Origin: a virus
Taxonomy: Duplodnaviria > Heunggongvirae > Uroviricota > Caudoviricetes
DNA: 64,000 nt
Strand: one strand, 5' to 3'
IMG/VR virus record: IMGVR_UViG_3300037502_002518
Span: 5,712-69,711 of that record
Shown: one piece after another, positions 1 through 64,000 of the stretch
How the letters are laid out: every line of letters starts with the position of its first letter
Position numbering within the stretch: position 1 is the first letter of the stretch
The notes under the pieces: model-generated
What the model was told of the DNA's origin: nothing
The model's input: only the letters and a program-made list of their open reading frames with translations
The model's database searches: none
Position numbers and translations under genes: made by a program

Positions 1-13
1 GTAAATAAGTATA

Positions 14-55
14 TTGACAAGTTAAACCTTACATGGTACAATGTATCATGTAAGG
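14..55 (+). promoter_or_regulatory. early promoter unit: TTGACA(14-19)-17bp-TACAAT(37-42) with 9-bp inverted repeat CCTTACATG/CATGTAAGG flanking the -10
   Basis: consensus sigma-A hexamers with 17-bp spacer; perfect dyad read directly from the sequence; followed by conserved leader AAATCTGAAATGGAG. Confidence 0.6.
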
Positions 56-74
56 TGAACAAATAAAATCTGAA

Positions 75-647
75 ATGGAGACGATGAAAATGAGACAATT
101 AAACATTAAATTTTTAGAAGAGAATCACAAAGAAATTTTGGAAGTGAATGGTAAGCTATATCAAGAAGTAAAGGATAATTATATTGACGGTGAAATGATG
201 TTTATTTCAGACCAATTAGATATTTTAAGATATTCTTTGGCTGATTGGTCAATTGGTAGTTATAATCATAACTATTTAAATATTAGAGATTATGGTAAGT
301 TTATTCTAGCAGTAAAAGAAATGGAAGAGAGTATTCCTTCTTTAAACGATAGCTACAAGTCATTTATTGAGGATATGGTTGAAAAAGTTTATAAATGTCA
401 TGATACAGAAATGTATACAGAAGAATATGAAAGTTTGTACAGAGAGGTTAAAAATGGGTCTAAATATCTTGCTAATGAAATTGTAAAAAATTGGACTGAA
501 ATTTTAGAGCCAAGCCGAGAAACGATTAAACAATATTTCTATGAATTTTATATTGACGATTATTTTTCTGATAGAGTAGACGATTTTATGATTGACGACG
601 ATATGGTATTGTATGAAAATATTTTAAAATCTTATTCTTGTAAATAA
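75..647 (+). CDS. hypothetical early protein, strongly acidic (D/E-rich C-terminal half); true start may be ATG at 84 or 90
   Basis: 190-aa ORF directly downstream of promoter/RBS; no recognised domain. Confidence 0.5.
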   Translation: METMKMRQLNIKFLEENHKEILEVNGKLYQEVKDNYIDGEMMFISDQLDILRYSLADWSIGSYNHNYLNIRDYGKFILAVKEMEESIPSLNDSYKSFIEDMVEKVYKCHDTEMYTEEYESLYREVKNGSKYLANEIVKNWTEILEPSRETIKQYFYEFYIDDYFSDRVDDFMIDDDMVLYENILKSYSCK

Positions 648-662
648 ACTTTTAAAAAGGTA

Positions 663-707
663 TTGACAATAACGTGTTTCCTTGATATGATTAAGTCAAG
701 GAAACAC
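663..707 (+). promoter_or_regulatory. early promoter unit: TTGACA-17bp-TATGAT with 12-bp inverted repeat GTGTTTCCTTGA/TCAAGGAAACAC around the -10
   Basis: hexamers and perfect dyad seen in sequence. Confidence 0.6.
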
Positions 708-766
708 TGGGTCAAAAAATAAATAAAACGTATGTTTTATCAAAATATAAAAAGGGAGAGATTGAA

Positions 767-943
767 ATGAATAGATTGCAAGTTTTTATTAATAATAAAT
801 GGGAATATGTATTTTGCAGAAATGAATTAAAGAGTTTTCCAGTAATTACAGATGATAAATTAAAGGCTGTTAGGGGAGATGAATATAGTCTACAATATTT
901 TGAAAGCAATTTTGGCAACTTAAAATTTAAAATAAGCAAATGA
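767..943 (+). CDS. hypothetical small protein (58 aa)
   Basis: ORF with RBS AAAGGGAGAG 7 nt upstream, not in supplied track (<60 aa); fits between promoter unit and next gene. Confidence 0.4.
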   Translation: MNRLQVFINNKWEYVFCRNELKSFPVITDDKLKAVRGDEYSLQYFESNFGNLKFKISK

Positions 944-982
944 AAAATCTGTTTTATTAAAACTGAAAGGGAGCTGTTAAAA

Positions 983-1312
983 ATGATTAGCAACGATAGA
1001 AAATTAGAAATTTTAGAAGAGAATGGTCGTATTAGTTGGGAGACGTATATTTATTTGAATCACTTTAACACTAGAACGTGTGGAGTTGATGGTCTGAAAG
1101 AATTGATTAATATTTGCGACAAAAACAACATTGATTTTTATGGAGTATCAAGTTTTTCAAACGGTAAAGAAATAAATGAAATGACAAGATTGTATGGTGT
1201 AGATGAGCGCAAAGTAATTTATTTAGGCTCTTACTATGGCGATTCATTATTTGATGAATATGGCGATGAATCAATCATTGATGATGATAGAATTTATTTA
1301 ATTGTAAAGTAA
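983..1312 (+). CDS. hypothetical early protein (109 aa)
   Basis: ORF with RBS GAAAGGGAG; acidic C-terminus. Confidence 0.5.
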   Translation: MISNDRKLEILEENGRISWETYIYLNHFNTRTCGVDGLKELINICDKNNIDFYGVSSFSNGKEINEMTRLYGVDERKVIYLGSYYGDSLFDEYGDESIIDDDRIYLIVK

Positions 1313-1334
1313 ATAATAATATTTAAATAATGTA

Positions 1335-1382
1335 TTGACAATCACTTAACCTTGTGATAATATATAGTTACAAGGTTAAGTG
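1335..1382 (+). promoter_or_regulatory. early promoter unit: TTGACA-17bp-TAATAT with 13-bp perfect inverted repeat CACTTAACCTTGT/ACAAGGTTAAGTG around the -10
   Basis: seen in sequence. Confidence 0.6.
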
Positions 1383-1420
1383 ATACAAAATAAAACCAAA
1401 AACTGAAAGGAAGTATTAAA

Positions 1421-1744
1421 ATGTTAGAATTAAAAGCATATGAAAGCTTAAGTAAAAATGTAAAGAATGAGATTGAAGACAATCTAGAATTCATGTTTGA
1501 AAAATATGAATCAGTAGAATCATTAATTGAGCAAGGTGAAATTAGATTATTTAATAGAAGTCAATTAATTGAATTTCTATTCTTTGACGATAGCAATAGT
1601 GATAAGAAAACATTGTTAGAATTGTTAAGCACAACAGATACACAGTTTCAAGGCTATAATGATGGATTAGATTATATCGTTCACAATAATTACGACAACG
1701 TTTTTGAATTATCAAATGGCATGTATTTATTTGTATGGCACTAA
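1421..1744 (+). CDS. hypothetical early protein (107 aa)
   Basis: ORF after RBS GAAAGGAAG. Confidence 0.5.
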   Translation: MLELKAYESLSKNVKNEIEDNLEFMFEKYESVESLIEQGEIRLFNRSQLIEFLFFDDSNSDKKTLLELLSTTDTQFQGYNDGLDYIVHNNYDNVFELSNGMYLFVWH

Positions 1745-1788
1745 GATTGAACAATAAAAATAAAAATCTGAAAATGGAGATGTTAAAG

Positions 1789-2010
1789 ATGAAAATTAAA
1801 AACATGGAGTCAAATAAATTTTACGGTGAAGGGGTATATATTCTAGCATACAATGAAGATGGATTAGAAGTAAGGGAAAGACAATACTTTGATAGTCAAG
1901 AAGATTTTAAAGATTGCCTAAAATTTCATGAAAACAATTTTGATTTTGTAGAAATTTTTACAGAGGACTATGCAAAATATCATGGCATTGGCTTTCCAGA
2001 AGGAGATTGA
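1789..2010 (+). CDS. hypothetical early protein (73 aa; track ORF 1735-2010 trimmed to ATG with proper RBS spacing)
   Basis: conserved leader AAATCTGAAAATGGAG then ATG 9 nt after GGAG. Confidence 0.45.
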   Translation: MKIKNMESNKFYGEGVYILAYNEDGLEVRERQYFDSQEDFKDCLKFHENNFDFVEIFTEDYAKYHGIGFPEGD

Positions 2011-2215
2011 ATTTTATAAGTGCAGGCGATTCAATTATCGCTTGCACAAAGGATTATTCAATCCAAAAAAATCTGATAGGGAGATGTTAAAAATGGCAAT
2101 TGATAACAAAGTTTTTGATGAAATTAATTCACAAGCTAGAAAACGAGGTTGTGTTGTCCTAGCAATTAAAGATGATTTACTGGGTCAAGACAATATTAAG
2201 CAGGTAGTACTGTAG
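1970..2215 (+). CDS. hypothetical small protein; probable true start ATG 2083/2092 after RBS GATAGGGAG
   Basis: ORF overlapping previous gene in another frame; start uncertain. Confidence 0.3.
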   Translation: MQNIMALAFQKEIEFYKCRRFNYRLHKGLFNPKKSDREMLKMAIDNKVFDEINSQARKRGCVVLAIKDDLLGQDNIKQVVL

Positions 2216-2363
2216 GACATGAGTAAAGAGGAGTTTATTTATACTCTTTACAATGCGACTGAACAGGCTTTCTTTGGTGGAAAGTATTATAATTATCATT
2301 ACAATTATGACGTGAGTGAAGCTTATGTATTAGCTTTTAAAAACTTTAGGGGTGTGATGAACG

Positions 2364-2639
2364 ATGAATAAAAAAATGAAAGAATATGAATTAGAAAATA
2401 ATTTTAGATATTATGTAAAAGAAAAGCAAATAAGACTTAAAAGATTAGGTAGAAATGTAAAAGTATTTGAGATTTTTAATGACATTGAAAAAGAGACAGG
2501 AATGACGTTTTCTAACATTAAAAGCATTTATCACAATAAAACTAATCCTTCAATTTTTTCCGCACTGTTACTAGCAAAGTATTTTAGAGTAAATGTTGAA
2601 GATATATTTAATATTGAATATGAAAAGGAGAATGATTAA
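2364..2639 (+). CDS. putative helix-turn-helix (XRE-like) DNA-binding protein
   Basis: 91-aa ORF; central segment LKRLGRNVKVFEIFNDIEKETGMTFSNIKSIYHN resembles a Cro/C1-type HTH. Confidence 0.45.
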   Translation: MNKKMKEYELENNFRYYVKEKQIRLKRLGRNVKVFEIFNDIEKETGMTFSNIKSIYHNKTNPSIFSALLLAKYFRVNVEDIFNIEYEKEND

Positions 2640-2640
2640 G

Positions 2641-2802
2641 ATGAAAATGACAATGGAAGAAATTAGAAATAAAAAGAACAAACTATTTGAAATGATTATG
2701 ATTGAAAAGAAAAAAGGTAATGAGCCAAGTAAAGAGTTGGTTAAAGAATATCGCAAGGCACAAAAGCAACACAAACAGATTGTTAAAGAATTATATTATT
2801 AA
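2641..2802 (+). CDS. hypothetical small basic protein (53 aa)
   Basis: ATG preceded by AAGGAGAATGATTAAG; lysine-rich. Confidence 0.4.
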   Translation: MKMTMEEIRNKKNKLFEMIMIEKKKGNEPSKELVKEYRKAQKQHKQIVKELYY

Positions 2803-2817
2803 TTTAAAAAAAATGTA

Positions 2818-2846
2818 TTGACAATAACAATAATGCATGATATGAT
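2818..2846 (+). promoter_or_regulatory. early promoter TTGACA-17bp-TATGAT
   Basis: hexamers seen in sequence; same upstream context (TGTATTGACAATAAC) as other copies. Confidence 0.55.
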
Positions 2847-2883
2847 TAAGTCAAGTTAAAAAACACTTTAGGAGGAATTATAA

Positions 2884-3456
2884 ATGAGAGAAAACAAATT
2901 TATTTTAGGATTCAATGAGCAAGGAAGTTTAGTTTTAGGTAGCTTTAGAATTAGAGAAAATGATTCAAAAAAAGAGTTTTGTGCTTCTTTTGAAGAGGTT
3001 GAGCCTTTTGTCGCAACGGATTCATATATCTTAGAACGTTTAGAAAATTTAGTTGAGGGTATGGATTCAGATTTGAAGTTTGAGATTTGTGAAAGATTTG
3101 ATGTTAGACCTAGTGAGTTAGCTGAAACAATTTATCAATATGATGGAATTGAAAGTGCGGTAGACATATCACTTTTCCCATATTCTTTTGAAGTTGATGG
3201 TGCTGAAGATGATGTTTATTTTGAATCAGGGGGTTGTGGACAGGTGGATGTTTTTGAAGGCTTTGGTGATGGAGATTTATTTGTAAGTGAAGAGTTTTAT
3301 AATTTGATTAGAGACACATGGAAAGAATATCATTTAAATGAAATTCCAGAAGATAAGCTAGAAGAGATGATGGAGCTATATGAAAAAGAAAAAGAAAAAG
3401 ATACAGACAGTTTAATTGTAAAATATTTAGAAAAAAATATTGCTATAGAATTATAA
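2884..3456 (+). CDS. hypothetical early protein, very acidic (190 aa)
   Basis: RBS TTAGGAGGAATT; long D/E/F-rich segments. Confidence 0.5.
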   Translation: MRENKFILGFNEQGSLVLGSFRIRENDSKKEFCASFEEVEPFVATDSYILERLENLVEGMDSDLKFEICERFDVRPSELAETIYQYDGIESAVDISLFPYSFEVDGAEDDVYFESGGCGQVDVFEGFGDGDLFVSEEFYNLIRDTWKEYHLNEIPEDKLEEMMELYEKEKEKDTDSLIVKYLEKNIAIEL

Positions 3457-3475
3457 ATTAATTTTAAAAAATGTA

Positions 3476-3521
3476 TTGACAACAACCTAAGCTTATGATA
3501 TGATATAGTCATAAGCTTAGG
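3476..3521 (+). promoter_or_regulatory. early promoter unit: TTGACA-17bp-TATGAT with 13-bp perfect inverted repeat CCTAAGCTTATGA/TCATAAGCTTAGG
   Basis: seen in sequence. Confidence 0.6.
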
Positions 3522-3544
3522 AAACAATTTAGGAGGTTTTATAA

Positions 3545-3724
3545 ATGGCTAGTAGATATAAAAGAACGTTTAAGTTTTTCGATACAGAAGACCAAGCAAA
3601 AACATTTTGTGATAATGAGAATAAAAATAGTTATATCAAAAAGAATCATAAAGCGACTTATACAGACTGGACAAGTCAAGACGGAAGTGAAAGTAAATTT
3701 GTAGCATGGTACGTAACAAAATAA
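3545..3724 (+). CDS. hypothetical small protein (59 aa)
   Basis: RBS TTAGGAGGTTTT then ATG; not in supplied track (<60 aa). Confidence 0.45.
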   Translation: MASRYKRTFKFFDTEDQAKTFCDNENKNSYIKKNHKATYTDWTSQDGSESKFVAWYVTK

Positions 3725-3753
3725 AATGATGGTTTCATTAAAAATGTTAGAAG

Positions 3754-4014
3754 GTGGATTTTATGCAGAGGTTAAAAAATACTTTCTCTAAAAGATTAAA
3801 AATAGCAAGAAAACAAAGTGGGCTGTCATTAAGGAAATTAGCACCATTAGTTGGGACTACTTATGTTAGCTTAAATCTTTGGGAAAATGGTAAAGCATTC
3901 CCACAAGAGAGATTTATATACAAAATTTCAGAAGTATTGGATGTTAGTTCTGATTGGCTATTAGGTTTTGACAATGAGTATAATTACTGTCCTCATTGTG
4001 GTGAAAAATTGTAA
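3754..4014 (+). CDS. putative HTH XRE-family transcriptional regulator with C-terminal CxxC (alternative start ATG 3763)
   Basis: RLKIARKQSGLSLRKLAPLVGTTYVSLNLWENGKAFP is a classic XRE HTH. Confidence 0.55.
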   Translation: MDFMQRLKNTFSKRLKIARKQSGLSLRKLAPLVGTTYVSLNLWENGKAFPQERFIYKISEVLDVSSDWLLGFDNEYNYCPHCGEKL

Positions 4015-4058
4015 ATAAAAGGATAATTTGATTTGAATTTGAAAGGGGTTGAATTAAT

Positions 4059-4238
4059 ATGAATAAACTTTTGGTGCAAGTTAACTTAGATTACAATGGG
4101 GAGTATGACTTCAACAATTATGGAATGGAAGTCTACTGGGTAGACAAATATTCACAAGACTTGTATGGAATACAAGGAGAATTGACAAAAGGTGAAGTTG
4201 AAAGCATACCATTTGTCATTCATGTTGAATCTAAATAA
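4059..4238 (+). CDS. hypothetical small protein (59 aa)
   Basis: RBS GAAAGGGG then ATG; not in supplied track. Confidence 0.4.
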   Translation: MNKLLVQVNLDYNGEYDFNNYGMEVYWVDKYSQDLYGIQGELTKGEVESIPFVIHVESK

Positions 4239-4268
4239 TAAAACAATTCAAAAAAGGGAGATATTAAC

Positions 4269-4721
4269 ATGGGAAAATCATATGCAGTTTATTTAGTTGA
4301 TTTAGAAAATAATAGTGAAACGTGTATTGGATTCTTTAAGGACAAAGACGATGCAAAAAAGTACTTTAAAAGAGTTGAGCAAGATATTGAAAAAAACAAA
4401 GAACAGGATAAGTGCAAGGCTGTCATGAGGTTGGTGTGGATTATGGCAAAAAAAAGAAATGTGGGAAGCTTAAAAAGGGGTGACAATATGAATACAAACA
4501 AAGAGAAAGAATTCACTTATAATGGTATTAATTGCAAGGTGTCTTATAATAGAACGGTAAAAGAATTTATATTAGAAGTTGAACGGAAAGATGGGTTGCC
4601 AAAGATTGTACTACTTTTTGGAGCTAAAAGATTTAGCCAACGGTCGCTAAAAATTGCTTACGATGTTGCTAACAAACGTGTCCTGCCTTATATGTTTGGA
4701 GAAAAGAAATACTCTCTATGA
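4269..4721 (+). CDS. hypothetical basic protein (150 aa)
   Basis: RBS AAAGGGAG; no recognised domain. Confidence 0.5.
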   Translation: MGKSYAVYLVDLENNSETCIGFFKDKDDAKKYFKRVEQDIEKNKEQDKCKAVMRLVWIMAKKRNVGSLKRGDNMNTNKEKEFTYNGINCKVSYNRTVKEFILEVERKDGLPKIVLLFGAKRFSQRSLKIAYDVANKRVLPYMFGEKKYSL

Positions 4722-4796
4722 GCCTCTAATCGCCTCTGAGGGGCATGCTATTGTAAATAAAACTAAGATTTTATTTATAAATAGTAAACAATGTTG

Positions 4797-4824
4797 TTGA
4801 CAAACAAAATGGTTATGCTATAAT
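4797..4824 (+). promoter_or_regulatory. promoter TTGACA-16bp-TATAAT
   Basis: hexamers seen in sequence. Confidence 0.55.
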
Positions 4825-4846
4825 GATTATATAATCAAAAAAGGAG

Positions 4847-5041
4847 ATGACTTTTATGAATAGCAATAGAGAAGTTGAAAAAATTATAAAATCTATTCAA
4901 AGGGATTTAGAAAAAAACAAGCAGGAGATTAAAGAAGTTGAATATGGTCCAATAGAATACAACTTCATCAATGGCAAGATTAAACAGGCAGAAGATACAC
5001 TTACTTATATAGATATGATGTTAAATGACACTGTATCTTAA
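4847..5041 (+). CDS. hypothetical small protein (64 aa)
   Basis: RBS AAAGGAGATG. Confidence 0.4.
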   Translation: MTFMNSNREVEKIIKSIQRDLEKNKQEIKEVEYGPIEYNFINGKIKQAEDTLTYIDMMLNDTVS

Positions 5042-5068
5042 AATTAATAAAAAAAGTAAATAAGTCTA

Positions 5069-5097
5069 TTGACAAGTTAAAGATGATGTGTTATGCT
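5069..5097 (+). promoter_or_regulatory. early promoter TTGACA-17bp-TATGCT followed by 7-bp dyad TGCTTAA/TTAAGCA and leader AAATCTGAAAGGAAG
   Basis: seen in sequence. Confidence 0.5.
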
Positions 5098-5140
5098 TAA
5101 GTTGTAAGGTTAAGCAAGACAAATTAAATCTGAAAGGAAG

Positions 5141-5425
5141 ATGGTCACTATGATAAACAAAGAAAAGGTACTTAAAAAAGCAGGGGAATTGGGAATGGAG
5201 TTAGGTTGTTATTCAAAGTCGATTGATGACATGACACAACCTCAATTAAAGAAGGTTCTGGATAACATGGAATACGAAGCAGATACAGACGTTTCAATCA
5301 AACGTAAAAAACATGTTGTCCAGATTAGCATTGTAGACTTCAAGGACAGACAAGAGATTGACCTTCTGGCAATCACAAAAGATGAGTTCATTAGTCGATA
5401 CGGAAATGAAAGATACCTAGATTAA
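5141..5425 (+). CDS. hypothetical protein (94 aa; start may be ATG 5150)
   Basis: ORF after conserved leader. Confidence 0.5.
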   Translation: MVTMINKEKVLKKAGELGMELGCYSKSIDDMTQPQLKKVLDNMEYEADTDVSIKRKKHVVQISIVDFKDRQEIDLLAITKDEFISRYGNERYLD

Positions 5426-5452
5426 TTTCTAGGTATCTAAAATAAAAAGGAG

Positions 5453-5671
5453 ATGTTTGAGGTGAGTTTAGATTTTAACGATTTAAAGACAATTGAAATA
5501 ATTCTAAAAGAAGATAAACGTTTTGCACAAAATTCAATTGACTATCGATACAACAAAGCGGGTTCAATTCATTTGTCTGATTCAGATAGAAGGTATGTTG
5601 AATCACAAAAAAACAAGGTTGAATTGATTGATGACCTGTTATCAAAAATTAATACTATAAAGGTTTATTAA
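5453..5671 (+). CDS. hypothetical protein (72 aa)
   Basis: RBS AAAAGGAGATG. Confidence 0.45.
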   Translation: MFEVSLDFNDLKTIEIILKEDKRFAQNSIDYRYNKAGSIHLSDSDRRYVESQKNKVELIDDLLSKINTIKVY

Positions 5672-5685
5672 AAAATAAAAAGGAG

Positions 5686-5901
5686 ATGTTTAAAATGAAC
5701 AAAAATGAAAACAAAACAAACACGTTACTACTGGTAGTTATTGCAGGTGCAATCCTATTCTTTGGGATTTTTGCAATGAACAAGTTTAATGAAAGCGAAG
5801 AAGAAAAAGAACGAGAAGAACGATATGAACAGCTAGAAAAACAGAAAGAAGAGATTGATAAAGTTAACGAGTATTTAGACCTTAGAGAAGAGCTTGAATA
5901 G
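5686..5901 (+). CDS. small membrane protein (one TM helix followed by an E/K-rich tail)
   Basis: hydrophobic stretch LLLVVIAGAILFFGIFAM. Confidence 0.5.
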   Translation: MFKMNKNENKTNTLLLVVIAGAILFFGIFAMNKFNESEEEKEREERYEQLEKQKEEIDKVNEYLDLREELE

Positions 5902-5915
5902 AAGTTAACAATTAG

Positions 5916-5960
5916 TTTACAGCCTACCATTAAAATGTTATAATTTAAATGGTAGGCTGT
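5916..5960 (+). promoter_or_regulatory. promoter unit: TTTACA-17bp-TATAAT with 13-bp perfect inverted repeat ACAGCCTACCATT/AATGGTAGGCTGT spanning from the -35 region to beyond the -10
   Basis: seen in sequence. Confidence 0.55.
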
Positions 5961-5987
5961 ACACAATAAAGCAGGAGATGATGAGAA

Positions 5988-6188
5988 ATGGGAAACTATA
6001 TCTATGATGAGAAGACAGACTTATATTACAAGAAAGAAGTAGAAGACGTCAAAAGTATTGATGATTTATTAGATGAATATAACAATGCAAAAATGCTATA
6101 TAAAATCTTTAATGATGATTCATATCTTGAGAAAATGGAAGAGGTAAAAGAAGAGATGAAAGGGATGATTGATAATGAAAGAAATTAA
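5988..6188 (+). CDS. hypothetical small acidic protein
   Basis: RBS GCAGGAGATG. Confidence 0.45.
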   Translation: MGNYIYDEKTDLYYKKEVEDVKSIDDLLDEYNNAKMLYKIFNDDSYLEKMEEVKEEMKGMIDNERN

Positions 6189-6603
6189 TTTTGATGAGTT
6201 GAAAGAGTTTTTGTTATACAAGAGAATTGCAGAGTGGGACGAGAATACGCTTATCTTAGATGACTTCACATTTATCTCAATCGAATGTACCGATTGGGAT
6301 TGCTGTGCAGGTGCAGGTGGCACATTTTCTGATGTTGAGCTGGATGCAGTTATAACAGACATTAAGATTGGTGATGTAAAAAATATAAATGATTCAGATA
6401 CTGTCGTAAGAGAGATTGAAATGAAAATATTTCATAATCAAAATAAAGTGGTATCTGTAAATGCTGAAGCAAATGCAGGTAACGGTGGATATTATTATAG
6501 TGTAGCATCGGTTGTATTGAGAACAGTATCAAATGGAGAAATGAAATTCAAGTTGATAGGTGCAGATAGAACTTTAGAAGGCACAAAGGAGAGAGTTGGA
6601 TGA
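6169..6603 (+). CDS. hypothetical protein (144 aa)
   Basis: ORF overlapping neighbours by ATGA-type coupling. Confidence 0.5.
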   Translation: MIMKEINFDELKEFLLYKRIAEWDENTLILDDFTFISIECTDWDCCAGAGGTFSDVELDAVITDIKIGDVKNINDSDTVVREIEMKIFHNQNKVVSVNAEANAGNGGYYYSVASVVLRTVSNGEMKFKLIGADRTLEGTKERVG

Positions 6604-6863
6604 AAAAGATAACACCAAGAGAAAAACGAATCATTCACGTTTTGGAAATGAAAGCAAGCAATACAGTTGCATCATCTCACTTTGAGGAGACAGATGAATC
6701 AAGACAATCATACAAAGACTTTACAGAGATATATAGACGTATTATAATGGAAGATGGAGAGGGTTATTATTCAGATGAATTTTTAACGATCGTAGAAAAT
6801 ATTAAAAAACAATTAATCGAAGCATTGAAAGATGTGCATGGAAAAAGATTAGGGAAAAGGTGA
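6600..6863 (+). CDS. hypothetical protein (87 aa)
   Basis: translationally coupled ORF. Confidence 0.5.
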   Translation: MKKITPREKRIIHVLEMKASNTVASSHFEETDESRQSYKDFTEIYRRIIMEDGEGYYSDEFLTIVENIKKQLIEALKDVHGKRLGKR

Positions 6864-6868
6864 ATTAA

Positions 6869-7180
6869 GTGGACAAAGATAAGTTATATCAAGAGAGATT
6901 TGGAAATTATGTGAAAGAGAAATTAAAAATAAGAAATAATTTTATGACTGGAATAGTGAAAAAAATGTCTATTCCAGAATTTGCCAAAGAAGTTGGTGTC
7001 TCAAAGGTATGGATGTATGAAATTATTAATGGCAATAAAAAAGCTTCAGATGAAAACATTGTAAATATATCTAGGGTGTTAGAGTTAGATGAAGTTGAAT
7101 CATTTAAAGTTGCAGGCAGAATTCATCCAGATGATTTAGAAGATTACAAAAAGAAATATTTAAAAAAATATTATTTATAG
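6869..7180 (+). CDS. putative HTH DNA-binding protein
   Basis: segment MSIPEFAKEVGVSKVWMYEIINGNKKASDENIVNISRVL resembles an XRE-type HTH. Confidence 0.45.
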   Translation: MDKDKLYQERFGNYVKEKLKIRNNFMTGIVKKMSIPEFAKEVGVSKVWMYEIINGNKKASDENIVNISRVLELDEVESFKVAGRIHPDDLEDYKKKYLKKYYL

Positions 7181-7495
7181 GTGGTGGTGGTTATGAACAA
7201 ATATAAGATGAGTCCAGAAAAGTACAAAGAACTCAGAAATGTATCAATTAGCAATATAGACCAGAGAGATGATGTTAGACACATTGTAAAAAGAAAAGAT
7301 GATAGGTTTAAATTTGACCTATATCAAGGCAAAAATAATGAGTTTAAAGAGTTGGAATCCAACGAAGAGAAAGAATATAGCATTGTTGACAAATTGATTG
7401 CAAATGTTCTTATGTTCCCCCCTAATAGGGCAGTCAAACGATATTTGTTTTGGACTTTGATATTAGCATTTTTGGGGAATATGTTTTTATTTTAG
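7181..7495 (+). CDS. hypothetical protein with C-terminal TM helix
   Basis: ORF; hydrophobic C-terminus. Confidence 0.45.
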   Translation: MVVVMNKYKMSPEKYKELRNVSISNIDQRDDVRHIVKRKDDRFKFDLYQGKNNEFKELESNEEKEYSIVDKLIANVLMFPPNRAVKRYLFWTLILAFLGNMFLF

Positions 7496-7522
7496 ATAAA
7501 AAAATAAAAAATAATAATATAT

Positions 7523-7562
7523 ATTGACTTTTAAAGAATATTTCTGTATCATTTAGGGTATA
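7523..7562 (+). promoter_or_regulatory. promoter TTGACT-17bp-TATCAT (and a second TATAAT 7557-7562)
   Basis: seen in sequence. Confidence 0.5.
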
Positions 7563-7608
7563 ATAATTGTAAAGGAACAAAGGGGAAAAAAGAAAGGGAT
7601 GGGGGACA

Positions 7609-8568
7609 ATGTTTAATCAAGAATTCAAAAAATCATTCTTAGACACATTCGAGAATGTAAAAACAAAAGAAACGTATTCAAGAATTTTTAAAAATTCAAT
7701 GACACTAGAGACAAAACTAAACAAAGACCTTTACAATTTTTCAAAAGCAGAAATAAATACTTTTCTAAAAGAATATCTAGTAGCTAAAACAAAACAGTCA
7801 ATCAGAACTTACGTCAGTGTTATTTCAAGATATGTATATTTTGCAAACGTTCAAGGGGTGACGGATAACACTGGAGAATATGTAAGCAAAAATCAAAAAT
7901 ACTTCTTTAAATATTTAAACAAAGAGACACAAATATATTTGTCAAAAAGTGAAATAGATTCTATCATCTTAAGCTTAGTAAATGCTCAAGATGCTTTTAT
8001 CATCAGTGCTTTATTCGATGGAATCGAGGGGACTAAAGTTGAAGAGTTAACAAGATTAAAAATTCAAGATATAGATGTTTTATCCAGAGTAGCAAAGGTA
8101 AAAAGTAAAAAAGGGGAAAGAGAAGTATCTATATCAAAAAGAACTGTTGATTTGGCTTTGATGGCAAATGGAGAGGTAGAGTATTATAAAAAGAATGGTG
8201 AATCAGAGCATGAAAGAGACACCATAGAGCTTGTTGAAAATTCACCATATATTTTAAAACCATCGAATTCCAGACCATCAAACGAGGGTTATGTTAGTCA
8301 CTATACAGTTTATAATAGACTTGAGATGATTAAAAGCCTAGAAGAATTTGAAGAGTTAAAAGATGCTTTAACAACAAAAAATATAATGAGAAGTGGTATG
8401 ATTTATGAAGCAAGTAAGATTGTTCAAGAAAATGGTACGTTAAGTCTGGACGATGTGAAAGACATTTGTAAGAAGTATAACGTTAGATACGTTTGGTCAG
8501 TGAATGACTTCTTAAACAAAGATGTGGTTGAATCAATATATGGAACATTGACAAAAGAAGCTGTTTAA
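7609..8568 (+). CDS. hypothetical 319-aa protein; N-terminal part weakly resembles the integrase SAM-like core-binding fold (speculative)
   Basis: long ORF with RBS AAAGGGATGGGGGA; no clear catalytic motifs. Confidence 0.5.
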   Translation: MFNQEFKKSFLDTFENVKTKETYSRIFKNSMTLETKLNKDLYNFSKAEINTFLKEYLVAKTKQSIRTYVSVISRYVYFANVQGVTDNTGEYVSKNQKYFFKYLNKETQIYLSKSEIDSIILSLVNAQDAFIISALFDGIEGTKVEELTRLKIQDIDVLSRVAKVKSKKGEREVSISKRTVDLALMANGEVEYYKKNGESEHERDTIELVENSPYILKPSNSRPSNEGYVSHYTVYNRLEMIKSLEEFEELKDALTTKNIMRSGMIYEASKIVQENGTLSLDDVKDICKKYNVRYVWSVNDFLNKDVVESIYGTLTKEAV

Positions 8569-8607
8569 ATTACTTGTCTACCAAAAGTAGGCAAGTAATT
8601 TTTTTTC
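8569..8607 (+). terminator. rho-independent terminator (13-bp stem ATTACTTGtCTAC/GTAGgCAAGTAAT plus T8)
   Basis: hairpin followed by T-run, immediately after stop of 7609-8568. Confidence 0.75.
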
Positions 8608-8684
8608 AAATAAAGGGTTGCTTTTCCAACAGAGTAATGATAAGATATAAATATAAGTCATCAAATATTGAAAGGGCGGTTTTA

Positions 8685-9089
8685 ATGGAATTAACTTTAA
8701 AAGAGCTAGGGTTTGTAGGTAAAAATTATGAGAACATGAGTCATGTGTTAAGCCTATTAAATGACAATGAGTATTTTGAGTCATATCTGTTAGACAATAT
8801 AGATAATTTAAAAAGCCCACTTGACATTCATCAGTCGTTTAGGTTAGAATTAATTAAGAATAAGCGTTGCACTCAAAAACAGTTTAAAAAATACTTAGAA
8901 AAGGGGTGGGATATAATAGCATATGAGAGTGTGATGTTTTGTAAAATGAACCGCCTTGCAGAAAAGAAATTTAAAAAAATTATTAATTCTGATTTGACCA
9001 ACGATGATTTTTATGATAAGTTAGTAGAGAACAGTTTTGAGTACAGTCCGTTATTGTGTCTCAAAAAAATTGAACAAGAGTTAGCTTAA
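8685..9089 (+). CDS. hypothetical protein (134 aa; track ORF 8574-9089 trimmed to ATG after RBS GAAAGGGCGG)
   Basis: ORF begins downstream of the terminator. Confidence 0.45.
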   Translation: MELTLKELGFVGKNYENMSHVLSLLNDNEYFESYLLDNIDNLKSPLDIHQSFRLELIKNKRCTQKQFKKYLEKGWDIIAYESVMFCKMNRLAEKKFKKIINSDLTNDDFYDKLVENSFEYSPLLCLKKIEQELA

Positions 9090-9216
9090 TAAAATGTTTT
9101 TACTCACGAAAAATTGTGGGTAAAAACGCAACAGTGGAGTGCCAATTAAAATGGTACGTTGGTGAGTGGTTGGTTGGGTCATCAACAAAAATATAACTAA
9201 TGAGGTGGATTTAAAA

Positions 9217-10236
9217 ATGTCAGCAGAAAAAACAAATGGCAAGTTTAAGTTAGAAGGTTTTGTAGAAGGGTTAAATGGGGAATTTGCTTTTCGTGAGGGG
9301 TACACAAAGACAGACAAGCATTACAAGTCTTTATCTTTCTTTGTTCAAACGTCAAAGACAAACAAGATTCGAGTAGAACTGTTTGGTATGGTTCGTGACA
9401 AAGTTAAGGCTTACTCAAGTAAAGCAAAGAAAACAAAAGATGTTAGCTGGGAAGCACGAGACAAAGACCATAAAGATTACAAAGTAATGGGAACAAACAT
9501 TGAGGTAGAGGAAAACGAAAAAGGAAAGCTTGTACGAAAAGTTTTAGTTGAGTACGATGCAATTGATTACTTACGTAAAAATTTAAAAGATGGCGATGCA
9601 GTACGTGTCAATGGTGATGTAGATTTTCAATCATTTGAAGATAAAAACGGTGAAAAAAAATATTCAACAAAATTCCCGTTCCGATATATTAAAAAACTTA
9701 CAGAAGATGAAGCAAAAGAGATTGATTTAACTACTGACAACATTGTTGGAAAGTCAGTATTTGAACAAGACATTATTATCAATGAAGTCGAACGTGATGA
9801 TGATATGGGCAAGCTTTTAGTCCATGTATTTACTGTAAAATACAATGGGGATATTGTTCCTGCAACACTTGTTGTAAATACAGAAGACCTTCCTAAGCTT
9901 GCAAAGAATCTGGAGAAACGCTTAAACTTTGGTGACTTGTTAACTGTATATGGCAATGCAGTCAATATGGCAGTTACAGAGCCATCTGGAGAAGCAGAAT
10001 CAAGCCTAGAAGATGACGAATGGGGCGGAGATGAAGAGCTTGAAGATGAGTTTGACACAATCAATTCTTATGTCAATGAGCTTCAGATTCGTTCAGTCAA
10101 AAAAGGCTCTCACGAACCAAAAATGTATAACGAAGATGATTTAATTAGTAAAGACGAAGATGCATTCAATGGAGACATTGATGAAGATATTGACGAAGAT
10201 TTTGATGATGAAGATGATGAAGACCTTCCATTTTAA
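9217..10236 (+). CDS. ssb: single-stranded DNA-binding protein-like (long form, acidic C-terminal tail ending DEDDEDLPF)
   Basis: RBS AATGAGGTGG; C-terminal acidic tail with terminal hydrophobic-P-F typical of SSB; position before recombinase and helicase. Confidence 0.55.
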   Translation: MSAEKTNGKFKLEGFVEGLNGEFAFREGYTKTDKHYKSLSFFVQTSKTNKIRVELFGMVRDKVKAYSSKAKKTKDVSWEARDKDHKDYKVMGTNIEVEENEKGKLVRKVLVEYDAIDYLRKNLKDGDAVRVNGDVDFQSFEDKNGEKKYSTKFPFRYIKKLTEDEAKEIDLTTDNIVGKSVFEQDIIINEVERDDDMGKLLVHVFTVKYNGDIVPATLVVNTEDLPKLAKNLEKRLNFGDLLTVYGNAVNMAVTEPSGEAESSLEDDEWGGDEELEDEFDTINSYVNELQIRSVKKGSHEPKMYNEDDLISKDEDAFNGDIDEDIDEDFDDEDDEDLPF

Positions 10237-10255
10237 TTTTTAGACGGTGCTAAAT

Positions 10256-10282
10256 AAAATAGGGGATACCCCCCTATTTTAT
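10256..10282 (+). terminator. rho-independent terminator (AATAGGGG...CCCCTATTTT)
   Basis: GC-rich hairpin plus T-run after ssb. Confidence 0.65.
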
Positions 10283-10345
10283 GGCACTTAAACAAGGTAG
10301 GCAAACGCAACTTTTATAAAACAAACGAAAAGGATGAGTGATAAA

Positions 10346-10420
10346 ATGGGACTATTAGATTCAATTAAACCGAATGAACCAAAGGCAGACTTAAAAGATT
10401 ATTTTGTGCTAGTATATGGT
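10346..10420 (+). CDS. Sak4/RecA-like recombination ATPase, exon 1 (MGLLDSIKPNEPKADLKDYFVLVYG)
   Basis: short ORF with RBS AAAGGATGAG; ends in first half of a Walker A motif. Confidence 0.6.
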
Positions 10421-10738
10421 GAATAACTACGCCCCCTTATGTGGTGACATATAAGATGGACACCTGTAAGAATCGGGAAGGCTAAGTTGTAAGATACAAT
10501 ATGCTAATCCGAGCCGAAGTTACAGAGTAACGTTTGTAACAGGCGCAACGCATAGGAATGAAACTGACACAATATAAAAAAGGGTGTAAAATATGGATGT
10601 CAGAATATAAATTTTCCCACGAGACAGGTGCAACTCTATGAGTTGAAAAGATATGCTGAACTGAGGATGAAAAAACATCCTATAATGCGGTGAAAGCCCC
10701 AGAAGTAGAGGATAAAAAGCCTTTACGATAACATTATG
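10421..10738 (+). mobile_element. putative group I self-splicing intron (318 nt, no ORF)
   Basis: interrupts a conserved P-loop; 5' exon ends in U, element ends in G; candidate P7 pairing AACGCATAGG / CTATAATGCGG. Confidence 0.55.
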
Positions 10739-11737
10739 GTAGGAAAATCTGGAAAGACTACGCTTTTTTATGAATTAGCAAAAACAGATTATGTTGGTGG
10801 GCTAGATAAAGCCCTTTTGGTTGGATTTGAAGACGGATTCAAAGCATTACGTGGCATCAATGCAATTAGTATTAACACTTGGAAGGAATTCACAGAACTT
10901 GTAGATGAGTTATGCACTAACAAAAAAAGCCATACATTTGAGTGGATTGGACTAGACACTCTTGATTACCTTTACGATTATGCTACAGATTTTATCGTTA
11001 GACGTGAGCGTGTTGCACGTAAAGATGCAAAAATTAAACAAATTAGTGACATTCCATGGGGAGCTGGATATAAATTAGTTTCCGATGAAGTAGACTCTCA
11101 AATCAAAAAGCTTCAAGCACATGGCTTTGGCTTGTTCGCAATTACTCACGATAAAGAAAAGAAAATTGAACTTAAGAGTGGAGAGTCTTATGATAAGACT
11201 ACACTAACATTATCAAATCGTGCAAAAGATTTATTTGTCAACATGGCAGATTTTATTACCTATATTTCAATTGAAAAAGAAGTTGATGGAGATAATTCTG
11301 TAAAAGAAAATCGCTGGATTTACTTCCGTTCAGATGGAAATATTGAAGCTGGTTCACGATTCACAAATATTGTTGAGCGTGTACCATATGGGGCGGATAA
11401 CTTCTTGAAAGCTTTTGAAGATGCAGTATTGTCATCTTATGATGGAGATGAAGATGCTAAAGATGAAGCAAAGAAAGAACAAAAAGAAGAGAAGTTAAAA
11501 GAAATTGAAAAGATTGAAGACGAAGCAAAAGAAGAAATTGAAAAAGCAAAAGAAATTGAAGAATCTATGACTGATGCTGACATGATTGAATTAATTGGTA
11601 CTTTAATTAATGATATGGATGACACACAAAAAGATGATTTTAAAGTTAAAATCAAATCAGAGTTTGGTAAAATCAATTACAAAAAATACGACTCTGAACA
11701 GTTAGCACAAGCTTTACAAATTGCAAAAAATATCTAA
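10739..11737 (+). CDS. Sak4/RecA-like recombination ATPase, exon 2 (VGKSGKTTLF...)
   Basis: joined product gives Walker A GVGKSGKT; AAA/RecA-like fold features; acidic coiled C-terminal region. Confidence 0.6.
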   Translation, partial: VGKSGKTTLFYELAKTDYVGGLDKALLVGFEDGFKALRGINAISINTWKEFTELVDELCTNKKSHTFEWIGLDTLDYLYDYATDFIVRRERVARKDAKIKQISDIPWGAGYKLVSDEVDSQIKKLQAHGFGLFAITHDKEKKIELKSGESYDKTTLTLSNRAKDLFVNMADFITYISIEKEVDGDNSVKENRWIYFRSDGNIEAGSRFTNIVERVPYGADNFLKAFEDAVLSSYDGDEDAKDEAKKEQKEEKLKEIEKIEDEAKEEIEKAKEIEESMTDADMIELIGTLINDMDDTQKDDFKVKIKSEFGKINYKKYDSEQLAQALQIAKNI

Positions 11738-11750
11738 AAAAAAAACAAAA

Positions 11751-11781
11751 ATGACCGTAGTTTATCTATGGTCATTTTTTA
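11751..11781 (+). terminator. rho-independent terminator (ATGACCGTAG...CTATGGTCAT plus T6), flanked by A-run (possibly bidirectional)
   Basis: 10-bp stem and T-run seen in sequence. Confidence 0.75.
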
Positions 11782-11787
11782 TCTAGG

Positions 11788-11997
11788 GTGATTAATATGG
11801 AAAATTCTTACTATAATCTGGTAGAGGGCATGAATGGGAAAACAAAAATGTATCACATTGTTGATGACAAAGACAGTGAATATGTTAAAACGGTTGAAGT
11901 CGCAACATTTGAAGATGATATGCATGCAAAGATTATATGCGATTTAATGAATATGTGGAACGATGAAATGTTTCTTAGGGTGAGCAAAGATGATTAA
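11788..11997 (+). CDS. hypothetical small protein (69 aa)
   Basis: RBS AGGGTGATTAAT. Confidence 0.45.
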   Translation: MINMENSYYNLVEGMNGKTKMYHIVDDKDSEYVKTVEVATFEDDMHAKIICDLMNMWNDEMFLRVSKDD

Positions 11998-12538
11998 TTG
12001 TATTATAGGGGAAAGCTCAAGTGGAAAAAGCACGATTGAAAATGAGTTGTACAAACTAGGGCTAGATAAGATTACTTCATTCACCACAAGACCAAGAAGA
12101 GATGGAGAGGTTCATGGGATGGACTATTACTTTATTTCTTCTTATGAGTTCAATCTAATGGTGGAAAATGGTCTCTTTTCTGAATATGCTCAATATAGAG
12201 ACTGGATGTATGGACTAAGTTTAACAGACATTGATTATGAAAATATGGATTATGTTGCTGTTGTAACTTTTAAGGGTCTAAAGACGTTAATTGAGACAAT
12301 TGGAAGTGAATATATACGTTCTTTCTATATTGAAGTTCCAGAGAGGGAGCGCATAATCAGACAGCTTAATCGTGGAGACGATGTTGACGAGGTTTTTAGA
12401 CGGTTAAAAGCTGACAGAAAAGACTTTAAGAAAGCTAAAGAATATGTTGACCACATTATTTTGAATAATGATATTGACAAATCCACAAAAGAGATATACA
12501 ATATTATTGTTGATGAAAAGCCAAATAAAATATTATGA
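11990..12538 (+). CDS. guanylate kinase-like (d)NMP kinase
   Basis: P-loop GESSSGKST and the guanylate kinase signature TTRPRRDGEVHGMDYYFIS. Confidence 0.65.
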   Translation: MINCIIGESSSGKSTIENELYKLGLDKITSFTTRPRRDGEVHGMDYYFISSYEFNLMVENGLFSEYAQYRDWMYGLSLTDIDYENMDYVAVVTFKGLKTLIETIGSEYIRSFYIEVPERERIIRQLNRGDDVDEVFRRLKADRKDFKKAKEYVDHIILNNDIDKSTKEIYNIIVDEKPNKIL

Positions 12539-12547
12539 GGTGATTAC

Positions 12548-13168
12548 GTGGGACGACTATTAAAGTGTAAACAATGTGGAGTTAAGGATGTAGAGTATAA
12601 AGACAGGTTTGATAAGATGGAAATTGAATCATCATTAACAAGTGATGGTAAAACGAGGAACTTATACTTTCACAAAGGTGAATGTTGGGAAGAACGTTTA
12701 AAATATAAAGCATTCTTAGAGAAAGAAAAAAAAGATATGGATGACCTTAACTTAACCATAAAAAAGATTCACAGAAGAAAATCTGAAATCCCTGTTGACC
12801 ATTATGTAAAAATTCAAGACTTGAGAAATGGGACAGCACGTTATAGAAAATTTTGGGAGAAGAAGAAAAAAGAAGGTGTGCCTTATAAGGTTATAGAAGA
12901 GGCATACAGAATGTCAAAAGATAAGATTGAATATGCAAGAAGTGCTGGAAAATTTAGAGATACAAATCACGAGCTAGCATATTCTTTCAAGATTGTCTTA
13001 GGTAAAATTGAAGATGCATACAAAAAACTTTCAAAAAATGAAGATGCAGAAAAACGTGCAAAGGGAATGGAAAAACACATTGTCGAAGACATTAAAAATG
13101 ACAATGGTTATAGCTATAAAAAACAGAAAGATAAGTATGATATGAGTGACATTTTTGGTGATGATTGA
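12548..13168 (+). CDS. hypothetical protein with N-terminal CxxC...C zinc-ribbon-like motif
   Basis: 206-aa ORF; CKQCGV...HKGEC. Confidence 0.5.
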   Translation: MGRLLKCKQCGVKDVEYKDRFDKMEIESSLTSDGKTRNLYFHKGECWEERLKYKAFLEKEKKDMDDLNLTIKKIHRRKSEIPVDHYVKIQDLRNGTARYRKFWEKKKKEGVPYKVIEEAYRMSKDKIEYARSAGKFRDTNHELAYSFKIVLGKIEDAYKKLSKNEDAEKRAKGMEKHIVEDIKNDNGYSYKKQKDKYDMSDIFGDD

Positions 13169-13180
13169 GGGGGAATTTAA

Positions 13181-14776
13181 TTGAGTTTAAAGCGTTTAGC
13201 TGAAGAGTCATACAACAAAGAAGCCATGTTGGTGGGAATGTTGTGGAACAACCCAGAGCTTTTTGATTCATATAGTTCAGAGAAGTTAAACAAAAGCACT
13301 TTAGCAAATAAAGTGTGGAAATTTTACTTAGGTCTTGGAAGATATTTGTATGAAGAAAAGCATATCAAAATATTTGATGACATAATGACGATGAGTGTAA
13401 TCAAAGAGCTTGGTCTTGAAGATAAGTATGAGAAGTATGGTGACTTTGAAACAATTGAGTTACTAATGGAAGAAACAAAAGGCAAGGAAATGAATTTTGA
13501 TGGTATTTATGATGAAGTCAAAAAATATGCTCTATTAAGAGGTTATCATAAGTTATTTGGAGATAAAGTCATTGAGCAAAAAGAAGGGTATAACTACAAA
13601 TCAATGCCCAGAGAAGCAATATCAATGTATTGGAACGATATGATTAATGAGATTGATATAGAGCATAACGACTCACAAATTCAAACGTATAATCTTCTAG
13701 AGGGTCTAGATGAATATGTTAACTTGATGGATGAAGAGCCAGACATTGGTATGCCATTCCACCATGGAAAGAAAATGACAGACATGATTAATGGTTGGGC
13801 TTTTGGTACAGTTAGTATTCTTGGTGCTTTCTCTGGGAATGGGAAGTCAAGTATTACAGTAGAGAAGATTGTAATGTCTTGTATTCAAGAAGATGAAAAA
13901 CTTGCAATTATTGCGAATGAGATGGATGTAGACCAATATAGAAAACTACTTCTTATAACAGTAATGGGTGGAGAACTTTATTATAAGTTTAAAGATGAGT
14001 TTTCAAATCCAAGGTTCTCAAGAAAAAATATTAACAGAGGTAATTTTACACCAGAAGAGAAGAAGAAGTTAAAATATGCAGTAGAGTGGGTAAAGGATAA
14101 GATTCAAGGCAAAGAATCATTAATTAAACTTATTCCATTAGAAGATTATACAATGGATAATGTTGAAAAGGTTATGAGAAAGTATCGTAAACGTGGGTTC
14201 AGACGATGGATTGTTGATACAGCAAAGCCATCAGAGAGTGGGAATAAAGAGCGTTGGCAACAGTTTGTTGATGACTTTGATAGGCTTTACAAGATTTCAA
14301 GAAAAGATGCAGGTGGTCTTGATATTGCCACATTTACAACTATCCAACTTGCCGACCACTATGTAGGAAGATACTGGTTAAACGAACAAGCTATTGCAGA
14401 TGGTAAAAAAATTAAAAACGTTGTTGACTTAGTTTGGATGTTGAGACCTATATTCCCTACAGAGTATGAGGGTGCTGACAAAGAGTTACGTGTATATCAG
14501 TGGATTCCTTTTGGTCAAGATGAATTTAACGAAGACGAAAACTATGAAGGCAATGATGATGAAGAAGTCGTAGAAATGGGAGATAGTACAAAGCTTATCA
14601 AGAGACGTGTGAGGTTAAAACATGGGAAGGTTTATTATGCTTTGTTTACCCCTAAAAATAGACGTGGGCAATCGAACCTAACAGGATTAGATGTTTTAAT
14701 CCTAAGTGTTGACTTTAATAGCAATAGATGGACAGAAGTAGGGTATTGTAACAATATTTTTAGAGATGACATCTAG
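13181..14776 (+). CDS. replicative DNA helicase, DnaB-like
   Basis: Walker A GAFSGNGKSS, RecA-like core, size 531 aa, followed by primase. Confidence 0.6.
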   Translation: MSLKRLAEESYNKEAMLVGMLWNNPELFDSYSSEKLNKSTLANKVWKFYLGLGRYLYEEKHIKIFDDIMTMSVIKELGLEDKYEKYGDFETIELLMEETKGKEMNFDGIYDEVKKYALLRGYHKLFGDKVIEQKEGYNYKSMPREAISMYWNDMINEIDIEHNDSQIQTYNLLEGLDEYVNLMDEEPDIGMPFHHGKKMTDMINGWAFGTVSILGAFSGNGKSSITVEKIVMSCIQEDEKLAIIANEMDVDQYRKLLLITVMGGELYYKFKDEFSNPRFSRKNINRGNFTPEEKKKLKYAVEWVKDKIQGKESLIKLIPLEDYTMDNVEKVMRKYRKRGFRRWIVDTAKPSESGNKERWQQFVDDFDRLYKISRKDAGGLDIATFTTIQLADHYVGRYWLNEQAIADGKKIKNVVDLVWMLRPIFPTEYEGADKELRVYQWIPFGQDEFNEDENYEGNDDEEVVEMGDSTKLIKRRVRLKHGKVYYALFTPKNRRGQSNLTGLDVLILSVDFNSNRWTEVGYCNNIFRDDI

Positions 14777-14801
14777 TGCCAAATAAAAAGTTGGTGTAAT
14801 T

Positions 14802-15881
14802 ATGAGTGATTTGAATGAGATTCTAAAAAGAGTGTATGAAGAAGACAAGATTGAAGAAGTCTTGGTAGCTCTTGAATGTGAGAATATAAACAGAGTATCT
14901 GGTCGATTTGAAGCACAATTGCCAGAGAGATTTCATAGTGGAAATAAACGAGCAGTACAAGTTTATGATACAGAAAAACTTCAAAGTAGAGTTAGAAACA
15001 AAGGTGTTTCTGGAAACTTATTCATGCTTATTGGTTTCATTCTTTATGACATAGATGAATTTGAAGTTCTAAAAGATAATTTATTTCAAGTTAAAGCGTG
15101 GTTGTGTAACTTATTTGATTGGGATGAATATTTAGAATTAGGGTATGATTTCTCTGAAGAAAGAAAAGATTACCTACCATTCTTGTCGGAAATAAGAGAT
15201 AAGAGAAAAAAGAGAAAAAATATTTCAAAATCAACATTAAATAAAAAGAATGAACCAATTGATATAGATGTGCTATACCCCCACTTTGATAAGATGCCAC
15301 ATAAAAGATTTATAGAGGATGGCATCTTGGCAAAGACACAAGTTGAATATGGAGTAATGTTTGACAGAATGACAGAAAGAATTGTATTTCCTATCCATGA
15401 TAAAGATGGAAATGTAGTCAGTGTCAAAGGGAGATATGTGGGAAGTGACTTAATCACTTTAGATGAAAAGAAATATATGTTCTTACATTTTCCTTTTGAT
15501 AAACAGCTTGAATTATTTAATTACCACAAAGCTTATGAACACATACAAAAAATGGGAGAAGTTATTGTTTTTGAATCAGAAAAATCATGTATGTTGGCTT
15601 GGCAGTATGGATTTAAACATACTGTAAGCACGATGGGGTATGAAATATCTCCATATCAGTCATTCCTTTTAAGAAAACTAGGGGTCAATATAATTTATGC
15701 TTATGACAAAGGAATTGATTATGATTTTATTAGAAAACAAGCAAAGATAATAAAAACAAGAAAATGTTTTTATATTGATTCTAATGAATTTGAAGAACTA
15801 GATGACAAAGATGCCCCAGTAGACAAAGGAGTTAAATTATGGAAAAAGATTTACGAACAAGGGATGAAATCTATTACTTAA
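14802..15881 (+). CDS. putative DNA primase (Toprim-like region EVIVFESEKSCML)
   Basis: position immediately after helicase; Toprim-like acidic motif; weak. Confidence 0.45.
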   Translation: MSDLNEILKRVYEEDKIEEVLVALECENINRVSGRFEAQLPERFHSGNKRAVQVYDTEKLQSRVRNKGVSGNLFMLIGFILYDIDEFEVLKDNLFQVKAWLCNLFDWDEYLELGYDFSEERKDYLPFLSEIRDKRKKRKNISKSTLNKKNEPIDIDVLYPHFDKMPHKRFIEDGILAKTQVEYGVMFDRMTERIVFPIHDKDGNVVSVKGRYVGSDLITLDEKKYMFLHFPFDKQLELFNYHKAYEHIQKMGEVIVFESEKSCMLAWQYGFKHTVSTMGYEISPYQSFLLRKLGVNIIYAYDKGIDYDFIRKQAKIIKTRKCFYIDSNEFEELDDKDAPVDKGVKLWKKIYEQGMKSIT

Positions 15882-16519
15882 CTTTAGTTAAAATATTATT
15901 CATTTCATTGTTTGTATTTGCAATTTTGAATGCAATCTTATCTCAAAGAGTTGATAAACTGGAAGAAAAAGAAAGTGAGCTACTGTCCAGTGTGGAAACC
16001 AAAGACTTTCAATTAAAAAATTACAACGATGAACTGAACGATATTTACAGCTCATTTCAAGAAGTCAGTATGGAAAGGGACATTCTTGCCATTGAGAATG
16101 AAGAAATATCAAGAGAGAATGGCAAGCTTCAAGAAGCTATTGACATTGAAACAAAGAGAAAAGAAAGAGAAGCAAAAGCTAAAGAGGAGCTTAAAGCTAG
16201 CGGTTCGTGGAAAAACTTTGAGATGACCCATTATACAGCTAATTGTGAGGGATGCTCTGGTATCACCTATTCTGGTCATGATGCACGTCAATCAATATAT
16301 AAGAATGGAAAACGTGTCATTGCAACAGACCCAAATATCATACCTCAAGGTTCTATTGTTGAGATAAATGATGGAGGATTTGTTTTTAGAGCGCAAGCTT
16401 TAGACATTGGTTCAGCAATAAAGGGTAACATTGTAGACCTATTAGTTGATGGAAATCAAAACGCATTAGCCTTGGGTAGAAAAAATGTAAAAATTAGGGT
16501 GATTAGAAGTGGATGGTAA
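15839..16519 (+). CDS. membrane-anchored 3D-domain protein (N-terminal TM, coiled coil, C-terminal MltA/YuiC-like 3D domain)
   Basis: C-terminal motif block HYTANCEGCSGITYSGHDA...IVDLLVDG typical of 3D (Asp-rich) domains; overlaps primase 3' end by 43 nt. Confidence 0.5.
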   Translation: MEKDLRTRDEIYYLTLVKILFISLFVFAILNAILSQRVDKLEEKESELLSSVETKDFQLKNYNDELNDIYSSFQEVSMERDILAIENEEISRENGKLQEAIDIETKRKEREAKAKEELKASGSWKNFEMTHYTANCEGCSGITYSGHDARQSIYKNGKRVIATDPNIIPQGSIVEINDGGFVFRAQALDIGSAIKGNIVDLLVDGNQNALALGRKNVKIRVIRSGW

Positions 16520-16775
16520 AGAAGAGTTTGGACTCACATTTAAAGATGAATTTGACAAAATACTTACAACCTTAGAAGTTAAGTCAAATAATGGCTCTGA
16601 TGAGGGAAAGTATTTAAGCAATGCAAGAAAGAAAAGAATGTCAAAACCAATATTATTTTCAATTGGTGGTTTTGATGGCTCTTATAAAGCAACTAACTAT
16701 TCCGTTACTGTTGACGAGGCAAAAGAAATTGCCAGAGAGTTAAACAGAATGGTTGAATATTTAGAACAAATATAA
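16509..16775 (+). CDS. hypothetical protein, paralog A
   Basis: similar N- and C-terminal blocks to the next ORF. Confidence 0.45.
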   Translation: MDGKEEFGLTFKDEFDKILTTLEVKSNNGSDEGKYLSNARKKRMSKPILFSIGGFDGSYKATNYSVTVDEAKEIARELNRMVEYLEQI

Positions 16776-16794
16776 AACGAAAGTAGGAGAGAAA

Positions 16795-17052
16795 ATGGAA
16801 TTTATTAAATTTGGTGTAACAGTAGAAGATGAATTAGAAAACAAGGTGTCAGTTGGTTCAAATGTCGATTTAGTTGAGACAGGACTATTGACTAAAAAGT
16901 CAATGGATGATGTAAAATCAGAAGATGTATTTTATGTTCATATCAACAATCAGTTCTCAGATGCTTTAGCAGGACTGTCTGTAGAGGGTGCAAAAGCCTT
17001 AGTTGAAGAATTGAACAAAGGGATTGAATTTGTTGAAAAAGTCAATAAATAG
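16795..17052 (+). CDS. hypothetical protein, paralog B
   Basis: C-terminus LSVEGAKALVEELNKGIEFVEKV vs SVTVDEAKEIARELNRMVEYLEQ in preceding ORF. Confidence 0.45.
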   Translation: MEFIKFGVTVEDELENKVSVGSNVDLVETGLLTKKSMDDVKSEDVFYVHINNQFSDALAGLSVEGAKALVEELNKGIEFVEKVNK

Positions 17053-17326
17053 TATTTTGTTTTCGCTAAAAGAAATATTTAGCCTAGCAGTCATGCCTAT
17101 AGTTTTAATAGCTATAGGTGGACTGATTATGTTTGACAAGATTGACAATGTGGGAAACCACATTGTTGGGTTGTCTTTCATGCTTGTTGGCTATCTCTTT
17201 GCTGTTACTATGACATTAGATAGAAATTTAAGGGAAGCCCAAGAAACAAATGGAATACTGTTTAATGTTATAAAAGAAATGGCAGAGGGAAGCGATAATT
17301 ATAGAATTGAATATAAAGAAAAATAG
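17024..17326 (+). CDS. small membrane protein (two TM helices)
   Basis: hydrophobic segments. Confidence 0.45.
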   Translation: MNLLKKSINSILFSLKEIFSLAVMPIVLIAIGGLIMFDKIDNVGNHIVGLSFMLVGYLFAVTMTLDRNLREAQETNGILFNVIKEMAEGSDNYRIEYKEK

Positions 17327-17341
17327 TTGGGAGATTTTTAT

Positions 17342-19039
17342 ATGAAGTGGGTAAAGAAGAATCCTAAGTTGAACTTTGATAAAGATATGACGATTGTAGA
17401 GAAGTTAGCCAAGATAAACAAGGTGGACAATTTATCTGACTGGATGAATCCATCAAGTAAGTTTGAAAATTCACCACATTTGTTAAAAAATATTGATGAA
17501 GCAACACATCGTATTATGCAAGCTGTAAGAGACAATGAGAAAATAGTTATTGGGAGTGACATCGATTCAGACGGGCTTAACTCTGCATCAATCATGTATA
17601 ACTATTTAAAAAACATTTATGATATTGACAACGTTAGTATTGTTCATGCACAACGTTCTGATGGTCATGGACTTGAAACATTTAAAGATAAAGTTGATGA
17701 TGACACAGGGTTACTAATCATTGTCGATTCATCATCTAACTCAATTGATGCAAGTAAAGAAGTTTCAGAGAAAGGTATTGATATTGTTGTTATTGACCAC
17801 CACGATGTGGATGTTGACAATCCATATGTGACTTTAGTCAACTGTAAGATTGGTGACTATCCTAATCCAAACTTAAGTGGTAGTGCCATGGTCTACAAAG
17901 TTTGTCAAGTTATTGATGAGAAAATTGGAGAAGAGTTTGCAGATGATTTTCTTGACTTGGTAGCAATTGGTTTAATTGGTGATGTGATGAGTGTAAGAGA
18001 GATGGAGAACAGGTATCTGATTAACAAAGGAATTAGCCAAATCAACAATAAAGGGCTTAACATCCTTCTAAAGAAGGCAAAAGTTGATACGTATAGAGGA
18101 ATTAGCTCAACAGATATTAGTTTCAAAATATCGCCAATGATTAGTGCATGTTCGAGGTTTGACAAAATCGAGTTAGCAATTGAGTTGTTAACGACAGAAG
18201 ATGAAGACAGAATGAAAAAGCTATCAAAAGAAATGATTGAGTTGAATGAAAGACGTAAATCAGAACAAAAAGAGATGGTTGAGAGGTTTGCAGAAGGTCT
18301 GGATGATAGCAACAATATTATGATTGTTATTACAGATGAGATTGAGTCTGGATTTAGAGGTTTGATTGCATCAGAAGTTGCAAGCAAGTACAATAAGCCT
18401 GCTTTTGTACTTTACCCAATGAAAGATTCAAATGGGGATGTTTTTGAGTATAGTGGCAGTGCCAGAGGAGTTGGAAGCATTCCGCTTAAAGATTTATGCC
18501 AAGATTCTGGATTGTTTAACTTTGCAACTGGGCATCAACTCGCTTTTGGTCTATCATTTGATGCAGATAAATATGATGAAGTTGTAAAATACTTTAATGA
18601 AGTTCTTGACGATAGTGACTTTGAGAAAGTTATCTACTATGACTTAGAAGTTGATGCAAATGAGCTAGAAGAACTAGATTTAAAGGAAATTGAAAAATTC
18701 TCAAGGATTGTTGGAGAAGGATTCAAAGAGCCTAAGTTTAAGGTGACTGGATTGACTCTTGCAGAGAAGGAAACTAAAAAACTTGGCAGTCATGTGAGAG
18801 CAGTCATGGGTAAAAATAAGGATACAGTAAAAATTATTTGTGAGAATGATTTTGCCCTAATGAAGTTTAGAAGCAATGAGGATTTTGCTAAAGATTTAGA
18901 AGATGAATTTTATGGAGATGCATTCATGGTTGAAGTGGAGGCAGTAGGTAGTTTGAACCTAAATGTATTTTATAATTTTGGTACAAAAGTAACAGAGGTA
19001 ACTAAACAAGTTTTCATTGAAGATTATCGTCTGGTGTAA
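17342..19039 (+). CDS. DHH-family phosphoesterase, RecJ-like ssDNA exonuclease
   Basis: DHH motifs DIDSDGLNS and VIDHHD; RBS TTGGGAG. Confidence 0.65.
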   Translation: MKWVKKNPKLNFDKDMTIVEKLAKINKVDNLSDWMNPSSKFENSPHLLKNIDEATHRIMQAVRDNEKIVIGSDIDSDGLNSASIMYNYLKNIYDIDNVSIVHAQRSDGHGLETFKDKVDDDTGLLIIVDSSSNSIDASKEVSEKGIDIVVIDHHDVDVDNPYVTLVNCKIGDYPNPNLSGSAMVYKVCQVIDEKIGEEFADDFLDLVAIGLIGDVMSVREMENRYLINKGISQINNKGLNILLKKAKVDTYRGISSTDISFKISPMISACSRFDKIELAIELLTTEDEDRMKKLSKEMIELNERRKSEQKEMVERFAEGLDDSNNIMIVITDEIESGFRGLIASEVASKYNKPAFVLYPMKDSNGDVFEYSGSARGVGSIPLKDLCQDSGLFNFATGHQLAFGLSFDADKYDEVVKYFNEVLDDSDFEKVIYYDLEVDANELEELDLKEIEKFSRIVGEGFKEPKFKVTGLTLAEKETKKLGSHVRAVMGKNKDTVKIICENDFALMKFRSNEDFAKDLEDEFYGDAFMVEVEAVGSLNLNVFYNFGTKVTEVTKQVFIEDYRLV

Positions 19040-19071
19040 CTTAATAAATTAATTTTACAAAGTTATAGATG

Positions 19072-19101
19072 TTGACCAAATGCCAAATAAAATGTTATAA
19101 T
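19072..19101 (+). promoter_or_regulatory. promoter TTGACC-18bp-TATAAT with TGCCAAATAAAA motif in the spacer
   Basis: seen in sequence; precedes nrd cluster. Confidence 0.55.
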
Positions 19102-19179
19102 AATAAGTACACTCGACACTGCAACTACATATTGTGGTGTCGAGTTGTAAATAAATACAATATATAGGAGGATGGTAAA

Positions 19180-19425
19180 ATGGTAAAGGTTTTTACAAAA
19201 TACGGTTGTCCACAATGTGAGATGACAAAAAAGGTTTTGGATGAAAATGGAGTTGAATATGAGCTGTTTAATGTAGAAGACAATGAGGAAGACTTACACT
19301 ATGTGAAAGAGGTGTTGGGGTACTCGTCTATGCCAGTGGTCGAAATTCGAGATGGAGAAGATGGTTTCAATGAGGCTTTCTCTGGGTTTAGACCCGATAA
19401 ACTAATGTCGTTGAGTTGTAAATAA
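19180..19425 (+). CDS. nrdH: NrdH-type glutaredoxin-like redoxin
   Basis: CPQC active site near N-terminus, 81 aa, precedes nrdI-nrdE. Confidence 0.8.
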   Translation: MVKVFTKYGCPQCEMTKKVLDENGVEYELFNVEDNEEDLHYVKEVLGYSSMPVVEIRDGEDGFNEAFSGFRPDKLMSLSCK

Positions 19426-19426
19426 A

Positions 19427-19798
19427 ATGCTTCTTTTATATATGAGTTTGACTGGGAACGTGAGAGAGTTTGTTGAAAAAACAGGCTTGAAAAATAGAGA
19501 GATAGAGCCTACAAATCCATTCTTTGAAGTTAATGAGGACTTTGTAATTGTAGTTCCATCATATGAAGGATATATAAATGAAGAAGTTGAAGACTTTTTA
19601 TCATATAAAGACAATTCAAAGTTTTTGAGAGGTTTTGCATCAAGTGGAAATTTGAATTTTGATGAACTATTTTGTGTGAATGCAAAGCAGTTGTCAAAGA
19701 AGCTCAATAAACCTCTTTTTTTTAAGTTTGAATATAGTGGTACAGACAGAGATGTTAATTTGTTTTTAGAAAGGTTGGGAGAAATTGAAAAAGGTTGA
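19427..19798 (+). CDS. nrdI: NrdI flavodoxin-like protein
   Basis: N-terminal [13 protein letters not shown] (flavin-binding loop), size, position. Confidence 0.75.
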
Positions 19799-20525
19799 GC
19801 TAAAAAAGGGGAAAGAAAGTGAGAATTATTTTCACTTAAATAATTTGTTAAATATTCCAAAAGATGGAAAGATACAACTAAATAAAGACAAAGAGGCTGT
19901 AAAAGAATATTTCCTTGAGTACGTGAATCCAAATACAATGTTCTTTCATTCATTAGAAGAAAAGTTGGGATATTTGATTGAAAATGATTATATCGAAGAA
20001 GATATGATTAACAACTATAGCAAGGAATTCATTAAAGACTTATTTAAAAAGGCATATGACAAGAAGTTTAGGTTTAAAAGTTTTATGGGAGCATATAAGT
20101 TTTATTCCCAATATGCTATGAAGACAAATGATGGAAAGTGGTTCTTAGAACGATATGAAGACCGTGTTGTCTTTAACGCTTTAAAGCTTGCAATGGGAGA
20201 CGAAAGTTTAGCAGATTCGCTGGTTGAAGAAATGATAAACCAACGTTATCAACCTGCAACTCCAACATTTTTAAATGCAGGGAAAAAGAGACGTGGAGAA
20301 TTTATTTCATGTTTCCTGCTTACAATTGATGACTCTATGAATTCAATTGGACGTGCAATTAATTCTGCTTTGCAACTATCGAAGCGAGGTGGAGGGGTAG
20401 GAATCGGATTATCTAACATTCGTGCCAACAATGACCCAATCAAAGGTGTTGAAGGTTTATCGGACGGTGTTGTTCCTGTCATGAAGTTGTTAGAGGATTC
20501 GTTCTCATATGCCAATCAACTGGGT
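19785..20525 (+). CDS. nrdE: class Ib ribonucleotide reductase alpha subunit NrdE, exon 1
   Basis: [24 protein letters not shown] motifs; ends ...SYANQLG. Confidence 0.8.
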
Positions 20526-20848
20526 TGACATACAGGCTCAGTATAAAACGGGTTAACTGCTGGAACTTCTTTAGAGCTTAATGCGCCACAACGCAACTGG
20601 AAACGGTAATCGTAAAGGCTTAAAAAGTATTAAGATTAGAAAATCAGCATCCACTCCTCTAAGTGTTAAAACATAAGAGGAAGGTTCAACGACTAAGTGA
20701 CAGCAAAAGTGATTTTGTTGTCCGAATCCGTTAAATGTTTAATAAATAACACTCTTTATTAAATATGAAATATATAGTCTGTTCTTTAGGGAGACCTAAA
20801 GAGTGTAGCAGAAATGACTGCACCCCACGTTAGTGGAGTAACAAAAAG
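20526..20848 (+). mobile_element. group I intron 1 in nrdE (323 nt, no ORF)
   Basis: R-like AACGACTAAG and S-like ATATAGTCTG P7 elements; 5' exon ends U, intron ends G; splicing restores ANQLG|QRSGSGVTYL. Confidence 0.7.
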
Positions 20849-21265
20849 CAAAGGTCTGGTTCTGGAGTAACGTACTTGAATATCTTCCACCCAGATGTGA
20901 TTGACTTTCTTGCAGTAAGAAAAGAGAATGCAGATGAAAAGGTTAGAATTAAAACTTTATCTCTTGGTTTAGTTGTCCCAGACAAATATTATGAGCTTGT
21001 AAAAAACAATGAGAATATGTATCTTTTCTCTCCTTATGATGTTGAAAAAGAATATGGAAAACCTTTCTCATATATTGATATTACAAAAGAATATGACAAC
21101 ATGGTTAATAATAAAAATATTCGTAAATCTAAGATTAAAGCGAGAGAATTAGAAACTGAAATTAGTAATCTTCAAAATGAAAGTGGTTATCCTTATATTA
21201 TTAATATTGACCATGCAAACAAAGCCAACCCAGTTCATGGAAAAATTATCCAGAGTAACTTGTGT
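20849..21265 (+). CDS. nrdE: NrdE exon 2
   Basis: ...YLNIFHPDVIDFL ... SNLC. Confidence 0.75.
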
Positions 21266-21542
21266 AAACAAATGCACCTTTAAGTAGGAATGCTTATCGA
21301 AAATCCTGTTAAACGGGGAAACCCTCACTTGAGACAATCCCGTGCTAAATTTATTTGATACATTATGTTTTTTTAAATAATAAATGCCGAACGACTATCC
21401 CACTATGGGAGTACACTACAAGCCTTTGGTGGTGGAAAAGCAGGACATCCAGAACGGATGATGATATAGTCTGCTCTATATGGTGACATATAGCTGTGGT
21501 TAGCCCACGCTCTAATTTTAGCGAGATTAGAGGAACAAAAGG
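21266..21542 (+). mobile_element. group I intron 2 in nrdE (277 nt, no ORF)
   Basis: AACGACTATC and ATATAGTCTG elements; junction restores SNLC|VEIFQV... with the expected 23-residue spacing to DISCNLGS. Confidence 0.7.
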
Positions 21543-22571
21543 GTAGAAATTTTTCAAGTGCAAACGGAGTCAAAAATCAATGATGACCAAACTTATGAAG
21601 TTTTAGGTAGTGATATTTCTTGTAACCTTGGGTCAACCAATATCACAAATTTAATGGAGTCACCAAACTTTGGAAAATCAGTAGAGGTTATGACAAGAGC
21701 ATTAACAAATGTATCTGATATGTCAAGCATTGATTCAGTCCCATCAATAAAAAATGGTAATGATAGATACCACTCTATTGGTCTAGGAATGATGAACCTT
21801 GCTGGGTTCTTAGCAAAAAATCAAATTCATTATGGTAGTGATGAATCACTAGAGTTTGTTGACAAATACTCTATGCTTTTAAATTATTGGACTCTTGTTG
21901 CAAGTAATAAGATTGCAATTGAAAGAGATGAGAAGTTCTATGAATTTGACAAATCAAAGTATGCTAGTGGGGAATATTTTGATGAATACTTTAAGATTTT
22001 AGAACTTGATTTTAAACATGACAAGGTTAAAGGTTTGTTTGGAGGTGTCTATATTCCAACAATGAAAGATTGGAACGTGTTAAAGGATGCTGTTATGACT
22101 TATGGCTTATACTCAGCGTTTAGGCTTGCCACACCTCCGACAGGAAGTATCAGCTACATCAATGAAGCTACAGCTTCAATTCATCCAGTCATTTCAAGAA
22201 TTGAAGAAAGAGTTGAAGGTAAACGTGGTAAAGTTTATTATCCTGCTCCTTATCTTTCAGAAGAAACAATTCCATATTACAAGTCAGCATATGATATTGA
22301 CCAAAGAAAAATTATCGATGTGTATGCTACAGCACAAAATCATATTGACCAAGGTTTGAGTATGACATTATATACAAAATCAAATTTTAATGAAGGTCTT
22401 TATGAATGGAAAGTAGGAACAGCTTATCCTACAGAGAAAACGACAAGAGATTTAAACATTTTCAGAAACTACGCTTGGTCTAAAGGGATTAAGTCAATTT
22501 ACTACATTAGAACGTTTACCGAAGATGGCGATACAATTGGTGCAAACGAATGTGAAAGCTGTAGTGTATAA
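21543..22571 (+). CDS. nrdE: NrdE exon 3 (includes C-terminal CESC)
   Basis: DISCNLGS, C-terminal redox cysteines. Confidence 0.75.
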   Translation, partial: VEIFQVQTESKINDDQTYEVLGSDISCNLGSTNITNLMESPNFGKSVEVMTRALTNVSDMSSIDSVPSIKNGNDRYHSIGLGMMNLAGFLAKNQIHYGSDESLEFVDKYSMLLNYWTLVASNKIAIERDEKFYEFDKSKYASGEYFDEYFKILELDFKHDKVKGLFGGVYIPTMKDWNVLKDAVMTYGLYSAFRLATPPTGSISYINEATASIHPVISRIEERVEGKRGKVYYPAPYLSEETIPYYKSAYDIDQRKIIDVYATAQNHIDQGLSMTLYTKSNFNEGLYEWKVGTAYPTEKTTRDLNIFRNYAWSKGIKSIYYIRTFTEDGDTIGANECESCSV

Positions 22572-22584
22572 GGGGGGAAATGAT

Positions 22585-23538
22585 ATGACAGAAGTTTTTA
22601 AAAGTATTAATTGGAATGAAATTGAAGACCCAGTTGATAAAATGACTTGGGACAAACTGATTAGTCAATTTTGGATTGACACAAGAATGCCAATTTCCAA
22701 TGATTTACCAGACTGGAGAAAGTTAAGTGATAAAGAAAAAGATTTGTTCAATAAGGTATTTGGAGGGCTAACAGCCCTTGACACCTTGCAGTCAGAAGAT
22801 GGAAATGAGCAGATTAAACAAGATGCAAAGACAAAGCATGAAATTGCTGTTTACAACAATATTCAATTTTTTGAGACAATTCATGCTAAAAGTTATAGTT
22901 CAATTTTTAGTACACTTTGCACCCCTAAAGAAATCAAGGAAATTTTTAAATGGACTGAAGACAACGACATGTTGCAATACAAAGCAAAAAGAATTAAAGA
23001 CATCTACCTAAATGGAACTTCTATGCAGAAGAAAATTGCTTCAGTGTTTCTAGAGTCGTTCCTATTCTATAGTGGTTTTTATACACCATTATACTATTTT
23101 GGGAAAGGAAAAATGGTAAACGTTGCAGAAGTAATTAGATTAATCTTGCGAGATGAGTCATCACATGGTGTTTTTATCGGACACAAATTCAACTTAGAGT
23201 ATAAAAAAGCTTCAAAAGAAGAACAAGAAGAAATCAAAAATTGGGCTTACGAATTACTATATGACCTATATAATAATGAAGTTAAATATACAGAGTATCT
23301 TTATGACGAACTTGGATGGACAGAGGACGTTAAAACATTCTTAAGATATAATGCAAACAAAGCATTAATGAACTTAAAGTTGCCAGTTTTGTTTCCAGAT
23401 TCAGCAGAAGACGTTAATCCAATTGTCATGAACGGTATTTCAACCAGTACAAGCAATCAAGACTTCTTTAGTAGTGTGGGTAATGGTTACTTGTTAACAC
23501 CTGTAGAAGATATGAAAGATGAAGATTATAACTTTTAG
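22585..23538 (+). CDS. nrdF: class Ib ribonucleotide reductase beta subunit NrdF
   Basis: ferritin-like di-iron motifs (ESFLFYSGF, RDESSHG); RBS AAGGGGGGAAATGATATG. Confidence 0.8.
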   Translation: MTEVFKSINWNEIEDPVDKMTWDKLISQFWIDTRMPISNDLPDWRKLSDKEKDLFNKVFGGLTALDTLQSEDGNEQIKQDAKTKHEIAVYNNIQFFETIHAKSYSSIFSTLCTPKEIKEIFKWTEDNDMLQYKAKRIKDIYLNGTSMQKKIASVFLESFLFYSGFYTPLYYFGKGKMVNVAEVIRLILRDESSHGVFIGHKFNLEYKKASKEEQEEIKNWAYELLYDLYNNEVKYTEYLYDELGWTEDVKTFLRYNANKALMNLKLPVLFPDSAEDVNPIVMNGISTSTSNQDFFSSVGNGYLLTPVEDMKDEDYNF

Positions 23539-23577
23539 TTATAATCTTCAATATGTAAATATAAGGAGAGTGCTATT

Positions 23578-24228
23578 TTGGCATTAGTTATTAAAAAGGA
23601 CGGTTCAACAAATTACTGGGATAGTGAAAAAATTGTAGAAGCAATTATGAAATCAAGTGATAGAGTAAGCAAGAAAAAGCAACTGACAAAAGAGCAGATA
23701 AAATCCATTGTTGATGGAGTTGAAAAAAATGTATCATCATTTGATACGATTTATACATCAGATATTCACGACATGGTACTGTCTCAATTGCAAATTTTTA
23801 ACAAAAGTGTTTATAGAGAATATAAGATTTATCGTGACTATAAGAAAAAATTTAGCGATTCTTTTATAAATGTCACAGAGTATTCAAACAAGATTGTGTA
23901 CAGTGGGGACAAAGAGAATGCAAACAAAGATTCTACTTTAAATTCAACAAAACAAGCGTTAATTTCAGAGGGCATTATGCGTGAATTCATGAGAAACTTT
24001 GAGCTTAGAAAAGAGTGGGTAAAAGCTCATGATGATGGGTGGATTCACATTCATGATATGGCAAACAGATACCTTGGAGGTATTAATTGTTGCATTTTTG
24101 ATATGGACAATCTACTAAAAGATGGTTTTGAGATGAATGGTTCAAAATACTTTGAACCAAAATCAGCACAAACCGCTTGGGCTGTGATTGGAGATGTGAC
24201 ATTAAGTGCATCTGCGCAACAGTACGGT
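23578..24228 (+). CDS. nrdD: anaerobic (class III) ribonucleotide reductase NrdD, exon 1 (ATP-cone)
   Basis: N-terminal ATP-cone-like sequence; TTG start after RBS AAGGAGAG. Confidence 0.7.
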
Positions 24229-25095
24229 AAATAATTGCCGTAATAAAACCTGCTAACCAGCAAATGCTGGGTGTCTATTAAAAATAGGCTAACGGTGAAA
24301 CCTTAACAGATAATGCTGATGGCAATACCGTGCTTGACTCCATAAATAAATGAAAAGGGGGTGAAAATATGGAAGAAGTTTGGAAGAGTATAGACGATTT
24401 TGAAAATTATATGGTGAGTAACTATGGTAGAGTAAAATCCATCGATAGAATTATAAAAGAAAATGGTAAAAAAGGTTATTTTAAAAAAGGTGTTGTTTTA
24501 AAGGGTCAACCAAATAAAAACAATGGAAGAATATATGTTAACCTATACAACACTAGGGAAAAGAAAATTAAAAATGCGATTGTTGCCAGACTAGTTGCGA
24601 AAGCTTTTATAGACAATCCTAAAAATCTCAGAGAAGTTAATCATATAGATAGAGATGTAACAAATAACCATGTAGACAATTTAGAATGGGTAAGCCCTAA
24701 AGAAAACATGAAACACCTTGAAAATAAATATGGTTTTGATTTTGGCAGAATACCTGTTATTGGAAAACATAAAGAGACTGGGGAAGAAGTTTATTTTTCT
24801 TCAATAAAAAATGCCACTGATTGGCTTAGTGAAAAACAGGGAAAAATTGCTTATGCATCTGGAATAAGCAACTGTTGTAAAAGCACAAGAAAATCTTATA
24901 GAGGATATAAGTGGGAGTCAAGTTTAGAGACTATCGAAAGCATAGATTGACAACAAAAAGCTAGTTGACAATTGAAGAAGCGAGTAGAGTAGGATATGTG
25001 GTGAAATTCCCAATCCGAAACGGCAGGCAACGACTAGCAATCGTTGAAGATATAGTGCAAATAAGTAACCAGTAGGGAAACCTACATCTTATTTG
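24229..25095 (+). mobile_element. group I intron 1 in nrdD (867 nt) carrying an HNH homing endonuclease ORF
   Basis: AACGACTAGC element, structured flanks, internal HNH ORF. Confidence 0.7.
24369..24950 (+). CDS. intron-encoded HNH homing endonuclease (NUMOD4-like N-terminus YMVSNYGRVKS; HNH core EVNHIDRDVTNNHVDNLEWVSPKEN)
   Basis: HNH motif read directly from the sequence; RBS AAAGGGGGTG. Confidence 0.85.
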   Translation: MEEVWKSIDDFENYMVSNYGRVKSIDRIIKENGKKGYFKKGVVLKGQPNKNNGRIYVNLYNTREKKIKNAIVARLVAKAFIDNPKNLREVNHIDRDVTNNHVDNLEWVSPKENMKHLENKYGFDFGRIPVIGKHKETGEEVYFSSIKNATDWLSEKQGKIAYASGISNCCKSTRKSYRGYKWESSLETIESID

Positions 25096-25296
25096 GGTTT
25101 CAGTATTCCAAACATTGAATCAATCGTAGCTCGATATGCCGAAAAATCATATACAACACACTATGAATACTTTATTGACAAAGGTATTGATGATAACAAA
25201 GCTCAAGAGCTTGCTGAAGAAATGACTATTAGAGAGATTGAACAAGGGTATCAAGGGTTTGAAACCAAGTTGAACACTGTCTCAAATTCGCTGGGT
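25096..25296 (+). CDS. nrdD: NrdD exon 2
   Basis: in-frame segment between two introns. Confidence 0.6.
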
Positions 25297-25597
25297 TAGT
25301 TATATGGCTCACCTTACTGTAAACGGTAAGGATAATAGGTGGTGAACCTGCAAAAGCAGGGTGTGTATTAAATTAATATGCTAACGGTAGAACCTAAATC
25401 TTTTGACAAGGCAATACCGTGCCAAGTTTAAAGAGAAATCTTTTTAAAGGTGTAACGACTAAGATGTACGTCCTAAGTGTATACACATATGGATATGAAA
25501 TCTGTACAGACAGAGTGAAATTCTTTGTTTGGAAGCGCCACCCACCTAAAGCTTAAAGCTATGGTGAAGATATAGTCTACACTTATAGAAATATAAG
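25297..25597 (+). mobile_element. group I intron 2 in nrdD (301 nt, no ORF); 5' part closely resembles intron 1
   Basis: AACGACTAAG and GAAGATATAGTCTAC elements; shares AACCTGC-AAAGCAG...CTAACGGT...GGCAATACCGTGC block with intron 1. Confidence 0.7.
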
Positions 25598-26863
25598 GTT
25601 ATTGTGCAAATCCCTTTCGTCTCCATTTCATTTGGTTTAGACACGTCAAAATGGGGCAGAATCATTTCTAAGAAAATGTTGGAAATACGTGAACGTGGTA
25701 TAGGAAGAGACAGGATTTCAGCGGTGTTCCCGAAGCAAATTATGTTTATTCGTAGTGAAATCAACAAAAATGAAGACAGTCCAAATCATGACATTTATTT
25801 AAAAGCAATTGAATGTAGCAGAAAACGTTTGTATCCAGATTATTTAAGCTTAGACTCACCAGAGACGAATAATCTTGCAGAGATTTATGAACGCTCTGGA
25901 CAGGCAGTGATAGCAATGGGATGTAGAGCGTATTTAAGCCCTTATGAATATGAGGGTAAAGAGATTTACAACGGTCGTTTTAACATTGGAGCAGTCAGTT
26001 TAAACTTACCTAAAATGGCAATTGAAGCGAATGGCAACAAAAGTAAGTTTTTAAAATTGATTGATAAATATTCTGAAATGGTTTTTGAAATTCATGAAGA
26101 TTATTACCAAAGACTTTCACAGGTAAAGGCTTCAAGTAACCCACTTCTATTTATGGAAGGTGGCTCATTTAAAAAGCTAAAGGCAGATGAAACAATTGAA
26201 GAGTTACTAAAAGGAGCAACAGCATCATTAGGATACGTTGGTGTTGAAGAAGCAATGGTTGCATTAACTGGGGAAGGAATTACAAAGAATAAAGATTTCT
26301 CCATTGAGACAGTGCAAAGGCTAAAAGATAATGTCAATAAAGCATCAAACAAATACAATAGACTTGGGGCTTTGTACAGTACCCCCGCAGAAAATATTAT
26401 CTACCGTTTTAATAATATTAATCGTGAACAATATGGAGAAATTGACGGTGTAACAACGAGAGAATACATGACAAATTCTTTTCATGTCCCTGTTTTTGAA
26501 GATGTTTCAGTATTAGAGAAGATTGATTTTGAGTCGAACTTTCACTCTATCGCAACAGGTGGAAGAATTTCATATTGTGAGTTCCCTTACAATGTAGATT
26601 CAAAGATTTTAAAACAAGCCATTGATTTTGCAATGGAAAAAGGTTTATACTATGGTGTCAATGTTATTTCAGCAACATGTAATGATTGTTCTCACTCTGG
26701 TGATTTTGAGGATTGCCCAGAATGTGGTTCAGACAATGTGACATCAGTTTCTCGTGTATGTGGATATTTAAGTTTTGGAAAAATTAAAGGGGATTCACGA
26801 TATAACCTTGGTAAGCAAGCAGAGGTAAGAGAAAGAGTAAAACACACATTTGGAGGTTGCTAA
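25598..26863 (+). CDS. nrdD: NrdD exon 3 (glycyl-radical domain, RVCGYL motif, C-terminal Zn site CNDCSHSG...CPECG)
   Basis: glycyl radical motif SRVCGYLS. Confidence 0.75.
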   Translation, partial: VIVQIPFVSISFGLDTSKWGRIISKKMLEIRERGIGRDRISAVFPKQIMFIRSEINKNEDSPNHDIYLKAIECSRKRLYPDYLSLDSPETNNLAEIYERSGQAVIAMGCRAYLSPYEYEGKEIYNGRFNIGAVSLNLPKMAIEANGNKSKFLKLIDKYSEMVFEIHEDYYQRLSQVKASSNPLLFMEGGSFKKLKADETIEELLKGATASLGYVGVEEAMVALTGEGITKNKDFSIETVQRLKDNVNKASNKYNRLGALYSTPAENIIYRFNNINREQYGEIDGVTTREYMTNSFHVPVFEDVSVLEKIDFESNFHSIATGGRISYCEFPYNVDSKILKQAIDFAMEKGLYYGVNVISATCNDCSHSGDFEDCPECGSDNVTSVSRVCGYLSFGKIKGDSRYNLGKQAEVRERVKHTFGGC

Positions 26864-27379
26864 ATGGCTAGAATTCACCAACTGAAAGATGTAGATATGG
26901 ACAATGGTTACTGGGGCTTTTGCACATCAATATGGTTTAATGGTTGTGTTCATGAGTGCAAGGGGTGTTGGAATAGTGAAACATGGGCTGTCAATGACAG
27001 CCTCTATGTTCCTAATGAAGAGATAATTGAAAAAACTGTAGAATATCTTGATAACTACTTTCCAAAAGACTTGAGTATACTTGGGGGAGACCCACTAGCA
27101 CCTTTCAATGTGGATGACACATATGAAATATTGAGTGGAATATTAGAAAAGCGACCACAGACAAGAGTTGTATGTTGGACAGGATACATTTACGAAGCTT
27201 TAATTAAGCATGGATGGGCAGATAAAATTCTTCCAATGATTGATATTTTAATTGATGGTAGATATATTGAGAAGTTGCATGTTGAAGGAAAACCATATGG
27301 CTCTAGTAATCAAAGGATTATAAGATTAAAAGATTCACTAAAAAAAGGGAAGATTATACTCGATGAACAAAAAACATGA
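26864..27379 (+). CDS. nrdG: anaerobic RNR activating enzyme NrdG (radical SAM)
   Basis: CxxxCxxC-like cluster GCVHECKGCWN; coupled to nrdD stop. Confidence 0.75.
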   Translation: MARIHQLKDVDMDNGYWGFCTSIWFNGCVHECKGCWNSETWAVNDSLYVPNEEIIEKTVEYLDNYFPKDLSILGGDPLAPFNVDDTYEILSGILEKRPQTRVVCWTGYIYEALIKHGWADKILPMIDILIDGRYIEKLHVEGKPYGSSNQRIIRLKDSLKKGKIILDEQKT

Positions 27380-27403
27380 ATTTATTTTCATGTTTTTTGT
27401 TTT
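27371..27403 (+). terminator. rho-independent terminator (AAAACATGAA...TTCATGTTTT plus T-run)
   Basis: seen in sequence after nrdG. Confidence 0.65.
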
Positions 27404-27408
27404 ATCTC

Positions 27409-27437
27409 TTGACTTATATTTATTTTAGCATTAGAAT
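27409..27437 (+). promoter_or_regulatory. promoter TTGACT-17bp-TAGAAT
   Basis: hexamers seen in sequence. Confidence 0.5.
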
Positions 27438-27469
27438 GTATATATTGAATGATTTAAAGGAGGGTTTGA

Positions 27470-27814
27470 ATGATTGTAAATACAAGAATGTCTTTTGAAG
27501 TAAGGGAAGCAGGCTTTATCAGAGTTTCCTACTACATTCGCTCTAGGGTAAAAATAAAATTTGTCTTCAACAGTAAAGAGGTGGCTCTTGAAAGCATAAT
27601 AGACTTGTTTGAAGAGTTATCTCCTAAATTGTTGCATAGATATATTGAAAAAATTAAAAATGGTGATGAAAAGATGGTTAAAACAATCAAAAAGATTATA
27701 AGAAAGCGTGTGAAAAATTCTGTAAGTAATTACTTACACGAACAATCTGTTGAGGACATCAACAAAGATTTAGAAGATTATGAAATGAATTTTATTTTAG
27801 ATTATATAGAATAA
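27470..27814 (+). CDS. hypothetical protein (114 aa)
   Basis: RBS AAGGAGGGTTTGAATG. Confidence 0.5.
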   Translation: MIVNTRMSFEVREAGFIRVSYYIRSRVKIKFVFNSKEVALESIIDLFEELSPKLLHRYIEKIKNGDEKMVKTIKKIIRKRVKNSVSNYLHEQSVEDINKDLEDYEMNFILDYIE

Positions 27815-27829
27815 ATACTAAATAAAATA

Positions 27830-27858
27830 TTGACATATAGGCAAACTAGTGGTACAAT
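27830..27858 (+). promoter_or_regulatory. promoter TTGACA-17bp-TACAAT
   Basis: hexamers seen in sequence. Confidence 0.55.
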
Positions 27859-27884
27859 TAATATTGTAGTAAAAAATATAAAAG

Positions 27885-28136
27885 GTGGTAATATTAATGA
27901 CTGAACCAACAAAGTTGTATGTAAAAGACATTATTGATTTTTTGGATTATCGATGGACTATTATGGACGAACCGTTTGTGGTCGTTGGAGATGAGTATAT
28001 TCCTTCACTAAAAGAACATTATGAGAACAAAATTACAGAAATTGCAGAAGAAGAAGGGTATAATTATAAGATTGTGATTACTCCACATAATGATGAGAAA
28101 AAAGGCATGTCAGTATTTACACTAAAGGAATTATAA
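27885..28136 (+). CDS. hypothetical protein (83 aa)
   Basis: RBS AAAGGTGG. Confidence 0.5.
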   Translation: MVILMTEPTKLYVKDIIDFLDYRWTIMDEPFVVVGDEYIPSLKEHYENKITEIAEEEGYNYKIVITPHNDEKKGMSVFTLKEL

Positions 28137-28137
28137 T

Positions 28138-28323
28138 ATGGATTTAATCAAGCCTGTACAATCAATTTCTAGCAATCTATTAGATGTAAAAAATCCAATA
28201 GAATTGTTAAATGGACATGAAACCAAAGAGCCAGATGATATAGTAAAGATTGAATATGATGTTAATAAATATATGATACACAAGATTGTTGATGGGGTAA
28301 TAGAGCTAAAGAAAATCAAATGA
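28138..28323 (+). CDS. hypothetical protein (61 aa)
   Basis: tightly packed ORF. Confidence 0.4.
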   Translation: MDLIKPVQSISSNLLDVKNPIELLNGHETKEPDDIVKIEYDVNKYMIHKIVDGVIELKKIK

Positions 28324-28332
28324 GGTGAGAGC

Positions 28333-28524
28333 ATGAATATTCCAGAAAACGTGAAGAAGTATGCAAGCTATAACATGCATCTTGAATCAGATATGCTTTT
28401 AGAAATTATTAAAAAAAGAAGATTGAATATGGCATATCGAATGACTGACGAAGAAAAGTGGATTGTACAAAACAAAGAGTCTTTTGTAAAATATTTCAAT
28501 AGTGAAAAAGGAGATTCTCAATGA
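28333..28524 (+). CDS. hypothetical protein (63 aa)
   Basis: RBS GAGGTGAGAGCATG. Confidence 0.45.
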   Translation: MNIPENVKKYASYNMHLESDMLLEIIKKRRLNMAYRMTDEEKWIVQNKESFVKYFNSEKGDSQ

Positions 28525-30764
28525 GAAAACTAGTTGTCTTACGTGGCGCTCCTGCCTCTGGAAAAAGCACATTCGTTAAAAACCACAACTTGGAAGACTA
28601 TACAATTAGTACGGACGACATTAGATTACTCTATGGTAGTCCAATAATTGGAGAAGATGGAAATACGTCAATATCTCAAAAAAACAACAAGCAAGTTTTT
28701 GAGTTGATGTTTGATGTTTTAGAACATAGAATGTTGAATGGTGAATTTATTGTTGTTGATGCCACTCACTGCAATAAAAAAGACTTTAACAAGTACAAGT
28801 CATTGGCTAAGTTGCATCGTTACAGAGTTTATGTGGTGGATTTTAACAGAACCTTAGAAGAGTTAAAAGAAAATAACGAAAAGAGAAAATTTACATCTAA
28901 GTTTGTTCCCGAGCATGTAATCGAAAAAATGCACTTTAAACAACAATCTTGGGAGATTCCAAGCTGGGCAAATGTAATAAAGGAAGAAGATTTCCACGAG
29001 TCCATCATTGGAAGTAAGAGATTCAACTATAACAATTGGGAGGAAATTCACCATATTGGGGATATACATGGTTGTTATGATACACTTATGAATTTTGTTG
29101 GTGAATTTTTAAATCCAGAACACCTCTATATCTTTACTGGGGATTTATTTGACAGAGGAGAACAAAATAAGGAAGTTTTAAACTTTATGTTGAACAACTA
29201 TTACAAGGACAATGTTGTTTTTATCGAAGGAAATCATGATACTCCAATGAACTACTATGCTAACAACAGACCAGATTTAATTAAGAATAGAGTGTTCAAA
29301 GAGAGTACAATCCCTCAAATTGAAGAAGGGCTGTCCGACAAAGAGATTGTTGAAATGAAAAGGAAAATTAGACATGCAATGAGACACTTTAAAGATTATG
29401 TTCATTACACTTTTGGAGATGACGATGGAGATAACGTAAAAGTTTTTGTCTCACATGGAGGACTTTCTAACAACCCAATGGTATCAATGTCCATGATTCC
29501 CTCTGTTCAATTCATTAGAGGTGTTGGAGATTACAGTTTAGATATTGACAAGAATTGGTCAGAAAGTAATTCAAACATTTTGCAGATACATGGTCATCGA
29601 AATACTTTTGAACACCCTATTGTGGCAGGAAAGAAATCTGTCAATTTAGAGGGTGGTGTCGAATCTGGTGGAGATTTGCGAGTATACACACTATATAAGA
29701 ACGAGCATGGTCTTGTTTTTCAATATTGTGAAGAATACGATAGCCAAGTAGAATCAAAAAACGAGGTAAAAACAGATGAAGAAAATCTAGTTGATAAAAT
29801 GAGAAACAACAATTTTATTCAAGAAAAACAACTGGGTGACAACATCAGCTCTTTTAATTTTACTAGAAAGGCATTTAAAAAAGGTGTTTGGAATGACTTG
29901 ACAGTAAAGGCAAGAGGATTATTTATAAACACCCACTGTAATGAGATTGTGGCAAGGGGTTACGACAAGTTTTTCAATATAAATGAGGTTGAGTCTACAA
30001 AAGAGGAAAACCTAAAAAGAGGTTTAAAATTTCCTGTTCGTGTATATGAAAAACCAAATGGATACCTTGGTCTTCTTGGATATAATAGTGAAAAAGATGA
30101 GCTTGTATTTGCATCAAAATCACAAACGAATAGTCCTCATGCAAAATGGTTTAAAGAATTATTTTACAAAAAAACAACAGAAATGTCACGATATTATATT
30201 AAGAATTATTTAAAAGAGCATAATTCATCTTTAACGTTTGAAGTAATTTCATTTAATGACCCACACATCATAGAGTATTCAGAAGAGGATATAATCTTAC
30301 TCGATATTATTAAACGTGATATTGATTTTAGCAAAGAGCCTTATGGAAAAGCGGATGGAGATTATAGTTTGTCTGAATCTGTAACAACTCTTGCAGGTAT
30401 TATGGGTTGGAATTGTAAAAAATTACTTGCTATCTTTGGTAGTTATGAACAGTATCATAGTTGGTACAAAAGAGAAATGACCCAAACAACTAAGAAAATT
30501 GAGGGATATGTCATTGAAGACAGCAAAGGGTTTATGTTTAAAATTAAGATGCCATACTATAATTTTTGGAAGCAGATTAGGACAGCAAAAGATATGTATG
30601 CAAAAGGAAATTTGAATATAGATTCACTATATGAAAGAACTCATAATAGACTTGCTACAAAATGGATTATCAATGAATTTGAGAACATAAACAAAGAAGA
30701 ACTGAAGTCAATGTCAATTATTGATTTTAGAAACTATTTTAAAGAGAAAGAAGGAACATTTTAA
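28521..30764 (+). CDS. tri-domain polynucleotide kinase-phosphatase with C-terminal RNA/DNA ligase-like nucleotidyltransferase domain (Pnkp-like RNA repair enzyme)
   Basis: N-terminal P-loop GAPASGKST; calcineurin-type phosphoesterase GDIHGCYDTL, GDLFDRG, GNHD; nucleotidyltransferase motif I KPNGYLGL in C-terminal third. Confidence 0.6.
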   Translation: MRKLVVLRGAPASGKSTFVKNHNLEDYTISTDDIRLLYGSPIIGEDGNTSISQKNNKQVFELMFDVLEHRMLNGEFIVVDATHCNKKDFNKYKSLAKLHRYRVYVVDFNRTLEELKENNEKRKFTSKFVPEHVIEKMHFKQQSWEIPSWANVIKEEDFHESIIGSKRFNYNNWEEIHHIGDIHGCYDTLMNFVGEFLNPEHLYIFTGDLFDRGEQNKEVLNFMLNNYYKDNVVFIEGNHDTPMNYYANNRPDLIKNRVFKESTIPQIEEGLSDKEIVEMKRKIRHAMRHFKDYVHYTFGDDDGDNVKVFVSHGGLSNNPMVSMSMIPSVQFIRGVGDYSLDIDKNWSESNSNILQIHGHRNTFEHPIVAGKKSVNLEGGVESGGDLRVYTLYKNEHGLVFQYCEEYDSQVESKNEVKTDEENLVDKMRNNNFIQEKQLGDNISSFNFTRKAFKKGVWNDLTVKARGLFINTHCNEIVARGYDKFFNINEVESTKEENLKRGLKFPVRVYEKPNGYLGLLGYNSEKDELVFASKSQTNSPHAKWFKELFYKKTTEMSRYYIKNYLKEHNSSLTFEVISFNDPHIIEYSEEDIILLDIIKRDIDFSKEPYGKADGDYSLSESVTTLAGIMGWNCKKLLAIFGSYEQYHSWYKREMTQTTKKIEGYVIEDSKGFMFKIKMPYYNFWKQIRTAKDMYAKGNLNIDSLYERTHNRLATKWIINEFENINKEELKSMSIIDFRNYFKEKEGTF

Positions 30765-31462
30765 TGAATACAGATTTTATTAAAGGGTTAACGAAGCTAA
30801 GTTTTAGCGAAAATGACAATATATTATTTGAGGCAGATGCAAAAGATGTATCATTTGATGCAAATTTAACAAAAGGTTTTAGTATAGATGAATTCCTTGA
30901 GAGACTAACTCTAGTGGATAACCCTTCTAAAATTTCATCTGGTGATGATAGCATTGAAAAAAATGAGGACTACCCTTTTGTTGAAGAGATTTTCACTTAT
31001 GCTTTAAACAATAACATGCTATATTCTGAAGCATATAAAGAGAAATTTCTAAATAAAACACCAAAAAATAAAAAGAAGAACAAACTAAAGGTTTATCTGT
31101 CTGGAGACATGTTCTCTGGATGGCAAGACGATATGCCAGAGCATAAACATATCGAATATATCGACCCACGTAAAGCGCCTCAATCAAGTATGGATGATTT
31201 TGTTAACTGGGATTTAAACAAAGTCAAAGAAGCAGACATTGTATTTTGTCACATGGCATACAACAATCCAAGTGGATTAGGAGCATCTTGGGAATGTTCA
31301 ATCGCTAGTGAGTACGACATTCCAATTATTACTTCTTGGGAAAAGAATTATGTAGACCCATTTTTCGCTTCAAAATCATTATATTTATATCTTGATTTTC
31401 ATGCATCAACTCAAAGACTGATTGAGCTTGTAGAGAAAGAAGTGAAAGAAAAATGTTTCTAG
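30764..31462 (+). CDS. nucleoside 2-deoxyribosyltransferase-fold protein (Rcl/NDT-like), translationally coupled to Pnkp-like gene
   Basis: KVYLSGDMFSGW and NPSGLGASWECSIA resemble the NDT Rossmann-like core; TAATG overlap with upstream stop. Confidence 0.4.
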   Translation: MNTDFIKGLTKLSFSENDNILFEADAKDVSFDANLTKGFSIDEFLERLTLVDNPSKISSGDDSIEKNEDYPFVEEIFTYALNNNMLYSEAYKEKFLNKTPKNKKKNKLKVYLSGDMFSGWQDDMPEHKHIEYIDPRKAPQSSMDDFVNWDLNKVKEADIVFCHMAYNNPSGLGASWECSIASEYDIPIITSWEKNYVDPFFASKSLYLYLDFHASTQRLIELVEKEVKEKCF

Positions 31463-31591
31463 GACTCACATTTGTAGCTTTTATAGTATTTGTAGTTGCC
31501 ATCTTTTGGTTAGCACTAATTCAACTAGAGGTTCATGACAAAGCTAGCCAAAAGTTTGATAAGTTCAACAAAGAAAAATTAGAGGAAAAGG

Positions 31592-32422
31592 ATGATGAAA
31601 ATGTACGATAAGCGGATTAAGTGGGCAATTGGATTAGGTGTAGTATTATTAATTGGAGTAGTATTATTCTTTATGTCATTGACAACAGTTAAACAAGGTC
31701 ATGTTGGAGTTGTTTATTCTGCAAATGGTGGTGTTCAAGGAGAAGTTAAAACACAAGGTGTCCATTTTGTGAAGCCTTGGGAGAAAGTTACTGAATACCC
31801 TGTTGCATTAGAGACAGTCACTTTCGAGAATGTTCCTCTAGCAACACGAGATGGTAAGCCATTATCAATGGAATTGAATTTTAACTACAGCAACGACCCA
31901 CAAGAAGTCGTTAATATCTTTAATAAGTTTAAAGGTGCAACATCAACAGATATTGAACAGTCATTTTTATTATCACGAGCCAAAGATTCTGCACTTGAAG
32001 TGACATCTAAGTATACGATTTTAGAAATCTTCCAAAATCGTGGGGAGATTCAGACAGCAATCTCACAACATTTTACAGATGAGATTGCAAAATATGGTTT
32101 TGTGGTCAGTGATTTTGTAATTGGAACACCTACACCAGACCCACAAACTCAAGAAGCTATCCAACGTGTTGTTGATGCACAGCAAAAGCTTGAAGCCTTA
32201 CGTGTAGAAACACAACAAGCAGAAGAAGAAGCTAAACGCAAGTTGGTTGAGGCTGAGGGTCAAGCGGAGGCAGAGATTGCTCAAGCAAAAGGGACAGCAG
32301 AGTCAAACAAATTAATTCAAGAGTCAATTACACCAGAATTGCTTAAGAAGATGGAGATGGAAGCCAGACAAAAATTTGGATGGGTTGAAGTACAAGGTGC
32401 AGATGCAATTGTTGTAGAGTAA
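31592..32422 (+). CDS. SPFH/band-7 (prohibitin/stomatin-like) membrane protein
   Basis: N-terminal TM, SPFH core, C-terminal coiled-coil EA-rich region. Confidence 0.7.
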   Translation: MMKMYDKRIKWAIGLGVVLLIGVVLFFMSLTTVKQGHVGVVYSANGGVQGEVKTQGVHFVKPWEKVTEYPVALETVTFENVPLATRDGKPLSMELNFNYSNDPQEVVNIFNKFKGATSTDIEQSFLLSRAKDSALEVTSKYTILEIFQNRGEIQTAISQHFTDEIAKYGFVVSDFVIGTPTPDPQTQEAIQRVVDAQQKLEALRVETQQAEEEAKRKLVEAEGQAEAEIAQAKGTAESNKLIQESITPELLKKMEMEARQKFGWVEVQGADAIVVE

Positions 32423-32435
32423 AGGAGATGTTTTT

Positions 32436-33152
32436 ATGGACAAAATAATGGGATATGATAGAGCGCTTGTTGATGGTCTAGTTGCGGAAGAGAACTTTAC
32501 AGAGCTTGCTTATGCGTGGGGACACAAACAACCCGAAGAATTTGAAAAGATTCTACAAGAGTGGTTTGATAACAATATTCCTTTTAGATTGAAGTCAAAT
32601 TCAGAAAACTTCTTTAAAGAAGGGTTGTACTTTATGATAGATGCTCAAAAGGGTAAGACAGATGTTTTCCTATCTGAAGATAAAGATTTTGAAATTGAAG
32701 GGCGAGTATTAAGAAGATTTTTTGACAACAAGACGAATTTGTCTGACTCAATTAAAAATCAATTTGATAAAGAATATAGGGTTGTAACAATTCCCAGTGA
32801 AGTTGGAATGTACATCAATACATGCAAAGAGAATGAGTTAAGGTTAATTGAATCATTATATTATATTGGGAGACGAGCAGAGAGTAATTATTTAGACTTT
32901 GCTGACACTTGGATTATAAATAACCAAAGAGAGTACATTGTTGCCTTCATGATGAACAATTGGAACACTGATGTCCAATATGAATTAAGTGTCACAGAAG
33001 TTGTAGATGAAATTGTTGACAATGGAACACCATTAGGAATGTTTTATATTTCATTTGATGAAATATTGCACACTTTAGATAAAAAACTTTTATCTATGGC
33101 TATCGAAGAGACACGAGAAGAGAATGAAATAAAGTTTTATAAAAAGTTTTAA
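32436..33152 (+). CDS. hypothetical protein (238 aa)
   Basis: RBS AAAGGAGATG. Confidence 0.5.
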   Translation: MDKIMGYDRALVDGLVAEENFTELAYAWGHKQPEEFEKILQEWFDNNIPFRLKSNSENFFKEGLYFMIDAQKGKTDVFLSEDKDFEIEGRVLRRFFDNKTNLSDSIKNQFDKEYRVVTIPSEVGMYINTCKENELRLIESLYYIGRRAESNYLDFADTWIINNQREYIVAFMMNNWNTDVQYELSVTEVVDEIVDNGTPLGMFYISFDEILHTLDKKLLSMAIEETREENEIKFYKKF

Positions 33153-33159
33153 CTGAAAA

Positions 33160-33192
33160 ATACAGTCCAGATTGTGGGCTGTATTTTTTTTA
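33160..33192 (+). terminator. rho-independent terminator (ATACAGtCC...GGGCTGTAT plus T9)
   Basis: seen in sequence. Confidence 0.7.
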
Positions 33193-33212
33193 TTTTTATT
33201 TCAACAAAACAG

Positions 33213-33241
33213 TTGACACCTGCCAAAATAAATAGTATGAT
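33213..33241 (+). promoter_or_regulatory. promoter TTGACA-17bp-TATGAT with TGCCAAAATAAA in spacer
   Basis: seen in sequence. Confidence 0.55.
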
Positions 33242-33265
33242 TAACTTAACTTAAAAGAAAGCGAG

Positions 33266-33487
33266 ATGAAACCATTGAACAAACAAGACTTATTTAACTA
33301 TCATCTAGGTGGAATGAAAGAACAGATTGAATTAAAGAACCAATATGACAAATGGAGAGAAGAAAACGAAGGCGTTCACAATGTTTACTATCCATGGAAG
33401 CTACCAAATGCAACAGAGTTCAATCGGCACAGGGTTCTATTAAATAAGTTAACATTGGAAATTGAACGTGAATTATCTGGTAGGTAA
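33266..33487 (+). CDS. hypothetical protein (73 aa)
   Basis: ORF. Confidence 0.45.
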   Translation: MKPLNKQDLFNYHLGGMKEQIELKNQYDKWREENEGVHNVYYPWKLPNATEFNRHRVLLNKLTLEIERELSGR

Positions 33488-33512
33488 AAGAGTAGTGTAG
33501 AAGGAGAGAAAA

Positions 33513-33752
33513 ATGAAAATATTTATTCAATATGGAATGATAACAGAAGAATATAAAGTGGAATATAATGACTTTGGCAGGGTTAAGCAAGGCATATTGA
33601 AACGACTAGGAAATATAAGTGCATCAAAAAGAGCTGAAAAGGAAAGAACTGTATTAAAAAGAAGGATTAAAGAATCGAGTACGATGGATGATTTTATTTT
33701 TGGAATCGGCACTACGAGATGGAGAGTATGGGTTGAGGAGATGGATAAATGA
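33513..33752 (+). CDS. hypothetical protein (79 aa)
   Basis: RBS GAAGGAGAG. Confidence 0.45.
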   Translation: MKIFIQYGMITEEYKVEYNDFGRVKQGILKRLGNISASKRAEKERTVLKRRIKESSTMDDFIFGIGTTRWRVWVEEMDK

Positions 33753-33949
33753 TTAATAAATTTGAAAATATCTATCTGAAAGCTGAACAAGGAACGTTTG
33801 ACCAAGAATATGTTAGTTTATTAGGGGAAGGTAACTTTGTCACTATGTCAGTGGAGCTACTGGAATCAGAATGTGTAAAGCAAGGCGTGGATTTTAGGAT
33901 GTTTTTAGAATATGCAATAAACAGAAAAGAAGAGGAGATGAAGAAATGA
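33749..33949 (+). CDS. hypothetical protein (66 aa)
   Basis: coupled ORF. Confidence 0.45.
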   Translation: MINKFENIYLKAEQGTFDQEYVSLLGEGNFVTMSVELLESECVKQGVDFRMFLEYAINRKEEEMKK

Positions 33950-34176
33950 TTATAACCAATAAAGAAGCTATACGGTACGACTATAGTAATGACTGTCTGG
34001 TAATAGATGATGAATACCTTGTTGATGAAGATAGATATTCTGTATTAGATATAAAAGAACCTTTAGGAATGAAAGCATTAGGTAGGATTTATTTTCATTC
34101 ATACAGCAATCTTGATTACACGACAGGTGAACCAGTTGAAAAAGCAGTCATTTCTGGTGGAGAACGAGGGGGTTGA
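33946..34176 (+). CDS. hypothetical protein (76 aa)
   Basis: coupled ORF. Confidence 0.45.
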   Translation: MIITNKEAIRYDYSNDCLVIDDEYLVDEDRYSVLDIKEPLGMKALGRIYFHSYSNLDYTTGEPVEKAVISGGERGG

Positions 34177-34426
34177 GGGAAAATACTTAAAACATGGAGT
34201 TAGGGTATACACTGAGGAACAGGTTAAAACAATTATTTTAAAAGGTTTATGCGAAGACAATGAAGAATTAAATCCTAAATTGCCTAATGATGTTTGGGTA
34301 TTATTAGAAGAATTGTCTAACAACAAGGCTAAAAACAAGTCAAAAAGAGCTAAAGACATTCTTCAAAAATATTCAAAAATAGACTTTAGAACAGGAGAGA
34401 AGGATAGTGAATCTAGAAGATATTAA
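34112..34426 (+). CDS. hypothetical protein; start uncertain (overlaps upstream ORF by 65 nt)
   Basis: ORF. Confidence 0.35.
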   Translation: MITRQVNQLKKQSFLVENEGVEGKYLKHGVRVYTEEQVKTIILKGLCEDNEELNPKLPNDVWVLLEELSNNKAKNKSKRAKDILQKYSKIDFRTGEKDSESRRY

Positions 34427-34637
34427 AGATAGATATGTGGATTATGAGTACGATTTTAATTTAAAGAAAGAGCATGTGAATTGGCTCATTGAACAGGCAG
34501 AAAAGATTGAGCAAATCAAAAAGATTGTAATCGAGTCTACAGACACAGATAATTTGTATTTTAATGACGATGGGTCAATTAAGTATTTAGGCGAAAGAGA
34601 AGTTTTAAATGAGATTGAGAGGTTATCAAACAGTTAA
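34407..34637 (+). CDS. hypothetical protein (76 aa)
   Basis: ORF. Confidence 0.4.
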   Translation: MNLEDIKDRYVDYEYDFNLKKEHVNWLIEQAEKIEQIKKIVIESTDTDNLYFNDDGSIKYLGEREVLNEIERLSNS

Positions 34638-34646
34638 ATAAATATT

Positions 34647-35024
34647 GTGACGAAAGGTTGTGACGGAATGCAAAGAAATATTAAGTTTAGAGCATGGCAC
34701 AAAGCAGACAAGAAAATGTATGAGGTATATGGTTTTTCGCAAAATAAATGGTTTTTAAGGGGCAAGAACTTCCCTATGCCATTGGGAGCAATTGAACTAA
34801 TGCAATTTACAGAGCTTAAAGATGTTAATGTTGTTGAAATATATGAAGGTGATATATTAATAGATAGACACAATGAAGAGATTGGTAAAGTTGTTTTTGA
34901 AGATGGGTCGTATTTTTGGGAAACTGAAACATTTACTCAATTTTTAGGTGAGATAAATGATGAAGTAGAAGTCGTTGGGAACATTTGGGAAGATGACGAA
35001 TTGTTAGAGGGGCTAACAAAATGA
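34647..35024 (+). CDS. YopX-like protein
   Basis: N-terminal IKFRAWHK...KMY signature of the YopX family (SPbeta-type phage proteins). Confidence 0.55.
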   Translation: MTKGCDGMQRNIKFRAWHKADKKMYEVYGFSQNKWFLRGKNFPMPLGAIELMQFTELKDVNVVEIYEGDILIDRHNEEIGKVVFEDGSYFWETETFTQFLGEINDEVEVVGNIWEDDELLEGLTK

Positions 35025-35206
35025 GCCTAAACCTATATAGAGAATTAAAAAAGAAAGAAAACAAAACTGAATTAGAATGGTATTTTATCAGACATTATCA
35101 AGCTATAGTAACAATTTCTGAAACTATAATTTCAAATGAAAAATTTAATTTGTCTGATAAGGATGCGATTGAAGAAATTAAGGAATACTTAAGGAATAAT
35201 TTTTAA
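35021..35206 (+). CDS. hypothetical protein (61 aa)
   Basis: coupled ORF. Confidence 0.4.
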   Translation: MSLNLYRELKKKENKTELEWYFIRHYQAIVTISETIISNEKFNLSDKDAIEEIKEYLRNNF

Positions 35207-35219
35207 GAAGGAGTATACA

Positions 35220-35537
35220 ATGATAAAGTTTAAGTGTGAAATAGAAAGAACTGATGAGTTTACCATTGAGTTTGACGATAATGTTATGAATGATGAATGG
35301 CTAAAAGATTTTAAAGATACATTTTTTGATTTTGACACACTAGAAGAACATGCAGAATACATTTCAGAATACTTATCCAAGCATGGGAACGAATTTATCG
35401 AAGGTTATGGCATTCCTTTAGAATTTGGGAAGGAGCCACATTGGGCAGAGAAGAAGTATATTAATTACGCAATTAATATTGTGTATGGTGATAAAACTGT
35501 CCGTACAGATTTATATGAGAAGGTGAATGAGTCATGA
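35220..35537 (+). CDS. hypothetical protein (105 aa)
   Basis: RBS AAGGAGTATACAATG. Confidence 0.45.
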   Translation: MIKFKCEIERTDEFTIEFDDNVMNDEWLKDFKDTFFDFDTLEEHAEYISEYLSKHGNEFIEGYGIPLEFGKEPHWAEKKYINYAINIVYGDKTVRTDLYEKVNES

Positions 35538-35869
35538 GTAAAAAAGAAGAGTTAGCAAAATTAATTTTAGACAATCCAGAACATGAGTTAATCTTCATGT
35601 ATCCATACTCTGAGTCAGATTATGATTTAACTATGGGGACAATCTCATGGTTTGAACTAATAGAGTATTATGCTCCAGATGATAGAGTTTGGTTTAAAGA
35701 TGAAGAAGATGAACTGTTTGAAGAATGGAGCGAAAATATTTTTTTAGAAGAGTATAGCCCATTTGATGATGTTTCAGAGTATGAAATTGACTTGATAGAC
35801 AAAGAAGCACAAAAAATGATAGACAAGATAGAATGGACACCGTGCATTGTAGTCCACATTAGTTCATAA
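35534..35869 (+). CDS. hypothetical acidic protein (111 aa)
   Basis: coupled ORF. Confidence 0.45.
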   Translation: MSKKEELAKLILDNPEHELIFMYPYSESDYDLTMGTISWFELIEYYAPDDRVWFKDEEDELFEEWSENIFLEEYSPFDDVSEYEIDLIDKEAQKMIDKIEWTPCIVVHISS

Positions 35870-35880
35870 GGAGGGATAGT

Positions 35881-36423
35881 GTGAAAACAGAAGACAAAGA
35901 GTTTCTACAACAGCTTAAAGACGAGATGATTAATGGAGAACATGATTATCAAGCAAGTCCAAGGTTTTGGGTTATTATGGACTATAGAGACGAGGTAACA
36001 GCGGAAGGATTTCATAATGATGTTAGGTTGTATGATAACCACGCTTGTCACAAATTTGACAGTGTGGAAGATTATATTGAGGATGTTGAAGAGGCAATCG
36101 AAGATGGTGTCTTTCGTGAAAACTGCTTAGAGGAAATACGTGAATGTATAGATAAAATAAAATCAAGTAATTGTCTCACTGACTCAGACATAGAGGATTT
36201 GTTTGCGCTGGTTGGTGACGAAGAGAATATGGAAATTATCTACACAAAGCAAGAATCATATATTGTGCCTAATACATTATTTTTAACCAAAAAAGAAGCA
36301 AAAGGGTATTTGGAGCGATATGGTTATAATCATACAAATAAAGCCCATACGTATGCTATGACAGCATTAAGAAGTCCAAGTTATGAAAGGTTAATAAAAT
36401 TTATTGAAAATATTGAGGAGTGA
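35881..36423 (+). CDS. hypothetical protein (180 aa)
   Basis: RBS AAGGAGGGATAGTGTG. Confidence 0.45.
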   Translation: MKTEDKEFLQQLKDEMINGEHDYQASPRFWVIMDYRDEVTAEGFHNDVRLYDNHACHKFDSVEDYIEDVEEAIEDGVFRENCLEEIRECIDKIKSSNCLTDSDIEDLFALVGDEENMEIIYTKQESYIVPNTLFLTKKEAKGYLERYGYNHTNKAHTYAMTALRSPSYERLIKFIENIEE

Positions 36424-36770
36424 TAAAAATGGATTGGAAAATGTATATTTTAGTAAATCAAGATATTAAAATTGGGAAAGGTAAGCTTGCAGGTCAAGTA
36501 GGACACGCTGTAGCATCATTTATGTACAACTTTGCATTGGATTATGGGGTAGAAGAATTAGCAGATTATATGGAAAACGACCAGAAAAAAATCATTCTTA
36601 AATGCCCACAAGAAAAACTTGAAGAGCTTGAAGAAGGTGGGTATTTAGCCATTCGAGATAAAGGTTATACACAATTAGAGCCAGATACGTTAACATGTGT
36701 TAACTTTGGGATGTATAGTTGGACAGAAGATGATAAGCCAGACTGGATTAAGGAGCTTAAACTACTATGA
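36420..36770 (+). CDS. Pth2-family peptidyl-tRNA hydrolase-like protein
   Basis: YILVNQDIKIGKGKLAGQVGHAVAS matches the PTH2 core (V-R-DL-MGKGKIAAQC-HAA). Confidence 0.5.
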   Translation: MIKMDWKMYILVNQDIKIGKGKLAGQVGHAVASFMYNFALDYGVEELADYMENDQKKIILKCPQEKLEELEEGGYLAIRDKGYTQLEPDTLTCVNFGMYSWTEDDKPDWIKELKLL

Positions 36771-36866
36771 CAGACCAAGAATTCATTAAAACAATGGAGA
36801 CAATTGCAGGTCGAGAGCTGTCTGACTATGAAAAAATGTTTTGCTTGATGGTTAAGGAGGCGAACT

Positions 36867-37196
36867 TTGCAAATGTCGAAGTTGGCAAAGAGAATAAAAA
36901 GGAAATTTAAAATGTTTAAAGAGAAAATTCGTATCGAATATTTATTCCATAAAAGAATGATTAGAAACATTAGAAAAAACTCTTTACAAAGTAATAGACA
37001 AGTGCTAAAATATATACTAGAAAGAGTTGTTTTACGTAGATGCTCAAGATGTAAAAGCAAAGGACATCTAGAACATCAAAGTTGTGCATATACTGATGAG
37101 ATTAGTAATTATTTTTTTCTTTGTGATGAGTGTCATAAGGAGACGGAAGCTCTCTATCTAGAGATATGGGAAGAATATTGGAGTGGAAGATTATAA
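36867..37196 (+). CDS. hypothetical zinc-finger protein (CxxC...HxxxC...CxxC)
   Basis: ORF; cysteine/histidine pairs. Confidence 0.4.
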   Translation: MQMSKLAKRIKRKFKMFKEKIRIEYLFHKRMIRNIRKNSLQSNRQVLKYILERVVLRRCSRCKSKGHLEHQSCAYTDEISNYFFLCDECHKETEALYLEIWEEYWSGRL

Positions 37197-37346
37197 GGGT
37201 GAAGCTAAAGATTTCTTTGATAGTTTAACAATAGAAGAATTTGTTGAATTGCTAAAAAGTGTCGGACTTGAAGTTGTTGATGCAGTAGATGGTAAGGGTG
37301 GAGTTATTTTTTTAGACAAAATAAAAGACAAAGGAGACAATTAATT

Positions 37347-37730
37347 ATGACAAAAGAAAAAGTGAGAGTACTAAGAATTCTTGAGTATGTTGGAGATAGA
37401 GAATGGGTAGAAAAAACTTTAAAATCAAGCAGTGTGCCAATGAATGGCGATTCATCTATAAACACAGGCAGAGAAAATATTATCAAATCAGCTATTATTG
37501 ATAGTTTCCCAGAAATTTTGAACAATGTTGACAATGATATTGATTCAGACTTAATTGAAGTACACGATAGAGTTGCAATTTACAACAATCAAAAACGAGC
37601 AACACATTTAGGGACAGTTGTTAGTGTTAATGATTTTCGTCCACCAGAACAAAAATATGCTGTTGATGTAGATGGATATGATGATGATGTTTTATTTTTT
37701 GGTGAAGATGATTTGAAAGTTATTAAGTAG
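37347..37730 (+). CDS. hypothetical protein (127 aa)
   Basis: RBS AAAGGAGACAATTAATTATG. Confidence 0.45.
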   Translation: MTKEKVRVLRILEYVGDREWVEKTLKSSSVPMNGDSSINTGRENIIKSAIIDSFPEILNNVDNDIDSDLIEVHDRVAIYNNQKRATHLGTVVSVNDFRPPEQKYAVDVDGYDDDVLFFGEDDLKVIK

Positions 37731-37763
37731 GTGGAAAGTTTCATTAAGAGTAGGTGAAGAGAG

Positions 37764-37940
37764 ATGAGAGAAAAAGTTCTGTTTGATGAAGACCAGAAAA
37801 AGATTAATGGTTCAGTTGAGAATCATGCTATCGGCAGTTATCAAATTGGAGAAATTTCTAAATTAAGTGCAACTTTGTACGATAGTGGTGTAGATGTTGT
37901 TAAGGAATTACAGCGTTTAAAACGTTTTTATCAAGCATAA
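37764..37940 (+). CDS. hypothetical small protein (58 aa)
   Basis: RBS GTAGGTGAAGAGAGATG; not in track. Confidence 0.35.
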   Translation: MREKVLFDEDQKKINGSVENHAIGSYQIGEISKLSATLYDSGVDVVKELQRLKRFYQA

Positions 37941-38066
37941 GATTTCAAATAAAATACAAGTTTTATTGTTGATGATGAGACAACGACCGATGATGTCGAT
38001 AAATTAATTTCGTTTGTAACCAATTTCTTTGACCGAGTATCTGATTACTAGAAAAGGAGAGAAACA

Positions 38067-38453
38067 ATGATACAACCTTATGTTAGTCTACTTGCACAAC
38101 ACAAAAAGGGGAATATGCCCATTTACCGTGAGTTGTTAAAAGAAACGTTTGGGAAAGAATTGACATGGAAAGAGGTGCAAGCACTTGATGAAAGTGTTCA
38201 ACGAACTCTATGTTATGACCTAGAAGAACGAATAACCATTCATGAATCGCCTTATGATATCAAAAAACTAGCTCATGCTATTCAACATTCGAGAAGCGGG
38301 GTTGGCGGAAGTTCTATAACGGCTTTCACTTGTGCCTTTTGTGAGAAAGAAGAATGGTGGGAGAATACAGCCGTACCTAATATCTGTCAGGGTTGTGCAG
38401 AAAAGATGGCGAAAAAAATTGTCGTTAATAATATGACAATCACAAAGGTGTAG
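38067..38453 (+). CDS. hypothetical protein with C-terminal zinc ribbon (CAFC...CQGC)
   Basis: RBS AAAGGAGAG. Confidence 0.45.
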   Translation: MIQPYVSLLAQHKKGNMPIYRELLKETFGKELTWKEVQALDESVQRTLCYDLEERITIHESPYDIKKLAHAIQHSRSGVGGSSITAFTCAFCEKEEWWENTAVPNICQGCAEKMAKKIVVNNMTITKV

Positions 38454-38466
38454 AGGGGGTAATAAA

Positions 38467-38718
38467 ATGTATAGAAAAATAATAGAAATTAATGTAAAAG
38501 ATATTGTAAATATTAACTTTTCTGACCCGACAATTTATGCATTTATTGATGAAGATGCAGAGTATTGCTTTGAATTAAGAAAAGACCGTGCAACTTTGGT
38601 ATGCTTTGATACTAATGAATTACTAGTAAGTGGGGTTATGGAAGATTATAATGGTCTTTGCACTTGGGTAGAGTTTGTTTACTGGGCAGAGCAAAAAGGT
38701 GTATTAGTCAATTATTAG
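38467..38718 (+). CDS. hypothetical protein (83 aa)
   Basis: ORF. Confidence 0.45.
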   Translation: MYRKIIEINVKDIVNINFSDPTIYAFIDEDAEYCFELRKDRATLVCFDTNELLVSGVMEDYNGLCTWVEFVYWAEQKGVLVNY

Positions 38719-38748
38719 ATGGATAAAAGTTAAATTTTATTTAGAGGA

Positions 38749-39267
38749 GTGATTAACATGAAAGCAGAAATATTTGTCCGACAGCCAGTCAAGCTGATTA
38801 AGCCAGTAGTTGAAAGAGATATTTATGACAATACATTTAGGATACACTTATCTTTAGAAAATTCCTTTCAAAGTAAAAAACTTGATGGATATTTTGAAAC
38901 GGATAGACCTACAAATGGTGATTTACTTGAAGTTGGTTATATTATCAATGTATATGGAGAGGAATACAAGATTATAAATCATAAAAATTTTATTCTCCAA
39001 GGAAACAAAGATAACAATTTAAAACTATCTGCCATTGATGTTGAACCAATAAATAGTGAAATGGATGATGATTTTGAAATTAGTCGAGAAAGTTTAGAGT
39101 ATATTTGGAAATCTTTTGAAGAGGTGAATCATTACATTAGTGACTTGGAGAAAGATGTGAAGTTATTTAGAGAGAAAAACAAAGATTTAAGAAAAAGAAA
39201 TGAAAAACTAGAAAAAGAAAATGAAGAACTAGAAAGAGAAAGTTACAAAAAACTTAGATTTTGGTAG
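38749..39267 (+). CDS. hypothetical protein with C-terminal coiled coil (KNKDLRKRNEKLEKENEELERE)
   Basis: RBS TAGAGGAGTG. Confidence 0.45.
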   Translation: MINMKAEIFVRQPVKLIKPVVERDIYDNTFRIHLSLENSFQSKKLDGYFETDRPTNGDLLEVGYIINVYGEEYKIINHKNFILQGNKDNNLKLSAIDVEPINSEMDDDFEISRESLEYIWKSFEEVNHYISDLEKDVKLFREKNKDLRKRNEKLEKENEELERESYKKLRFW

Positions 39268-39662
39268 GTGAGACCATGAATGGTGAGATTGGAGTTATAA
39301 GCAATTCTAGCTACAGGTTGCGGAAAAAGATGGACGACATAATTAAAACAATGGGTGAGAAAGTTGTCGGAGTATACAACCAAGGAGATGTTGAAGTCAT
39401 CTCTCTTGGGAAAAATATGAACATTGTTGGATTTGTTGTAGAAGATACAATGCAAGCGCACCACAAACGTGGTATGAGATTTTCTAACTTGATGGTTGAC
39501 TCAGAAATGAAGTTCGAGAAGCCTCATGGTGATTTTTATGAAGATAATTTTCATAATCTTTCAGAGGTTGTTATCTTCATTATGCTTAGAAAGACTGAAC
39601 TGACTATGGTTGTTTCAAAAAGTACAGAATACAAGTGGAGTCCATACGTGCAATGGTTTTAA
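39261..39662 (+). CDS. hypothetical protein (133 aa)
   Basis: ORF. Confidence 0.45.
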   Translation: MVGETMNGEIGVISNSSYRLRKKMDDIIKTMGEKVVGVYNQGDVEVISLGKNMNIVGFVVEDTMQAHHKRGMRFSNLMVDSEMKFEKPHGDFYEDNFHNLSEVVIFIMLRKTELTMVVSKSTEYKWSPYVQWF

Positions 39663-39692
39663 TCTAATATTAAAATAAAAGGAGAATGTAAA

Positions 39693-40235
39693 ATGACAAA
39701 TAAACAATATTTAAAACTACATGTGGGATACTCTGGCTATTATAGTAATACAGAGATTGATGCCACAATTATTTTGCCAAAAGAATTTTGTGACATGCTT
39801 GAATTTGATTTCCTAAGAGATGGTAAGGAACACGTTGTTTATTCAGATACTGTTTACCTTGGAGAGATTGAAGGAAAATATTCAGAGGTTTATGGAGACC
39901 TAGATGTTGAATTAATCAATGACTCTTATTTAGAAAAAATGAATCAAGTTAAAATAAATGAATTGATAGAAGAAATGGAAGAAAGTTATGGATATTTTGA
40001 AAATTTTTTTGAGATTGCTATTGATGATTCAGACAATGAAGACGAAATTATCGAACAGCTAAATTTGAACGCAAAGAAAAATTGGTACATTTTTAGCGAA
40101 GTATTTGGTAGACAACTAGAAGAATTGAAAGAAAAATATTACAAAAAACTTAAAGTTATTAAAGTAGAAGAAAAGGATTTTGAAGATGCAATAGAAGCCC
40201 TTGAGGAAATTTATATTAAAACTTGGAGTGAGTAA
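39693..40235 (+). CDS. hypothetical acidic protein (180 aa)
   Basis: RBS AAAGGAGAATG. Confidence 0.45.
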   Translation: MTNKQYLKLHVGYSGYYSNTEIDATIILPKEFCDMLEFDFLRDGKEHVVYSDTVYLGEIEGKYSEVYGDLDVELINDSYLEKMNQVKINELIEEMEESYGYFENFFEIAIDDSDNEDEIIEQLNLNAKKNWYIFSEVFGRQLEELKEKYYKKLKVIKVEEKDFEDAIEALEEIYIKTWSE

Positions 40236-40236
40236 A

Positions 40237-40455
40237 ATGGAAGATAAGTACAAAGAAGAGTATACAAAAATGTTAGACAAAGGTTACATCGAAAAAGATG
40301 GCACACCACTTATATGTCCAAATTGTGGTAGTGATGACCTATATGACAAAAATCATCATTATGAAGATGGTAGATTTTTGGTTGAGTATACTGTTTATTG
40401 TGGAGATTGTGGTGAAGATTTTGTTACATGGTCATACGGAAGTTGGAGCATTTAA
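40237..40455 (+). CDS. small zinc-ribbon protein (CPNCG...CGDCG)
   Basis: trimmed to ATG after RBS TGGAGTGAGTAAAATG. Confidence 0.45.
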   Translation: MEDKYKEEYTKMLDKGYIEKDGTPLICPNCGSDDLYDKNHHYEDGRFLVEYTVYCGDCGEDFVTWSYGSWSI

Positions 40456-40465
40456 GGAGGACATA

Positions 40466-40720
40466 ATGAGATATTATAAAGTTAGCACAACAGAGAAGCA
40501 AGTTAAAATGTTTGCTGAAAAATACAATAAAGAATACCAAAAGATGTTGAATGCAGAAGTGCAAGGGAATGAGCCTATGCGACAACACTATAAAAGGGTT
40601 GTAGACACAATGAAAATGTCTTTATCTTTGCTTGGTGTTCATATTGATGGTGTTAATAGACCGACTGAACAAGAAAAAGATTTAGGATTTTCTATTTTAA
40701 AGTTGTGGAGACATGAGTAA
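40466..40720 (+). CDS. hypothetical protein (84 aa; trimmed to ATG after TAAGGAGGACATAATG)
   Basis: strong RBS. Confidence 0.45.
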   Translation: MRYYKVSTTEKQVKMFAEKYNKEYQKMLNAEVQGNEPMRQHYKRVVDTMKMSLSLLGVHIDGVNRPTEQEKDLGFSILKLWRHE

Positions 40721-40791
40721 TGGGTTATCTTTTGAAGGGTAAAACGGTTTATCGTGAAGATGCATTGACATATTAAGGGAGGAAATTTAAA

Positions 40792-41061
40792 ATGTATTAT
40801 TTTGAAGCTAATGAACCGTATTACGCTTTAGGCAAAGCTGATAGTGCAGAGGATTTTATGAAGATTTACAAAGAGGTTGTTTTAGACATTGATGACGAAC
40901 AGAATTTCTTGGCAACAGTTGCAGTCGTTTCTGAGAAATACGCTTGTGTAAAACACGCTCAAGCACTAAAAAAAGATGGTAGTCTCGTTTGGGCTAAAGA
41001 GGTTTTAAAACAACTTGACCAAAATAATGTCATCTTAGTAATTGATGGATGTTTGTCATAG
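40792..41061 (+). CDS. hypothetical protein (89 aa)
   Basis: RBS AAGGGAGGAAATTTAAAATG. Confidence 0.45.
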   Translation: MYYFEANEPYYALGKADSAEDFMKIYKEVVLDIDDEQNFLATVAVVSEKYACVKHAQALKKDGSLVWAKEVLKQLDQNNVILVIDGCLS

Positions 41062-41121
41062 AATGACACCAGAACAGATTATTATTTTAGAAGAATTATT
41101 AAAAGATGAAAGGGAGAATGG

Positions 41122-41601
41122 GTGATGAGTGAAAAAGTAAAAGTCCCAAAATGGTTTGATGAATGGTATAAGAGTTTTGAAGAATCGTGGAGAGGAAGTG
41201 ATGATATAAGACTTTATTACATTTCCAGAATAGGTTTTGGATTTCTTTTCCATGATGGAGAAGACAAAGAGATGCCTATAGAATATTTTGACTATGTTTA
41301 TGAAAATAGAGAAAGGCTTATTAGAGCCATTTTTGACGGTTATGAGATAGAACAAGAGTATATTGAAGTATCTCCTGTCAGAGCATATGAATTTTTCTTT
41401 AATAAAAGCTTTGAAGTTTATTGCAAATATGAAGGCGAGTCAAAGTACCATAGCGTAACTACAGGTGACTTCATTCCTGCCGATATTATAGATTTCAATA
41501 AGAAATTTTACATTAAAAAAGAAGAAAAATCTTTAGAAAAAGCTACGTTTTTCAACATACATTCAAATTATACAGACCTTAGTTTTGGGAAGGAGAAATA
41601 A
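41122..41601 (+). CDS. hypothetical protein (159 aa)
   Basis: RBS AAAGGGAGAATGGGTG. Confidence 0.45.
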   Translation: MMSEKVKVPKWFDEWYKSFEESWRGSDDIRLYYISRIGFGFLFHDGEDKEMPIEYFDYVYENRERLIRAIFDGYEIEQEYIEVSPVRAYEFFFNKSFEVYCKYEGESKYHSVTTGDFIPADIIDFNKKFYIKKEEKSLEKATFFNIHSNYTDLSFGKEK

Positions 41602-41602
41602 T

Positions 41603-41815
41603 ATGCCTAAATATTTTGATTTTCGAGATTATGCAATTAACGACTTTGGAGATTTGGCTTACATGCTAAATGATATTGGTGATAAGTTTGAAGAAGCGGA
41701 AAAAGAGAGAGAAGAAATGACTCAAGAGATTGATAGTTTAGAAAGTGAACTTGAGATGCTAGGAAGTGAAAATTTTGAATTAAGAGAAAAGCTTGAAGAA
41801 CTGGGTGTTTTATAA
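41603..41815 (+). CDS. hypothetical protein with coiled-coil C-terminus
   Basis: trimmed to ATG after GGGAAGGAGAAATAATATG. Confidence 0.4.
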   Translation: MPKYFDFRDYAINDFGDLAYMLNDIGDKFEEAEKEREEMTQEIDSLESELEMLGSENFELREKLEELGVL

Positions 41816-41923
41816 AATGCTAAAATAAATATAAAAAATGCTTCCATTGTGAGTGAAGTTATGATAGAATGTTTGTATAGTAAAAATATGTGAACATTCT
41901 ATTTTTAATGAGGAGGGAAAGTT

Positions 41924-42241
41924 ATGGGGAAAGTAGCAGTTAGCATTTATCATACTTATGGCAAAGGTGATGGCGAAGAGTTGTTTGATAGATATATTAT
42001 TAACAATACAAAAGAAGAACGTGAGGGCATTTTTGAAACTTTTGGCTACGATGATGCCTTAGATAATAAAGAGGATTTCACCAGTGGCAAAATTGACTAT
42101 TTTAGCTTTGATAAGTTCGGAGGAGATTGGGACGAACCAACAGGCGGATGTGTTACACTCGATACAAAAGAAGACCTTATTTCTTACGCAGAAGATGATT
42201 ATAAAAAAGAATTAGCTAAAATTAATGAGCTGTTCGGGTGA
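41924..42241 (+). CDS. hypothetical acidic protein (105 aa)
   Basis: RBS GAGGAGGGAAAG. Confidence 0.45.
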   Translation: MGKVAVSIYHTYGKGDGEELFDRYIINNTKEEREGIFETFGYDDALDNKEDFTSGKIDYFSFDKFGGDWDEPTGGCVTLDTKEDLISYAEDDYKKELAKINELFG

Positions 42242-42272
42242 AAAAATAAAACAATTAAAAGGTGGTAAAATT

Positions 42273-42812
42273 ATGGAAAAAACAAAATTTATTGTCGAGA
42301 GTGTAGAGTTAAAATTTAGTCCTAATATTTACGAAAACCCACCACACATATTAGTTCGCAACTCATATGCTGTAAATCTGTCCGACTCACATCATGTAAA
42401 TCTGTATGAATCACATGTTGAAGAAAATGAGATAAAATTGAATATTGACTCTGACAATTTAAAGGTTAGAGACAAAATAAAAGTTGTAGAAGATGATGGT
42501 TCAACTACAAATTACTTTGTAAAAAATATTGAATCATTTCATATCGCTCCAAAGCATAATGAGCCATATTTAGAAACAGTGGTTTATCTTGAGCCTGCAA
42601 TTTCACGTTATGACGAAAAAGAGATAGTCTTGACTTATCATGAGCTGTGTGACCTTGAAGAAAGAATTATAAGTGAATTAAACAAGCAGAATAAAAAATG
42701 TCAAGAATTGTATCAAAAAAATGGGGATTTGAATCAAAAATTACAAAAACTCAGCAAACAGGCTGAAAAACGCAAGCGAATTTTATCTTTTTGGAAAAAA
42801 CCAAAATTTTGA
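42273..42812 (+). CDS. hypothetical protein with C-terminal coiled coil
   Basis: trimmed to ATG after AAAAGGTGGTAAAATTATG. Confidence 0.45.
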   Translation: MEKTKFIVESVELKFSPNIYENPPHILVRNSYAVNLSDSHHVNLYESHVEENEIKLNIDSDNLKVRDKIKVVEDDGSTTNYFVKNIESFHIAPKHNEPYLETVVYLEPAISRYDEKEIVLTYHELCDLEERIISELNKQNKKCQELYQKNGDLNQKLQKLSKQAEKRKRILSFWKKPKF

Positions 42813-42835
42813 CCCAGTGATTTACTGGGTCAAAC
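42808..42835 (+). terminator. hairpin GACCCAGT...ACTGGGTC (possible terminator; T-run weak)
   Basis: 8-bp perfect stem immediately after stop. Confidence 0.3.
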
Positions 42836-42858
42836 ATGTGTGATTTTGTAAATAAAAG

Positions 42859-44196
42859 ATGGATTTTATTTCGTTGGTAGAAAATGGAGAAAAAGGAGAG
42901 GTTATTTTGAATTTAAACAAAAATGAACTAGAAGCTATTATGATTTTAGATGAGATTAAAAGCACATCATCAAGAAATGACAAAGAGACAATCTTAAAAG
43001 AGCATCAACATCATCAAGAATTTAGACAGATGATTGAATTCTTGCTAGACGATTCAATCACAACAGGTATCAAAACAAAGAAGTTGTCAAAATTTATTGA
43101 CAAGTCAGAAAAAGAAAATGGCATGGGAGGTATTCTTGAAGTTATAGACTACCTAAGAGTTAATAATACAGGTAGTGATAATGACGTTATAGTCGTTACA
43201 AGCTTCCTTCAAGATTTAGAAGATGACTATGACAACCTACAAGAGACCTTATCTCAATTGTTTTGCAAACAGCTTAAAATTGGAGTCACTGTTAAAACTT
43301 TAAATAAAGTATATGGCAAAGGCACTGTCAAAAAGATTGAAGTCATGCTTGCTAAAAAATATGAGGAAGACAAACATAACCTTGACAGCTTTACTTTGAC
43401 AACAAAGCTTGATGGAATCCGATGCATTGCTTTAAAGTTGGACAGTGGTGATGTAAAATTCTTTACACGTCAAGGAAAGCCAATTTTAGGTCTAACAGAA
43501 TTGGAAACGAGTTATGAAATTATGCCAAATGGTTACGCTTATGATGGTGAACTATTACTGAATGAAGACCTACCAAGCGATGAACTCTTCAGAAAGACAC
43601 AAAAGGTTGTCCGTAAAGATGGAGAGAAAAAGAATGTTAAGCACATTCTTTTTGATATGATTCCATTGGTAGAATTTGAAGCTGGTGAATCCACACTAGA
43701 TTATGAAAGTCGAAGAACAATTTTAGAAGCAATGTTTACAGAAGAAAACATTGAAGTAACACCAGTTCTGTATTCTGGCAGTGACAAATCAATGATTGAT
43801 TTTTACCTTAGAGAAGCAGTCCTTGACCAGAAAGAAGGTATTATGATTAACAAAAATGATGGTCTTTACAAAACAAAACGTACAGACGACTTGCTAAAGG
43901 TTAAAGTGTTCCATACGGTTGATTTAGAAATAACTGGATATGGAGAAGGTGAGGGGAAATACAGGGACATGCTAGGTTATCTTGTTGTTGACTACAAAGG
44001 AAACCCTTTACGTGTTGGCTCTGGACTGTCTGATGAAGAGCGTATAATTCTCTTCCGATATGCAGATGAATTAGTTGGAAGAATTGTTGAAGTGTCCTAC
44101 TTTGAGGAATCACAGAATGAAGATGGCAAGTTATCATTGAGATTTCCTGTATTTAAAGGGTTTAGAGATGACAAAGATGAGCCAAGTCATAACTAA
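42859..44196 (+). CDS. ATP-dependent DNA ligase
   Basis: adenylation motif I KLDGIRC (KxDG), size 445 aa, OB-fold C-terminus. Confidence 0.7.
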   Translation: MDFISLVENGEKGEVILNLNKNELEAIMILDEIKSTSSRNDKETILKEHQHHQEFRQMIEFLLDDSITTGIKTKKLSKFIDKSEKENGMGGILEVIDYLRVNNTGSDNDVIVVTSFLQDLEDDYDNLQETLSQLFCKQLKIGVTVKTLNKVYGKGTVKKIEVMLAKKYEEDKHNLDSFTLTTKLDGIRCIALKLDSGDVKFFTRQGKPILGLTELETSYEIMPNGYAYDGELLLNEDLPSDELFRKTQKVVRKDGEKKNVKHILFDMIPLVEFEAGESTLDYESRRTILEAMFTEENIEVTPVLYSGSDKSMIDFYLREAVLDQKEGIMINKNDGLYKTKRTDDLLKVKVFHTVDLEITGYGEGEGKYRDMLGYLVVDYKGNPLRVGSGLSDEERIILFRYADELVGRIVEVSYFEESQNEDGKLSLRFPVFKGFRDDKDEPSHN

Positions 44197-44239
44197 TACA
44201 AGTTTCAAATAAAATTTTTAATAAATGCCAAATAAAAGG

Positions 44240-44268
44240 TTGACTTTTGTTTGGCATTTCGCTATACT
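44240..44268 (+). promoter_or_regulatory. promoter TTGACT-17bp-TATACT preceded by TGCCAAATAAAA (44226-44237), which forms a near-perfect dyad with TTTTGTTTGGCA (44246-44257)
   Basis: seen in sequence. Confidence 0.55.
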
Positions 44269-44306
44269 AAAAGAGTAGTAAAAAACAAGCAAAACAGGAG
44301 GATAAA

Positions 44307-45002
44307 ATGAAAAAACAATATTTTAAAAAAGGTGAAAAAGTTTGGGTAAAGAGCGAAAAGAAAGCAGGAATTGTAAAAGAACTTATTATCAACCCAAATA
44401 AAAAAGAGTTTAAGGCTGAAGTTGAAATCAAAGTTGATGAGAACACAAAGCTTAACAAAAAGGTTGAGTTGAAAGACTTAGAAAAAACATTTGGTAGTAA
44501 AAATCACACTCCTCGACCAACAATTTTAATTGCAAAGACAAGATATGATGCTGTCATTCCAAGTAAAGAGAATGAAGATGCAGGCTATGATGTTTATGCT
44601 TGTTTTGAGGAAGATGAGGTTGTGATTATGCCAAATGAAGTTGCCATGATTGGCACTGGGATTGCAACTTCAATTACAGATGACTGGGTTCTTGTAGTTA
44701 AAGAGCGTGGCTCAACAGGGACTAAAGCAATGTCTGTCCGAGCAGGAATTATCGACTCATCATTCCGAGGTGAGATTTTTGTTCCTATCAATAACACATC
44801 AGACAAGCGTATTGTGATTACAAAATCTGTAGACCAAGTAGAAAAGCATGAGGACAGAATCTTATATCCTTACTCTAAAGCTATTGCACAAATGCTACTA
44901 CTACCTGTTCCAAAGACGAATATTAAAGAGATTTCTTACGAAGATTTACAAAAGATTCCATCTAAACGTGGAACTGGTGCATTAGGAAGCTCAAACAAAT
45001 AA
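44307..45002 (+). CDS. dut: dUTP diphosphatase (long form with N-terminal extension)
   Basis: dUTPase motifs AGYDV, VVKERGSTG, RAGIIDSSFRGEI. Confidence 0.75.
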   Translation: MKKQYFKKGEKVWVKSEKKAGIVKELIINPNKKEFKAEVEIKVDENTKLNKKVELKDLEKTFGSKNHTPRPTILIAKTRYDAVIPSKENEDAGYDVYACFEEDEVVIMPNEVAMIGTGIATSITDDWVLVVKERGSTGTKAMSVRAGIIDSSFRGEIFVPINNTSDKRIVITKSVDQVEKHEDRILYPYSKAIAQMLLLPVPKTNIKEISYEDLQKIPSKRGTGALGSSNK

Positions 45003-45013
45003 GGAGGGATGGC

Positions 45014-45316
45014 ATGAGTAAAACTATTGTTGAAAATGTTAAACATATATTATCAAACAGTGTTGAAGCTAGAAATTCAGATAAAGAACTTATGGTAAAA
45101 TATTGGGAAAAGTTTGACAATATTAACATGTCTGAGGGGAAGATGAGTGTTAAAGCATTTGTTCTCCTCTCAACACCACCAGAGTCAATTGTTCGCTCAA
45201 GACGTTTGATTCAAAGCAATGGGGAGTTTTTACCAACAGAAGAAAGTGTTATTAGAATGAGAAAACTAAGAGAAGTTGCCATGATGGTAGCTACAACAAA
45301 AGGGGAAGTGGTATAA
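45014..45316 (+). CDS. hypothetical protein (100 aa)
   Basis: RBS AAGGAGGGATGGCATG. Confidence 0.45.
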   Translation: MSKTIVENVKHILSNSVEARNSDKELMVKYWEKFDNINMSEGKMSVKAFVLLSTPPESIVRSRRLIQSNGEFLPTEESVIRMRKLREVAMMVATTKGEVV

Positions 45317-45567
45317 TGGCAAGCGTGACAAAAAACAAAGGTAACAAGAAGAACAAATTGATGGTGACGAATGAAGAGTTGAATACAATTCATATTGCTT
45401 TAGCAATTCTGGATTATGAGACTTTTGGTGATGAAATTGAAGAAAAAGGGTTTACTCGTGAAGATTTAGCTGACCCATACAATGTATTCCTTGACCTAGA
45501 CAAAGCAACAAAACTTTACCCATCACCACAAGTTCTTAGCGACATTATTGAGGTAGAAGAGGACTAG
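45316..45567 (+). CDS. hypothetical protein (83 aa)
   Basis: coupled ORF. Confidence 0.45.
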   Translation: MASVTKNKGNKKNKLMVTNEELNTIHIALAILDYETFGDEIEEKGFTREDLADPYNVFLDLDKATKLYPSPQVLSDIIEVEED

Positions 45568-45570
45568 TTT

Positions 45571-45798
45571 ATGACAACAGATGAAGAACTATTAGAAATC
45601 AATTGGGACAGCTTTGATGTCTGTCCCAATTGTAAAAGCAAGAGGGTTAATGACTTAAGACTAAATGATAATATAGCGAATCCAGCGAGTGTAAAAAGTC
45701 ACTCAACAAATAAAAATTCATATTGTATGAATTGTGGGACTGAATGGATTCAAAAAAGAGGAAAAGTTTACCAGATAATCTGGGAACAAATAGATTAG
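45571..45798 (+). CDS. zinc-ribbon protein (CPNCKS...CMNCGTEW)
   Basis: two CxxC pairs. Confidence 0.45.
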   Translation: MTTDEELLEINWDSFDVCPNCKSKRVNDLRLNDNIANPASVKSHSTNKNSYCMNCGTEWIQKRGKVYQIIWEQID

Positions 45799-45810
45799 GA
45801 GTTGAAAAAC

Positions 45811-46698
45811 ATGAGTCAATATGACGTTCAATATGATGCACTATTAAAAGATATTCTTGAAAATGGTTATTCAAACGAGGGTGAATATACAGATGCAAAA
45901 TGGAAAGATGGAACACCTGCTTACACCAAGTCTTTAATTGGGAGACAATTCCGATTTGACAATTCAGAGATTCCTATCCTTACAACAAAGCGTGTTGCAT
46001 GGAAGACAGCTATTGCAGAGATGCTTTGGATTTGGAATATGCGCTCAAATGTTGTACAAGACTTAAGAAACTTAAACATGACATTTAATGGTGGAAAAAA
46101 CAAATCTGTTTGGGATGAATGGGAAAATAAACAAGGTACTATTGGTTTAGCATATGGACACCAACTTGGAGAGATTCACTCAACAATTCCTGTAGAAACA
46201 AAGCTTGGAGTTTTCAACATGGGTGCTGACCAAGTTGACCAATTAATTTGGGGGTTAAAAAACAAGCCTCATTCTAGACGTCATGTTACAGAGATTTGGA
46301 ATGTTAGAGATTTGGATAGAATGATGTTGCCACCATGTGTTCATTTGACCCAATGGCATGTAAAAGGTGGAAAGTTGCATCTAGAAGTAAGAGCTAGAAG
46401 TAGTGATGTAATTTTAGGCAATCCATTTAATGTTACACAATACAGTGTTTTACATCGTATGATTGCACAGGTGACTGGTTATGAATTAGGAGAATTTATC
46501 TTCTATATGGGGGATGTTCATATTTATGACCGACACATTGACCTTGCAAAAGAACAAATGGAACGTGAACAACATCCTGCACCAAAATTATGGATTAATC
46601 CAGAAGTTAAAAACTTTGAGGACTTCCGAATTGAAGACTTTGATTTAATTGATTATAAGCACAGTGGAGACTTAAAAGCGGAGATTGCTATATCATGA
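45811..46698 (+). CDS. thyA: thymidylate synthase (ThyA family)
   Basis: LPPCVH..QWHV and RSSDVILGNPFNVTQY correspond to ThyA active-site regions (Asn retained, uracil-type); followed by DHFR. Confidence 0.75.
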   Translation: MSQYDVQYDALLKDILENGYSNEGEYTDAKWKDGTPAYTKSLIGRQFRFDNSEIPILTTKRVAWKTAIAEMLWIWNMRSNVVQDLRNLNMTFNGGKNKSVWDEWENKQGTIGLAYGHQLGEIHSTIPVETKLGVFNMGADQVDQLIWGLKNKPHSRRHVTEIWNVRDLDRMMLPPCVHLTQWHVKGGKLHLEVRARSSDVILGNPFNVTQYSVLHRMIAQVTGYELGEFIFYMGDVHIYDRHIDLAKEQMEREQHPAPKLWINPEVKNFEDFRIEDFDLIDYKHSGDLKAEIAIS

Positions 46699-47201
46699 TT
46701 GAGATTATTGTAGCTTGTGGGAAACAAGGAGAAATCGGTAAAGACGGAAAGCTTTTGTGGAGCTTAAAGGATGATTTAAAATATTTCAAAGAAGTAACAG
46801 ATGGTCATACTGTAGTAATGGGTTATGAAACATACAAAAGTATTGGCAAGCCATTACCAAATAGAAGAAACATCGTTATAAGTAAGAAACACAAAGATGA
46901 ACTAAAAGAGGGGTCTGGTGTAACATGCATATCTGAAAATGCTGTTAACCAAATTTTGAAGATTAACAATATGTTCCCATCTGAAAAAATCTTTATCATC
47001 GGTGGTCAATCTATATATAATATGTTTGCTGATGTTGCATCTAAACTTCACATTACAATTGTAAATGCTGTATTTAAAGATGCAGACAGGCACTTCCCTG
47101 TATATAGATTAAAACATGCGGACATTAAAGCTGTATTAAAAAAAGAAAAAGATGAAAATAACGAATATGATTTCACAACTTATCTAATAGAGAGGAAGTA
47201 A
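46695..47201 (+). CDS. folA: dihydrofolate reductase
   Basis: IVACGKQGEIGKDGKLLWSLKDDLKYFKEVT and GG..IY motifs; overlaps thyA stop. Confidence 0.75.
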   Translation: MIEIIVACGKQGEIGKDGKLLWSLKDDLKYFKEVTDGHTVVMGYETYKSIGKPLPNRRNIVISKKHKDELKEGSGVTCISENAVNQILKINNMFPSEKIFIIGGQSIYNMFADVASKLHITIVNAVFKDADRHFPVYRLKHADIKAVLKKEKDENNEYDFTTYLIERK

Positions 47202-47204
47202 TGT

Positions 47205-47990
47205 ATGTCTAAAATTCAAGAAGCTTACATTGGAGCTATAGGAACAATGCTTATCCTGTCTCATAATATGGTCGATATTGATGACTCAGAAGTTGATAAG
47301 CTTATGTTGGGACTAAGAAAATCTTTTAAAGAAGATGAAAAAGAAGCCTTAAACTTTACAAAGAAAATGTTTAACACCTATATGGAAGAAATTAACAACT
47401 ATAACACAGAGAAAGATAGCACATCAAACAAAAAAGAAAAAACAGTGCCAAATAAAAAGCCTTCAGTCGGTAAAGAAGTTCACATATGGACTGACGGAAG
47501 CTCAATAAACAATGGCAAAGATGTTGGAGCAGGTGGATGTGGATATGTCATGTTGTTTGGTGATTTTAGAGATATTGACATAGAGACAGAATATGCTGAT
47601 GAAAGTAATGTTGTAACAGGCTATCATGCATCAAAAGAGACTACTAACCAAAGAGAAGAGATTAAAGCTGTAATCTATGGGCTTCAAAAAGTTAAGACAA
47701 ACAAATATCCAATTAAAGTTATGTCTGACAGTGCTTACCTTGTCAATTGTATGAATGATGGTTGGTACAAAAAATGGAAGAAGAATGGTTGGAAAAACTC
47801 TAAGGGTCAAGGTGTTGCAAACAAAGACCTTTGGGAAGATTTGCTTAACATTATAAAAGAGAAGAAACTATCAAGTAAGCTTGAATTTGTAAAAGTAAAG
47901 GGACATAACAAAATCTTTTACAATGAACTTGCTGATGAGATGGCTGGTAAAGCATTAAAAGAATCACGAGAGAATATGAATAAGGAGTGA
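47205..47990 (+). CDS. ribonuclease H (RNase HI-like) with N-terminal extension
   Basis: HIWTDGS...E...D..Y..N core. Confidence 0.6.
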   Translation: MSKIQEAYIGAIGTMLILSHNMVDIDDSEVDKLMLGLRKSFKEDEKEALNFTKKMFNTYMEEINNYNTEKDSTSNKKEKTVPNKKPSVGKEVHIWTDGSSINNGKDVGAGGCGYVMLFGDFRDIDIETEYADESNVVTGYHASKETTNQREEIKAVIYGLQKVKTNKYPIKVMSDSAYLVNCMNDGWYKKWKKNGWKNSKGQGVANKDLWEDLLNIIKEKKLSSKLEFVKVKGHNKIFYNELADEMAGKALKESRENMNKE

Positions 47991-47994
47991 GTTA

Positions 47995-48435
47995 ATGCAT
48001 TATAGTATTGTAAGATTTTACAATGGTAGACTTGCACTCAATCATAGCTGTGAGTTTTGTGAGAACATCCCCTTAGAAAATGTTGATGAACCATGTTTTA
48101 ACTGTGGGATTTCTCAAAGTGAACTTGCTCAAGTTGAAGGTATGATTACAAAAGTAAATAGATATATCGACTTAGCCCAAAAGTTTGATATTCATGGCTT
48201 GCAAGAGTCAGATTACCACAATAAGCCTGTTGAGTTTCAAGCAAGATTAACCAACTTAAGGCTTGGTGATGTAGATGATGTTAAATTTGTTGATGAATAT
48301 CATACAGGGGAACTCAGAGAGCTTAACAAGGTTGCAGGTCAACCATGCCATGTAGTTGTGTACCCACAATATGTCAATAACACTTACGAAGAATACGATG
48401 ATGAGGAGTGGCTTCAAGATGACAGTGAATGGTGA
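47995..48435 (+). CDS. hypothetical protein with CxxC...CxxC
   Basis: ORF. Confidence 0.45.
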   Translation: MHYSIVRFYNGRLALNHSCEFCENIPLENVDEPCFNCGISQSELAQVEGMITKVNRYIDLAQKFDIHGLQESDYHNKPVEFQARLTNLRLGDVDDVKFVDEYHTGELRELNKVAGQPCHVVVYPQYVNNTYEEYDDEEWLQDDSEW

Positions 48436-48451
48436 TGAGAAAGTTTTAGTC

Positions 48452-48742
48452 ATGTCGGAAACGGAATTAGAAGATGGTGTAAGCATTGTATCTTATGAAA
48501 TATTGTTGCAAAAAGACTTAGAGTTACTACAAACACTAATCAAACGTGAGTTCACATTTGAATACACTTTAGGTAAATCAAAATATGTTATCACCCTAGA
48601 TGAAGATGATTTTAAAGTTCTTGGTGATTGTGAAGTTGTAGATAACTTTATAAAATTATTTAATAAAGATTGGATTGGAAATGAAAGATGGTCAGAGATT
48701 GTGTTCTCTGAATATGATAGAATAGAATATATTGGAGAGTAA
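48452..48742 (+). CDS. hypothetical protein (start uncertain; track ORF 48356-48742)
   Basis: ORF. Confidence 0.35.
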   Translation: MSETELEDGVSIVSYEILLQKDLELLQTLIKREFTFEYTLGKSKYVITLDEDDFKVLGDCEVVDNFIKLFNKDWIGNERWSEIVFSEYDRIEYIGE

Positions 48743-48757
48743 AACTCCCCAGAAAGG

Positions 48758-49324
48758 TTGTTTAATTATATGTTAAAAGGTTATTTGGCAAGTCCACTGT
48801 TTACAATTGGAGAACGTTATTTGAATGAAGAGATTGCAAAAATTTTACGAGGAAGTATTAAAGATTTAGAGTTACATGTTCCACAAGAGAATGAAAACAT
48901 TAACGACAAGACACAACATGCTTCATCAATGGAGGTTGCTGAAGCGGATTTAAAACCATTGTCTGATTCTAATTTTGTTATTGCAGTTCTCGATGGAAGT
49001 GAAATCGACTCTGGTGTAAGTGCAGAGATTGGTGTGGCACATGCACTTGGAATCCCAGTAATTGCTTTATTTTCTGACATTCGTCAAGAGGGCAATAAAA
49101 ACAAAGATAAAATTCAAGCATTAGTTTATGACTCAACAGAATCAAGCTTTGCATACAGAAACTTGTTTACCATTGGTCTGATAAAACTTGGCAATGGCAT
49201 CATTGTAAAAACTCTAGAAGAGCTTGAATATGCTGTACGACTTATGTTTGAAGCAAATGAATATGCAGATGATATTAAAGAGTATATTGAAACAAAGAGA
49301 GTGATTCTAAATGAAGAAAAATGA
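48758..49324 (+). CDS. nucleoside 2-deoxyribosyltransferase
   Basis: GYLASPLFT...LDGSEIDSGVSAEIGVAHALGIPVIAL matches the NDT family core. Confidence 0.6.
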   Translation: MFNYMLKGYLASPLFTIGERYLNEEIAKILRGSIKDLELHVPQENENINDKTQHASSMEVAEADLKPLSDSNFVIAVLDGSEIDSGVSAEIGVAHALGIPVIALFSDIRQEGNKNKDKIQALVYDSTESSFAYRNLFTIGLIKLGNGIIVKTLEELEYAVRLMFEANEYADDIKEYIETKRVILNEEK

Positions 49325-49943
49325 AGAGATTGAGATGGAGTTTTTAAAGAAATTAAACAAAATTAGAGGCACAATGTCTGATAGTGACCTCTTGAATAAC
49401 TTGAGTGCTATTCAAGAAATGAATTGGGACAGTGACTACTCTATCTTGAATAACATCTCTCATTCACGACTAGAAAAAATCCTCAATGGTGAGTATGAGA
49501 TTGCAGGGTCAAAATTTAAACGAGATGACTGGGTTACAGTTGAATGGTCTGATTTTGAACACACTACACACAAAGTAAATTCTTGTGTGAATGAACTTGT
49601 TTCAATCAATTTAGCTTACCATTCTGGTGTGTCTAACCATTTACCCCCTGCAGATATTGTAAGATATGCAACAAGTGAAGAAATTAAACAAGAGAAATCT
49701 AGAGCTTTTTGGTATCAGATTGGAAGAAAACCATATGAATATAAAGTCGGTGATATTGTTAAATATAAAGGGTATATTCGTATAGTTAAAGAAGTGAAAA
49801 CGGGTGGTCATGGGAATACAGACCTCATTTTGTCTGAGAGTAATGAAAAACACAATTTTTCATATCACATTGAGAATGTATACTCTGATGATTTAAAGAT
49901 TGTTTCTACAGCAGAAAGACGTTTGGATTGGGAGGAGAAATAA
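49311..49943 (+). CDS. hypothetical protein (210 aa)
   Basis: ORF. Confidence 0.45.
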   Translation: MKKNEEIEMEFLKKLNKIRGTMSDSDLLNNLSAIQEMNWDSDYSILNNISHSRLEKILNGEYEIAGSKFKRDDWVTVEWSDFEHTTHKVNSCVNELVSINLAYHSGVSNHLPPADIVRYATSEEIKQEKSRAFWYQIGRKPYEYKVGDIVKYKGYIRIVKEVKTGGHGNTDLILSESNEKHNFSYHIENVYSDDLKIVSTAERRLDWEEK

Positions 49944-50002
49944 TGGCTAAATTAATATTTAGATATGGAAGTATGAATTCTGCAAAGTCAGCAAATTTAA
50001 TT
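49943..50002 (+). CDS. tdk: thymidine kinase, 5' fragment/exon (MAKLIFRYGSMNSAKSANLI; P-loop), boundary approximate
   Basis: TK N-terminal P-loop read directly; ATG overlaps upstream stop (TAATG); frame terminates 12 codons later. Confidence 0.6.
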
Positions 50003-51517
50003 ATCTCCCGAAAGAAGTCGCCCTCTTCAAGCGTGTAAAAGGCGCATTCAGACGGTAAGGGGGGAGATGAATTTAGGTCAAGCGGTAGATTAAAACTATC
50101 TTTCAATACTTTTTGTGTCAGTTCATAAATTGTACCAGAAAAGCTATTGATATAATTTTTTATTTGACACTTATCAATCACTTCTACTAAGATATTTGGG
50201 AATTCGATTAACTTGGGAACTATTTCCACTGATGTTCTCATCTAATTAGTATATACTAAGAATATGACAAAGGAGGTGACATATAAAATGTTAAAAGCCT
50301 ACAAATATCGACTATATCCAACCGAAAGTCAGAAAGAGTATTTTTCCAATTGTTTTGGTTGCGCTCGATTCATTTACAACAAAATGCTCAGCGACAAAAT
50401 CGACCACTATAAAGAAAACAAGAAAATGCTTTATACCACGCCTGCTAAGTACAAGAAAGAGTTCCCGTTTTTGAAAGAGGTGGACAGTCTAGCATTGGCA
50501 AATGCTAGACAAAATCTGGAAAGAGCTTATAAAAACTTTTTCCGAGACACGTCCGTCGGTTTTCCAAAGTTCAAATCCAAGCACAAGTCGAAATCGAGCT
50601 ACACCACTAACAATCAAGGTGGAAACATTCGTATAGAATACGGAAAAATCAAACTTCCGAAAATCGGATTCGTAAAACTGAAGCAACATAGAATGTTTGA
50701 TGGGGTTATCAAATCTTGTACGATTTCTATGAATAAGTCAGAAAAGTATTTCATTTCTATTCTAGTAAAATCAGAAGAGAAAGAAATGGAAATCACCGAA
50801 AGAAAAATTGGGATTGATTTAGGTATTTCTGATTTTGCGATTACCACGAACGATTTAGGAGAATCCGTTAAATATGATAACCCAAAGTATTTATATAAAT
50901 CAGAAAAGAAACTAAAAAAATACCAACGTTCTTTGTCTCGCAAACAAAAAGGCGGAAAAAACCGCAATAAAGCTCGTATTTAAGTCGCCAAAAAACACGA
51001 AAAGATTGCCAATCAAAGGAAGGACTTCTTGCACAAACTAACTAAACAGATTACGGACGAAAACCAAGTCATCGTAATCGAAACGCTGTCCAGTAAGAAC
51101 CTGATGAAGAACCACAAACTGGCAAAAAGCATTGGTGATGTCAGTTGGTTTGAATTCGTCCGTCAACTTGAATATAAAGCGGAACAAAAAGGTCGTACAA
51201 TTATCAAAGCGGACAGATTCTATCCATCCAGTCAGATTTGTTCCGCCTGTGGACATCGAGATGGAAAAAAAGGCATTGCATATACGAGAATGGGATTGTC
51301 CTAGTTGTGGTGAACACCTTGACCGAGACATCAATGCCAGTAAGAACCTCTTGGCATTAGCCAAGTAAAAGAAAACATATGAGGCAGGGACTGCCTTTTG
51401 AGCCTACCCCATATCCGATTCCTCTGTCTACATGACATTCGTGCAGACAAGAATGGAGTTAGTAGGAAGCCCCACTTTAAAATTTTAAGAATTTAAGTAG
51501 TGGGCAGTTCACTCATG
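50003..51517 (+). mobile_element. IS200/IS605-family (IS1341-like, tnpB-only) element or IStron-like intron inserted in tdk (boundaries approximate)
   Basis: 1.5-kb insert between tdk halves: 260-nt 5' non-coding, TnpB ORF, 150-nt 3' hairpin-rich non-coding; no TnpA. Confidence 0.6.
50264..51368 (+). pseudogene. tnpB: tnpB (OrfB, RuvC-like RNA-guided nuclease family) disrupted by an in-frame TAA (50981-50983) and a frameshift at an A7 run (51265-51271)
   Basis: N-terminal YKYRLYPT; RuvC-I GIDLGI, RuvC-II VIVIETL, zinc finger CSACGH...CPSCG, Ruv[13 protein letters not shown]. Confidence 0.75.
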
Positions 51518-52027
51518 CAACATTACAACTATGAAAGCGGTGGAAAAAACACATTAGTTTTCAAACCATCTGTTGATACAAGAAGTGACAAAGTAACATC
51601 TCGTGCTTTATATACCGAGATAGAAACAGATTATATTGTTGGACAGAAGGAATATAACTCAATGTTGCCTATTGTCTTACATCATATGCCTAGAGTTGTA
51701 TTTGTTGATGAATCCCACTTCTTAGACAAGCAACAGATTGAAGAATTAGCTATCATAGTTGACAAAATTGGTGTAACCGTCCAAGCTTTTGGTCTTATGA
51801 CAAACTTTAAAGGAGAACTCTTTGAAGGAAGTAAAAGACTTGTTGAATTATCAGATGTTGTAGAAAGGGTTCGTTCTGAGTGTACAGAGTGTTCTAATGA
51901 GGGAATTATGAATGCAAGATATATTGGTGGCAAACTACAGACAGATGGAGATACAGTTATGATTGGTGCTGAAGAAAAGTACAAAGTCTTATGTAGACGT
52001 TGCTACATGAAAGCTATGCAAGAATAA
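51518..52027 (+). CDS. tdk: thymidine kinase, 3' fragment/exon (...YNYESGGKNTLVFKP ... C-terminal zinc ribbon CTECS...CRRC), boundary approximate
   Basis: TK core and C-terminal Zn ribbon. Confidence 0.6.
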   Translation, partial: QHYNYESGGKNTLVFKPSVDTRSDKVTSRALYTEIETDYIVGQKEYNSMLPIVLHHMPRVVFVDESHFLDKQQIEELAIIVDKIGVTVQAFGLMTNFKGELFEGSKRLVELSDVVERVRSECTECSNEGIMNARYIGGKLQTDGDTVMIGAEEKYKVLCRRCYMKAMQE

Positions 52028-52031
52028 ATTA

Positions 52032-52075
52032 AAAGGTAAAGTTTGTGAGATAATCATAGACTTTACCTTTTTGTT
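52032..52075 (+). terminator. terminator hairpin AAAGGTAAAG...CTTTACCTTT (19-nt loop) plus TTTTTGTT
   Basis: seen in sequence after tdk. Confidence 0.55.
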
Positions 52076-52076
52076 A

Positions 52077-52085
52077 TGGTATAAT
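52077..52085 (+). promoter_or_regulatory. extended -10 promoter TGgTATAAT followed by TGCCAAATAAAA (52093-52104)
   Basis: seen in sequence upstream of polymerase. Confidence 0.45.
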
Positions 52086-52123
52086 GTAATTGTGCCAAAT
52101 AAAATACTAAGGAGGAATTATTA

Positions 52124-55100
52124 TTGTTAGATTCAAGTAATTTTGCAAGCCTGCATTGCCACTCGCATTTTTCGCTTCTCGACTCAATCATGAGTCCAGA
52201 AGACATTGTAAAACAAGCAAAAGAATTGGGCTATAAGGCTGTGGCTGTAACGGAACACGGAAATATGCATTCATTTATTGATGGATACAAAGAAGCTAAA
52301 AAGCAGGGGATTAAGTATATCTTTGGGTCTGAAGTTTATGAGACAGACGACATGGATTATAAAGAGTCAGATGCAAGTCGATACCACTTGCTTTTGTTAG
52401 CTAAAAATGAGACAGGATTAAAAAACTTATTCAAAGTTGTGTCTGAGGGTTCGACAAGAGGTTTCTATGGTAAGCCTCGTATTGATAGAGAACTACTATC
52501 GGAACACTCAGAAGGTCTTATTGCAACAAGCGCTTGCCTTGCGAGTAGATTGATGAGGTTGCTTCAACAGGGCTATTGTCCATGTTGCAAACAAAGCAAT
52601 GGTGAACATAAAGAGTCGTGCGACAACGATGAAGTGTTTGAACCAAAGTGGGAAGAAGCCAAAGAAGAATTACAAAAATATAAAGACATTTTTGGTGACG
52701 ATTTCTACATTGAAATTCAATCACATGATACTCACGACCAAAAGATTGGGAATCAGCGTATTCTTCAATTGGCAAAAGAAACGGATACAAAATTTATTTT
52801 GACATTTGATGCTCACATGCCAGATGGCAGTGAAAAAACGCTTGATATTCATAGACGTTTTATTGAAGTTAGTCAAAAAGGTCGTGAAGTTGGAGAGACT
52901 TATATTGGTTGCTACCAACAAGATATGGAAACGGTTTATGATACCTTAGTCCCTCAAATTGGACAAGAAGATTTAGAGCAAGCTATTTTAAATACTGGAG
53001 CTTTAGCAGATTCATGTGAAGACATTGAATTGGACTTAAACAGACCACCAATTATGCCTCATATTGAATTCCCAAAAGAGTATAAGTCAGATGTTGACTA
53101 CTTAAAAAAGCTTGTCAATGATGGGTGGAAAGAAAGGGAAATCCACAAAAAAACAAAAGAAGAACAAAAGGTTTATAAAGAACGTGTTCTTCATGAGATG
53201 GACATTTTAGAAAAGCTTGATTATGCAGGTTATTTCCTTATCATTCACAAATTTATGAATGAATTTAGAAAGCAAGGTATTCCATTAGGCTGGGGACGTG
53301 GGAGTGCGGCTGGGTCTTTAGTCCTGTATTTAATTGGTGTAACCAATGTAGATAGTGTTTATTGGGATTTAGATTTCTCTAGGTTTGCCAACTTAGGAAG
53401 GCGACAAATGGCTGATGTTGATATTGATATTTCAAAAGCCAAACGTGGAGAAGCCTTAAAAATAACAGATGATTTATTTGGAAATAAAAAAGTTGCACAC
53501 TTGTGTACATTTAATTCTTTCTCACCAAAAGTAGCAATTAAAGACTTGGGGAAAGTATTTGACCAAAGCGAAGATAGTCCATATTTTGGAAAGATTCCAT
53601 ATTCAATGAGGGAACGTGCATCTGGACTAATCACTGATGGTTCTAACATTGAAGACGTTTTAGAAGCATCTGGTGAGCTTAGAAGAATCAAGGAAAAGTT
53701 TCCACTGTGGATTGAATATGCACAAGAACTTCAAAACTTACCTAAATCTGTAGGTTCTCATGCTTCTGCAATCATCATTGCCAACGAAGACATTGTAAAT
53801 TATGCACCTGTTATGTATAACAAAGATGGTCGTGTAATGATGCAAGTTGAAATGGGGAATGCAGAAAAAGACTTGGGACTGGTGAAGTTTGATTATCTTG
53901 GACTTGAGAGTTTAGACGTGGTAAATGAGACTTTATCTCTTTTAGGAAAAGGGTGGGAAGATTTATTTGACATTCCATTTGACGATATAAGTACATTAAA
54001 AAACATTTATGCGAAAGGTAACACACTAGGAGTTTTTCAAATGGAATCACAAACCCCAAGAAAAATATTTGAAGACATGTATGAGGGGATTCCAGAAGAT
54101 AAATTTTCTATCAATGATGTTGTTGCTGTAAATGCTTTAAACAGACCTGCTGTATTGAGTCTTGGAATGCACAACAACTACATCAAAGGGAAAAGAGACG
54201 AATCAGAAGTGTCATACATTCACGAAGACCTTAGACCTATCTTAAATGAGACATATGGTGTTCTCTTATATCAAGAAGAAGCTTTGAATGTTTTTAGACT
54301 TGCAGGATTCCCAGAAGAAGAGGTAGACGTTGCCAGAAGGTGTCTGCGTGAGGACACAATGGTACACATGTCTGACGGAACACAGAAAAAGATAAAAGAT
54401 ATTAAAGTTGGAGATTATGTGTTGAGTTACAATGAGCGTGGAGTATCTGAACCAAAAAGAGTTAACAAAGTTTTTTTCAATGGGAAAAAGTATGTAAACA
54501 GATATTTGACAGAAGAAGGACATGAGATATTTTCAACAAAAGACCATCACGTTTTAGGTCTTAATGGATTCGACAGGATTGAAAATTTTAAAGTTGGTGA
54601 CTGTTTAATGACACCAAAAGAAAGTGTTCTCCCCCAATATGTTCCAACAATAATAAAAAATATCGAAAACAGCATTGAATTTTGTGATGTATATGACATT
54701 GAAGTTGAAGATAACCACAATTATATTGCGAATGATATAATTGTTCACAACTCAATTGGTAAGAAGATTCCAGAAGAGATGGACAAACTATACGACAAAT
54801 TTTCTAGTGGTCTTAAAAAAATAGGATGGAATAAGTTGCAAATAAAGGAAACTTGGGAATTGATTGCTTCACAAGCGACTTACAGCTTTAATAAATCACA
54901 TTCCGCCAGCTATGCAATTCTGTCCTTTGTTATGGCTTATCTAAAAAACCACCATCCAAAAGAGTTTATAACCGCCTTATTGACAGATAAAAGGGGAAAC
55001 TTTGAAGATACATCTCTGTATATTGATGAGGCAAACAGAATGGGGATAAAGGTTTTAGAACCAAATATAAACACATCCAATTTGGCATACACTATATCTG

Positions 55101-55939
55101 ATGAAGGTATTGTATTTGGACTAAGCTCAATTAAGGGTGTTGGCTCTAGTGCAGAGACAATTGTCGAAGAACGAAATACAAACGGTGAATTTAAAGATTT
55201 AGAAGACTTTCTTTCTAGAGTCAAGTCAGACAAGACAGTCACAATCGCACTAATTAAATCTGGTGCTTTTGGACAGGAGAAAAATGAGCTTTTAAAAAGA
55301 TACTTTGAATTTATTTACACTCCTACTTTGTGGAAAGAGAGAAAAACATCTCCATCTAGGAAAGAGTTGCAGAAATTCATTCCAGACTTATCACTAGAGG
55401 ACTTTAAATCTATGACAAAAGAGGATAGAATGGACACATTCAATAAATATAAACATGAGGTTTACAAAAAGTCTGAAGAAAAAAGAAAAATGAACCAATG
55501 GAATGACTTTAAAGACAAGTATATCTCTCATGATGAGTCTATGTATGAGTATGAAACATTGTCAATATTCATCAATGGTAATCCATTTGACCCATACAAA
55601 AACATTATCAAACCATTTGATAAATTTAAAGATGGTTCAGATAAAATACTTGTGGCAGGAACTATTACTGATATACAGAAAAAGAAAGATAAAAACAATA
55701 ACCAATTTGCTTACATTAGCCTATTGACTCCATATGATGGAATTATAGAAGGTCTTGTGTTTGCAGGAGTATATTCAGAAGTTTCTGACATGATTAAAAA
55801 GGGGAACAATATTGTATGTATCTCTAAAAAGAGTGGAAGTCAATTCATACCCAAGAAGATGAAATCTTTTGATGACTGGAAAGAGGTGATAAGACGAAAG
55901 AAGGAAAGAAAAGAAAAGATTGAAAAACTTAAGAAGTAG
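52124..55939 (+). CDS. DNA polymerase III alpha-like (DnaE-type, N-terminal PHP domain) replicative polymerase, contains a mini-intein
   Basis: PHP motif HCHSHFSLLDS...VTEHGNM; DnaE motifs; TTG start after AAGGAGGAATT. Confidence 0.75.
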   Translation: MLDSSNFASLHCHSHFSLLDSIMSPEDIVKQAKELGYKAVAVTEHGNMHSFIDGYKEAKKQGIKYIFGSEVYETDDMDYKESDASRYHLLLLAKNETGLKNLFKVVSEGSTRGFYGKPRIDRELLSEHSEGLIATSACLASRLMRLLQQGYCPCCKQSNGEHKESCDNDEVFEPKWEEAKEELQKYKDIFGDDFYIEIQSHDTHDQKIGNQRILQLAKETDTKFILTFDAHMPDGSEKTLDIHRRFIEVSQKGREVGETYIGCYQQDMETVYDTLVPQIGQEDLEQAILNTGALADSCEDIELDLNRPPIMPHIEFPKEYKSDVDYLKKLVNDGWKEREIHKKTKEEQKVYKERVLHEMDILEKLDYAGYFLIIHKFMNEFRKQGIPLGWGRGSAAGSLVLYLIGVTNVDSVYWDLDFSRFANLGRRQMADVDIDISKAKRGEALKITDDLFGNKKVAHLCTFNSFSPKVAIKDLGKVFDQSEDSPYFGKIPYSMRERASGLITDGSNIEDVLEASGELRRIKEKFPLWIEYAQELQNLPKSVGSHASAIIIANEDIVNYAPVMYNKDGRVMMQVEMGNAEKDLGLVKFDYLGLESLDVVNETLSLLGKGWEDLFDIPFDDISTLKNIYAKGNTLGVFQMESQTPRKIFEDMYEGIPEDKFSINDVVAVNALNRPAVLSLGMHNNYIKGKRDESEVSYIHEDLRPILNETYGVLLYQEEALNVFRLAGFPEEEVDVARRCLREDTMVHMSDGTQKKIKDIKVGDYVLSYNERGVSEPKRVNKVFFNGKKYVNRYLTEEGHEIFSTKDHHVLGLNGFDRIENFKVGDCLMTPKESVLPQYVPTIIKNIENSIEFCDVYDIEVEDNHNYIANDIIVHNSIGKKIPEEMDKLYDKFSSGLKKIGWNKLQIKETWELIASQATYSFNKSHSASYAILSFVMAYLKNHHPKEFITALLTDKRGNFEDTSLYIDEANRMGIKVLEPNINTSNLAYTISDEGIVFGLSSIKGVGSSAETIVEERNTNGEFKDLEDFLSRVKSDKTVTIALIKSGAFGQEKNELLKRYFEFIYTPTLWKERKTSPSRKELQKFIPDLSLEDFKSMTKEDRMDTFNKYKHEVYKKSEEKRKMNQWNDFKDKYISHDESMYEYETLSIFINGNPFDPYKNIIKPFDKFKDGSDKILVAGTITDIQKKKDKNNNQFAYISLLTPYDGIIEGLVFAGVYSEVSDMIKKGNNIVCISKKSGSQFIPKKMKSFDDWKEVIRRKKERKEKIEKLKK
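54341..54751 (+). mobile_element. mini-intein (137 aa, no endonuclease domain) in the polymerase: CLREDTMVH...IIVHN followed by S
   Basis: N-terminal Cys, block B TKDHH, C-terminal VHN+Ser; flanking extein ARR|SIGKKIPEEM matches the conserved DnaE RRAMGKKKPEEM region. Confidence 0.75.
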
Positions 55940-55985
55940 GTAAATTCCATTTAATTTTTCTACCCCTCCAGCCTAGATTGATTAA

Positions 55986-56609
55986 ATGGGAGATGTTATT
56001 TTGAAAGAAGAATTATCATTTGTTGCACCACTTCCTATAAGTGTAAATGCAATGTATATAAACCAATCGTTCTACAACAAGAAAACAAAACAATACCAAC
56101 CTACAGGAAAACGAATTTTAACAAAGAAAGGTAAAGAAATTAAGTCAAAGATTAGAGCTAAGGCAATTATGGCTGTAAAAGAGTCTACTTGGGACAAAGA
56201 AGTTTTATCTGATACAAAAGTATACATGGATGTTGTTGTTTACTTTAACAAGAAAGGTAGAGATGCTGACAACATCCTAAAATCTTTGCAAGATTCTCTC
56301 CAAGGAGTTGTATTTAACAATGACAGTCAAGTATTGCCTAGAGTTGTGAGAGTCCTTTACAGTAAAAAGAATCCTAGAGTAAAAGTTAAATTTAGACCTG
56401 TTAAATATATTGGGATGTTTGATAATGAAGAGCAATTGGAAGAATTTGAAACAAGGTGTAAAATTGGGGAAGAACTTGGATGTTCAAGATATAGGGATGG
56501 CTCTTGCTCTATATTAAAAGAACTTAAAGAAGGGTTTGAAAGAGAAGAATACGACAAGAAGAGTAATGTATGTTCCTCTTTTAAAGCAAGAAAAACACCT
56601 AAAAAATAA
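55986..56609 (+). CDS. rusA: RusA-family Holliday junction resolvase
   Basis: GRDADNILKSLQDSLQGVVFNNDSQV matches the RusA catalytic region. Confidence 0.6.
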   Translation: MGDVILKEELSFVAPLPISVNAMYINQSFYNKKTKQYQPTGKRILTKKGKEIKSKIRAKAIMAVKESTWDKEVLSDTKVYMDVVVYFNKKGRDADNILKSLQDSLQGVVFNNDSQVLPRVVRVLYSKKNPRVKVKFRPVKYIGMFDNEEQLEEFETRCKIGEELGCSRYRDGSCSILKELKEGFEREEYDKKSNVCSSFKARKTPKK

Positions 56610-56617
56610 TATGTATA

Positions 56618-56647
56618 AAGAGTAGGCATATGCCTACTCTTTTGTTT
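56618..56647 (+). terminator. terminator hairpin AGAGTAGGCA ta TGCCTACTCT at the point of convergent transcription
   Basis: 10-bp perfect stem, T-run on + side. Confidence 0.65.
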
Positions 56648-56897
56648 CTTCAATAATATTTTGAACCAAGTCAATTACAGATGCAACAATCATAGCAATT
56701 TGCTTTGAAGTTACTACTTTTTTTACATCTATAGGGAGTCCATTATAGAGACCTTTTACAATTTCTGCTTCATTCTTAACTAGATTGTTTGTAACTGCAT
56801 CTGCCAAGAATTTATATACTTGCTTTGGTCTAAAGAAATACATTGCTAAACCGATTAACACTACCAGTCCATAACCTACATATTCCATAAAAAACAC
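56634..56897 (-). CDS. small membrane protein (N-terminal TM), possibly holin-associated
   Basis: hydrophobic N-terminus; adjacent to endolysin. Confidence 0.45.
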   Translation of the reverse strand: MFFMEYVGYGLVVLIGLAMYFFRPKQVYKFLADAVTNNLVKNEAEIVKGLYNGLPIDVKKVVTSKQIAMIVASVIDLVQNIIEETKE

Positions 56898-56910
56898 TCC
56901 ATTCTTTTTA

Positions 56911-57978
56911 TTATTTTACTCTAATATTTTGATTTGGATAAATAATATACTTTGGAGCTTTAACCTGTGGGTTAAGCTTCTTAATTTCATCTAAACTAAT
57001 GTTGTGTTTTTCTGCAATCTTTCCTAATGAGTCGCCAGATTTTACAACATAATTTTTGACTTTACTTCCTTTGATTTTAAGCTTTTGACCAACTCTAATG
57101 ATATTAGGGTTTGCAATTTTATTATCTCTAGCAATCTTTGCTGTTTTCACTCCAAAGTCTTGAGCAATTTTAGATAATGAATCTCCTGCTCTAACTACAT
57201 AGATAACTTCGTCACTATCTTTTTTGGCATCTTCAATCATATTTTTTAAAGCTTTTTTAGAGTTAGCACCATATAAACCATCAACAGCAATTTTAGCTTT
57301 CTTTTGCATAGCTTTTAGGGCATCTTCACTTTCATTTCCAAAATGACCATCTGCACCAAATTTAGGTAATTTAAACCCTGCTTTGATTAGGAGTTCTTGC
57401 ATTTCTTTTACGTCTTCGCCTTTGTCTCCGTTTTCTAAATACCCTTTAGATGTTGAAGCTGGAGCTTTAGATGGGTTTTGACCCATCTCTTCTTTGACCA
57501 TATTAATGAAATCTGTCCAACTAATACCATCTTTATTTGCACGAATTTCTCTTGGACAATTTTTTCCACTCCAGTCATTATGTTGCTTGATGTTTTCTAC
57601 TGGAATATTCTCCTGTTTTGCAATTTGAGCTACAACGTTAGCTGTATTTTCAATTGCTTTCTTGTAATTTCCATCCGAGTTAACACATGCTTCTACAGCA
57701 ATAGAATGCATATTACCGTCTCCACGACCGTCTCCAGCATGGAAGCAACTTACATCATAATCAAATGATTGAATTGCCTCTTTGTCATCAACTTGTAAAT
57801 GCCAAGATGCCACCCTTACACCATTTCTTGATTGTAAATTTGCATGTGCTTGAGCATCTGCACCTTTGGATGTATTCCCAGTTGTGTGAACTGTAATATA
57901 TTTCTTTTTATTTAGACGACCATATGACTTATCTTTAACTACACTCTCTGGAACAATTTGCTTTTTAATTTTAACCAT
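56911..57978 (-). CDS. endolysin: N-acetylmuramoyl-L-alanine amidase (amidase_2/PGRP), PG_binding_1 and two LysM domains
   Basis: amidase_2 core (ITVHTTGN...ASWH...CFHAG), PG-binding DKGEDVKEMQELL, LysM repeats YVVRAGDSLSKIA and YVVKSGDSLGKIA. Confidence 0.85.
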   Translation of the reverse strand: MVKIKKQIVPESVVKDKSYGRLNKKKYITVHTTGNTSKGADAQAHANLQSRNGVRVASWHLQVDDKEAIQSFDYDVSCFHAGDGRGDGNMHSIAVEACVNSDGNYKKAIENTANVVAQIAKQENIPVENIKQHNDWSGKNCPREIRANKDGISWTDFINMVKEEMGQNPSKAPASTSKGYLENGDKGEDVKEMQELLIKAGFKLPKFGADGHFGNESEDALKAMQKKAKIAVDGLYGANSKKALKNMIEDAKKDSDEVIYVVRAGDSLSKIAQDFGVKTAKIARDNKIANPNIIRVGQKLKIKGSKVKNYVVKSGDSLGKIAEKHNISLDEIKKLNPQVKAPKYIIYPNQNIRVK

Positions 57979-57995
57979 AAAAACATCTCCTTTTT

Positions 57996-58259
57996 TTATT
58001 TTTCTTTTGTATATCCTTCACGCTTATGAGCTAGTTCAAACAGTCCTGTACCTGCCAATCCTGCAATTGCACCAGCCCAAGCCCTTGAAGCTAAATCTAA
58101 ATCCCCAATTGGGTAAGCTAAAACACCAATAATAATGCCAACAAAAAAGCTTACTGAGGGGACAATATTCTTTCTGATGTTGAATGTTTTTTTTATCAGC
58201 TCTACTACTGCTGTTACTACAGGAAGTAGAACAGTTCCAAACATTAAAACCTCATTCAT
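57996..58259 (-). CDS. holin (two TM helices, charged C-terminus)
   Basis: 87 aa, TM topology, immediately upstream of endolysin. Confidence 0.65.
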   Translation of the reverse strand: MNEVLMFGTVLLPVVTAVVELIKKTFNIRKNIVPSVSFFVGIIIGVLAYPIGDLDLASRAWAGAIAGLAGTGLFELAHKREGYTKEK

Positions 58260-58609
58260 TAATATTCACTCCTATCTTTTTTGAACCTCATTAGCTCTAC
58301 TTTCAACTCTTGATTTACTTGTTGAAGTCTATTAACTTCTCTACTTAATTTTCCTATTTCTCTATTTGCTTGAGAAAGCTCTTTGTGTAAACTTGCTATC
58401 TCGAACCTGTACGAAGCTAGCTCATTTTTATAGCCATCTATTGTCTCCCTTAACTCAGCTCTAAATTGCTTTTCGTCCTCAGATAGTTGTTGTCTATCGT
58501 TTATTGCCAAATCTTTATCGTTGTTGTTTTTTGATATAAAAAAAGTAAAAACAGATGACACTAGACCAACTAAAGCTGGGACAAAAACGCTGATTAAGTC
58601 TTCATTCAT
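58259..58609 (-). CDS. membrane-anchored coiled-coil protein (possible lysis accessory/spanin-like)
   Basis: N-terminal TM then heptad-rich sequence. Confidence 0.4.
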   Translation of the reverse strand: MNEDLISVFVPALVGLVSSVFTFFISKNNNDKDLAINDRQQLSEDEKQFRAELRETIDGYKNELASYRFEIASLHKELSQANREIGKLSREVNRLQQVNQELKVELMRFKKDRSEY

Positions 58610-58986
58610 TGTGTTTTTTGACCTCCTATCTTATATGAGAGCCAAAAAGCAAAGAGTGACGTAACATAATAAGTGATTCCAGTGCTGTAAATTCCCGATT
58701 GAATACTAGATATTAAAAACATTGTGGCTACACCAGACCAAACAAACGATGTAATTGACAAACTTGCAATTTTTAGCTTCTTCTCTTTTTGAATCATTGA
58801 ATATAACTGGAATAAACTTACCAGTATTAATGCAATCCCCCAAATCTCTTCTCTTGCTACCAGACTCATTGGCTCATAAGCTCTATTATCAAATGTATTA
58901 TTTGGCAATAGTAGAATTAAGCCAAAAACAAACATTTGGGAAATAAAGTATGTTTCAATAGGTCGAAAACTCTTTAACAAATTCAT
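58606..58986 (-). CDS. polytopic membrane protein (about 4 TM)
   Basis: hydrophobic segments. Confidence 0.4.
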   Translation of the reverse strand: MNLLKSFRPIETYFISQMFVFGLILLLPNNTFDNRAYEPMSLVAREEIWGIALILVSLFQLYSMIQKEKKLKIASLSITSFVWSGVATMFLISSIQSGIYSTGITYYVTSLFAFWLSYKIGGQKTQ

Positions 58987-59088
58987 ATTTCTACCCTCCT
59001 TTGTAAAAAAGCCCTTACACTATAATAGTGGCTTCTATAGAAAAATGTGAAAGACTCAATCCTTTGTGAAGACTAAGCCTTTCTCTAT

Positions 59089-61032
59089 CTACATAATGAA
59101 GTAGTATCCTGTTCTAGTTGAGCTTGCATCTACTGCAATTCTAGCATTTAAGTCGCTAACTCCAACCACCCTTGGATAGAATATTGCATCTATGTCTTTC
59201 CAATCAATTGCTCTAGGAGCAAAAGTCCCATCAATGTCCCTTCTAGATATACCTAACATTGCTGATAAGTCATCATGAATTCTAGGTTGGACAAAAGCAT
59301 CAATTTCTGGTCTAGAAGTTAAGAATATTGCATTGACAACATCTGTTTCATTTCTTCGGACAACAAATGTTGCATCAATATTGTCGTGATATTTTACTTC
59401 TAATTTAGCATCAATTTTTGGTCTAGAAGTTAAGAAGACTGCACCAATGTCTGACTTGCCTAAAGCTCTAACATAGAATGTTGACTCAATATCGTCTTCT
59501 GCATAAATCATAGCTCTAAATGTCGCATCAATTTCTGGTTTTGTTGATACTAAAATAGAAGAAAGGTCTTCATTTTCTCTTTGTCTAACAATGAATGTCG
59601 CATCTATATTACTATGTGATTTAACTTCTAATATTGAATCAACCTCTTGTCTTGACACTCCAAATGTTGCATCAATATCTTCTGTTTCTGCTTGTTGCAC
59701 AACAAATGTACCATCTAAATGCTTATAGAATCTAACTTCAAGCATTGAATCAATTTCTGGTCTAGAAGTTAAGAACCTCGCACCTAAGTCGGACTCTCCT
59801 AACGCTCTAACATGGAGTGTTGCATCAATATTTTCATGATGTTTTACTTCAAATGTTGACTCCAAATCTGGTTTAGATACATTTAACATAGAATCTAAGA
59901 AGTCAAATCTTGGAATCTTTGTAAGTAAAGTACCATCTAAATCAGAATTTCCTGTTGCATAGTTAAAGAATATTGATGTTAAATCTGGTCTACTAACATA
60001 GAAGAAAGCTTGCAAATCAGTAGGATATGGTGTATCATATCTATGAGCATAGAAAGTTGCACTTAAATCATCAAATCCATATGTTGAATGAACTTCAAAT
60101 GTTGCATCCAAATCTGACGTTCCTGTTCCTACAGCAAATAACGTTGCATCTAATGTGTCATCGCCATAACTTTGAACTCTACTGTCATAGTATTTAAGAT
60201 ATAGATGAGAAGGGTTGTGATTTTCTTTTGTTAAGAAAGTGTTTGTCTTGTTGAATTGACCGACTTCAAATATTGCGAATCCAAAGTCTTCCTCTTCATC
60301 TCTTACAATTCTATTAACATAGTCCATGAAGTCAAATTCAATATATTTATCTTCTTTGTTATGGATAAATGTATCAGAAATTACTTCGCTTGAAGCAGGT
60401 CTACTTGCATAAGTGATACCTGTTTCTGTCCACATTCTTGTAACTTTTCTTAACTCAATTTGAGTGCCATCTTTTAATGTACCAGCATAATTAAGTCTTA
60501 ATTTCGCTTCTTCAAATACAGTTGACGGTTCAAATTGTTCTAAGTCAAAATCAACATATGAAATAAAGTCTTCTCCGTAACCTCTACCAACTTCCATACC
60601 ATTAATTGTACCAAAGTTAACATAAGTGTATTCGTTACTATTTCTAACATTGGCATCTTTTATTGGCGGTAGGTCAACTTCAATTCTTGGTGGTTCATAA
60701 AGGTCAAACAAACCAAACATTCTTGCACTAGGTCTAACCTCTAAAGTTGCAGGAATATCTGAAGGAGACATAATCATAATTGTAGAGTCTAGACTGGACT
60801 CACTTCCGTACATGACTTCAAATGTTGCATCTAAATCTTCATATCTCTCTACTCTTGGACTAAATATTGCATCTAAATCATTATTTCTAGGAAGATAAAC
60901 AGTAAAGAAAGCATTTAGTGTGTCATCTCCTAGTGCATATAAAGTAAAATCCCCAAACATTTTATTGTTTGGGGATACGAATAGGAGACTATTTAAATCA
61001 TTACTATCATCTTTCCAAATAATCTCACTCAA
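59089..61032 (-). CDS. putative tail fibre/receptor-binding protein with about 26 tandem 12-residue repeats (consensus x-D-[IL]-D-A-T-F-x-V-x-x-x)
   Basis: 647-aa ORF; repeat visible in protein and as a degenerate 36-nt DNA periodicity 59.3-60.2 kb. Confidence 0.55.
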   Translation of the reverse strand: MSEIIWKDDSNDLNSLLFVSPNNKMFGDFTLYALGDDTLNAFFTVYLPRNNDLDAIFSPRVERYEDLDATFEVMYGSESSLDSTIMIMSPSDIPATLEVRPSARMFGLFDLYEPPRIEVDLPPIKDANVRNSNEYTYVNFGTINGMEVGRGYGEDFISYVDFDLEQFEPSTVFEEAKLRLNYAGTLKDGTQIELRKVTRMWTETGITYASRPASSEVISDTFIHNKEDKYIEFDFMDYVNRIVRDEEEDFGFAIFEVGQFNKTNTFLTKENHNPSHLYLKYYDSRVQSYGDDTLDATLFAVGTGTSDLDATFEVHSTYGFDDLSATFYAHRYDTPYPTDLQAFFYVSRPDLTSIFFNYATGNSDLDGTLLTKIPRFDFLDSMLNVSKPDLESTFEVKHHENIDATLHVRALGESDLGARFLTSRPEIDSMLEVRFYKHLDGTFVVQQAETEDIDATFGVSRQEVDSILEVKSHSNIDATFIVRQRENEDLSSILVSTKPEIDATFRAMIYAEDDIESTFYVRALGKSDIGAVFLTSRPKIDAKLEVKYHDNIDATFVVRRNETDVVNAIFLTSRPEIDAFVQPRIHDDLSAMLGISRRDIDGTFAPRAIDWKDIDAIFYPRVVGVSDLNARIAVDASSTRTGYYFIM

Positions 61033-61095
61033 TTTAATTCACTTCCTATCCATTGTATTGGATGGAGATAATACTAGCTTCCACTAGTATCTTCT

Positions 61096-62586
61096 TCATA
61101 TTTTATTTGCAAATACAGCAATCTCAAACTCGCCACCCATTTTGGGTTGTGCATCAATTCTTGTTGCCAATCTTACCCAGAAGTTTACACTTTCACCACT
61201 TTGTAAGATAGTTCCATCCCATTTTAGTTCTGGACTCGCAACAAATGGGCTTTCATTTTTGCTTAATTCAACAGTTACACCTTCATGACCTACGAATGAT
61301 GTGATTCTTGGGTCACTTACAGCATAGCCATGATTGTTTTTCATTACAACATTATAAGCTTGTGTAACTTGACCTGCTGTGATAGCTCCCATCTTCAGAT
61401 ACTTAAGGACTTCTCCAACGTTAGTTGAGTATTGTCCACCCAATGGGTCAGTAAATACAAGACCATAATACGTACCGATGAAGCTTGTATTCCAAAAATC
61501 ACTTCTGCCCCATGCATCTTTGAACTCAATTTCAATTGTGTTGTTTACATCAAAATTAATCAGATGGTTTGGAATCGTATAAGAGATACTTAATGGAGAA
61601 TTTTCCAGCTCTGTAAACTCTTCTACACCCATTGTTGGAAATACTACTTGACCATTCAGACGGATAAGATATTGCACTTTTCCACTATCTGCATCATCAA
61701 TTTGGGCAAGTAAGTTACCACCAGAATATTCCACATTAATTGTTGACACTGTATTTAAAATATATAAACTCATGTTATCAATTTTTGGAGTAGAATCAGC
61801 AACATACTGGTCAACACTTACACTGTGGATTTCAGATACATTATAGGTGTGAACGTCCTCTTCTAGATAGAACGCAATTGTCATACCATCTCTTCCAAAC
61901 TTGTCTCCAATGTTTGGAATCAACTCTAGGTCACTCAAGTTCATACCTTTTTGTTTGACCTCATCTGGAATGTTGATATTAACTGAATCCCACACCCCTC
62001 TATCGAAATCATAATATGTCCACGATGTGCCACCAGTAAATGAAACTACCGTTTTATTTACCGAATTTGACGATTCTGTGAACTCTGAGGAAATTTTGTC
62101 AACATAGGAAATAACCTGTGTTGGACTGGATAAAACTGCTACTTGAGGATTTGGTAAAGCACCCAAATTTAGTGTCCTAGTAGAATTTTCTTCGTCTGTC
62201 CACGTCACGAGGTCAAAATCTCCATCAATTTCATCTAATGGCGAATAATTCGCATCAAATTCAATTTTTGTCGGTTCAGTCACCCCTAAATTATCAGTAT
62301 AATACATGATGTTCATGCTGTCGCCCATTTCGTCATATAGCGTGAATGGGTTAGTTTCTACAGTAAATAAAACCTCTGTTTTATTTACATCCTCTGTATA
62401 GAATGAGATTGTTGGACTGTCTAATTCCTGCCATGCTGACTCTGGAATTGCTTCTACGACTACAAGTTCCATACCAAAATCAATATAGTCCTGTTCAGTT
62501 GGGGTTGTACCTATTGACTGCCAAGTTGTACCATCATAGTACTTGTAGTCAGAGCTGGACGAAATTAATACTTTATTTACTGCCAT
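61096..62586 (-). CDS. putative tail/baseplate structural protein (496 aa)
   Basis: large ORF between two fibre-like genes, shared leader AGATAGGAAGGTGATT. Confidence 0.45.
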   Translation of the reverse strand: MAVNKVLISSSSDYKYYDGTTWQSIGTTPTEQDYIDFGMELVVVEAIPESAWQELDSPTISFYTEDVNKTEVLFTVETNPFTLYDEMGDSMNIMYYTDNLGVTEPTKIEFDANYSPLDEIDGDFDLVTWTDEENSTRTLNLGALPNPQVAVLSSPTQVISYVDKISSEFTESSNSVNKTVVSFTGGTSWTYYDFDRGVWDSVNINIPDEVKQKGMNLSDLELIPNIGDKFGRDGMTIAFYLEEDVHTYNVSEIHSVSVDQYVADSTPKIDNMSLYILNTVSTINVEYSGGNLLAQIDDADSGKVQYLIRLNGQVVFPTMGVEEFTELENSPLSISYTIPNHLINFDVNNTIEIEFKDAWGRSDFWNTSFIGTYYGLVFTDPLGGQYSTNVGEVLKYLKMGAITAGQVTQAYNVVMKNNHGYAVSDPRITSFVGHEGVTVELSKNESPFVASPELKWDGTILQSGESVNFWVRLATRIDAQPKMGGEFEIAVFANKI

Positions 62587-62653
62587 TAAATCACCTTCCT
62601 ATCTTGTCTTAAATCTAAATAAAATTCAGCTTTTATTTAGATTTATATTTTTT

Positions 62654-63901
62654 CTACTTTACATTTAAACTCTTAATGTATTTGTCTACTGGTTGTTCAA
62701 ATACTTTTCCATTACCTAGTGTGGCTGATGTGTTGTTAATGTATTGTTTTTGTGCCATTTTCTCTTGTGGGTTGATTACTTGTGTTGTCACCATGCCATG
62801 ATTGATGAAGTCTTGTTCTGTTTTGGAAGGAAGTTGTTTTAATGTAGTATTTTGACCAAACATCTCTAATTCTTGCACAACAACATAAGATGCAAACCCA
62901 TTATTAGAATTTATATTTAACCTATACATTTTATATTTTGTAAAGTTAATAAAACTAAATTCTCTCGTTTCTGCTTGCGACCAATTAGTTTCATCTATCA
63001 CTGTGTGTAAAGTATTAATATCATCAACAAAACCATCATTACTTCCTTCGAATGTCCAGTTTTTTGGAGATTCCCCAACACTTGTTCCTCTTGATGTTAC
63101 TTTATATTTGTTTATAATTGTAGGATTTTCAAATTCATATTGCAACCATCCTGTATTTACTCCTTCTGATGAAGCCCATCCACTAGCAGGACCAGAGCCT
63201 TTTATTTTGTCAAATGCCTTCCATGCAAAATAATCAGAACTATATTCAGAGCTTGCACTAGCTATACCTTTTGGTGCAGTATTGCTTGTCATTGTTGGTA
63301 CTAAATTGACTTCTTCAACCTTTTCTAAACTCAACGAATTGCCAGAGCTTGATGAAATCAATATTTTTTTTTGAAATCCATAAGGTTTGTATCCCTCTGG
63401 AATAGTGTAATTTAAATTGTCTTCATTGGTTAATATCGTTGCCCCAACACCTCGGGTAGAAGAACCAGATGTTAAAAAAGGGTAAACTGCATCATATTGA
63501 CTATAATCATCACCCGTATATACTCCTTGAGGTACACCATTTTTAAAAAATTCTATTTTATTATTGTCTATATCAATAGCAACGCCAATCACATCAGATG
63601 TTGTAAAAGACATACCATAACTTATATTTTCTGGATAGATGTTACCACTTGTATAATATGATGTTGATTTTGGATATAAAAATTTAGAATCACTATGTGT
63701 TAAAACTCCACTGTCTGACACTCCAATAAGGTGGAGATTTCCACCAGATAAGTTAGATATTTCCCAATACCATTTGCCAGACGTTAATCCAACACTACCT
63801 AAAACAGCATTACTCAGATTGGGAACACTTGCTGTCATATTATTATTACTCAGAGTGACATTACTCGTTTTCAAATCAGCACTCCATGAATATTCTTCCA
63901 T
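62654..63901 (-). CDS. putative receptor-binding protein with SPRY-like and discoidin (F5/8 type C)-like domains
   Basis: GKWYWEISNLSGG...HLIGVS (SPRY signature) and C-terminal NWTFEGSNDG...WSQAE block. Confidence 0.5.
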   Translation of the reverse strand: MEEYSWSADLKTSNVTLSNNNMTASVPNLSNAVLGSVGLTSGKWYWEISNLSGGNLHLIGVSDSGVLTHSDSKFLYPKSTSYYTSGNIYPENISYGMSFTTSDVIGVAIDIDNNKIEFFKNGVPQGVYTGDDYSQYDAVYPFLTSGSSTRGVGATILTNEDNLNYTIPEGYKPYGFQKKILISSSSGNSLSLEKVEEVNLVPTMTSNTAPKGIASASSEYSSDYFAWKAFDKIKGSGPASGWASSEGVNTGWLQYEFENPTIINKYKVTSRGTSVGESPKNWTFEGSNDGFVDDINTLHTVIDETNWSQAETREFSFINFTKYKMYRLNINSNNGFASYVVVQELEMFGQNTTLKQLPSKTEQDFINHGMVTTQVINPQEKMAQKQYINNTSATLGNGKVFEQPVDKYIKSLNVK

Positions 63902-64000
63902 TCAATCACCTTCCTATCTTCAATAAATTACTACACTTATAGCTAAATAAAATCTTTATTTTATAAAATGCACTTAATCGCCTGCATTTAAAATTTATAG

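Follow-up and report, generated by a model that had tools for sequence, protein, structure and literature searches.

The early region of an uncultured SPbeta-like phage carries, in bases 1-6000 of the window (the whole stretch of 64,000 nucleotides that was analyzed), five sigma-A promoters close to the consensus (TTGACA, 17 bp, TGnTAnnnT), each with its -10 element in the loop of a perfect dyad. These units are best read as composite cassettes of the PeSL (promoter-early stem-loop) type placed between small early genes, and thus as a known kind of element rather than a new DNA-structure mechanism. A sequence-only reading had described the units as TTGACA, about 17 bp and a -10 bracketed by a dyad, and all five were found where it had placed them:

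14..56, + strand: U1 promoter, TTGACA at 14-19, 17-bp spacer, TGgTACAAT, -10 at 37-42
26-35 / 47-56, + strand: U1 dyad, ACCTTACATG, 10 bp, loop 11
663..707, + strand: U2 promoter, TTGACA at 663-668, -10 TATGAT at 686-691
674-685 / 696-707, + strand: U2 dyad, GTGTTTCCTTGA, 12 bp, loop 10
1335..1384, + strand: U3 promoter, TTGACA at 1335-1340, -10 TAATAT at 1358-1363
1341-1355 / 1370-1384, + strand: U3 dyad, ATCACTTAACCTTGT, 15 bp, loop 14
3476..3521, + strand: U4 promoter, TTGACA at 3476-3481, -10 TATGAT at 3499-3504
3486-3498 / 3509-3521, + strand: U4 dyad, CCTAAGCTTATGA, 13 bp, loop 10
5915..5964, + strand: U5 promoter, TTTACA at 5916-5921, -10 TATAAT at 5939-5944
5918-5931 / 5948-5961, + strand: U5 dyad, TACAGCCTACCATT, 14 bp, loop 16

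All five promoters scored 10-11 of 12 against the consensus and have a 17-bp spacer, a TG extension and an A/T-rich flank upstream (e.g. ttttaaaaaatgta). The dyad arms are perfect, AT-rich and different from copy to copy; the maximal arms of 10-15 bp are slightly longer than the 9-13 bp given previously. The dyad leaves out the -35 and encloses the -10 in its loop, except that in U5 the 5' arm overlaps the -35. The entire TGn-TATAAT element falls within the loops of the dyad promoters, which measure 8-16 nt. In U1-U4 and in a promoter of the related contig L031 the dyad center is at -8/-7, with a spread within half a base pair, and in U5 it lies 4 bp upstream of the U1-U4 center. Across the five dyads, 64 consecutive Watson-Crick pairs are all perfect, with zero internal wobble. 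Bases 1-6000 contain 6 perfect dyads with 10 bp or more compared with a mean of 0.37 (maximum 3) in 200 dinucleotide shuffles, and 4 with 12 bp or more compared with a mean of 0.03; the non-random geometry that had been proposed is borne out by this excess. In all, 11 promoters are packed into ~8.4 kb, and 6 of these have dyads. Of the strong promoter-like sites in the rest of the window, none had such a dyad enclosing the -10. As RNA, the units folded with 13-22 pairs at -19 to -26 kcal/mol (z-scores -5.2 to -8.3); the U1 stem reaches 14 pairs by extension via G36.U46, and the U3 stem 18 pairs, two of them wobbles. Folded as DNA, either strand gave a stable hairpin (-9 to -16 kcal/mol, z-scores -4.8 to -8). 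No Rfam family matched the stems.

The arm sequences had been regarded as unrelated between copies, which was refuted. U3 and U4 have arms in a common register that agree at 10 of 13 positions, with all differences compensated; an exact second copy of the U4 dyad lies at L002:444, 1.9 kb upstream of the window; and the 3' arms are part of an initial transcribed sequence, ATAAG(G)TTAAG..., that is common to dyad-less promoters too. The arms are diverged paralogues. Across six copies in the same register, 9 of 17 pairs differ in both partners, and pairing is kept in 87% of cells; none of 500 shuffles matched the observed values, and slid controls gave at most 4 pairs. Related metagenome contigs (91-97% identity) showed compensatory pair changes, as well as a wobble pair (G.T) and a new dyad of 16 bp. 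In the U1 orthologue of L041 the outer pair A-T is replaced by T-A, U2 is identical in L041 and L060, the U3 orthologue of L066 keeps 13 bp followed by a G.T and an A-T pair, and the U4 orthologue of L031 has a compensatory change from C-G to A-T. In the U5 variants of L005 and L006 (98.5% identity) the outer 3' arm reads TAAT versus CTGT, and the dyad is down to 9 bp. Because the changes in the orthologues are compensatory, the pairing is maintained and the sequence is not, a pattern that points to selection on pairing rather than on sequence.

These data bear on the possibility that the dyads are operators for dimeric proteins, such as small HTH proteins or the MrpR homologue; relatives of the latter recognize inverted arms of 11-13 bp on either side of a spacer. 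The following gene was assigned by homology and is given as context for the dyads:

7609..8568, + strand: MrpR homologue

In SPbeta, MrpR is the master repressor and has a tyrosine-recombinase fold; its operator SPBRE, a conserved 15-bp sequence, is a repeated element that MrpR binds within the spacer/-10 region of early promoters (PMC10516654). The parallel is that a related phage has a repeated element at this position and that the MrpR homologue adjoins the block here; in addition, a palindrome centered on the -10 is a classic operator layout, and HTH genes are present in the block at 2364-2639 and 3754-4014. However, SPBRE conserves sequence, whereas the dyads conserve pairing and vary in sequence. 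An SPBRE-like repressor operator was rejected because the recognition sequence is not constant and the arms differ and covary between units; the earlier claim that one sequence-specific repressor cannot account for five different dyads was upheld. At least 6 arm sequences in one phage would require as many specificities, perfect arms of 10-16 bp are far longer than operator half-sites, the substitutions are compensated for pairing and not for sequence, and such dyads are absent from other phages with an MrpR homologue (L015, L019, L020, SPbeta). A better operator candidate is the conserved motif TGCCAAATAAAA, which is similar to the SPbeta element and occurs in 12 copies versus 1.5 expected. 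An operator function of the dyads is therefore considered highly improbable.

All genes of the early block are on the + strand, the units lie head to tail, and the distance from stop codon to promoter is 13-41 nt. A consensus scan of the + strand found no canonical terminator in 1-8566, and the first one is located as follows:

8567..8601, + strand: first canonical intrinsic terminator, 15-pair stem then TTTTTT, just past the MrpR-like gene

None of the five stems was reported by the terminator scan, and none of U1-U5 has a T-tract after its stem (1-3 T in the 9 nt past each). The stems were rejected as canonical Rho-independent terminators, as none combines a GC-rich hairpin with a direct T-tract. 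Canonical terminators are in use elsewhere in the window, and at 44223-44259 and 52031-52071 the terminator hairpin overlaps the -35 of the next promoter. Such terminator-promoter junctions are like the early units in that a hairpin is built from sequence that is also part of the next promoter, but the five units have no T-tract and are centered on the -10, not the -35. A junction of this kind is also present in the viral contig L022, where an 11-bp GC-rich dyad around the -10 is followed by ATTTTTAT. Because the units lie head to tail on a single strand and no terminator precedes 8567, read-through RNA should hold both arms. The predicted start, ~7 nt past the -10, falls 0-4 nt inside the 3' arm. 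The sequence-only reading had held that only the downstream arm is transcribed; this applies to RNA from the embedded promoter but not to read-through RNA from upstream promoters. Its step to a DNA-level mechanism is unsupported, since the premise that both arms never occur in RNA fails with no + strand terminator before 8567-8601.

Strong promoters lacking the dyad and T-tract-less hairpins lacking a promoter were both found in the same block:

2818..2846, + strand: strong promoter, close relative of U2, long dyad absent, only TGA...TCA
4797..4824, + strand: strong promoter, consensus 12/12, no dyad around the -10
5069..5097, + strand: strong promoter, no dyad; the relative L031 has another promoter there, within a 16-bp dyad
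2020..2047, + strand: intercistronic hairpin, no promoter, no T-tract, 11 pairs including one G.T (a wobble in + sense only)
5411..5438, + strand: hairpin spanning the stop codon of ORF 5141-5425, 11 perfect pairs, + strand without T-tract

The 2818 promoter and U2 are near-identical outside the arms. As the close paralogues at 2818 and 5069 have no dyad, the dyad is dispensable for the promoter. The two hairpins confirm the additional long hairpins without T-tract that had been noted earlier. The first has a paralogue at L002:1210-1237 in which one pair shows a compensated change and A-T replaces the G.T; the second is conserved in L031. Hairpins without promoter or T-tract also occur in Perkons (L001:5766-5802 and 6502-6542). 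The sequence-only reading had named dyads at similar frequency away from promoters as evidence against itself, and such evidence is present in part: hairpins of the same kind are found away from promoters at both window sites and at L002:1210-1237, and the terminator hairpins at 44223-44259 and 52031-52071 overlap a -35. Since such T-tract-less hairpins occur without a promoter, the hairpin has a role that does not depend on initiation.

To compare the two strands, the folds were evaluated in both senses. At all five units and the two extra hairpins, the + sense RNA was the more stable one, with a margin of 1.4 to 5.8 kcal/mol over the - sense. The non-Watson-Crick pairs that extend or interrupt the stems of U1-U4, the orthologues and the extra hairpin were all G.T in + sense (U1, U2, U3 twice, U4, U3 in L066, and 2020-2047), and no A.C pair was seen in this set; the U5 stem has other, non-wobble mismatches. 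This strand asymmetry is a hint, its G.T/A.C part comprising about five partly non-independent cases and being slightly favored by the G-/T-rich + strand. We infer that the + sense RNA is the molecule that folds, and the action of the hairpin is proposed on the same footing.

Structural control at the DNA level, the mechanism put forward in the sequence-only reading, was weighed against these observations. Here, a supercoiling-driven cruciform or a hairpin of the non-template strand would expose the -10 in single-stranded form and could tune initiation, sense the topology of newly injected DNA or bind a structure-specific protein. The perfect Watson-Crick arms with hairpins stable on both strands, the dyad center fixed at -8/-7 in U1-U4 and the L031 promoter, and a loop that coincides with the AT-rich region, the first to melt, are in line with it, and the covariation suits DNA pairing as well as RNA pairing. 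The 64 pairs without wobble are more perfect than most long-lived RNA stems and would suit DNA-level pairing or templated (strand-switch) correction as well; moreover, a purely intercistronic RNA hairpin would need no centering on the -10. However, cruciform extrusion is costly with loops of 8-16 nt, and a cruciform would pair -2 to +12 with the spacer, so that the downstream duplex clamped by RNA polymerase would be missing. The dyad-less close paralogues keep the same consensus promoter, identical hairpins exist without a promoter, and the stem-extending G.T mismatches of U1-U4 would be A.C on the other strand. The shared center of U1-U4 is largely due to common descent, which explains their geometry, but U5 and the L031 promoter acquired a similar layout separately. 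A cruciform or supercoil sensor has no specific support in these data, and DNA-level control is regarded as quite unlikely. The promoters of the N4 virion RNA polymerase and plasmid Frpo/ssi are similar in having an inverted repeat at a promoter active early after DNA entry. In N4, unlike here, the stems have 5-7 bp, the loops 3 nt, bases are conserved and the polymerase is dedicated, and in Frpo the -35 and -10 are made by stem pairing. A hairpin promoter of the N4 or Frpo type was rejected, as a full duplex TTGACA-17-TATAAT sigma-A promoter is present, its -35 is not part of the dyad loop or stem except for the U5 overlap, and the loops measure 8-16 nt.

The phage has ~30% G+C and encodes homologues of Pol III alpha, YorF, YorH and MrpR. 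The cassettes are placed between the stop codon of a small ORFan and the next Shine-Dalgarno/start; 7 of the 10 flanked genes have no Pfam match, and 1 of 10 alone reaches the Pfam curated cut-off. Breakpoints between relatives lie at or beside promoters in the two informative cases: in L031, 3745-5102 is replaced and homology resumes at the promoter start site, and in L066, 1751-2004 is missing and the sequence diverges upstream of about 1300. The dyads might be mainly a by-product or tool of genome dynamics with little or no regulatory role, a short ancestral inverted repeat around the -10 (TGA...TCA, still at 2818) having been repeatedly lengthened, with its perfect pairing preserved, through intrastrand template switching in replication; the hairpin-prone cassettes would then be recombination hot spots for module exchange. 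The absence of internal mismatches, the 3-bp seed in the dyad-less paralogue and the position of the breakpoints agree with this, as does the clustered 3-4-nt difference in the U5 3' arm, a one-step change in dyad length as in templated mutation. Recombination and ORFan shuffling have been shown for PeSLs (PMC2839356). Left unexplained would be why 6-7 independent dyads are all at promoter/cistron boundaries and none in coding DNA, and the G.T wobbles of U3 in L066 and of 2020-2047 have stayed uncorrected. This account is unlikely; it is compatible with the PeSL-type reading and not exclusive of it.

PeSL cassettes were described in the T4-type phages RB49 and phi1 and consist of a sigma-70 early promoter with a stem-loop between -35 and -10 or over the -10; they flank ORFans, i.e. 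genes without database homologues, and one PeSL stem-loop reduced read-through into lacZ to an extent similar to that of the rrnB T1 terminator (Arbiol et al. 2010, PMC2839356). We checked the RB49 sequence and found that the -10 occupies the loop and 3' arm and that the stem is not followed by a T-tract, e.g. TTGACAccggatcGGGGATATagcataATATCCCC. The units share with PeSLs a strong early promoter of host-sigma consensus preceded by an AT-rich tract, a stable stem-loop over the promoter (in one PeSL subclass the spacer contains the 5' arm, and the -10 falls within the loop and 3' arm) and the missing T-tract. They also share the many copies between an ORFan stop and the next Shine-Dalgarno in a plastic early region, and the variation among close relatives with breakpoints at cassettes (two informative relatives here). 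Differences are the host and the phage lineage (an SPbeta-like phage of ~30% G+C versus a T4-type coliphage), the arms (10-16 bp, AT-rich and copy-specific here, whereas PeSL stems are short and usually GGGG...CCCC), loops of 8-16 nt that hold the whole TGn-TATAAT element, and a 3' arm that is the conserved leader start.

Under the PeSL-type reading, the -35, TG and -10 form an ordinary strong sigma-A promoter, and those promoter parts that are free in sequence (the spacer plus the initial 10-15 bases of the transcript) have become mutually complementary. RNA from the embedded promoter would carry the 3' arm alone in an open A-rich leader, and read-through RNA from upstream units would carry both arms as a 13-22-pair hairpin directly past the upstream stop codon. 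In the host-takeover hairpins of SPO1, the hairpin is wholly downstream of the start and is carried by local transcripts; here, local transcripts lack the 5' arm. In lambda sib retroregulation, the full hairpin is present only in the longer read-through transcript, and the units would be alike in this confinement. The RNase III sites of T7 and SP82/SPO1 are intercistronic hairpins in early polycistronic RNA (citation trail PMC4838370). The hairpins here may be comparable, and their stems of 13-22 pairs would in principle be long enough for an RNase III site. The hairpin is most likely a boundary of the upstream message, which could act by attenuation or pausing of read-through, as a barrier to 3' exonucleases or as a double-strand RNase site. 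For the biology of this phage, there is a somewhat better than even chance that the stem-loop forms in read-through RNA only, as attenuator, processing site or stability boundary, and that the repeated cassettes also mark points of module exchange, being apparent sites of gene-module swaps among related phages.

When perfect inverted repeats were searched for exhaustively, all five dyads that the sequence-only reading had placed around early promoters in bases 1-6000 were recovered.

Perfect dyads with a promoter -10 in the loop
U1: arms 26-35 and 47-56, 10 bp, loop of 11 nt
U2: arms 674-685 and 696-707, 12 bp, loop of 10 nt
U3: arms 1341-1355 and 1370-1384, 15 bp, loop of 14 nt
U4: arms 3486-3498 and 3509-3521, 13 bp, loop of 10 nt
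U5: arms 5918-5931 and 5948-5961, 14 bp, loop of 16 nt

Each loop contained the -10 of a TG-extended promoter that matched the consensus at 10 or 11 of 12 positions, with 17 bp between the -35 and -10. Six dyads of at least 10 bp were observed in bases 1-6000, compared with a mean of 0.37 in dinucleotide shuffles; for dyads of at least 12 bp the values were 4 and 0.03. The occurrence of dyads at promoters is confirmed and lies far beyond chance. No such dyad was found at the strong promoters 2818, 4797, and 5069 of the same block, and the remaining 58 kb of the window held no strong promoter-like site with such a dyad. Locus L002, on the same contig as the window, starts 2392 bases before it (window position + 2392 = L002 position). 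Three further promoters were located in this upstream stretch, and the one at L002:444 bears the U4 dyad exactly. An Rfam search of bases 1-9000 at a permissive threshold gave one sub-threshold chance match only.

The window derives from a 117-kb metagenome contig (JGI 3300035670, Ga0310129_0000135) of an uncultured phage with a G+C content of ~30%. No close relative was detected among deposited phages: megablast of bases 1-6000 against 50,697 phage records gave no match, and the sole blastn match in the same records was 175 nt long, in one small gene of Psychrobacillus phage Perkons. No relatives came up in IMG/VR when two proteins encoded in or near the early block were used as queries, and the first early protein had no exact match. 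Judged by homology, the gene content is SPbeta-like, with genes for a Pol III alpha-type polymerase, YorF, YorH, a DnaG-type protein, and a homologue of the SPbeta master repressor MrpR, which has a recombinase fold (PMC10516654).

7609-8568: MrpR homologue, assigned by homology

Upstream of the replication genes, bases 1-7500 carry ~30 small + strand genes. Seven of 10 tested block products had no Pfam match, and only 1 of 10 reached the curated cut-off; the block, its genes being without known families, is called early on the basis of position and promoter type. A leader/ribosome-binding block, AAA(A/T)CTGAAAGGAAG, is conserved before many early genes, at sites including window 959, 1399, and 5123 and L002:250, 504, and 2048 (window -2142, -1888, and -344). 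With this block and the promoters, entire regulatory regions are repeated. In the 98.5%-identical variants L005-L008, a ~400-bp insertion directly upstream of the MrpR-like gene (window ~7501-7517) brings an extra ORF of 124-132 aa. Elsewhere in the window, 28521-30764 encodes a 747-aa RNA repair enzyme in which polynucleotide kinase, phosphatase, and T4-type RNA ligase 1 are fused, with 41% identity to SPbeta-like phage proteins.

The arms had been described as unrelated between copies. This description overlooked their kinship: U3 and U4 share 10 of 13 arm positions, and where they differ, at three positions, the opposite arm carries the compensating change. When aligned on the -35 and -10, U2, U3, U4, L002:444, and two orthologues fall into a common register. 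Across these six sequences, 9 of 17 pairs were altered on both sides and 87% of alignment cells were paired, values unmatched in any of 500 shuffles, although the structure was derived from the very six sequences tested. Sliding the partner by 1-3 columns left at most 4 such pairs. The covariation supports the earlier proposal that structure matters and sequence does not. The 3' arms form part of the sequence transcribed first, ATAAG(G)TTAAG..., which is also present in dyad-less paralogues and is retained in the more distant relative L124, whose core promoter differs. Given this distribution, the leader start looks like the older element, with the spacer adapted to match it. A shared operator, ATAAGKTTAAG, was considered and rejected, as the motif was not enriched outside paralogous promoters (9 matches versus 6.1 expected).

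Relatives were obtained as metagenome pattern-scan contigs with 91-97% identity to portions of the block. In the U4 orthologue of L031, CCTAAGATTATGA / TCATAATCTTAGG, both partners of a C-G pair have changed, giving A-T; L041 has T-A in place of the window's A-T as the outer pair of U1, and the U3 orthologue in L066 has G.T versus G-C in the window. At the position of the dyad-less promoter 5069, L031 has a different promoter in a new 16-bp dyad (CTTTCATTTGACCTTA ... TAAGGTCAAATGAAAG). The U5 dyad is shortened from 14 to 9 bp in 98.5%-identical variants through a clustered CTGT/TAAT difference, a pattern suggestive of a templated change of several bases at once. Homology breakpoints among the relatives lie at or adjoining promoters: in L031, 3745-5102 is replaced and homology is found again from the start site, and L066 is without 1751-2004 and diverged upstream of ~1300. 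The promoter-dyad cassettes probably owe their perfection and spread in part to templated palindrome correction and to recombination of the cassettes. The 59-aa protein downstream of U4 gave only four homologue clusters, with contigs L123-L125 too distant or dyad-less. L123, a more distant relative, carries a single 12-bp dyad that encloses a -10 in a 23-nt loop. Its early promoters at 443, 652, 7067, 14750, 15141, and 16480 have a conserved CTACTTGACAnnTAGCTA...CTATG around and after the -35, more in the manner of a sequence-specific operator than of variable dyads.

An RNA role had been excluded in the sequence-only reading on the grounds that only the downstream arm is transcribed. This holds for the embedded promoter, whose predicted start lies 0-4 nt inside the 3' arm, but read-through RNA from upstream units, predicted to hold both arms, was overlooked. 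The units are arranged head to tail, each 13-41 nt past the upstream stop codon, and a terminator scan found no + strand terminator before 8567-8601, so upstream transcripts should contain both arms. The predicted folding energies of the read-through hairpins were -19 to -26 kcal/mol. For all five units and for both promoter-less hairpins of the block (2020-2047 and 5411-5438), the + sense RNA was predicted to be stabler than the - sense. Non-Watson-Crick pairs extending or interrupting the stems of U1-U4, their orthologues, and an extra hairpin were all G.T in the + sense, with no A.C. Hairpin 2020-2047 and its paralogue L002:1210-1237 are separated by a single compensated pair and a single A-T/G.T step; such changes are the usual route of RNA stem evolution. 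The 3' flank aaaggattat is common to these two hairpins and, together with their paralogy, assigns them to a repeated intercistronic cassette. Stability, G.T bias, and the paralogous hairpin favour a folded + strand, but are suggestive only, as there are few cases, which are not fully independent of one another, and the + strand is rich in G and T.

No T-tract follows any of the five stems, which counts against a canonical terminator role; genuine T-tract terminators are present elsewhere in the window. An antisense terminator was rejected by inspection, since the T-rich run offered by the complement of the -35 region is weak and displaced, and the block has no genes or promoters oriented that way. 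Dyad-less close paralogues keep the same promoter, and similar promoter-less hairpins occur here and in Perkons; both findings count against the dyad being required for initiation. In Perkons, 12-bp perfect hairpins follow early-gene stop codons at L001:5766-5802 and 6502-6542, with GATAAT in the loops and no recognisable -35. A role at the DNA level would have the -10 single-stranded in an extruded hairpin or cruciform, with promoter firing governed by the topology or strandedness of the DNA just after injection; or an MrpR-like repressor would recognise structure rather than sequence, much as integron integrases read folded attC sites. DNA hairpins are predicted to be stable on both strands, but the 8-16-nt loops would make extrusion costly, and a cruciform would take away the downstream duplex needed by RNA polymerase. 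The DNA-structure mechanism of the earlier reading gained no positive support, having been built on the missed read-through transcripts and arm relatedness, and we consider action on DNA very improbable. If true, it would represent a structure-coded promoter switch for the host sigma-A polymerase.

Known promoter-hairpin systems were compared with the units. Promoter-early stem-loop (PeSL) cassettes of the T4-type phages RB49 and phi1 combine strong sigma-70 early promoters with stem-loops between the -35 and -10 or over the -10 (PMC2839356). They sit between ORFans in hyperplastic regions, with a role in module shuffling, and one PeSL stem-loop reduced lacZ read-through to an extent similar to that of rrnB T1 (PMC2839356). 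In the RB49 sequence upstream of ORFs 185, 198, 226, and 227, the 5' arm lies in the spacer, the -10 in the loop and 3' arm, and no T-tract follows the stem. The window units follow the same logic, but differ in their SPbeta-like lineage, in having long, AT-rich, copy-specific arms instead of GGGG...CCCC stems, and in their larger loops, which accommodate the whole extended -10. As further pattern-scan contigs show, hairpins commonly overlap promoters in phage-like DNA. In one of these contigs, L022, a T-tract terminator encloses a consensus -10 in its loop, and the unrelated metagenome contig Ga0255047_10020352 (L063) has three consensus promoters in 3.5 kb, each with a PeSL-like GGGTT/AACCC dyad of G/C tracts around the -35. 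Within the window, terminator-type hairpins at 44223-44259 and 52031-52071 overlap the next promoter in a register unlike that of U1-U5: their loop and 3' arm contain the -35 (TTGACT or TAGACT), and the -10 lies 17 nt further on. The hairpins of the SPO1 host-takeover region lie wholly downstream of the start site, a layout unlike the window's.

SPbeta has a conserved operator, SPBRE, in the spacer, in contrast to the variable dyads of the window (PMC10516654). Long dyads at strong promoters were found neither in SPbeta and Perkons nor in the MrpR-homologue contigs L015, L019, and L020; L019 has one 7-bp case only, and Perkons and L020 have promoter-less hairpins. The dyads are thus a lineage-specific feature not tied to MrpR. 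A separate motif, TGCCAAATAAAA, occurred 12 times with at most one mismatch, compared with 1.5 expected.

9140, 10248, 12519, 14777, 15295, 19081, 44226, 47446, 52093: + strand, copies of TGCCAAATAAAA

Most copies are at promoters or leaders of replication-block genes; that at 19081 lies within the spacer and that at 52093 right after the -10. Its resemblance to the CAAATACAAA core of SPBRE makes it a candidate operator for the MrpR homologue.

On balance, we favour a PeSL-like cassette in which the stem-loop forms in read-through RNA only and marks or insulates the upstream message. As an "anti-leader", the 5' arm is the complement of the first bases of the RNA made from its own promoter, so that one DNA stretch would yield two RNA states: an open leader from the local start and a hairpin upon read-through. 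The promoter-plus-stem-loop idea would now reach beyond T4-type coliphages to an unrelated low-G+C SPbeta-like phage, which suggests more than one origin. The version seen here is unusually clean, with the entire extended -10 inside the loop. The loop can be mutated without affecting the stem, and the stem without affecting the promoter elements, making the rival models easily testable. The insulation of tandem early units without terminators, and a role of the hairpin in termination, processing, or decay, would be accessible in this way, and the units are attractive as compact synthetic insulator-promoter parts.

Follow-up and report, generated by a model that had tools for sequence, protein, structure and literature searches.

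What separates a 25-codon open reading frame from the P-loop ATPase gene that follows it 318 nt downstream, and are the two in fact one gene? This question is raised by a locus in a 64,000-nt stretch of DNA from a virus of the Caudoviricetes (hereafter the window), all coordinates and features below referring to its + strand. The first-pass annotation had proposed that a Sak4/AAA_24 gene is split here, within its Walker A motif at 10420|10739, by a group I intron devoid of an ORF. In the current analysis this proposal has gained five lines of support, namely a gapless alignment of homologues across the junction, a covarying core, a match that ends at 10738 to a model built with this intron left out, introns at this very codon in two further lineages of phages and a dN/dS of 0.07. 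The gene encodes a Sak4-like (AAA_24, SPbeta YorG-type) ATPase, and the gap, lying in phase 0 between its P-loop codons for Gly25 and Val26, is accordingly predicted, with high confidence, to be a group I intron without an endonuclease gene, the message being spliced as proposed.

A Sak4-like gene in two exons

Exon 1 (10346..10420; MGLLDSIKPNEPKADLKDYFVLVYG) comprises 25 codons, from an opening ATG at 10346 to a closing GGT at 10420 (...DYFVLVYG), and matches the N-termini of intact homologues. Beyond 10420 the frame continues as GAA TAA, and because of this stop at 10424-26 only a 26-residue peptide could be made from unspliced RNA. Exon 2 (10739..11737) has 332 codons and a stop and begins with VGKSGKTTLF. 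These boundaries, and the length of the gap, are as first annotated. The joined exons (10346-10420 + 10739-11737) encode a 357-aa AAA_24/Sak4-like protein; the intact homologues aligned to it are of 348-361 aa. The junction 10420|10739 yields G-VGKS-GKT, consistent with GxxxxGK[ST] and with the canonical P-loop expected earlier, and the GVGKSGKT Walker A motif is present only once the exons are joined.

The joined protein matches AAA_24 (PF13479) with an E-value of 4.5e-30 and 105.4 bits, the curated cut-off being 27 bits, and PHROG 124 (Sak4-like) with an E-value of 9e-43. The AAA_24 profile is covered over positions 12-195 without exon 1 and over positions 3-195 with it. An alignment of the joined protein with homologues had been suggested as a check on the junction, and it runs through without interruption, well beyond chance expectation: there is no gap at G25|V26 (YG|VGKSGKT) against 20 aligned homologues, and more than 50 uninterrupted homologues align without a gap across the exon junction. 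K28, G30 and K31 are invariant in the homologue alignment and G25 is conserved in at least 90%. The intron-less Sak4 site reads TATGGTGTAGGA. None of the 66 homologues in isolate phages is split; all are contiguous at the junction site, and homologues carrying two separate genes here were not found among them. The literature searched for an intron in a Sak4, yorG or Walker-A recombinase gene gave nothing relevant, and both outcomes thus agree with the earlier view that descriptions of introns in sak4-type genes are uncommon.

The genes nearby, YorF and YorH, give the locus an SPbeta-like neighbourhood. The name Sak4-like comes from database annotation only, and a role in annealing or recombination is predicted for the protein. 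The joined exons are under purifying selection, with a dN/dS of 0.074 over 205 joined codons between the window and a relative, L010, that carries an intron at the same site. The ribosome binding site of ATG 10346, which had been called good, is of no more than moderate quality (AAGGA at a distance of 12 nt upstream, or GAGTG), that of L010 being AAGGAGAGGG. The start used by gene callers is the ATG at 10736-38, which forms the final three bases of the intron, and the database protein P0001 is a truncated ORF call of exon 2. This ATG has no Shine-Dalgarno sequence before it, and production of the protein would therefore depend on splicing.

Structure of the intron

The group I intron (10421..10738) is 318 nt in length, has no endonuclease gene and ends in a terminal (omega) G10738. 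Its GC content is 39%, against 33% in the exons and the window. On the + strand its longest ORF is of 27 aa and on the - strand of 52 aa, neither with a Pfam match. Exon 1 ends in U10420, the U of the 5' splice site, and the intron in G, in line with the splice-site rule as invoked in the first-pass annotation. The conserved group I core is complete, comprising the P3/P7 pseudoknot, the P4-P6 stack, P8 and a bulged P7 with a G-C pair.

The P2 hairpin (10436..10455; CUUAUGUG-GUGA-CAUAUAAG) is capped by a GNRA loop, and its pairing is kept in L010 through a change of G•U to A-U; its 3' strand (ACAUAUA) may also pair in competition with exon 1. P3 is formed by CACCUGU (10461..10467) and ACAGGUG (10624-10630), with compensatory changes at 7/7 pairs and 100% pairing in 12 sequences. 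The P4-P5-P5a domain (10473..10512) includes P4, UCGGG/UCCGA (10473-77/10508-12), P5 (10481-82/10503-04) and P5a (10487-91/10495-99), and its loop holds the endonuclease gene in most relatives. It is followed by the P6 domain (10513..10544), made up of P6, GCC/GGC (10513-15/10542-44), and P6a, GUUAC/GUAAC (10519-23/10536-40).

The 5' strand of P7 (10548..10554) consists of A10548, a bulged C10549 and GCAUA (10550-54). It pairs with UAUGCU (10652-57); three of the six P7 pairs covary and 100% of their cells are paired. The first-pass annotation had recognised this 5' strand (AACGCATAGG, 10547-56) and had paired it with CTATAATGCGG (10680-10690). That partner has been rejected, as it lies partly in a hairpin region absent from most family members, whereas 10652-57 covaries. 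The G10550-C10656 pair adjoining the bulge would be the guanosine-binding site.

The P7.1 extension (10555..10617) is closed by GGAA/UUCC (10555-58/10614-17), with 5/5 closing pairs covarying, and includes P7.1a, CUGACA/UGUCAG (10564-69/10598-603). With P7.1 helices between the 5' strand of P7 and the 3' strand of P3, the intron belongs to the phage-type subgroup IA, and its P2 and 3' tail are Twort/T4-like. The next segment (10618..10657) runs from a CACGAG junction through the 3' strand of P3 to the P8 hairpin CAACUC-UAU-GAGUUG (10631-45), J8/7 (AAAAGA, 10646-51) and the 3' strand of P7. A subfamily-specific extra hairpin, P9, AGGAUG/CAUCCU (10664-69/10676-81), precedes the GAAA-loop hairpin GGU-GAAA-GCC (10689-98), which is equivalent to the single P9 of shorter relatives. 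The 33-nt 3' tail AGAAGUAGAGGAUAAAAAGCCUUUACGAUAACA (10701..10733) is the signature of the family and includes the P9.1 hairpin, GUAGAGG-AUAAAAAG-CCUUUAC (10705-26), in which 5/7 pairs covary. P1, P2, P3, P8, P9 and P9.1 are all found in the unconstrained minimum-free-energy fold (z = -3.35).

The interruption of the gene is all that would recommend a group II intron, an intein, a transposable element or a translational bypass of the T4 gene 60 kind, and the chance that any of these is present is negligible. There is no Rfam group II match at any threshold; an intein requires an open frame, yet a stop occurs two codons in; terminal inverted repeats and a transposase are absent; and 318 nt is far above known bypass gaps. 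The group I core, on the other hand, accounts for every conserved block.

Covariation and model searches

The helices were assessed in an alignment of 12 family members, from which the P5 loop was excised and in which 2 nt of J3/4 were trimmed in two rows for comparable columns. The 38 core pairs give 456 pair cells, of which 98.9% are paired; the figure falls to 76% in shuffled controls and to 33-45% with the register slid. Compensatory changes on both sides are seen in 29/38 pairs, and the observed pairing and covariation values were reached in 0/500 shuffles.

A covariance model of 146 positions, representing the 3' two-thirds of the intron, was built from 11 family members and no Sak4 intron. 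It matches 10545-10738 over its full length (85.9 bits, E about 8e-19), and the match ends at 10738, exactly where the 3' splice site is predicted. Twort orf142-I2 scores 41 bits (E 5e-8) with this model. In the Rfam scan that had been put forward as a check, run both with the gathering cut-off and with E<=10, the gap gives only a 15.1-bit partial match to RF00028 over P4-P5 (E 0.26; 10474-10511 against model positions 62-94), short of the gathering threshold of 50 bits. Other members of the family are likewise below the RF00028 threshold or truncated by that model, so the failure reflects the coverage of the model and not the absence of the fold.

These results bear on the possibility that two independent genes, one for a 25-26-aa peptide and one for a shortened ATPase starting at 10736, flank a structured non-coding spacer. 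The in-frame ATG at 10736 would suit such an arrangement, and annotators of related phages routinely begin exon 2 at such a codon. An in-frame ATG, UUG or GUG is, however, the conserved end of introns of this family regardless of the host gene, and the spacer scores 86 bits with the intron model. Homologues are single genes through the junction, and the 'peptide' corresponds to their N-terminus. Two separate genes are thus regarded as highly improbable.

Guide sequence and predicted splicing

The internal guide sequence CUAC|GCC (10427..10433) is matched to both exons. Its GCC, together with C10430, forms the guide half of P1, GGUG/CGCC (10418-21/10430-33), in which exon 1 GGU and intron G10421 are paired and U10420•G10431 is the wobble. 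Contiguous with this part of the guide, CUAC (10427-30) pairs with GUAG of exon 2 (10739-42) as P10. P1 is short, with three exon pairs and one intron pair, and is the weakest among the six family members compared; a contiguous P10+P1 guide fitted to its own exons is found in the five others too. An alternative P1 between GACAUAUA (10446-53) and the exon sequence UAUAUGGU was considered and rejected. It has a G×A mismatch beside the wobble pair, breaks the GNRA-capped P2 whose pairing L010 keeps, and leaves no adjacent partner for P10.

The intron 10421-10738 probably catalyses its own splicing. The pre-mRNA would fold into the P1-P10 structure, and a free guanosine bound at G10550-C10656 in P7 would attack the phosphate after U10420, which the U•G wobble of P1 would keep in place. 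The terminal G10738 would then take the same guanosine site, and the guide CUAC|GCC would set GUAG of exon 2 beside GGU of exon 1 for ligation. The ligated message would encode ...VLVYG-VGKSGKTTLF..., with the complete Walker A motif.

Same-site introns and their origin

The intron family, defined by the 33-nt tail and the core, is already common in phages of Gram-positive bacteria, where it splits tape-measure, terminase, DNA polymerase, major tail and portal genes. Many of its introns contain HNH or other endonuclease ORFs. Phages of Staphylococcus, Clostridioides, Alicyclobacillus and Arcanobacterium share the tail at 100% identity, and it occurs once in the window. Searches of viral_contigs and metagenome_contigs by exact pattern with the intron's 5' half gave no match.

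The Sak4 site is also occupied in two other phage lineages, represented by L010 and by L034/L035, whose proteins have 67% and 38% amino-acid identity, respectively, to that of the window. The P7.1 loop of L035 holds a LAGLIDADG ORF (Pfam E 5.6e-11), and that of L010 has 90 extra nt. This insert has no significant similarity to the LAGLIDADG gene of L035 (tblastx best E 0.02, one-sequence search), and its 44-aa ORF has no Pfam match. One site may document three stages in the life cycle of the intron: endonuclease-bearing, with a remnant insert, and reduced to a minimal form.

Between the window and L010 the introns are 93% identical and the exons 65-70%. The identity of the introns extends to unpaired positions, and their helix substitutions are compensatory. 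Such substitutions, the intact core helices of the window copy, and exons whose common frame has stayed open in two lineages, at a dN/dS of 0.07 including exon 1, argue against a decayed remnant unable to splice, which would leave a pseudogene or a gene from which only the 333-aa fragment is made. In that fragment the first strand is missing, as is the initial glycine of the P-loop, both near-invariant in homologues, and its ATG 10736 has no Shine-Dalgarno sequence. The missing endonuclease gene, the short P1, the failure of the Rfam model and database gene calls that give the 333-aa ORF (P0001) only are what a dead intron would have in its favour, and it is considered very unlikely.

The intron has most likely arrived by homing from an endonuclease-bearing copy, as L035 still is, and would have lost its endonuclease thereafter. 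In the comparison of the window with L010, synonymous sites of the host exons have reached saturation (dS about 2.5), and identity of the exon flanks is confined to positions -6 to +5. This identical flank includes the few guide-pairing bases, so no co-conversion tract is visible. These features, and the 93% identity of the introns, would suit a movement of the intron between highly diverged Sak4 alleles with no endonuclease involved, as in reverse splicing, but this is an unlikely explanation; the ordinary alternative to it is that an endonuclease drove homing recently, with very short tracts of conversion, and that its gene was lost afterwards. On the side of this ordinary course, L035 retains the endonuclease gene and L010 retains its 90 extra nt in the same loop.

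Implications for annotation

The intron is real but ordinary, and new only in its host gene. The true product of the gene is predicted to be the 357-aa protein with a complete P-loop and not the 333-aa ORF listed publicly (P0001, P0002). The error is repeated throughout the family, whose introns end in an in-frame AUG, UUG or GUG that is mistaken for a start codon. The single group I model of Rfam misses these introns or ends 36 nt before their real end. The locus adds one more DNA-metabolism gene, hit at its most conserved motif, to the group I homing sites of phages. The understanding of introns or of Sak4 is unchanged, and the value of the finding is mainly practical.

Relationship to known group I introns

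The orf142-I2 intron of Staphylococcus phage Twort is a subgroup IA2 ribozyme that is reportedly self-splicing and is said to have a solved crystal structure. The Sak4 intron resembles it in the layout of P7, with an A, a bulged C and then five pairs, and in the order of elements after the 3' strand of P7, namely GAAC, a GNRA-loop P9, GAAG, the P9.1 hairpin and CG(A)UAACAUnnUG. The two differ in the letters of P7 (GACUA/UAGUC in Twort, GCAUA/UAUGC here), in the P9.1 sequence, in the P7.1/7.2 region and in the host gene, which is structural in Twort. The Rfam-type consensus R/S elements are reached by the Twort intron and not by the Sak4 intron.

Group I introns are carried by bnrdE/bnrdF of SPbeta-type phages and by td/nrdB of T4, and the window resembles these systems in having several such introns in phage nucleotide and DNA-metabolism genes. 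Two RF00028 matches are found in it, at 20507-20801 and 21256-21493; both have the canonical GACUA/UAGUC P7 and exceed the Rfam threshold, unlike the Sak4 intron on either count. The first-pass annotation had suggested a lineage other than that of the RNR introns. The letters of P7 indeed differ (GCAUA/UAUGC against GACUA/UAGUC), but the introns are of the same structural kind, sharing the phage-type P7.1 extension and the Twort-like 3' tail, and in L003, a member of the family, P7 is of the GACUA/UAGUC form.

Introns of the IA1/IA2 type have been described from prophages of the Bacillus cereus group, where they interrupt tape-measure, terminase and tail-tube genes (Tourasse & Kolsto 2008, PMC2504315). 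Like the Sak4 intron, these introns are borne by phages of Firmicutes, occupy the most conserved part of the host gene, have P1/P10 adapted to each site and often lack a complete endonuclease gene. The tape-measure intron of B. thuringiensis phage BMBtp13 (L002) is a direct member of the family. The Sak4 host gene differs from these structural genes in encoding a DNA-metabolism ATPase of a large SPbeta-like phage.

Group I introns of recA in Bacillus anthracis and phage 0305phi8-36 are cited in passages of the same paper (PMC2504315), according to which the B. anthracis intron splices although it has no endonuclease gene, and the recA introns are IA1/IA3-like and unrelated to the prophage tape-measure introns. 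As far as those passages describe them, they resemble the Sak4 intron in interrupting the gene of a recombination ATPase with a RecA-like fold, and differ from it in the host protein, RecA against AAA_24/Sak4, and in the intron subclass.

Identification of the split gene and its junction

The Sak4-like gene of the window opens with 25 codons, from the ATG at 10346 to the GGT at 10420 (...DYFVLVYG), and then runs in frame into GAA TAA. The longest ORFs in the gap of 318 nt that follows (10421-10738) encode 27 aa on the plus strand and 52 aa on the minus strand, and its G+C content is 39% as against 33% for the exons and the window. An ORF of 333 codons starts at the ATG at 10736. Joining 10420 to 10739, the coordinates proposed in the first-pass annotation, which proved exact, gives a protein of 357 aa in which YG|VGKSGKT forms the GxxxxGKT motif. 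The joined protein matches the AAA_24 family of Pfam (105 bits, E 4.5e-30), exon 1 moving the start of the match from profile position 12 to 3, and PHROG 124 'Sak4-like ssDNA annealing protein' (E 9e-43).

Among 5.8 billion proteins searched, 58 relatives were identified, most of them 347-362 aa long and covering 97-100% of the query. Aligned with the joined protein, the uninterrupted relatives read YFILCYGVGKAGKTTLF gaplessly over the junction; K28, G30 and K31 do not vary, and conservation at G25 is at least 90%. The alternative that related phages carry two separate genes here, the second with its own start at 10736, is contradicted by isolate phages, since all 66 homologues in INPHARED are in one piece over residues 1-261 and none of their carriers has the gene split. 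The closest of them, from Brevibacillus phage Sundance, shares 61% identity. A protein starting M-VGKSGKT occurs only twice in the database, as P0001 (the truncated ORF call of the window itself, on a 117-kb JGI contig) and P0002 (67% identity). Judged from these sequence comparisons, the 10420|10739 junction is real.

The best PHROG match of the joined protein (residues 28-349) is phrog_19299 (E 5.8e-52), labelled 'terminase large subunit', a label that several RefSeq Lactococcus phage records also give to an AAA_24 protein and that looks like a propagated misannotation. Between the YorF-like gene (end 10236) and the Sak4-like gene lies a G+C-rich hairpin, AUAGGGG-AUAC-CCCCUAU (10257-10283), with A and T runs alongside; it resembles a terminator and was flagged by the scan on the minus strand only.

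Secondary structure of the intron

The first-pass annotation had also suggested reading the gap as a group I intron. RF00028 does not reach its threshold in an Rfam scan of the gap, which gave only a sub-threshold partial match (15 bits) to the P4-P5 part at 10474-10511. Core helices, covariation and a leave-out model match ending at 10738 nevertheless all bear the suggestion out: judged by sequence, these 318 nt are a group I intron.

P1 pairs 10418-21 with 10430-33 (GGUG/CGCC) and includes U10420•G10431, and P10 pairs 10739-42 with 10427-30 (GUAG/CUAC). The ligated exons GGU|GUAG are complementary to the guide CUAC|GCC, and such a contiguous P10+P1 guide is found in five relatives, each fitting its own, different exons. 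P2 (10436-55) has a GUGA loop and is followed by P3 (10461-67/10624-30), P4 (10473-77/10508-12), P5 (10481-82/10503-04), P5a (10487-91/10495-99), and P6 and P6a (10513-44). P7 is formed by A10548 and GCAUA (10550-54) with UAUGCU (10652-57), C10549 being bulged. P7.1 and P7.1a (10555-10617), P8 (10631-45), the P9 hairpin (10664-81), a GAAA-loop hairpin (10689-98), P9.1 (10705-11/10720-26) and the terminal G10738 complete the structure. P1, P2, P3, P8, P9 and P9.1 are present in the unconstrained fold, which has an energy of -82.3 kcal/mol (shuffles -65.6 ± 5.0; z = -3.35). Catalysis and the guanosine-binding pair we infer from this anatomy and from what is established for group I introns in general.

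The 3' strand of P7 had previously been sought at 10680-90. This candidate is rejected, as it lies in the P9 region without a counterpart in most relatives, and 10652-57 is the true partner.

A family of introns with a common 3' tail

Near the 3' end of the intron, 33 nt (10701-10733, AGAAGTAGAGGATAAAAAGCCTTTACGATAACA) are found by BLAST at 100% identity in phages of Staphylococcus, Mammaliicoccus, Clostridioides, Alicyclobacillus and Arcanobacterium, and 47 records in all are matched, including Clostridium, Bacillus and Caldibacillus phages. In all cases inspected the motif is the 3' end of a stretch interrupting a conserved gene: tape measure (BMBtp13, phiCP13O, CBP1, TPWB06, c-st), terminase (IMEP5), DNA polymerase (MMB025), major tail protein (vB-SscS-F1) or portal (CD1801). 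These stretches often contain an ORF for an HNH or other endonuclease. Upstream of the tail the family has in common a P3'-P8-J8/7-P7' core and, still further upstream, J3/4-P4-P5 and P4'-P6-J6/7-P7 blocks. The tail is identical in phages of hosts from different phyla, whereas core helices, P3 and P8 among them, are almost wholly different; tertiary contacts probably explain its identity.

When strands of 12-14 members were taken at fixed offsets from conserved junctions, pairing was 100% in P3, P4, P6 and P7 and 96-99% in P7.1, P8 and P9.1, as against only 53-84% for a strand set against another member's partner. A second count used a MAFFT alignment of 12 introns, from which the variable P5 loop (the site of the endonuclease genes) was removed and, in two rows, 2 nt of J3/4 were deleted. 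Here 98.9% of 456 cells are paired; shuffling lowers this to 76.0 ± 1.3%, and sliding the partner by 1-3 columns lowers it to 33-45%. Both sides have changed in 29 of the 38 pairs, and none of 500 shuffles attains any of five measures. Every pair of P3 covaries, the CACCUGU/ACAGGUG of the window having almost nothing in common with the commoner UCGGGCA/UGCCCGA.

With introns of Sak4 genes left out, 11 family members were used to build a covariance model that covers the 3' two-thirds, from J6/7 onwards, in 146 positions and 28 pairs. Its best match in the window is full length, at 10545-10738 (85.9 bits, E roughly calibrated at about 8e-19), and its last base falls precisely on the predicted 3' splice site; the runner-up (20686-20848, 21.5 bits) overlaps one of the Rfam introns.

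The same model gives 41 bits to the Twort orf142-I2 ribozyme, whose sequence as used here is 98% identical to AF132670 in GenBank, a record annotated 'contains group 1 introns'. After P7' it has, like the intron of the window, GAAC, a GNRA-capped P9, GAAG and a P9.1 hairpin, then CGUAACAUAAUUG.

The tape-measure gene of BMBtp13 (locus L002) seems to contain two distinct group I introns, one an Rfam match at 1-144 (53.6 bits, cut by the locus edge) and the other a family member at about 467-1594 with an HNH nuclease ORF inside. RF00028 aligns to the phiCP13O intron (L003, 1356-1538) only as far as 1502 (40 bits, below threshold), and the conserved GAAG-P9.1-CGAUAAC tail runs on to 1538, so that the 3' ends of the family lie beyond the reach of the Rfam model.

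Occupation of the same site in other phages

P0002 is encoded on a contig (L010; ENA ERZ778607 NODE_33974; 67% aa identity) on which exon 1 reads MLDILNIVPNEPKVDLKDYFVLVYG and is followed, at the same codon, by an intron of 407 nt (1889-2295). This intron shares the guide of the window copy, and its P7.1 loop is enlarged by 90 nt. The extra insert includes a 44-aa ORF (2064-2198) that extends into the intron core. A scan of IMG/VR has identified two contigs, L035 (IMGVR_UViG_3300006097_000019) and L034, which is the same, whose matches begin at residue 26 with 38% identity. Exon 1 of L035 ends ...YMWLIAG (GGT 1110-1112), exon 2 begins GTTCCAAAAGCTGGTAAAACT (VPKAGKT), and the intron between them (1113-2500, 1388 nt; guide UGGAGU|GCCA) is of the same family and at the same Gly|Val position of the P-loop. 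Its P7.1 loop contains a 214-aa LAGLIDADG ORF (1704-2348; Pfam PF14528, E 5.6e-11) and a 95-aa ORF (1407-1694). No similarity was detectable between this endonuclease and the 90-nt insert of L010. As the same site is occupied in L010 and L034/L035, this gene family has in its P-loop codons a recurrent site for introns, at which the intron of the window is the most reduced form.

Selection, age and route of acquisition

Between the joined exons of the window and L010, dN is 0.18 and dS about 2.5 (dN/dS 0.07; 205 codons, exon 1 included); at the level of sequence, the split gene is a functional one. The introns are 93% identical (295/317) and the exons 65-70%. Pairing is kept where the introns differ, from window to L010, in P2 (G•U to A-U), P6 (C-G to U•G), P9a (U•G to A-U) and P9.1 (GUAGAGG/CCUUUAC to CUGAGAG/CUUUCAG). 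The intron is thus much younger than its host gene, which points to lateral acquisition. Identity of the flanks is confined to -6 to +5, and hence no conversion tract is visible. The intron may have arrived by short-tract homing, its endonuclease gene being lost afterwards, or by reverse splicing; the history of endonuclease loss is suggested by the anatomy together with established knowledge of group I introns.

Relation to known introns

By its neighbouring genes (YorF-like, guanylate kinase, YorH-like, helicase) the phage is SPbeta-like, and phages of that group are known to have introns in their ribonucleotide reductase (RNR) genes. Introns of td, nrd and DNA polymerase genes are well described. 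Subgroup IA introns in tape-measure, terminase and tail genes of phages and prophages are likewise well described, and recA group I introns are reported from B. anthracis and phage 0305phi8-36 (PMC2504315). No published report of a group I intron in a Sak4/AAA_24 gene was found. The intron is of a known kind; its host gene and site are new.

The first-pass annotation had named four RNR introns and set the present one apart as possibly a separate lineage. Two introns are found in the window at the Rfam threshold, 20507-20801 and 21256-21493 (52.5 and 84 bits). Their P7 letters do differ (the canonical GACUA/UAGUC against GCAUA/UAUGC), but the architecture is the same; the difference is a two-pair compensatory swap, and the phiCP13O intron has the GACUA form. 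The family covariance model stretches the first of them to 20848, and its 3' end may lie about 47 nt past the end of the Rfam match.

Consequences for annotation

The main use of the finding is the correction of annotations. In every member whose reading frame could be fixed the intron is a phase-0 insertion with AUG or UUG as its last three bases, this terminal triplet lying at 1633, 1535 and 1536 in the family loci L001, L006 and L009, at 1592 in BMBtp13, at 1536 in phiCP13O and at 10736 in the window. GenBank annotators and gene callers have made it the initiation codon of 'exon 2', and split tape-measure, terminase and Sak4 genes have therefore been recorded as two genes each.

Follow-up and report, generated by a model that had tools for sequence, protein, structure and literature searches.

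Mobile elements occupy seven sites in five genes (sak4, nrdE, nrdD, tdk and dnaE) of the 64,000-nt window, that is, the whole stretch of DNA analyzed here. We read the window as the replication and nucleotide-metabolism module of an AT-rich, previously unsequenced phage of a Gram-positive host, which took up five group I introns, one mini-intein and one insertion sequence (IS). The probability of this explanation as a whole is put at about 0.85.

Inventory of insertions

The insertions lie in a 44.3-kb span (10421-54751) that opens with the sak4 intron and closes with the DnaE intein. Together they amount to 4018 nt, or ~9% of its length (Table 1). All eight elements proposed in the sequence-only reading (five introns, an HNH gene, a mini-intein and a TnpB element) are present, at coordinates that were exact or a few bases off. 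For the elements inside the span we established directly the identities, boundaries, restored frames, conserved core structures and common insertion sites. The hosts are DNA-replication or nucleotide genes, as had been proposed, and Pfam searches of the spliced products confirmed their identities. The neighboring ligase, thyA, dut and a 531-aa helicase ORF, described before as uninterrupted, are each continuous, and so are DHFR, RNase H, primase and a RecJ-like gene. Three inserts in the ribonucleotide reductase (RNR) genes matched the Rfam group I model RF00028, and an Rfam scan of the whole window detected no further intron at E<=1. Extra introns were not found in the window by a custom model of the sak4-type family run with filters off, nor were any seen on inspection of its larger intergenic gaps.

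Table 1. Interrupted genes and inserted elements, in window coordinates
Feature	Position	Strand	Remarks
sak4 (AAA_24) exon 1	10334..10420	+	ends ...VLVYG; from ORF and frame
sak4 group I intron	10421..10738	+	318 nt, no ORF
sak4 exon 2	10739..11737	+	Walker A onward
nrdE exon 1	19785..20525	+	aa 1-247, ends ...SFSYANQLG
nrdE intron 1 (group I)	20526..20848	+	323 nt, no ORF; RF00028 52.5 bits
nrdE exon 2	20849..21265	+	aa 248-386, ends ...SNLC
nrdE intron 2 (group I)	21266..21542	+	277 nt, no ORF; RF00028 84 bits
nrdE exon 3	21543..22571	+	reading frame restored
nrdD exon 1	23578..24228	+	aa 1-217, ends ...SAQQYG
nrdD intron 1 (group I)	24229..25095	+	867 nt, carries homing-endonuclease gene
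NUMOD4 + HNH_3 endonuclease gene	24369..24950	+	193 aa; Pfam
nrdD exon 2	25096..25296	+	aa 218-284
nrdD intron 2 (group I)	25297..25606	+	310 nt, no ORF
nrdD exon 3	25607..26863	+	reading frame restored
tdk 5' fragment	49943..50000	+	MAKLIFRYGSMNSAKSANL + first base of Ile codon
IS200/IS605 TnpB-only element	50001..51512	+	1512 bp; ends set against copies L010-L012
tnpB pseudogene	50289..51368	+	in-frame TAA 50981-50983; 1-nt insertion ~51265
tdk 3' fragment	51513..52027	+	alone matches Pfam TK positions 19-176/176
dnaE	52124..55939	+	DNA polymerase III alpha, PHP to HhH domains, intein in frame; Pfam
mini-intein	54341..54751	+	137 aa, aa 740-876 of DnaE

The phage backbone combines a DnaE-type polymerase with Sak4. 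No nucleotide-level relative of this backbone was found in the phage collection. The relatives of the IS suggest that the host group is Carnobacteriaceae/Alkalibacterium.

Group I introns in sak4, nrdE and nrdD

Once the five intron intervals in Table 1 are removed, Sak4, NrdE and NrdD are full-length and collinear with uninterrupted homologs. The spliced products cover AAA_24/Sak4 (3-195 of 195), the NrdE barrel (2-523 of 523) and NRDD (1-562 of 562) in Pfam. The 5' exon ends in U (T in DNA) and the insert in G in all five cases, and the P1 pairings with their U.G pair can be read directly in the sequence. Insertion is always between codons at a critical motif: Walker A in sak4, ANQLG↓QR and the active-site motif SNLC↓xE in nrdE, and QQYG↓GF and SLG↓QIPF in nrdD (the arrow indicates the insertion point). 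A stop codon occurs no more than six codons past each 5' splice site. After transcription the five introns would fold as P1-P9 ribozymes and self-excise by two guanosine-initiated transesterifications, which would restore the intact reading frames.

The four RNR introns had been assigned to one family by a shared core. The motif AACGACTA is indeed present in all four RNR inserts, with just two further occurrences across the window, and the S element (GATATAGT) is common to all four. The one-family assignment is nevertheless only partly right: in nrdD intron 1 (nrdD-I1), AACGACTA forms the 5' strand of P8, not P7, and the true R element is degenerate. Phages of Lactococcus, Staphylococcus and Clostridium, together with an IMG/VR contig, carry homologous introns at the same four RNR sites. 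Several independent invasions, as suggested earlier, are supported because the nearest relatives of the four RNR introns, each at the matching site, come from different phage groups, and because the sak4 intron comes from another family.

Spliced NrdE (728 aa) is collinear over residues 1-728 with the uninterrupted NrdE of Bacillus phages pW2, Sophrita and PJN02. The first nrdE intron (nrdE-I1; MFE z-score -6.4) has a clear homolog at the identical site, ANQLG↓QR, in Lactococcus phage AM9. The second (nrdE-I2) shares 84-90% identity over ~70 nt of core with Staphylococcus phage nrdE introns, and its site is common to Staphylococcus phage S2G3 and Lactococcus phages P1048 and AM5. The introns of the Lactococcus 949-group carry ORFs (HNH in P1048, GIY-YIG in AM5, an unannotated one in AM9), whereas the nrdE introns here have none. 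In Staphylococcus phage Twort, nrdE contains two group I introns, and an HNH gene lies in one of them; in Brochothrix phage A9, nrdE is interrupted by three introns and an intein, and nrdF by a single intron (PMC3653736). The present phage resembles Twort and A9 in having multiple group I introns at conserved catalytic motifs of the class Ib RNR large-subunit gene and in mixing ORF-less with HNH-carrying introns among its split RNR genes. It differs from both in its DnaE/Sak4 backbone and in that the class III gene nrdD is also interrupted twice.

The sak4 junction, YG↓VGKSGKTT, agrees with uninterrupted homologs (...YGVGKAGKTT). Against Rfam the intron gives only a 15-bit local match, to P4-P5. 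Covariation, notably in P7, supports its placement in a widespread phage group I family that Rfam misses; homologs split genes in 47 phage records. The intron contains P7 (GCAUA/UAUGC), P3 (CACCUGU/ACAGGUG), P8 (CAACUC/GAGUUG) and a 3' tail hairpin (GUAGAGG/CCUUUAC); P1 is 4 bp only and the MFE z-score is -4.3. Core topology was confirmed in seven of nine family members, the script check completed for these seven not extending to CB452P1 and PT1-1. In the seven, J8/7 is 6 nt, and the 3' strand of P3 adjoins P8 in six, the exception being vB-SscS-F1 with a gap of 2 nt. All nine members have a fully complementary P3 of 5-7 bp, each with a different sequence, and P7 co-varies (GCAUA/UAUGC vs GCGUA/UACGC). 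In an alignment of eight members (RNAalifold and pair counts), 96.5% of cells are paired as compared with 30-44% when partners are slid. Compensatory double changes are found in 19 of 29 pairs, and none of 500 shuffles came out as high.

Phages and prophages of the Bacillus cereus group and of staphylococci are known to have group I introns in tape-measure, terminase and tail genes (PMC2504315). The sak4 intron shares its core and 3' tail with introns that split tape-measure, terminase, polymerase and major-tail genes (loci L001-L009), a likeness that does not imply equivalence of these loci with the TMP-IVS elements of that study. It differs from the tape-measure, terminase and tail introns in host gene and site. 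An intron at the Walker A codon was not seen in the best 40 Sak4 homologs of the phage collection.

Spliced NrdD is collinear over residues 1-699 with uninterrupted NrdD of Enterococcus phages. The second nrdD intron (nrdD-I2; MFE z-score -5.1) scores 48 bits against RF00028 (E 9e-11 in a 1.45-kb search), 2 bits under the gathering score of 50. A homolog with a GIY-YIG ORF occupies the identical site in IMG/VR contig IMGVR_UViG_2832702071_000001, and the P3-position helix shows a compensatory change. nrdD-I1 shares its site and 5' end with the nrdD HNH intron of Clostridium phage CS07. The CS07-group and IMG/VR introns share with ours identical sites (QQ[YF]G↓GF and SNSLG↓QIPF), homologous 5' ends and overall layout. 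In contrast to those genomes, one nrdD here has both sites filled; nrdD-I2 has lost its ORF, and in nrdD-I1 the R element is degenerate and P8 very short.

The HNH protein encoded in nrdD-I1 (NUMOD4, E 2.8e-13; HNH_3, E 1.5e-5; Pfam) shares 33% identity with its counterpart in the CS07 intron and has homologs in 2005 phage records. The putative homing endonuclease would cut intron-less alleles of co-infecting phages, and repair would copy the intron in.

The nrdD-I1 core is atypical. Its 5' half resembles nrdD-I2 and is ~75% identical to Bacillus phage DNA polymerase introns (phiAGATE, Grass and others). For the 3' half, a blastn homolog was not found and RF00028 gave no match even at E<=10; its layout was derived by comparison with nrdD-I2, the CS07 intron and an Enterococcus phage EF1 intron. 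MFE z-scores of the two halves are -1.7 and -2.9. Some inserts, especially this ribozyme, might accordingly be dead relics, the host gene being truly split or a pseudogene. This is unlikely, even though the nrdD-I1 R element is one base below canonical length, P7 is weak and degenerate (~4 bp including a G.U pair), and RNAfold favors pairing 24960-67 with 25027-37 instead. An endonuclease gene is now missing from four of the five introns, only nrdD-I1 keeping one, which also fits a late stage of an invasion-and-decay cycle. Against decay, nrdD-I1 retains P1 (UACGGU/GCCGUA), P8 (CAACGA/UCGUUG), the S element AAGAUAUAGUG, P9 (GUAGG/CCUAC) and, at the P3 position, a helix that covaries, and its HNH ORF is intact with a strong ribosome-binding site just upstream (AAAGGGGGTG). 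All exon frames are intact, with zero stops or frameshifts and 54-72% identity to functional-looking homologs, and nrdG and nrdF are intact too. We therefore favor five genuine introns, while nrdD-I1, given its unrecognized 3' half and reduced P7, may splice poorly or not at all.

A TnpB-only insertion sequence in tdk

The insert in tdk is a DNA transposon without a ribozyme. Its ends coincide with those of Alkalibacterium/Carnobacteriaceae copies L010-L012. The last five bases of the tdk 5' fragment, TTTAA, are the transposon target/TAM; the same target lies beside L011 and L012, and target duplication is absent. From left to right the element has a left end with a UCUCCC/GGGAGA stem, a small antisense ORF, the tnpB pseudogene and a right end/guide-RNA scaffold (MFE z-score -3.5). 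After repair, TnpB scores 461.6 bits on NF038281 IS200_TnpB (cut-off 425) and matches OrfB_IS605, TNB and HTH domains in Pfam. TnpB genes occur in 429 phage records. The frameshift is a 1-nt insertion within a run of seven A's, and the tnpB defects could be partly sequencing errors; the TAA is not explicable in this way.

Like IS200/IS605 TnpB elements of the ISDra2 type, the tdk element has HTH, OrfB_IS605 and zinc-ribbon domains, sits 3' of a pentanucleotide without target duplication, and has a structured right end and a scarless excision joint. It differs from its IS200/IS605 relatives and from IStrons in that TnpA and a group I ribozyme are absent and tnpB is inactivated. The IS would have inserted directly 3' of TTTAA by the single-strand 'peel and paste' route, and tnpB would have gained its stop codon and frameshift afterwards.

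When the IS is removed exactly, a 190-aa Tdk results (...KSANLIMQHYNYE...), and its residues 1-189 align with the thymidine kinase models of NCBIfam (1-192/194, E 3e-45). Such restoration would also be expected of an IStron, in which TnpB is combined with a group IA2 intron that is spliced at the transposon ends (10.1101/2023.11.20.567912); tdk would then be spliced at the mRNA level and functional. The sense orientation within the gene and the richness of the genome in group I introns agree with that architecture. We consider it highly improbable. No RF00028 signal was detected throughout 49900-51560 at E<=10, and without a group I ribozyme the insert is not an IStron. Only ~290 nt separate the left end from tnpB, room taken by one terminal stem and the antisense ORF, and the closest relatives (Alkalibacterium) have an equally short left end. 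The boundary bases are A and C, as against U and G in the five introns. Since the transposon interrupts tdk at the DNA level, the gene is probably inactive in this genome.

A mini-intein in DnaE

DnaE has relatives in Alicyclobacillus, Brevibacillus and Clostridium phages. Its mini-intein has Cys1, a TKDH block B, a C-terminal HN and Ser+1; the endonuclease domain is absent. It matches Pfam Intein_splicing, with TIGR01445 and TIGR01443 above their cut-offs, and among solved structures it comes closest to the Ssp DnaB mini-intein (1mi8) and gp41-1. It agrees with these Class 1 mini-inteins in size, Cys1, the TxxH block B, HN followed by Ser+1 and lack of an endonuclease domain, and differs in its host protein, a phage DnaE, and its site (...VARR↓SIGKK). 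Alicyclobacillus phage KKP_3916, in which dnaE is present as four pieces, is uninterrupted across this site (IARRAVGKK). The cyanobacterial split DnaE intein is located farther downstream, beside an FNKSH motif. The mini-intein is predicted to be removed post-translationally by protein splicing.

Although one of the two tnpB defects is in a homopolymer, assembly or sequencing artefacts such as a chimeric contig or mis-joins are a negligible explanation for seven independent inserts with exact and biologically meaningful boundaries, identical sites occupied by homologs in unrelated public genomes, and conserved RNA structures and intein blocks.

Density of elements in comparison with related phages

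The elements had been described as self-splicing and selfish and their density as exceptional. The first description suits the five introns and the intein; the tdk insert is a selfish DNA transposon and not self-splicing. The elements are dense, but 'exceptional' is an overstatement, as the RNR genes of Brochothrix phage A9 are at least as densely interrupted, Twort has its two nrdE introns, and dnaE of KKP_3916 is in four pieces. Comparable packing is thus already on record for related phages. The elements add new members to known kinds, and the sole new site found is the Walker A codon of sak4.

Insertions in the replication module

The sequence-only reading had singled out 10421–54751 as exceptionally dense in self-splicing and selfish elements. 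That observation is confirmed, and its interpretation is essentially right with three corrections. Seven insertions (4018 nt) account for ~9% of the 44.3-kb span (see table). The window has a G+C content of 33% and no tRNA genes. The phage is new at the nucleotide level, since a megablast search of the window against 50,697 phage records returned short intron-core matches only. By protein comparison, NrdE is nearest to the large Bacillus siphoviruses pW2, Sophrita and PJN02 (~72%), NrdD to Enterococcus phages (54%), and Sak4 and DnaE to Brevibacillus phage Sundance and Alicyclobacillus phage KKP_3916.

The replication and nucleotide-metabolism module occupies the + strand from ~7.6 to 56.6 kb. 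It encodes, in order, an MrpR-like recombinase, an SSB-like protein, Sak4, guanylate kinase, a 531-aa putative helicase, primase, a RecJ-like gene product, NrdH/I/E/F, NrdD/G, a kinase-phosphatase-RNA ligase fusion, ligase, dUTPase, ThyA, DHFR, RNase H, deoxyribosyltransferase, Tdk, DnaE and RusA. Lysis and tail-fibre-like genes follow downstream on the - strand. Other features of the region are included in the table. The strong sigma-70-like promoter (TTGACA ... TATGATATGATATAGT) overlaps a perfect 13-bp palindrome (CCTAAGCTTATGA/TCATAAGCTTAGG), a probable operator in front of a small early gene.

Coordinates of the predicted insertions and other features of the window (P1 helices read from the sequence)
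Feature	Position	Length	P1 helix	Remark
Sigma-70-like promoter with palindrome	3470–3530
MrpR-like tyrosine recombinase	7609–8568			heads the replication module; both Pfam MrpR domains matched
sak4 intron	10421–10738	318 nt	GGUG/CGCC
Start of sak4-type tail	10706–10720			TAGAGGATAAAAAGCC
nrdE-I1	20526–20848	323 nt	CUGGGU/GCUCAG
nrdE-I2	21266–21542	277 nt	GUGU/GCAC
nrdE-I2 3' end	21528–21542			TAGAGGAACAAAAGG
nrdD-I1	24229–25095	867 nt	UACGGU/GCCGUA, 6 bp
NUMOD4/HNH_3 ORF	24369–24950			wholly within nrdD-I1; strong ribosome-binding site
nrdD-I2	25297–25606	310 nt	UGGGU/GCUCA
P-loop kinase + metallophosphatase + T4-type RNA ligase fusion	28521–30764	747 aa		Pnkp/Rnl-like RNA repair enzyme
PTH2 peptidyl-tRNA hydrolase	36420–36770
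dUTPase	44307–45002			~80-aa N-terminal extension; insertion ahead of the C-terminal motif, so that profile positions 5–92 of 129 alone align
IS200/IS605 element	50001–51512			bounds set by comparison with Alkalibacterium copies
Antisense ORF	50090–50241 (- strand)			between IS left end and tnpB; also in bacterial copies
Remaining tdk ORF	51500–52027	175 aa		Pfam TK from position 19 onward, so without the P-loop
DnaE intein	54341–54751	137 aa		DnaE aa 740–876

Five inserts with group I splice-site features

The boundaries of the sak4, nrdE and nrdD inserts were derived from protein continuity. All five lie between codons, are preceded by T (5' exon U, P1 U.G) and end in G, and removal restores the reading frame in every case. 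A stop codon occurs at most 1–6 codons past each 5' junction, and PMC2504315 reports this feature in introns of the Bacillus cereus group. Each Pfam model is covered over its full length by the spliced product. The 728-aa NrdE obtained by splicing aligns in one piece (1–728) to uninterrupted phage NrdE sequences of identical length, spliced NrdD aligns in the same way over 1–699 to uninterrupted homologs, and the Sak4 junction becomes YG↑VGKSGKTT (arrow, junction) as compared with YGVGKAGKTT in four uninterrupted homologs. The intron segments are more stable than their dinucleotide shuffles (folding z-scores -1.7 to -6.4; six exon/ORF control segments, +0.9 to -2.5). The count of five group I introns was thus borne out, with boundaries, restored frames and splice-site bases agreeing in 5/5, and guanosine-dependent self-splicing is predicted for them, less securely for nrdD-I1; this assignment is considered essentially right. 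An initial MAFFT alignment of all introns was uninformative.

Further candidates in the window were rejected. GATATAGTC at 3502, considered as a sixth intron core, belongs to the promoter with its palindromic operator. ACGACTA/ATATAGT at 62456/62483 lies on the non-coding strand of an uninterrupted gene, and the 337-nt gap at 37730–38067 contains a small ORF. Pfam detected no free-standing homing endonuclease gene among 40 other window ORFs scanned.

Introns in the ribonucleotide reductase genes

Rfam alignments place a conserved group I core in nrdE-I1, nrdE-I2 and nrdD-I2. nrdE-I2 (84 bits) and nrdE-I1 (52.5 bits) exceed the RF00028 gathering score of 50 bits, and nrdD-I2 falls slightly under it (48 bits, E 9e-11, local search). 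For each of the three, a homolog occupies the identical site in another phage. In Lactococcus phage AM9, an ORF-bearing homolog of nrdE-I1 follows SFSYANQLG, and P3 is compensatory between the two (ACGGG/UCCGU in nrdE-I1, ACCGAG/CUUCGGU in AM9). The nrdE-I2 site SNLC↑xE is also occupied in Staphylococcus phage S2G3 and Lactococcus phages P1048 and AM5, and the nrdE-I2 core is 84–90% identical to staphylococcal nrdE introns. A GIY-YIG-bearing homolog of nrdD-I2 is found at SNSLG↑QIPF in L099 (IMG/VR contig IMGVR_UViG_2832702071_000001), where the nrdD-I1 site is intron-free. The nrdE-I2 3' end resembles the start of the sak4-type tail (table), which hints at a 3'-terminal module common to intron families.

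The fifth insert, nrdD-I1, has a 5' half similar to nrdD-I2 and to DNA polymerase introns of Bacillus phages such as phiAGATE and Grass. At the same QQ[YF]G↑GF site, Clostridium phage CS07 carries an HNH intron whose 5' end is homologous. An intron-less nrdD target would read ...CAGTACGGT up to the junction and GGTTTCAGT... after it. The ORF inside nrdD-I1 matches Pfam NUMOD4 (50.3 bits, cut-off 23.4) and HNH_3 (25.0 bits, cut-off 24.8) and shares 33% identity with the CS07 intron protein. These matches bear out the claim of one intron-borne HNH endonuclease: the product is a predicted HNH homing endonuclease that would cleave DNA.

The 3' half of nrdD-I1 gave neither an RF00028 match nor a blastn homolog, and its layout was read by comparison with nrdD-I2 and the introns of CS07 and Enterococcus phage EF1. 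It contains, in order, AGUAGAGUA, a stem GGAU...AUCC, GAAAC, the P3 3' strand GCAGG, P8 (CAACGA/UCGUUG), AAGAUA, the P7 3' strand UAGUG and P9 (GUAGG/CCUAC). P8, the S element, P9 and a covarying helix in the P3 position are present in this layout. The R element AAAAGCUAG is one base under canonical length, so P7 is just ~4 bp, and the intron may no longer splice. AACGACTA had been taken as part of a core shared by the four RNR introns; the comparison with nrdD-I2, CS07 and EF1 identifies it as the 5' strand of P8 and not the R element. The 3' strand of the covarying helix adjoins P8 in nrdD-I1 (CCUGC/GCAGG), nrdD-I2 (GGUGGUG/CGCCACC), CS07 (CCACG/CGUGG) and L099 (GAUGGUG/CGCCGUC). As a side observation, its 5' strand in nrdD-type introns (24229–24368, 25297–25420, the comparison locus L091, and L099) lies upstream of two hairpins and not directly before J3/4-P4, and the canonical P3 5' position has no partner.

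The sak4 intron and its family

The sak4 intron gave a 15-bit local RF00028 match to P4-P5, below the gathering score. Given this low score, it was classed through its homologs and by covariation. Its last 35–160 nt recur in 47 phage records by blastn, often at 90–100% identity, with hosts including Staphylococcus, Clostridium, Bacillus, Alicyclobacillus and Arcanobacterium. Nine records were examined (OP172752, KX190832, JF767208, MW589261, PV686781, PQ358086, KX156762, PP212900 and AP008983), in which genes annotated as fragments flank the introns. The match lies directly upstream of the 3' part of the split gene, which is a tape measure, terminase, DNA polymerase, major tail protein or YomI-like gene, and an endonuclease ORF often separates the fragments. 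Clostridium phage phiCP13O has a sak4-type tail following a canonical group I core that scores 40 bits in Rfam.

P3 is fully complementary over 5–7 bp in 9/9 members, with a different sequence in each. P7 is GCAUA/UAUGC, or GCGUA/UACGC in two of the nine, as against GACUA/UAGUC in canonical introns. The order P3-P4-P6-P7-P3'-P8-P7'-P9 was confirmed by script in seven of the nine; among these, J8/7 is always 6 nt and P3' adjoins P8 in six, with a 2-nt gap in vB-SscS-F1. P3 and P8 are fully compensatory in the family and P7 co-varies. Unguided RNAalifold on an 8-member alignment of the 3' domain returned P7, a P7.1-like helix, P8, P9 and a tail hairpin. On this structure 96.5% of cells are paired versus 30–44% with the partners slid, 19 of the 29 pairs contain double changes, and none of 500 shuffles reached the observed values. 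RF00028 fails on the family because the changed P7 bases are conserved single-stranded sequence in that model. Family comparison also reassigned two candidate elements of the sak4 intron: GGAUG/CAUCC, tried as P8, and UAUAAUGC, tried as the S element, are P9 and P9.1, and the S element is GAUAUGCUGAAC.

A covariance model (R1) built from the 8-member alignment found no second sak4-type intron in the window; its next-best match (40490, 18 bits) has broken pairs. None of the 40 best Sak4 homologs in the phage collection is interrupted; the Walker-A site of sak4 therefore seems to be a host site new to the family. It is unlikely that the sak4-type family, with its co-varied P7, conserved terminal hairpin and GAUAAC tail, or the nrdD-type introns amount to a group I structural variant that Rfam systematically misses. 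In that case sak4 would count as a newly invaded host gene, and introns would interrupt many phage genes that are annotated as fragments (tape measure, terminase, polymerase, tail).

A putative mini-intein in DnaE

The DnaE insert begins with C740, contains a block B TKDH and ends with HN876, followed by S877. It matches the NCBIfam models of the N- and C-terminal splicing regions, TIGR01445 (34.1, cut-off 24.5) and TIGR01443 (38.7, cut-off 15.6), and Pfam Intein_splicing (43.4, cut-off 35.8). Among solved structures, those of the Ssp DnaB mini-intein and gp41-1 are nearest to it. With 137 aa, the insert is too short to hold an endonuclease domain. The intein is absent from related DnaE genes, and KKP_3916 DnaE is continuous across this site (IARRAVGKK versus VARR-intein-SIGKK in the window). 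The splicing models and the KKP_3916 protein, uninterrupted at this site, uphold the mini-intein that had been proposed in the polymerase. The insert is assigned as a class 1 mini-intein, and protein splicing is predicted.

A decayed IS200/IS605 element in tdk

The tdk gene starts at 49943 (MAKLIFRYGSMNSAKSANL...), and tnpB lies between two tdk fragments. Compared with intact relatives, tnpB carries an in-frame TAA (50981) and an extra A in an A-run (~51265, +1 frameshift); the repaired protein scores 461.6 bits on NF038281 IS200_TnpB (cut-off 425). The nearest relatives of the IS are copies in Alkalibacterium spp. and Carnobacteriaceae bacterium 52-44 (L010–L014 and L016; 83–87% TnpB amino-acid and ~80% nucleotide identity), a hint that the phage host group may be Alkalibacterium/Carnobacteriaceae. 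All copies end on the right in ...GTTCAC. On the left, the window copy, L011 and L012 are each preceded by TTTAA, and the target is not duplicated. When the element is removed exactly, the joint reads ...KSANLIMQHYNYE... and the resulting 190-aa Tdk is collinear with thymidine kinase models over 1–192/194. No TnpA (Y1 HUH) transposase ORF was found in 50001–51512, so the window copy is non-autonomous. The L010 copy has an additional coding sequence upstream of tnpB, and the L012 tnpB likewise has an internal stop codon. The antisense ORF encodes a 45-aa protein in Alkalibacterium copies that looks ribbon-helix-helix-like by sequence alone (MSDKERVEIRMPKVILEKVDAYQKENGLPTRTAAILELIRKGLEK); the window ORF has lost its stop codon and continues into tdk.

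IStrons contain a group IA2 ribozyme, located in a long left end, and they splice at the ends of the transposon (10.1101/2023.11.20.567912). The tdk insert, in contrast, has a short left end without a ribozyme: ~290 nt with one terminal stem and the antisense ORF, no R or S elements, no RF00028 match at E<=10, and boundary bases A↑ and C↑. The IStron hypothesis was rejected on these grounds. Of the TnpB element that had been proposed in tdk, the TnpB identification held on the NF038281 score; the correction is that the element is a transposon and not a splicing element. Less likely still than the structural-variant reading of the introns is a present or recent role of the element in RNA-guided homing against tdk alleles of co-infecting phages that lack the IS. 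An IMG/VR search found no tdk relatives. TnpB genes occur in 429 phage records, so TnpB in a phage is not unusual. It was concluded that the insert is an ordinary, decayed, non-autonomous IS200/IS605 element and that tdk is most likely inactive.

Precedent and significance

The density of insertions is high, as had been noted; "exceptional" is too strong, since Twort and Brochothrix phage A9 give precedent. Twort nrdE has two introns; in A9, nrdE contains three introns together with an intein, and nrdF contains one intron (PMC3653736). Four intron sites of differing structural subclasses are known in B. cereus-group nrdE (PMC2504315). Phage introns are known to prefer polymerase, RNR and terminase genes, since it is conserved sequence that homing endonucleases target (PMC3984707). 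The KKP_3916 dnaE (OQ846916, 57654–64733) is in four pieces, with breaks after window-DnaE aa ~437, ~593 and ~928; the gaps contain ORFs and every piece is annotated as a hypothetical protein. The BMBtp13 tape-measure gene contains at least two introns.

The elements are of known kinds and reveal no new mechanism; what is new is minor, namely the site of insertion in sak4 and the escape of a widespread phage intron family from the standard Rfam model. For annotation, sak4, nrdE, nrdD and dnaE need joining or splicing before they can be read correctly, and tdk calls for a label as a disrupted gene. The sak4 intron exposed a phage group I family left unscored by the standard Rfam model, whose host genes sit as separate fragments in several public phage genomes. 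With five introns of at least four lineages, an intein and a TnpB transposon, the window offers a compact natural set for homing-site sharing across distant phage groups.
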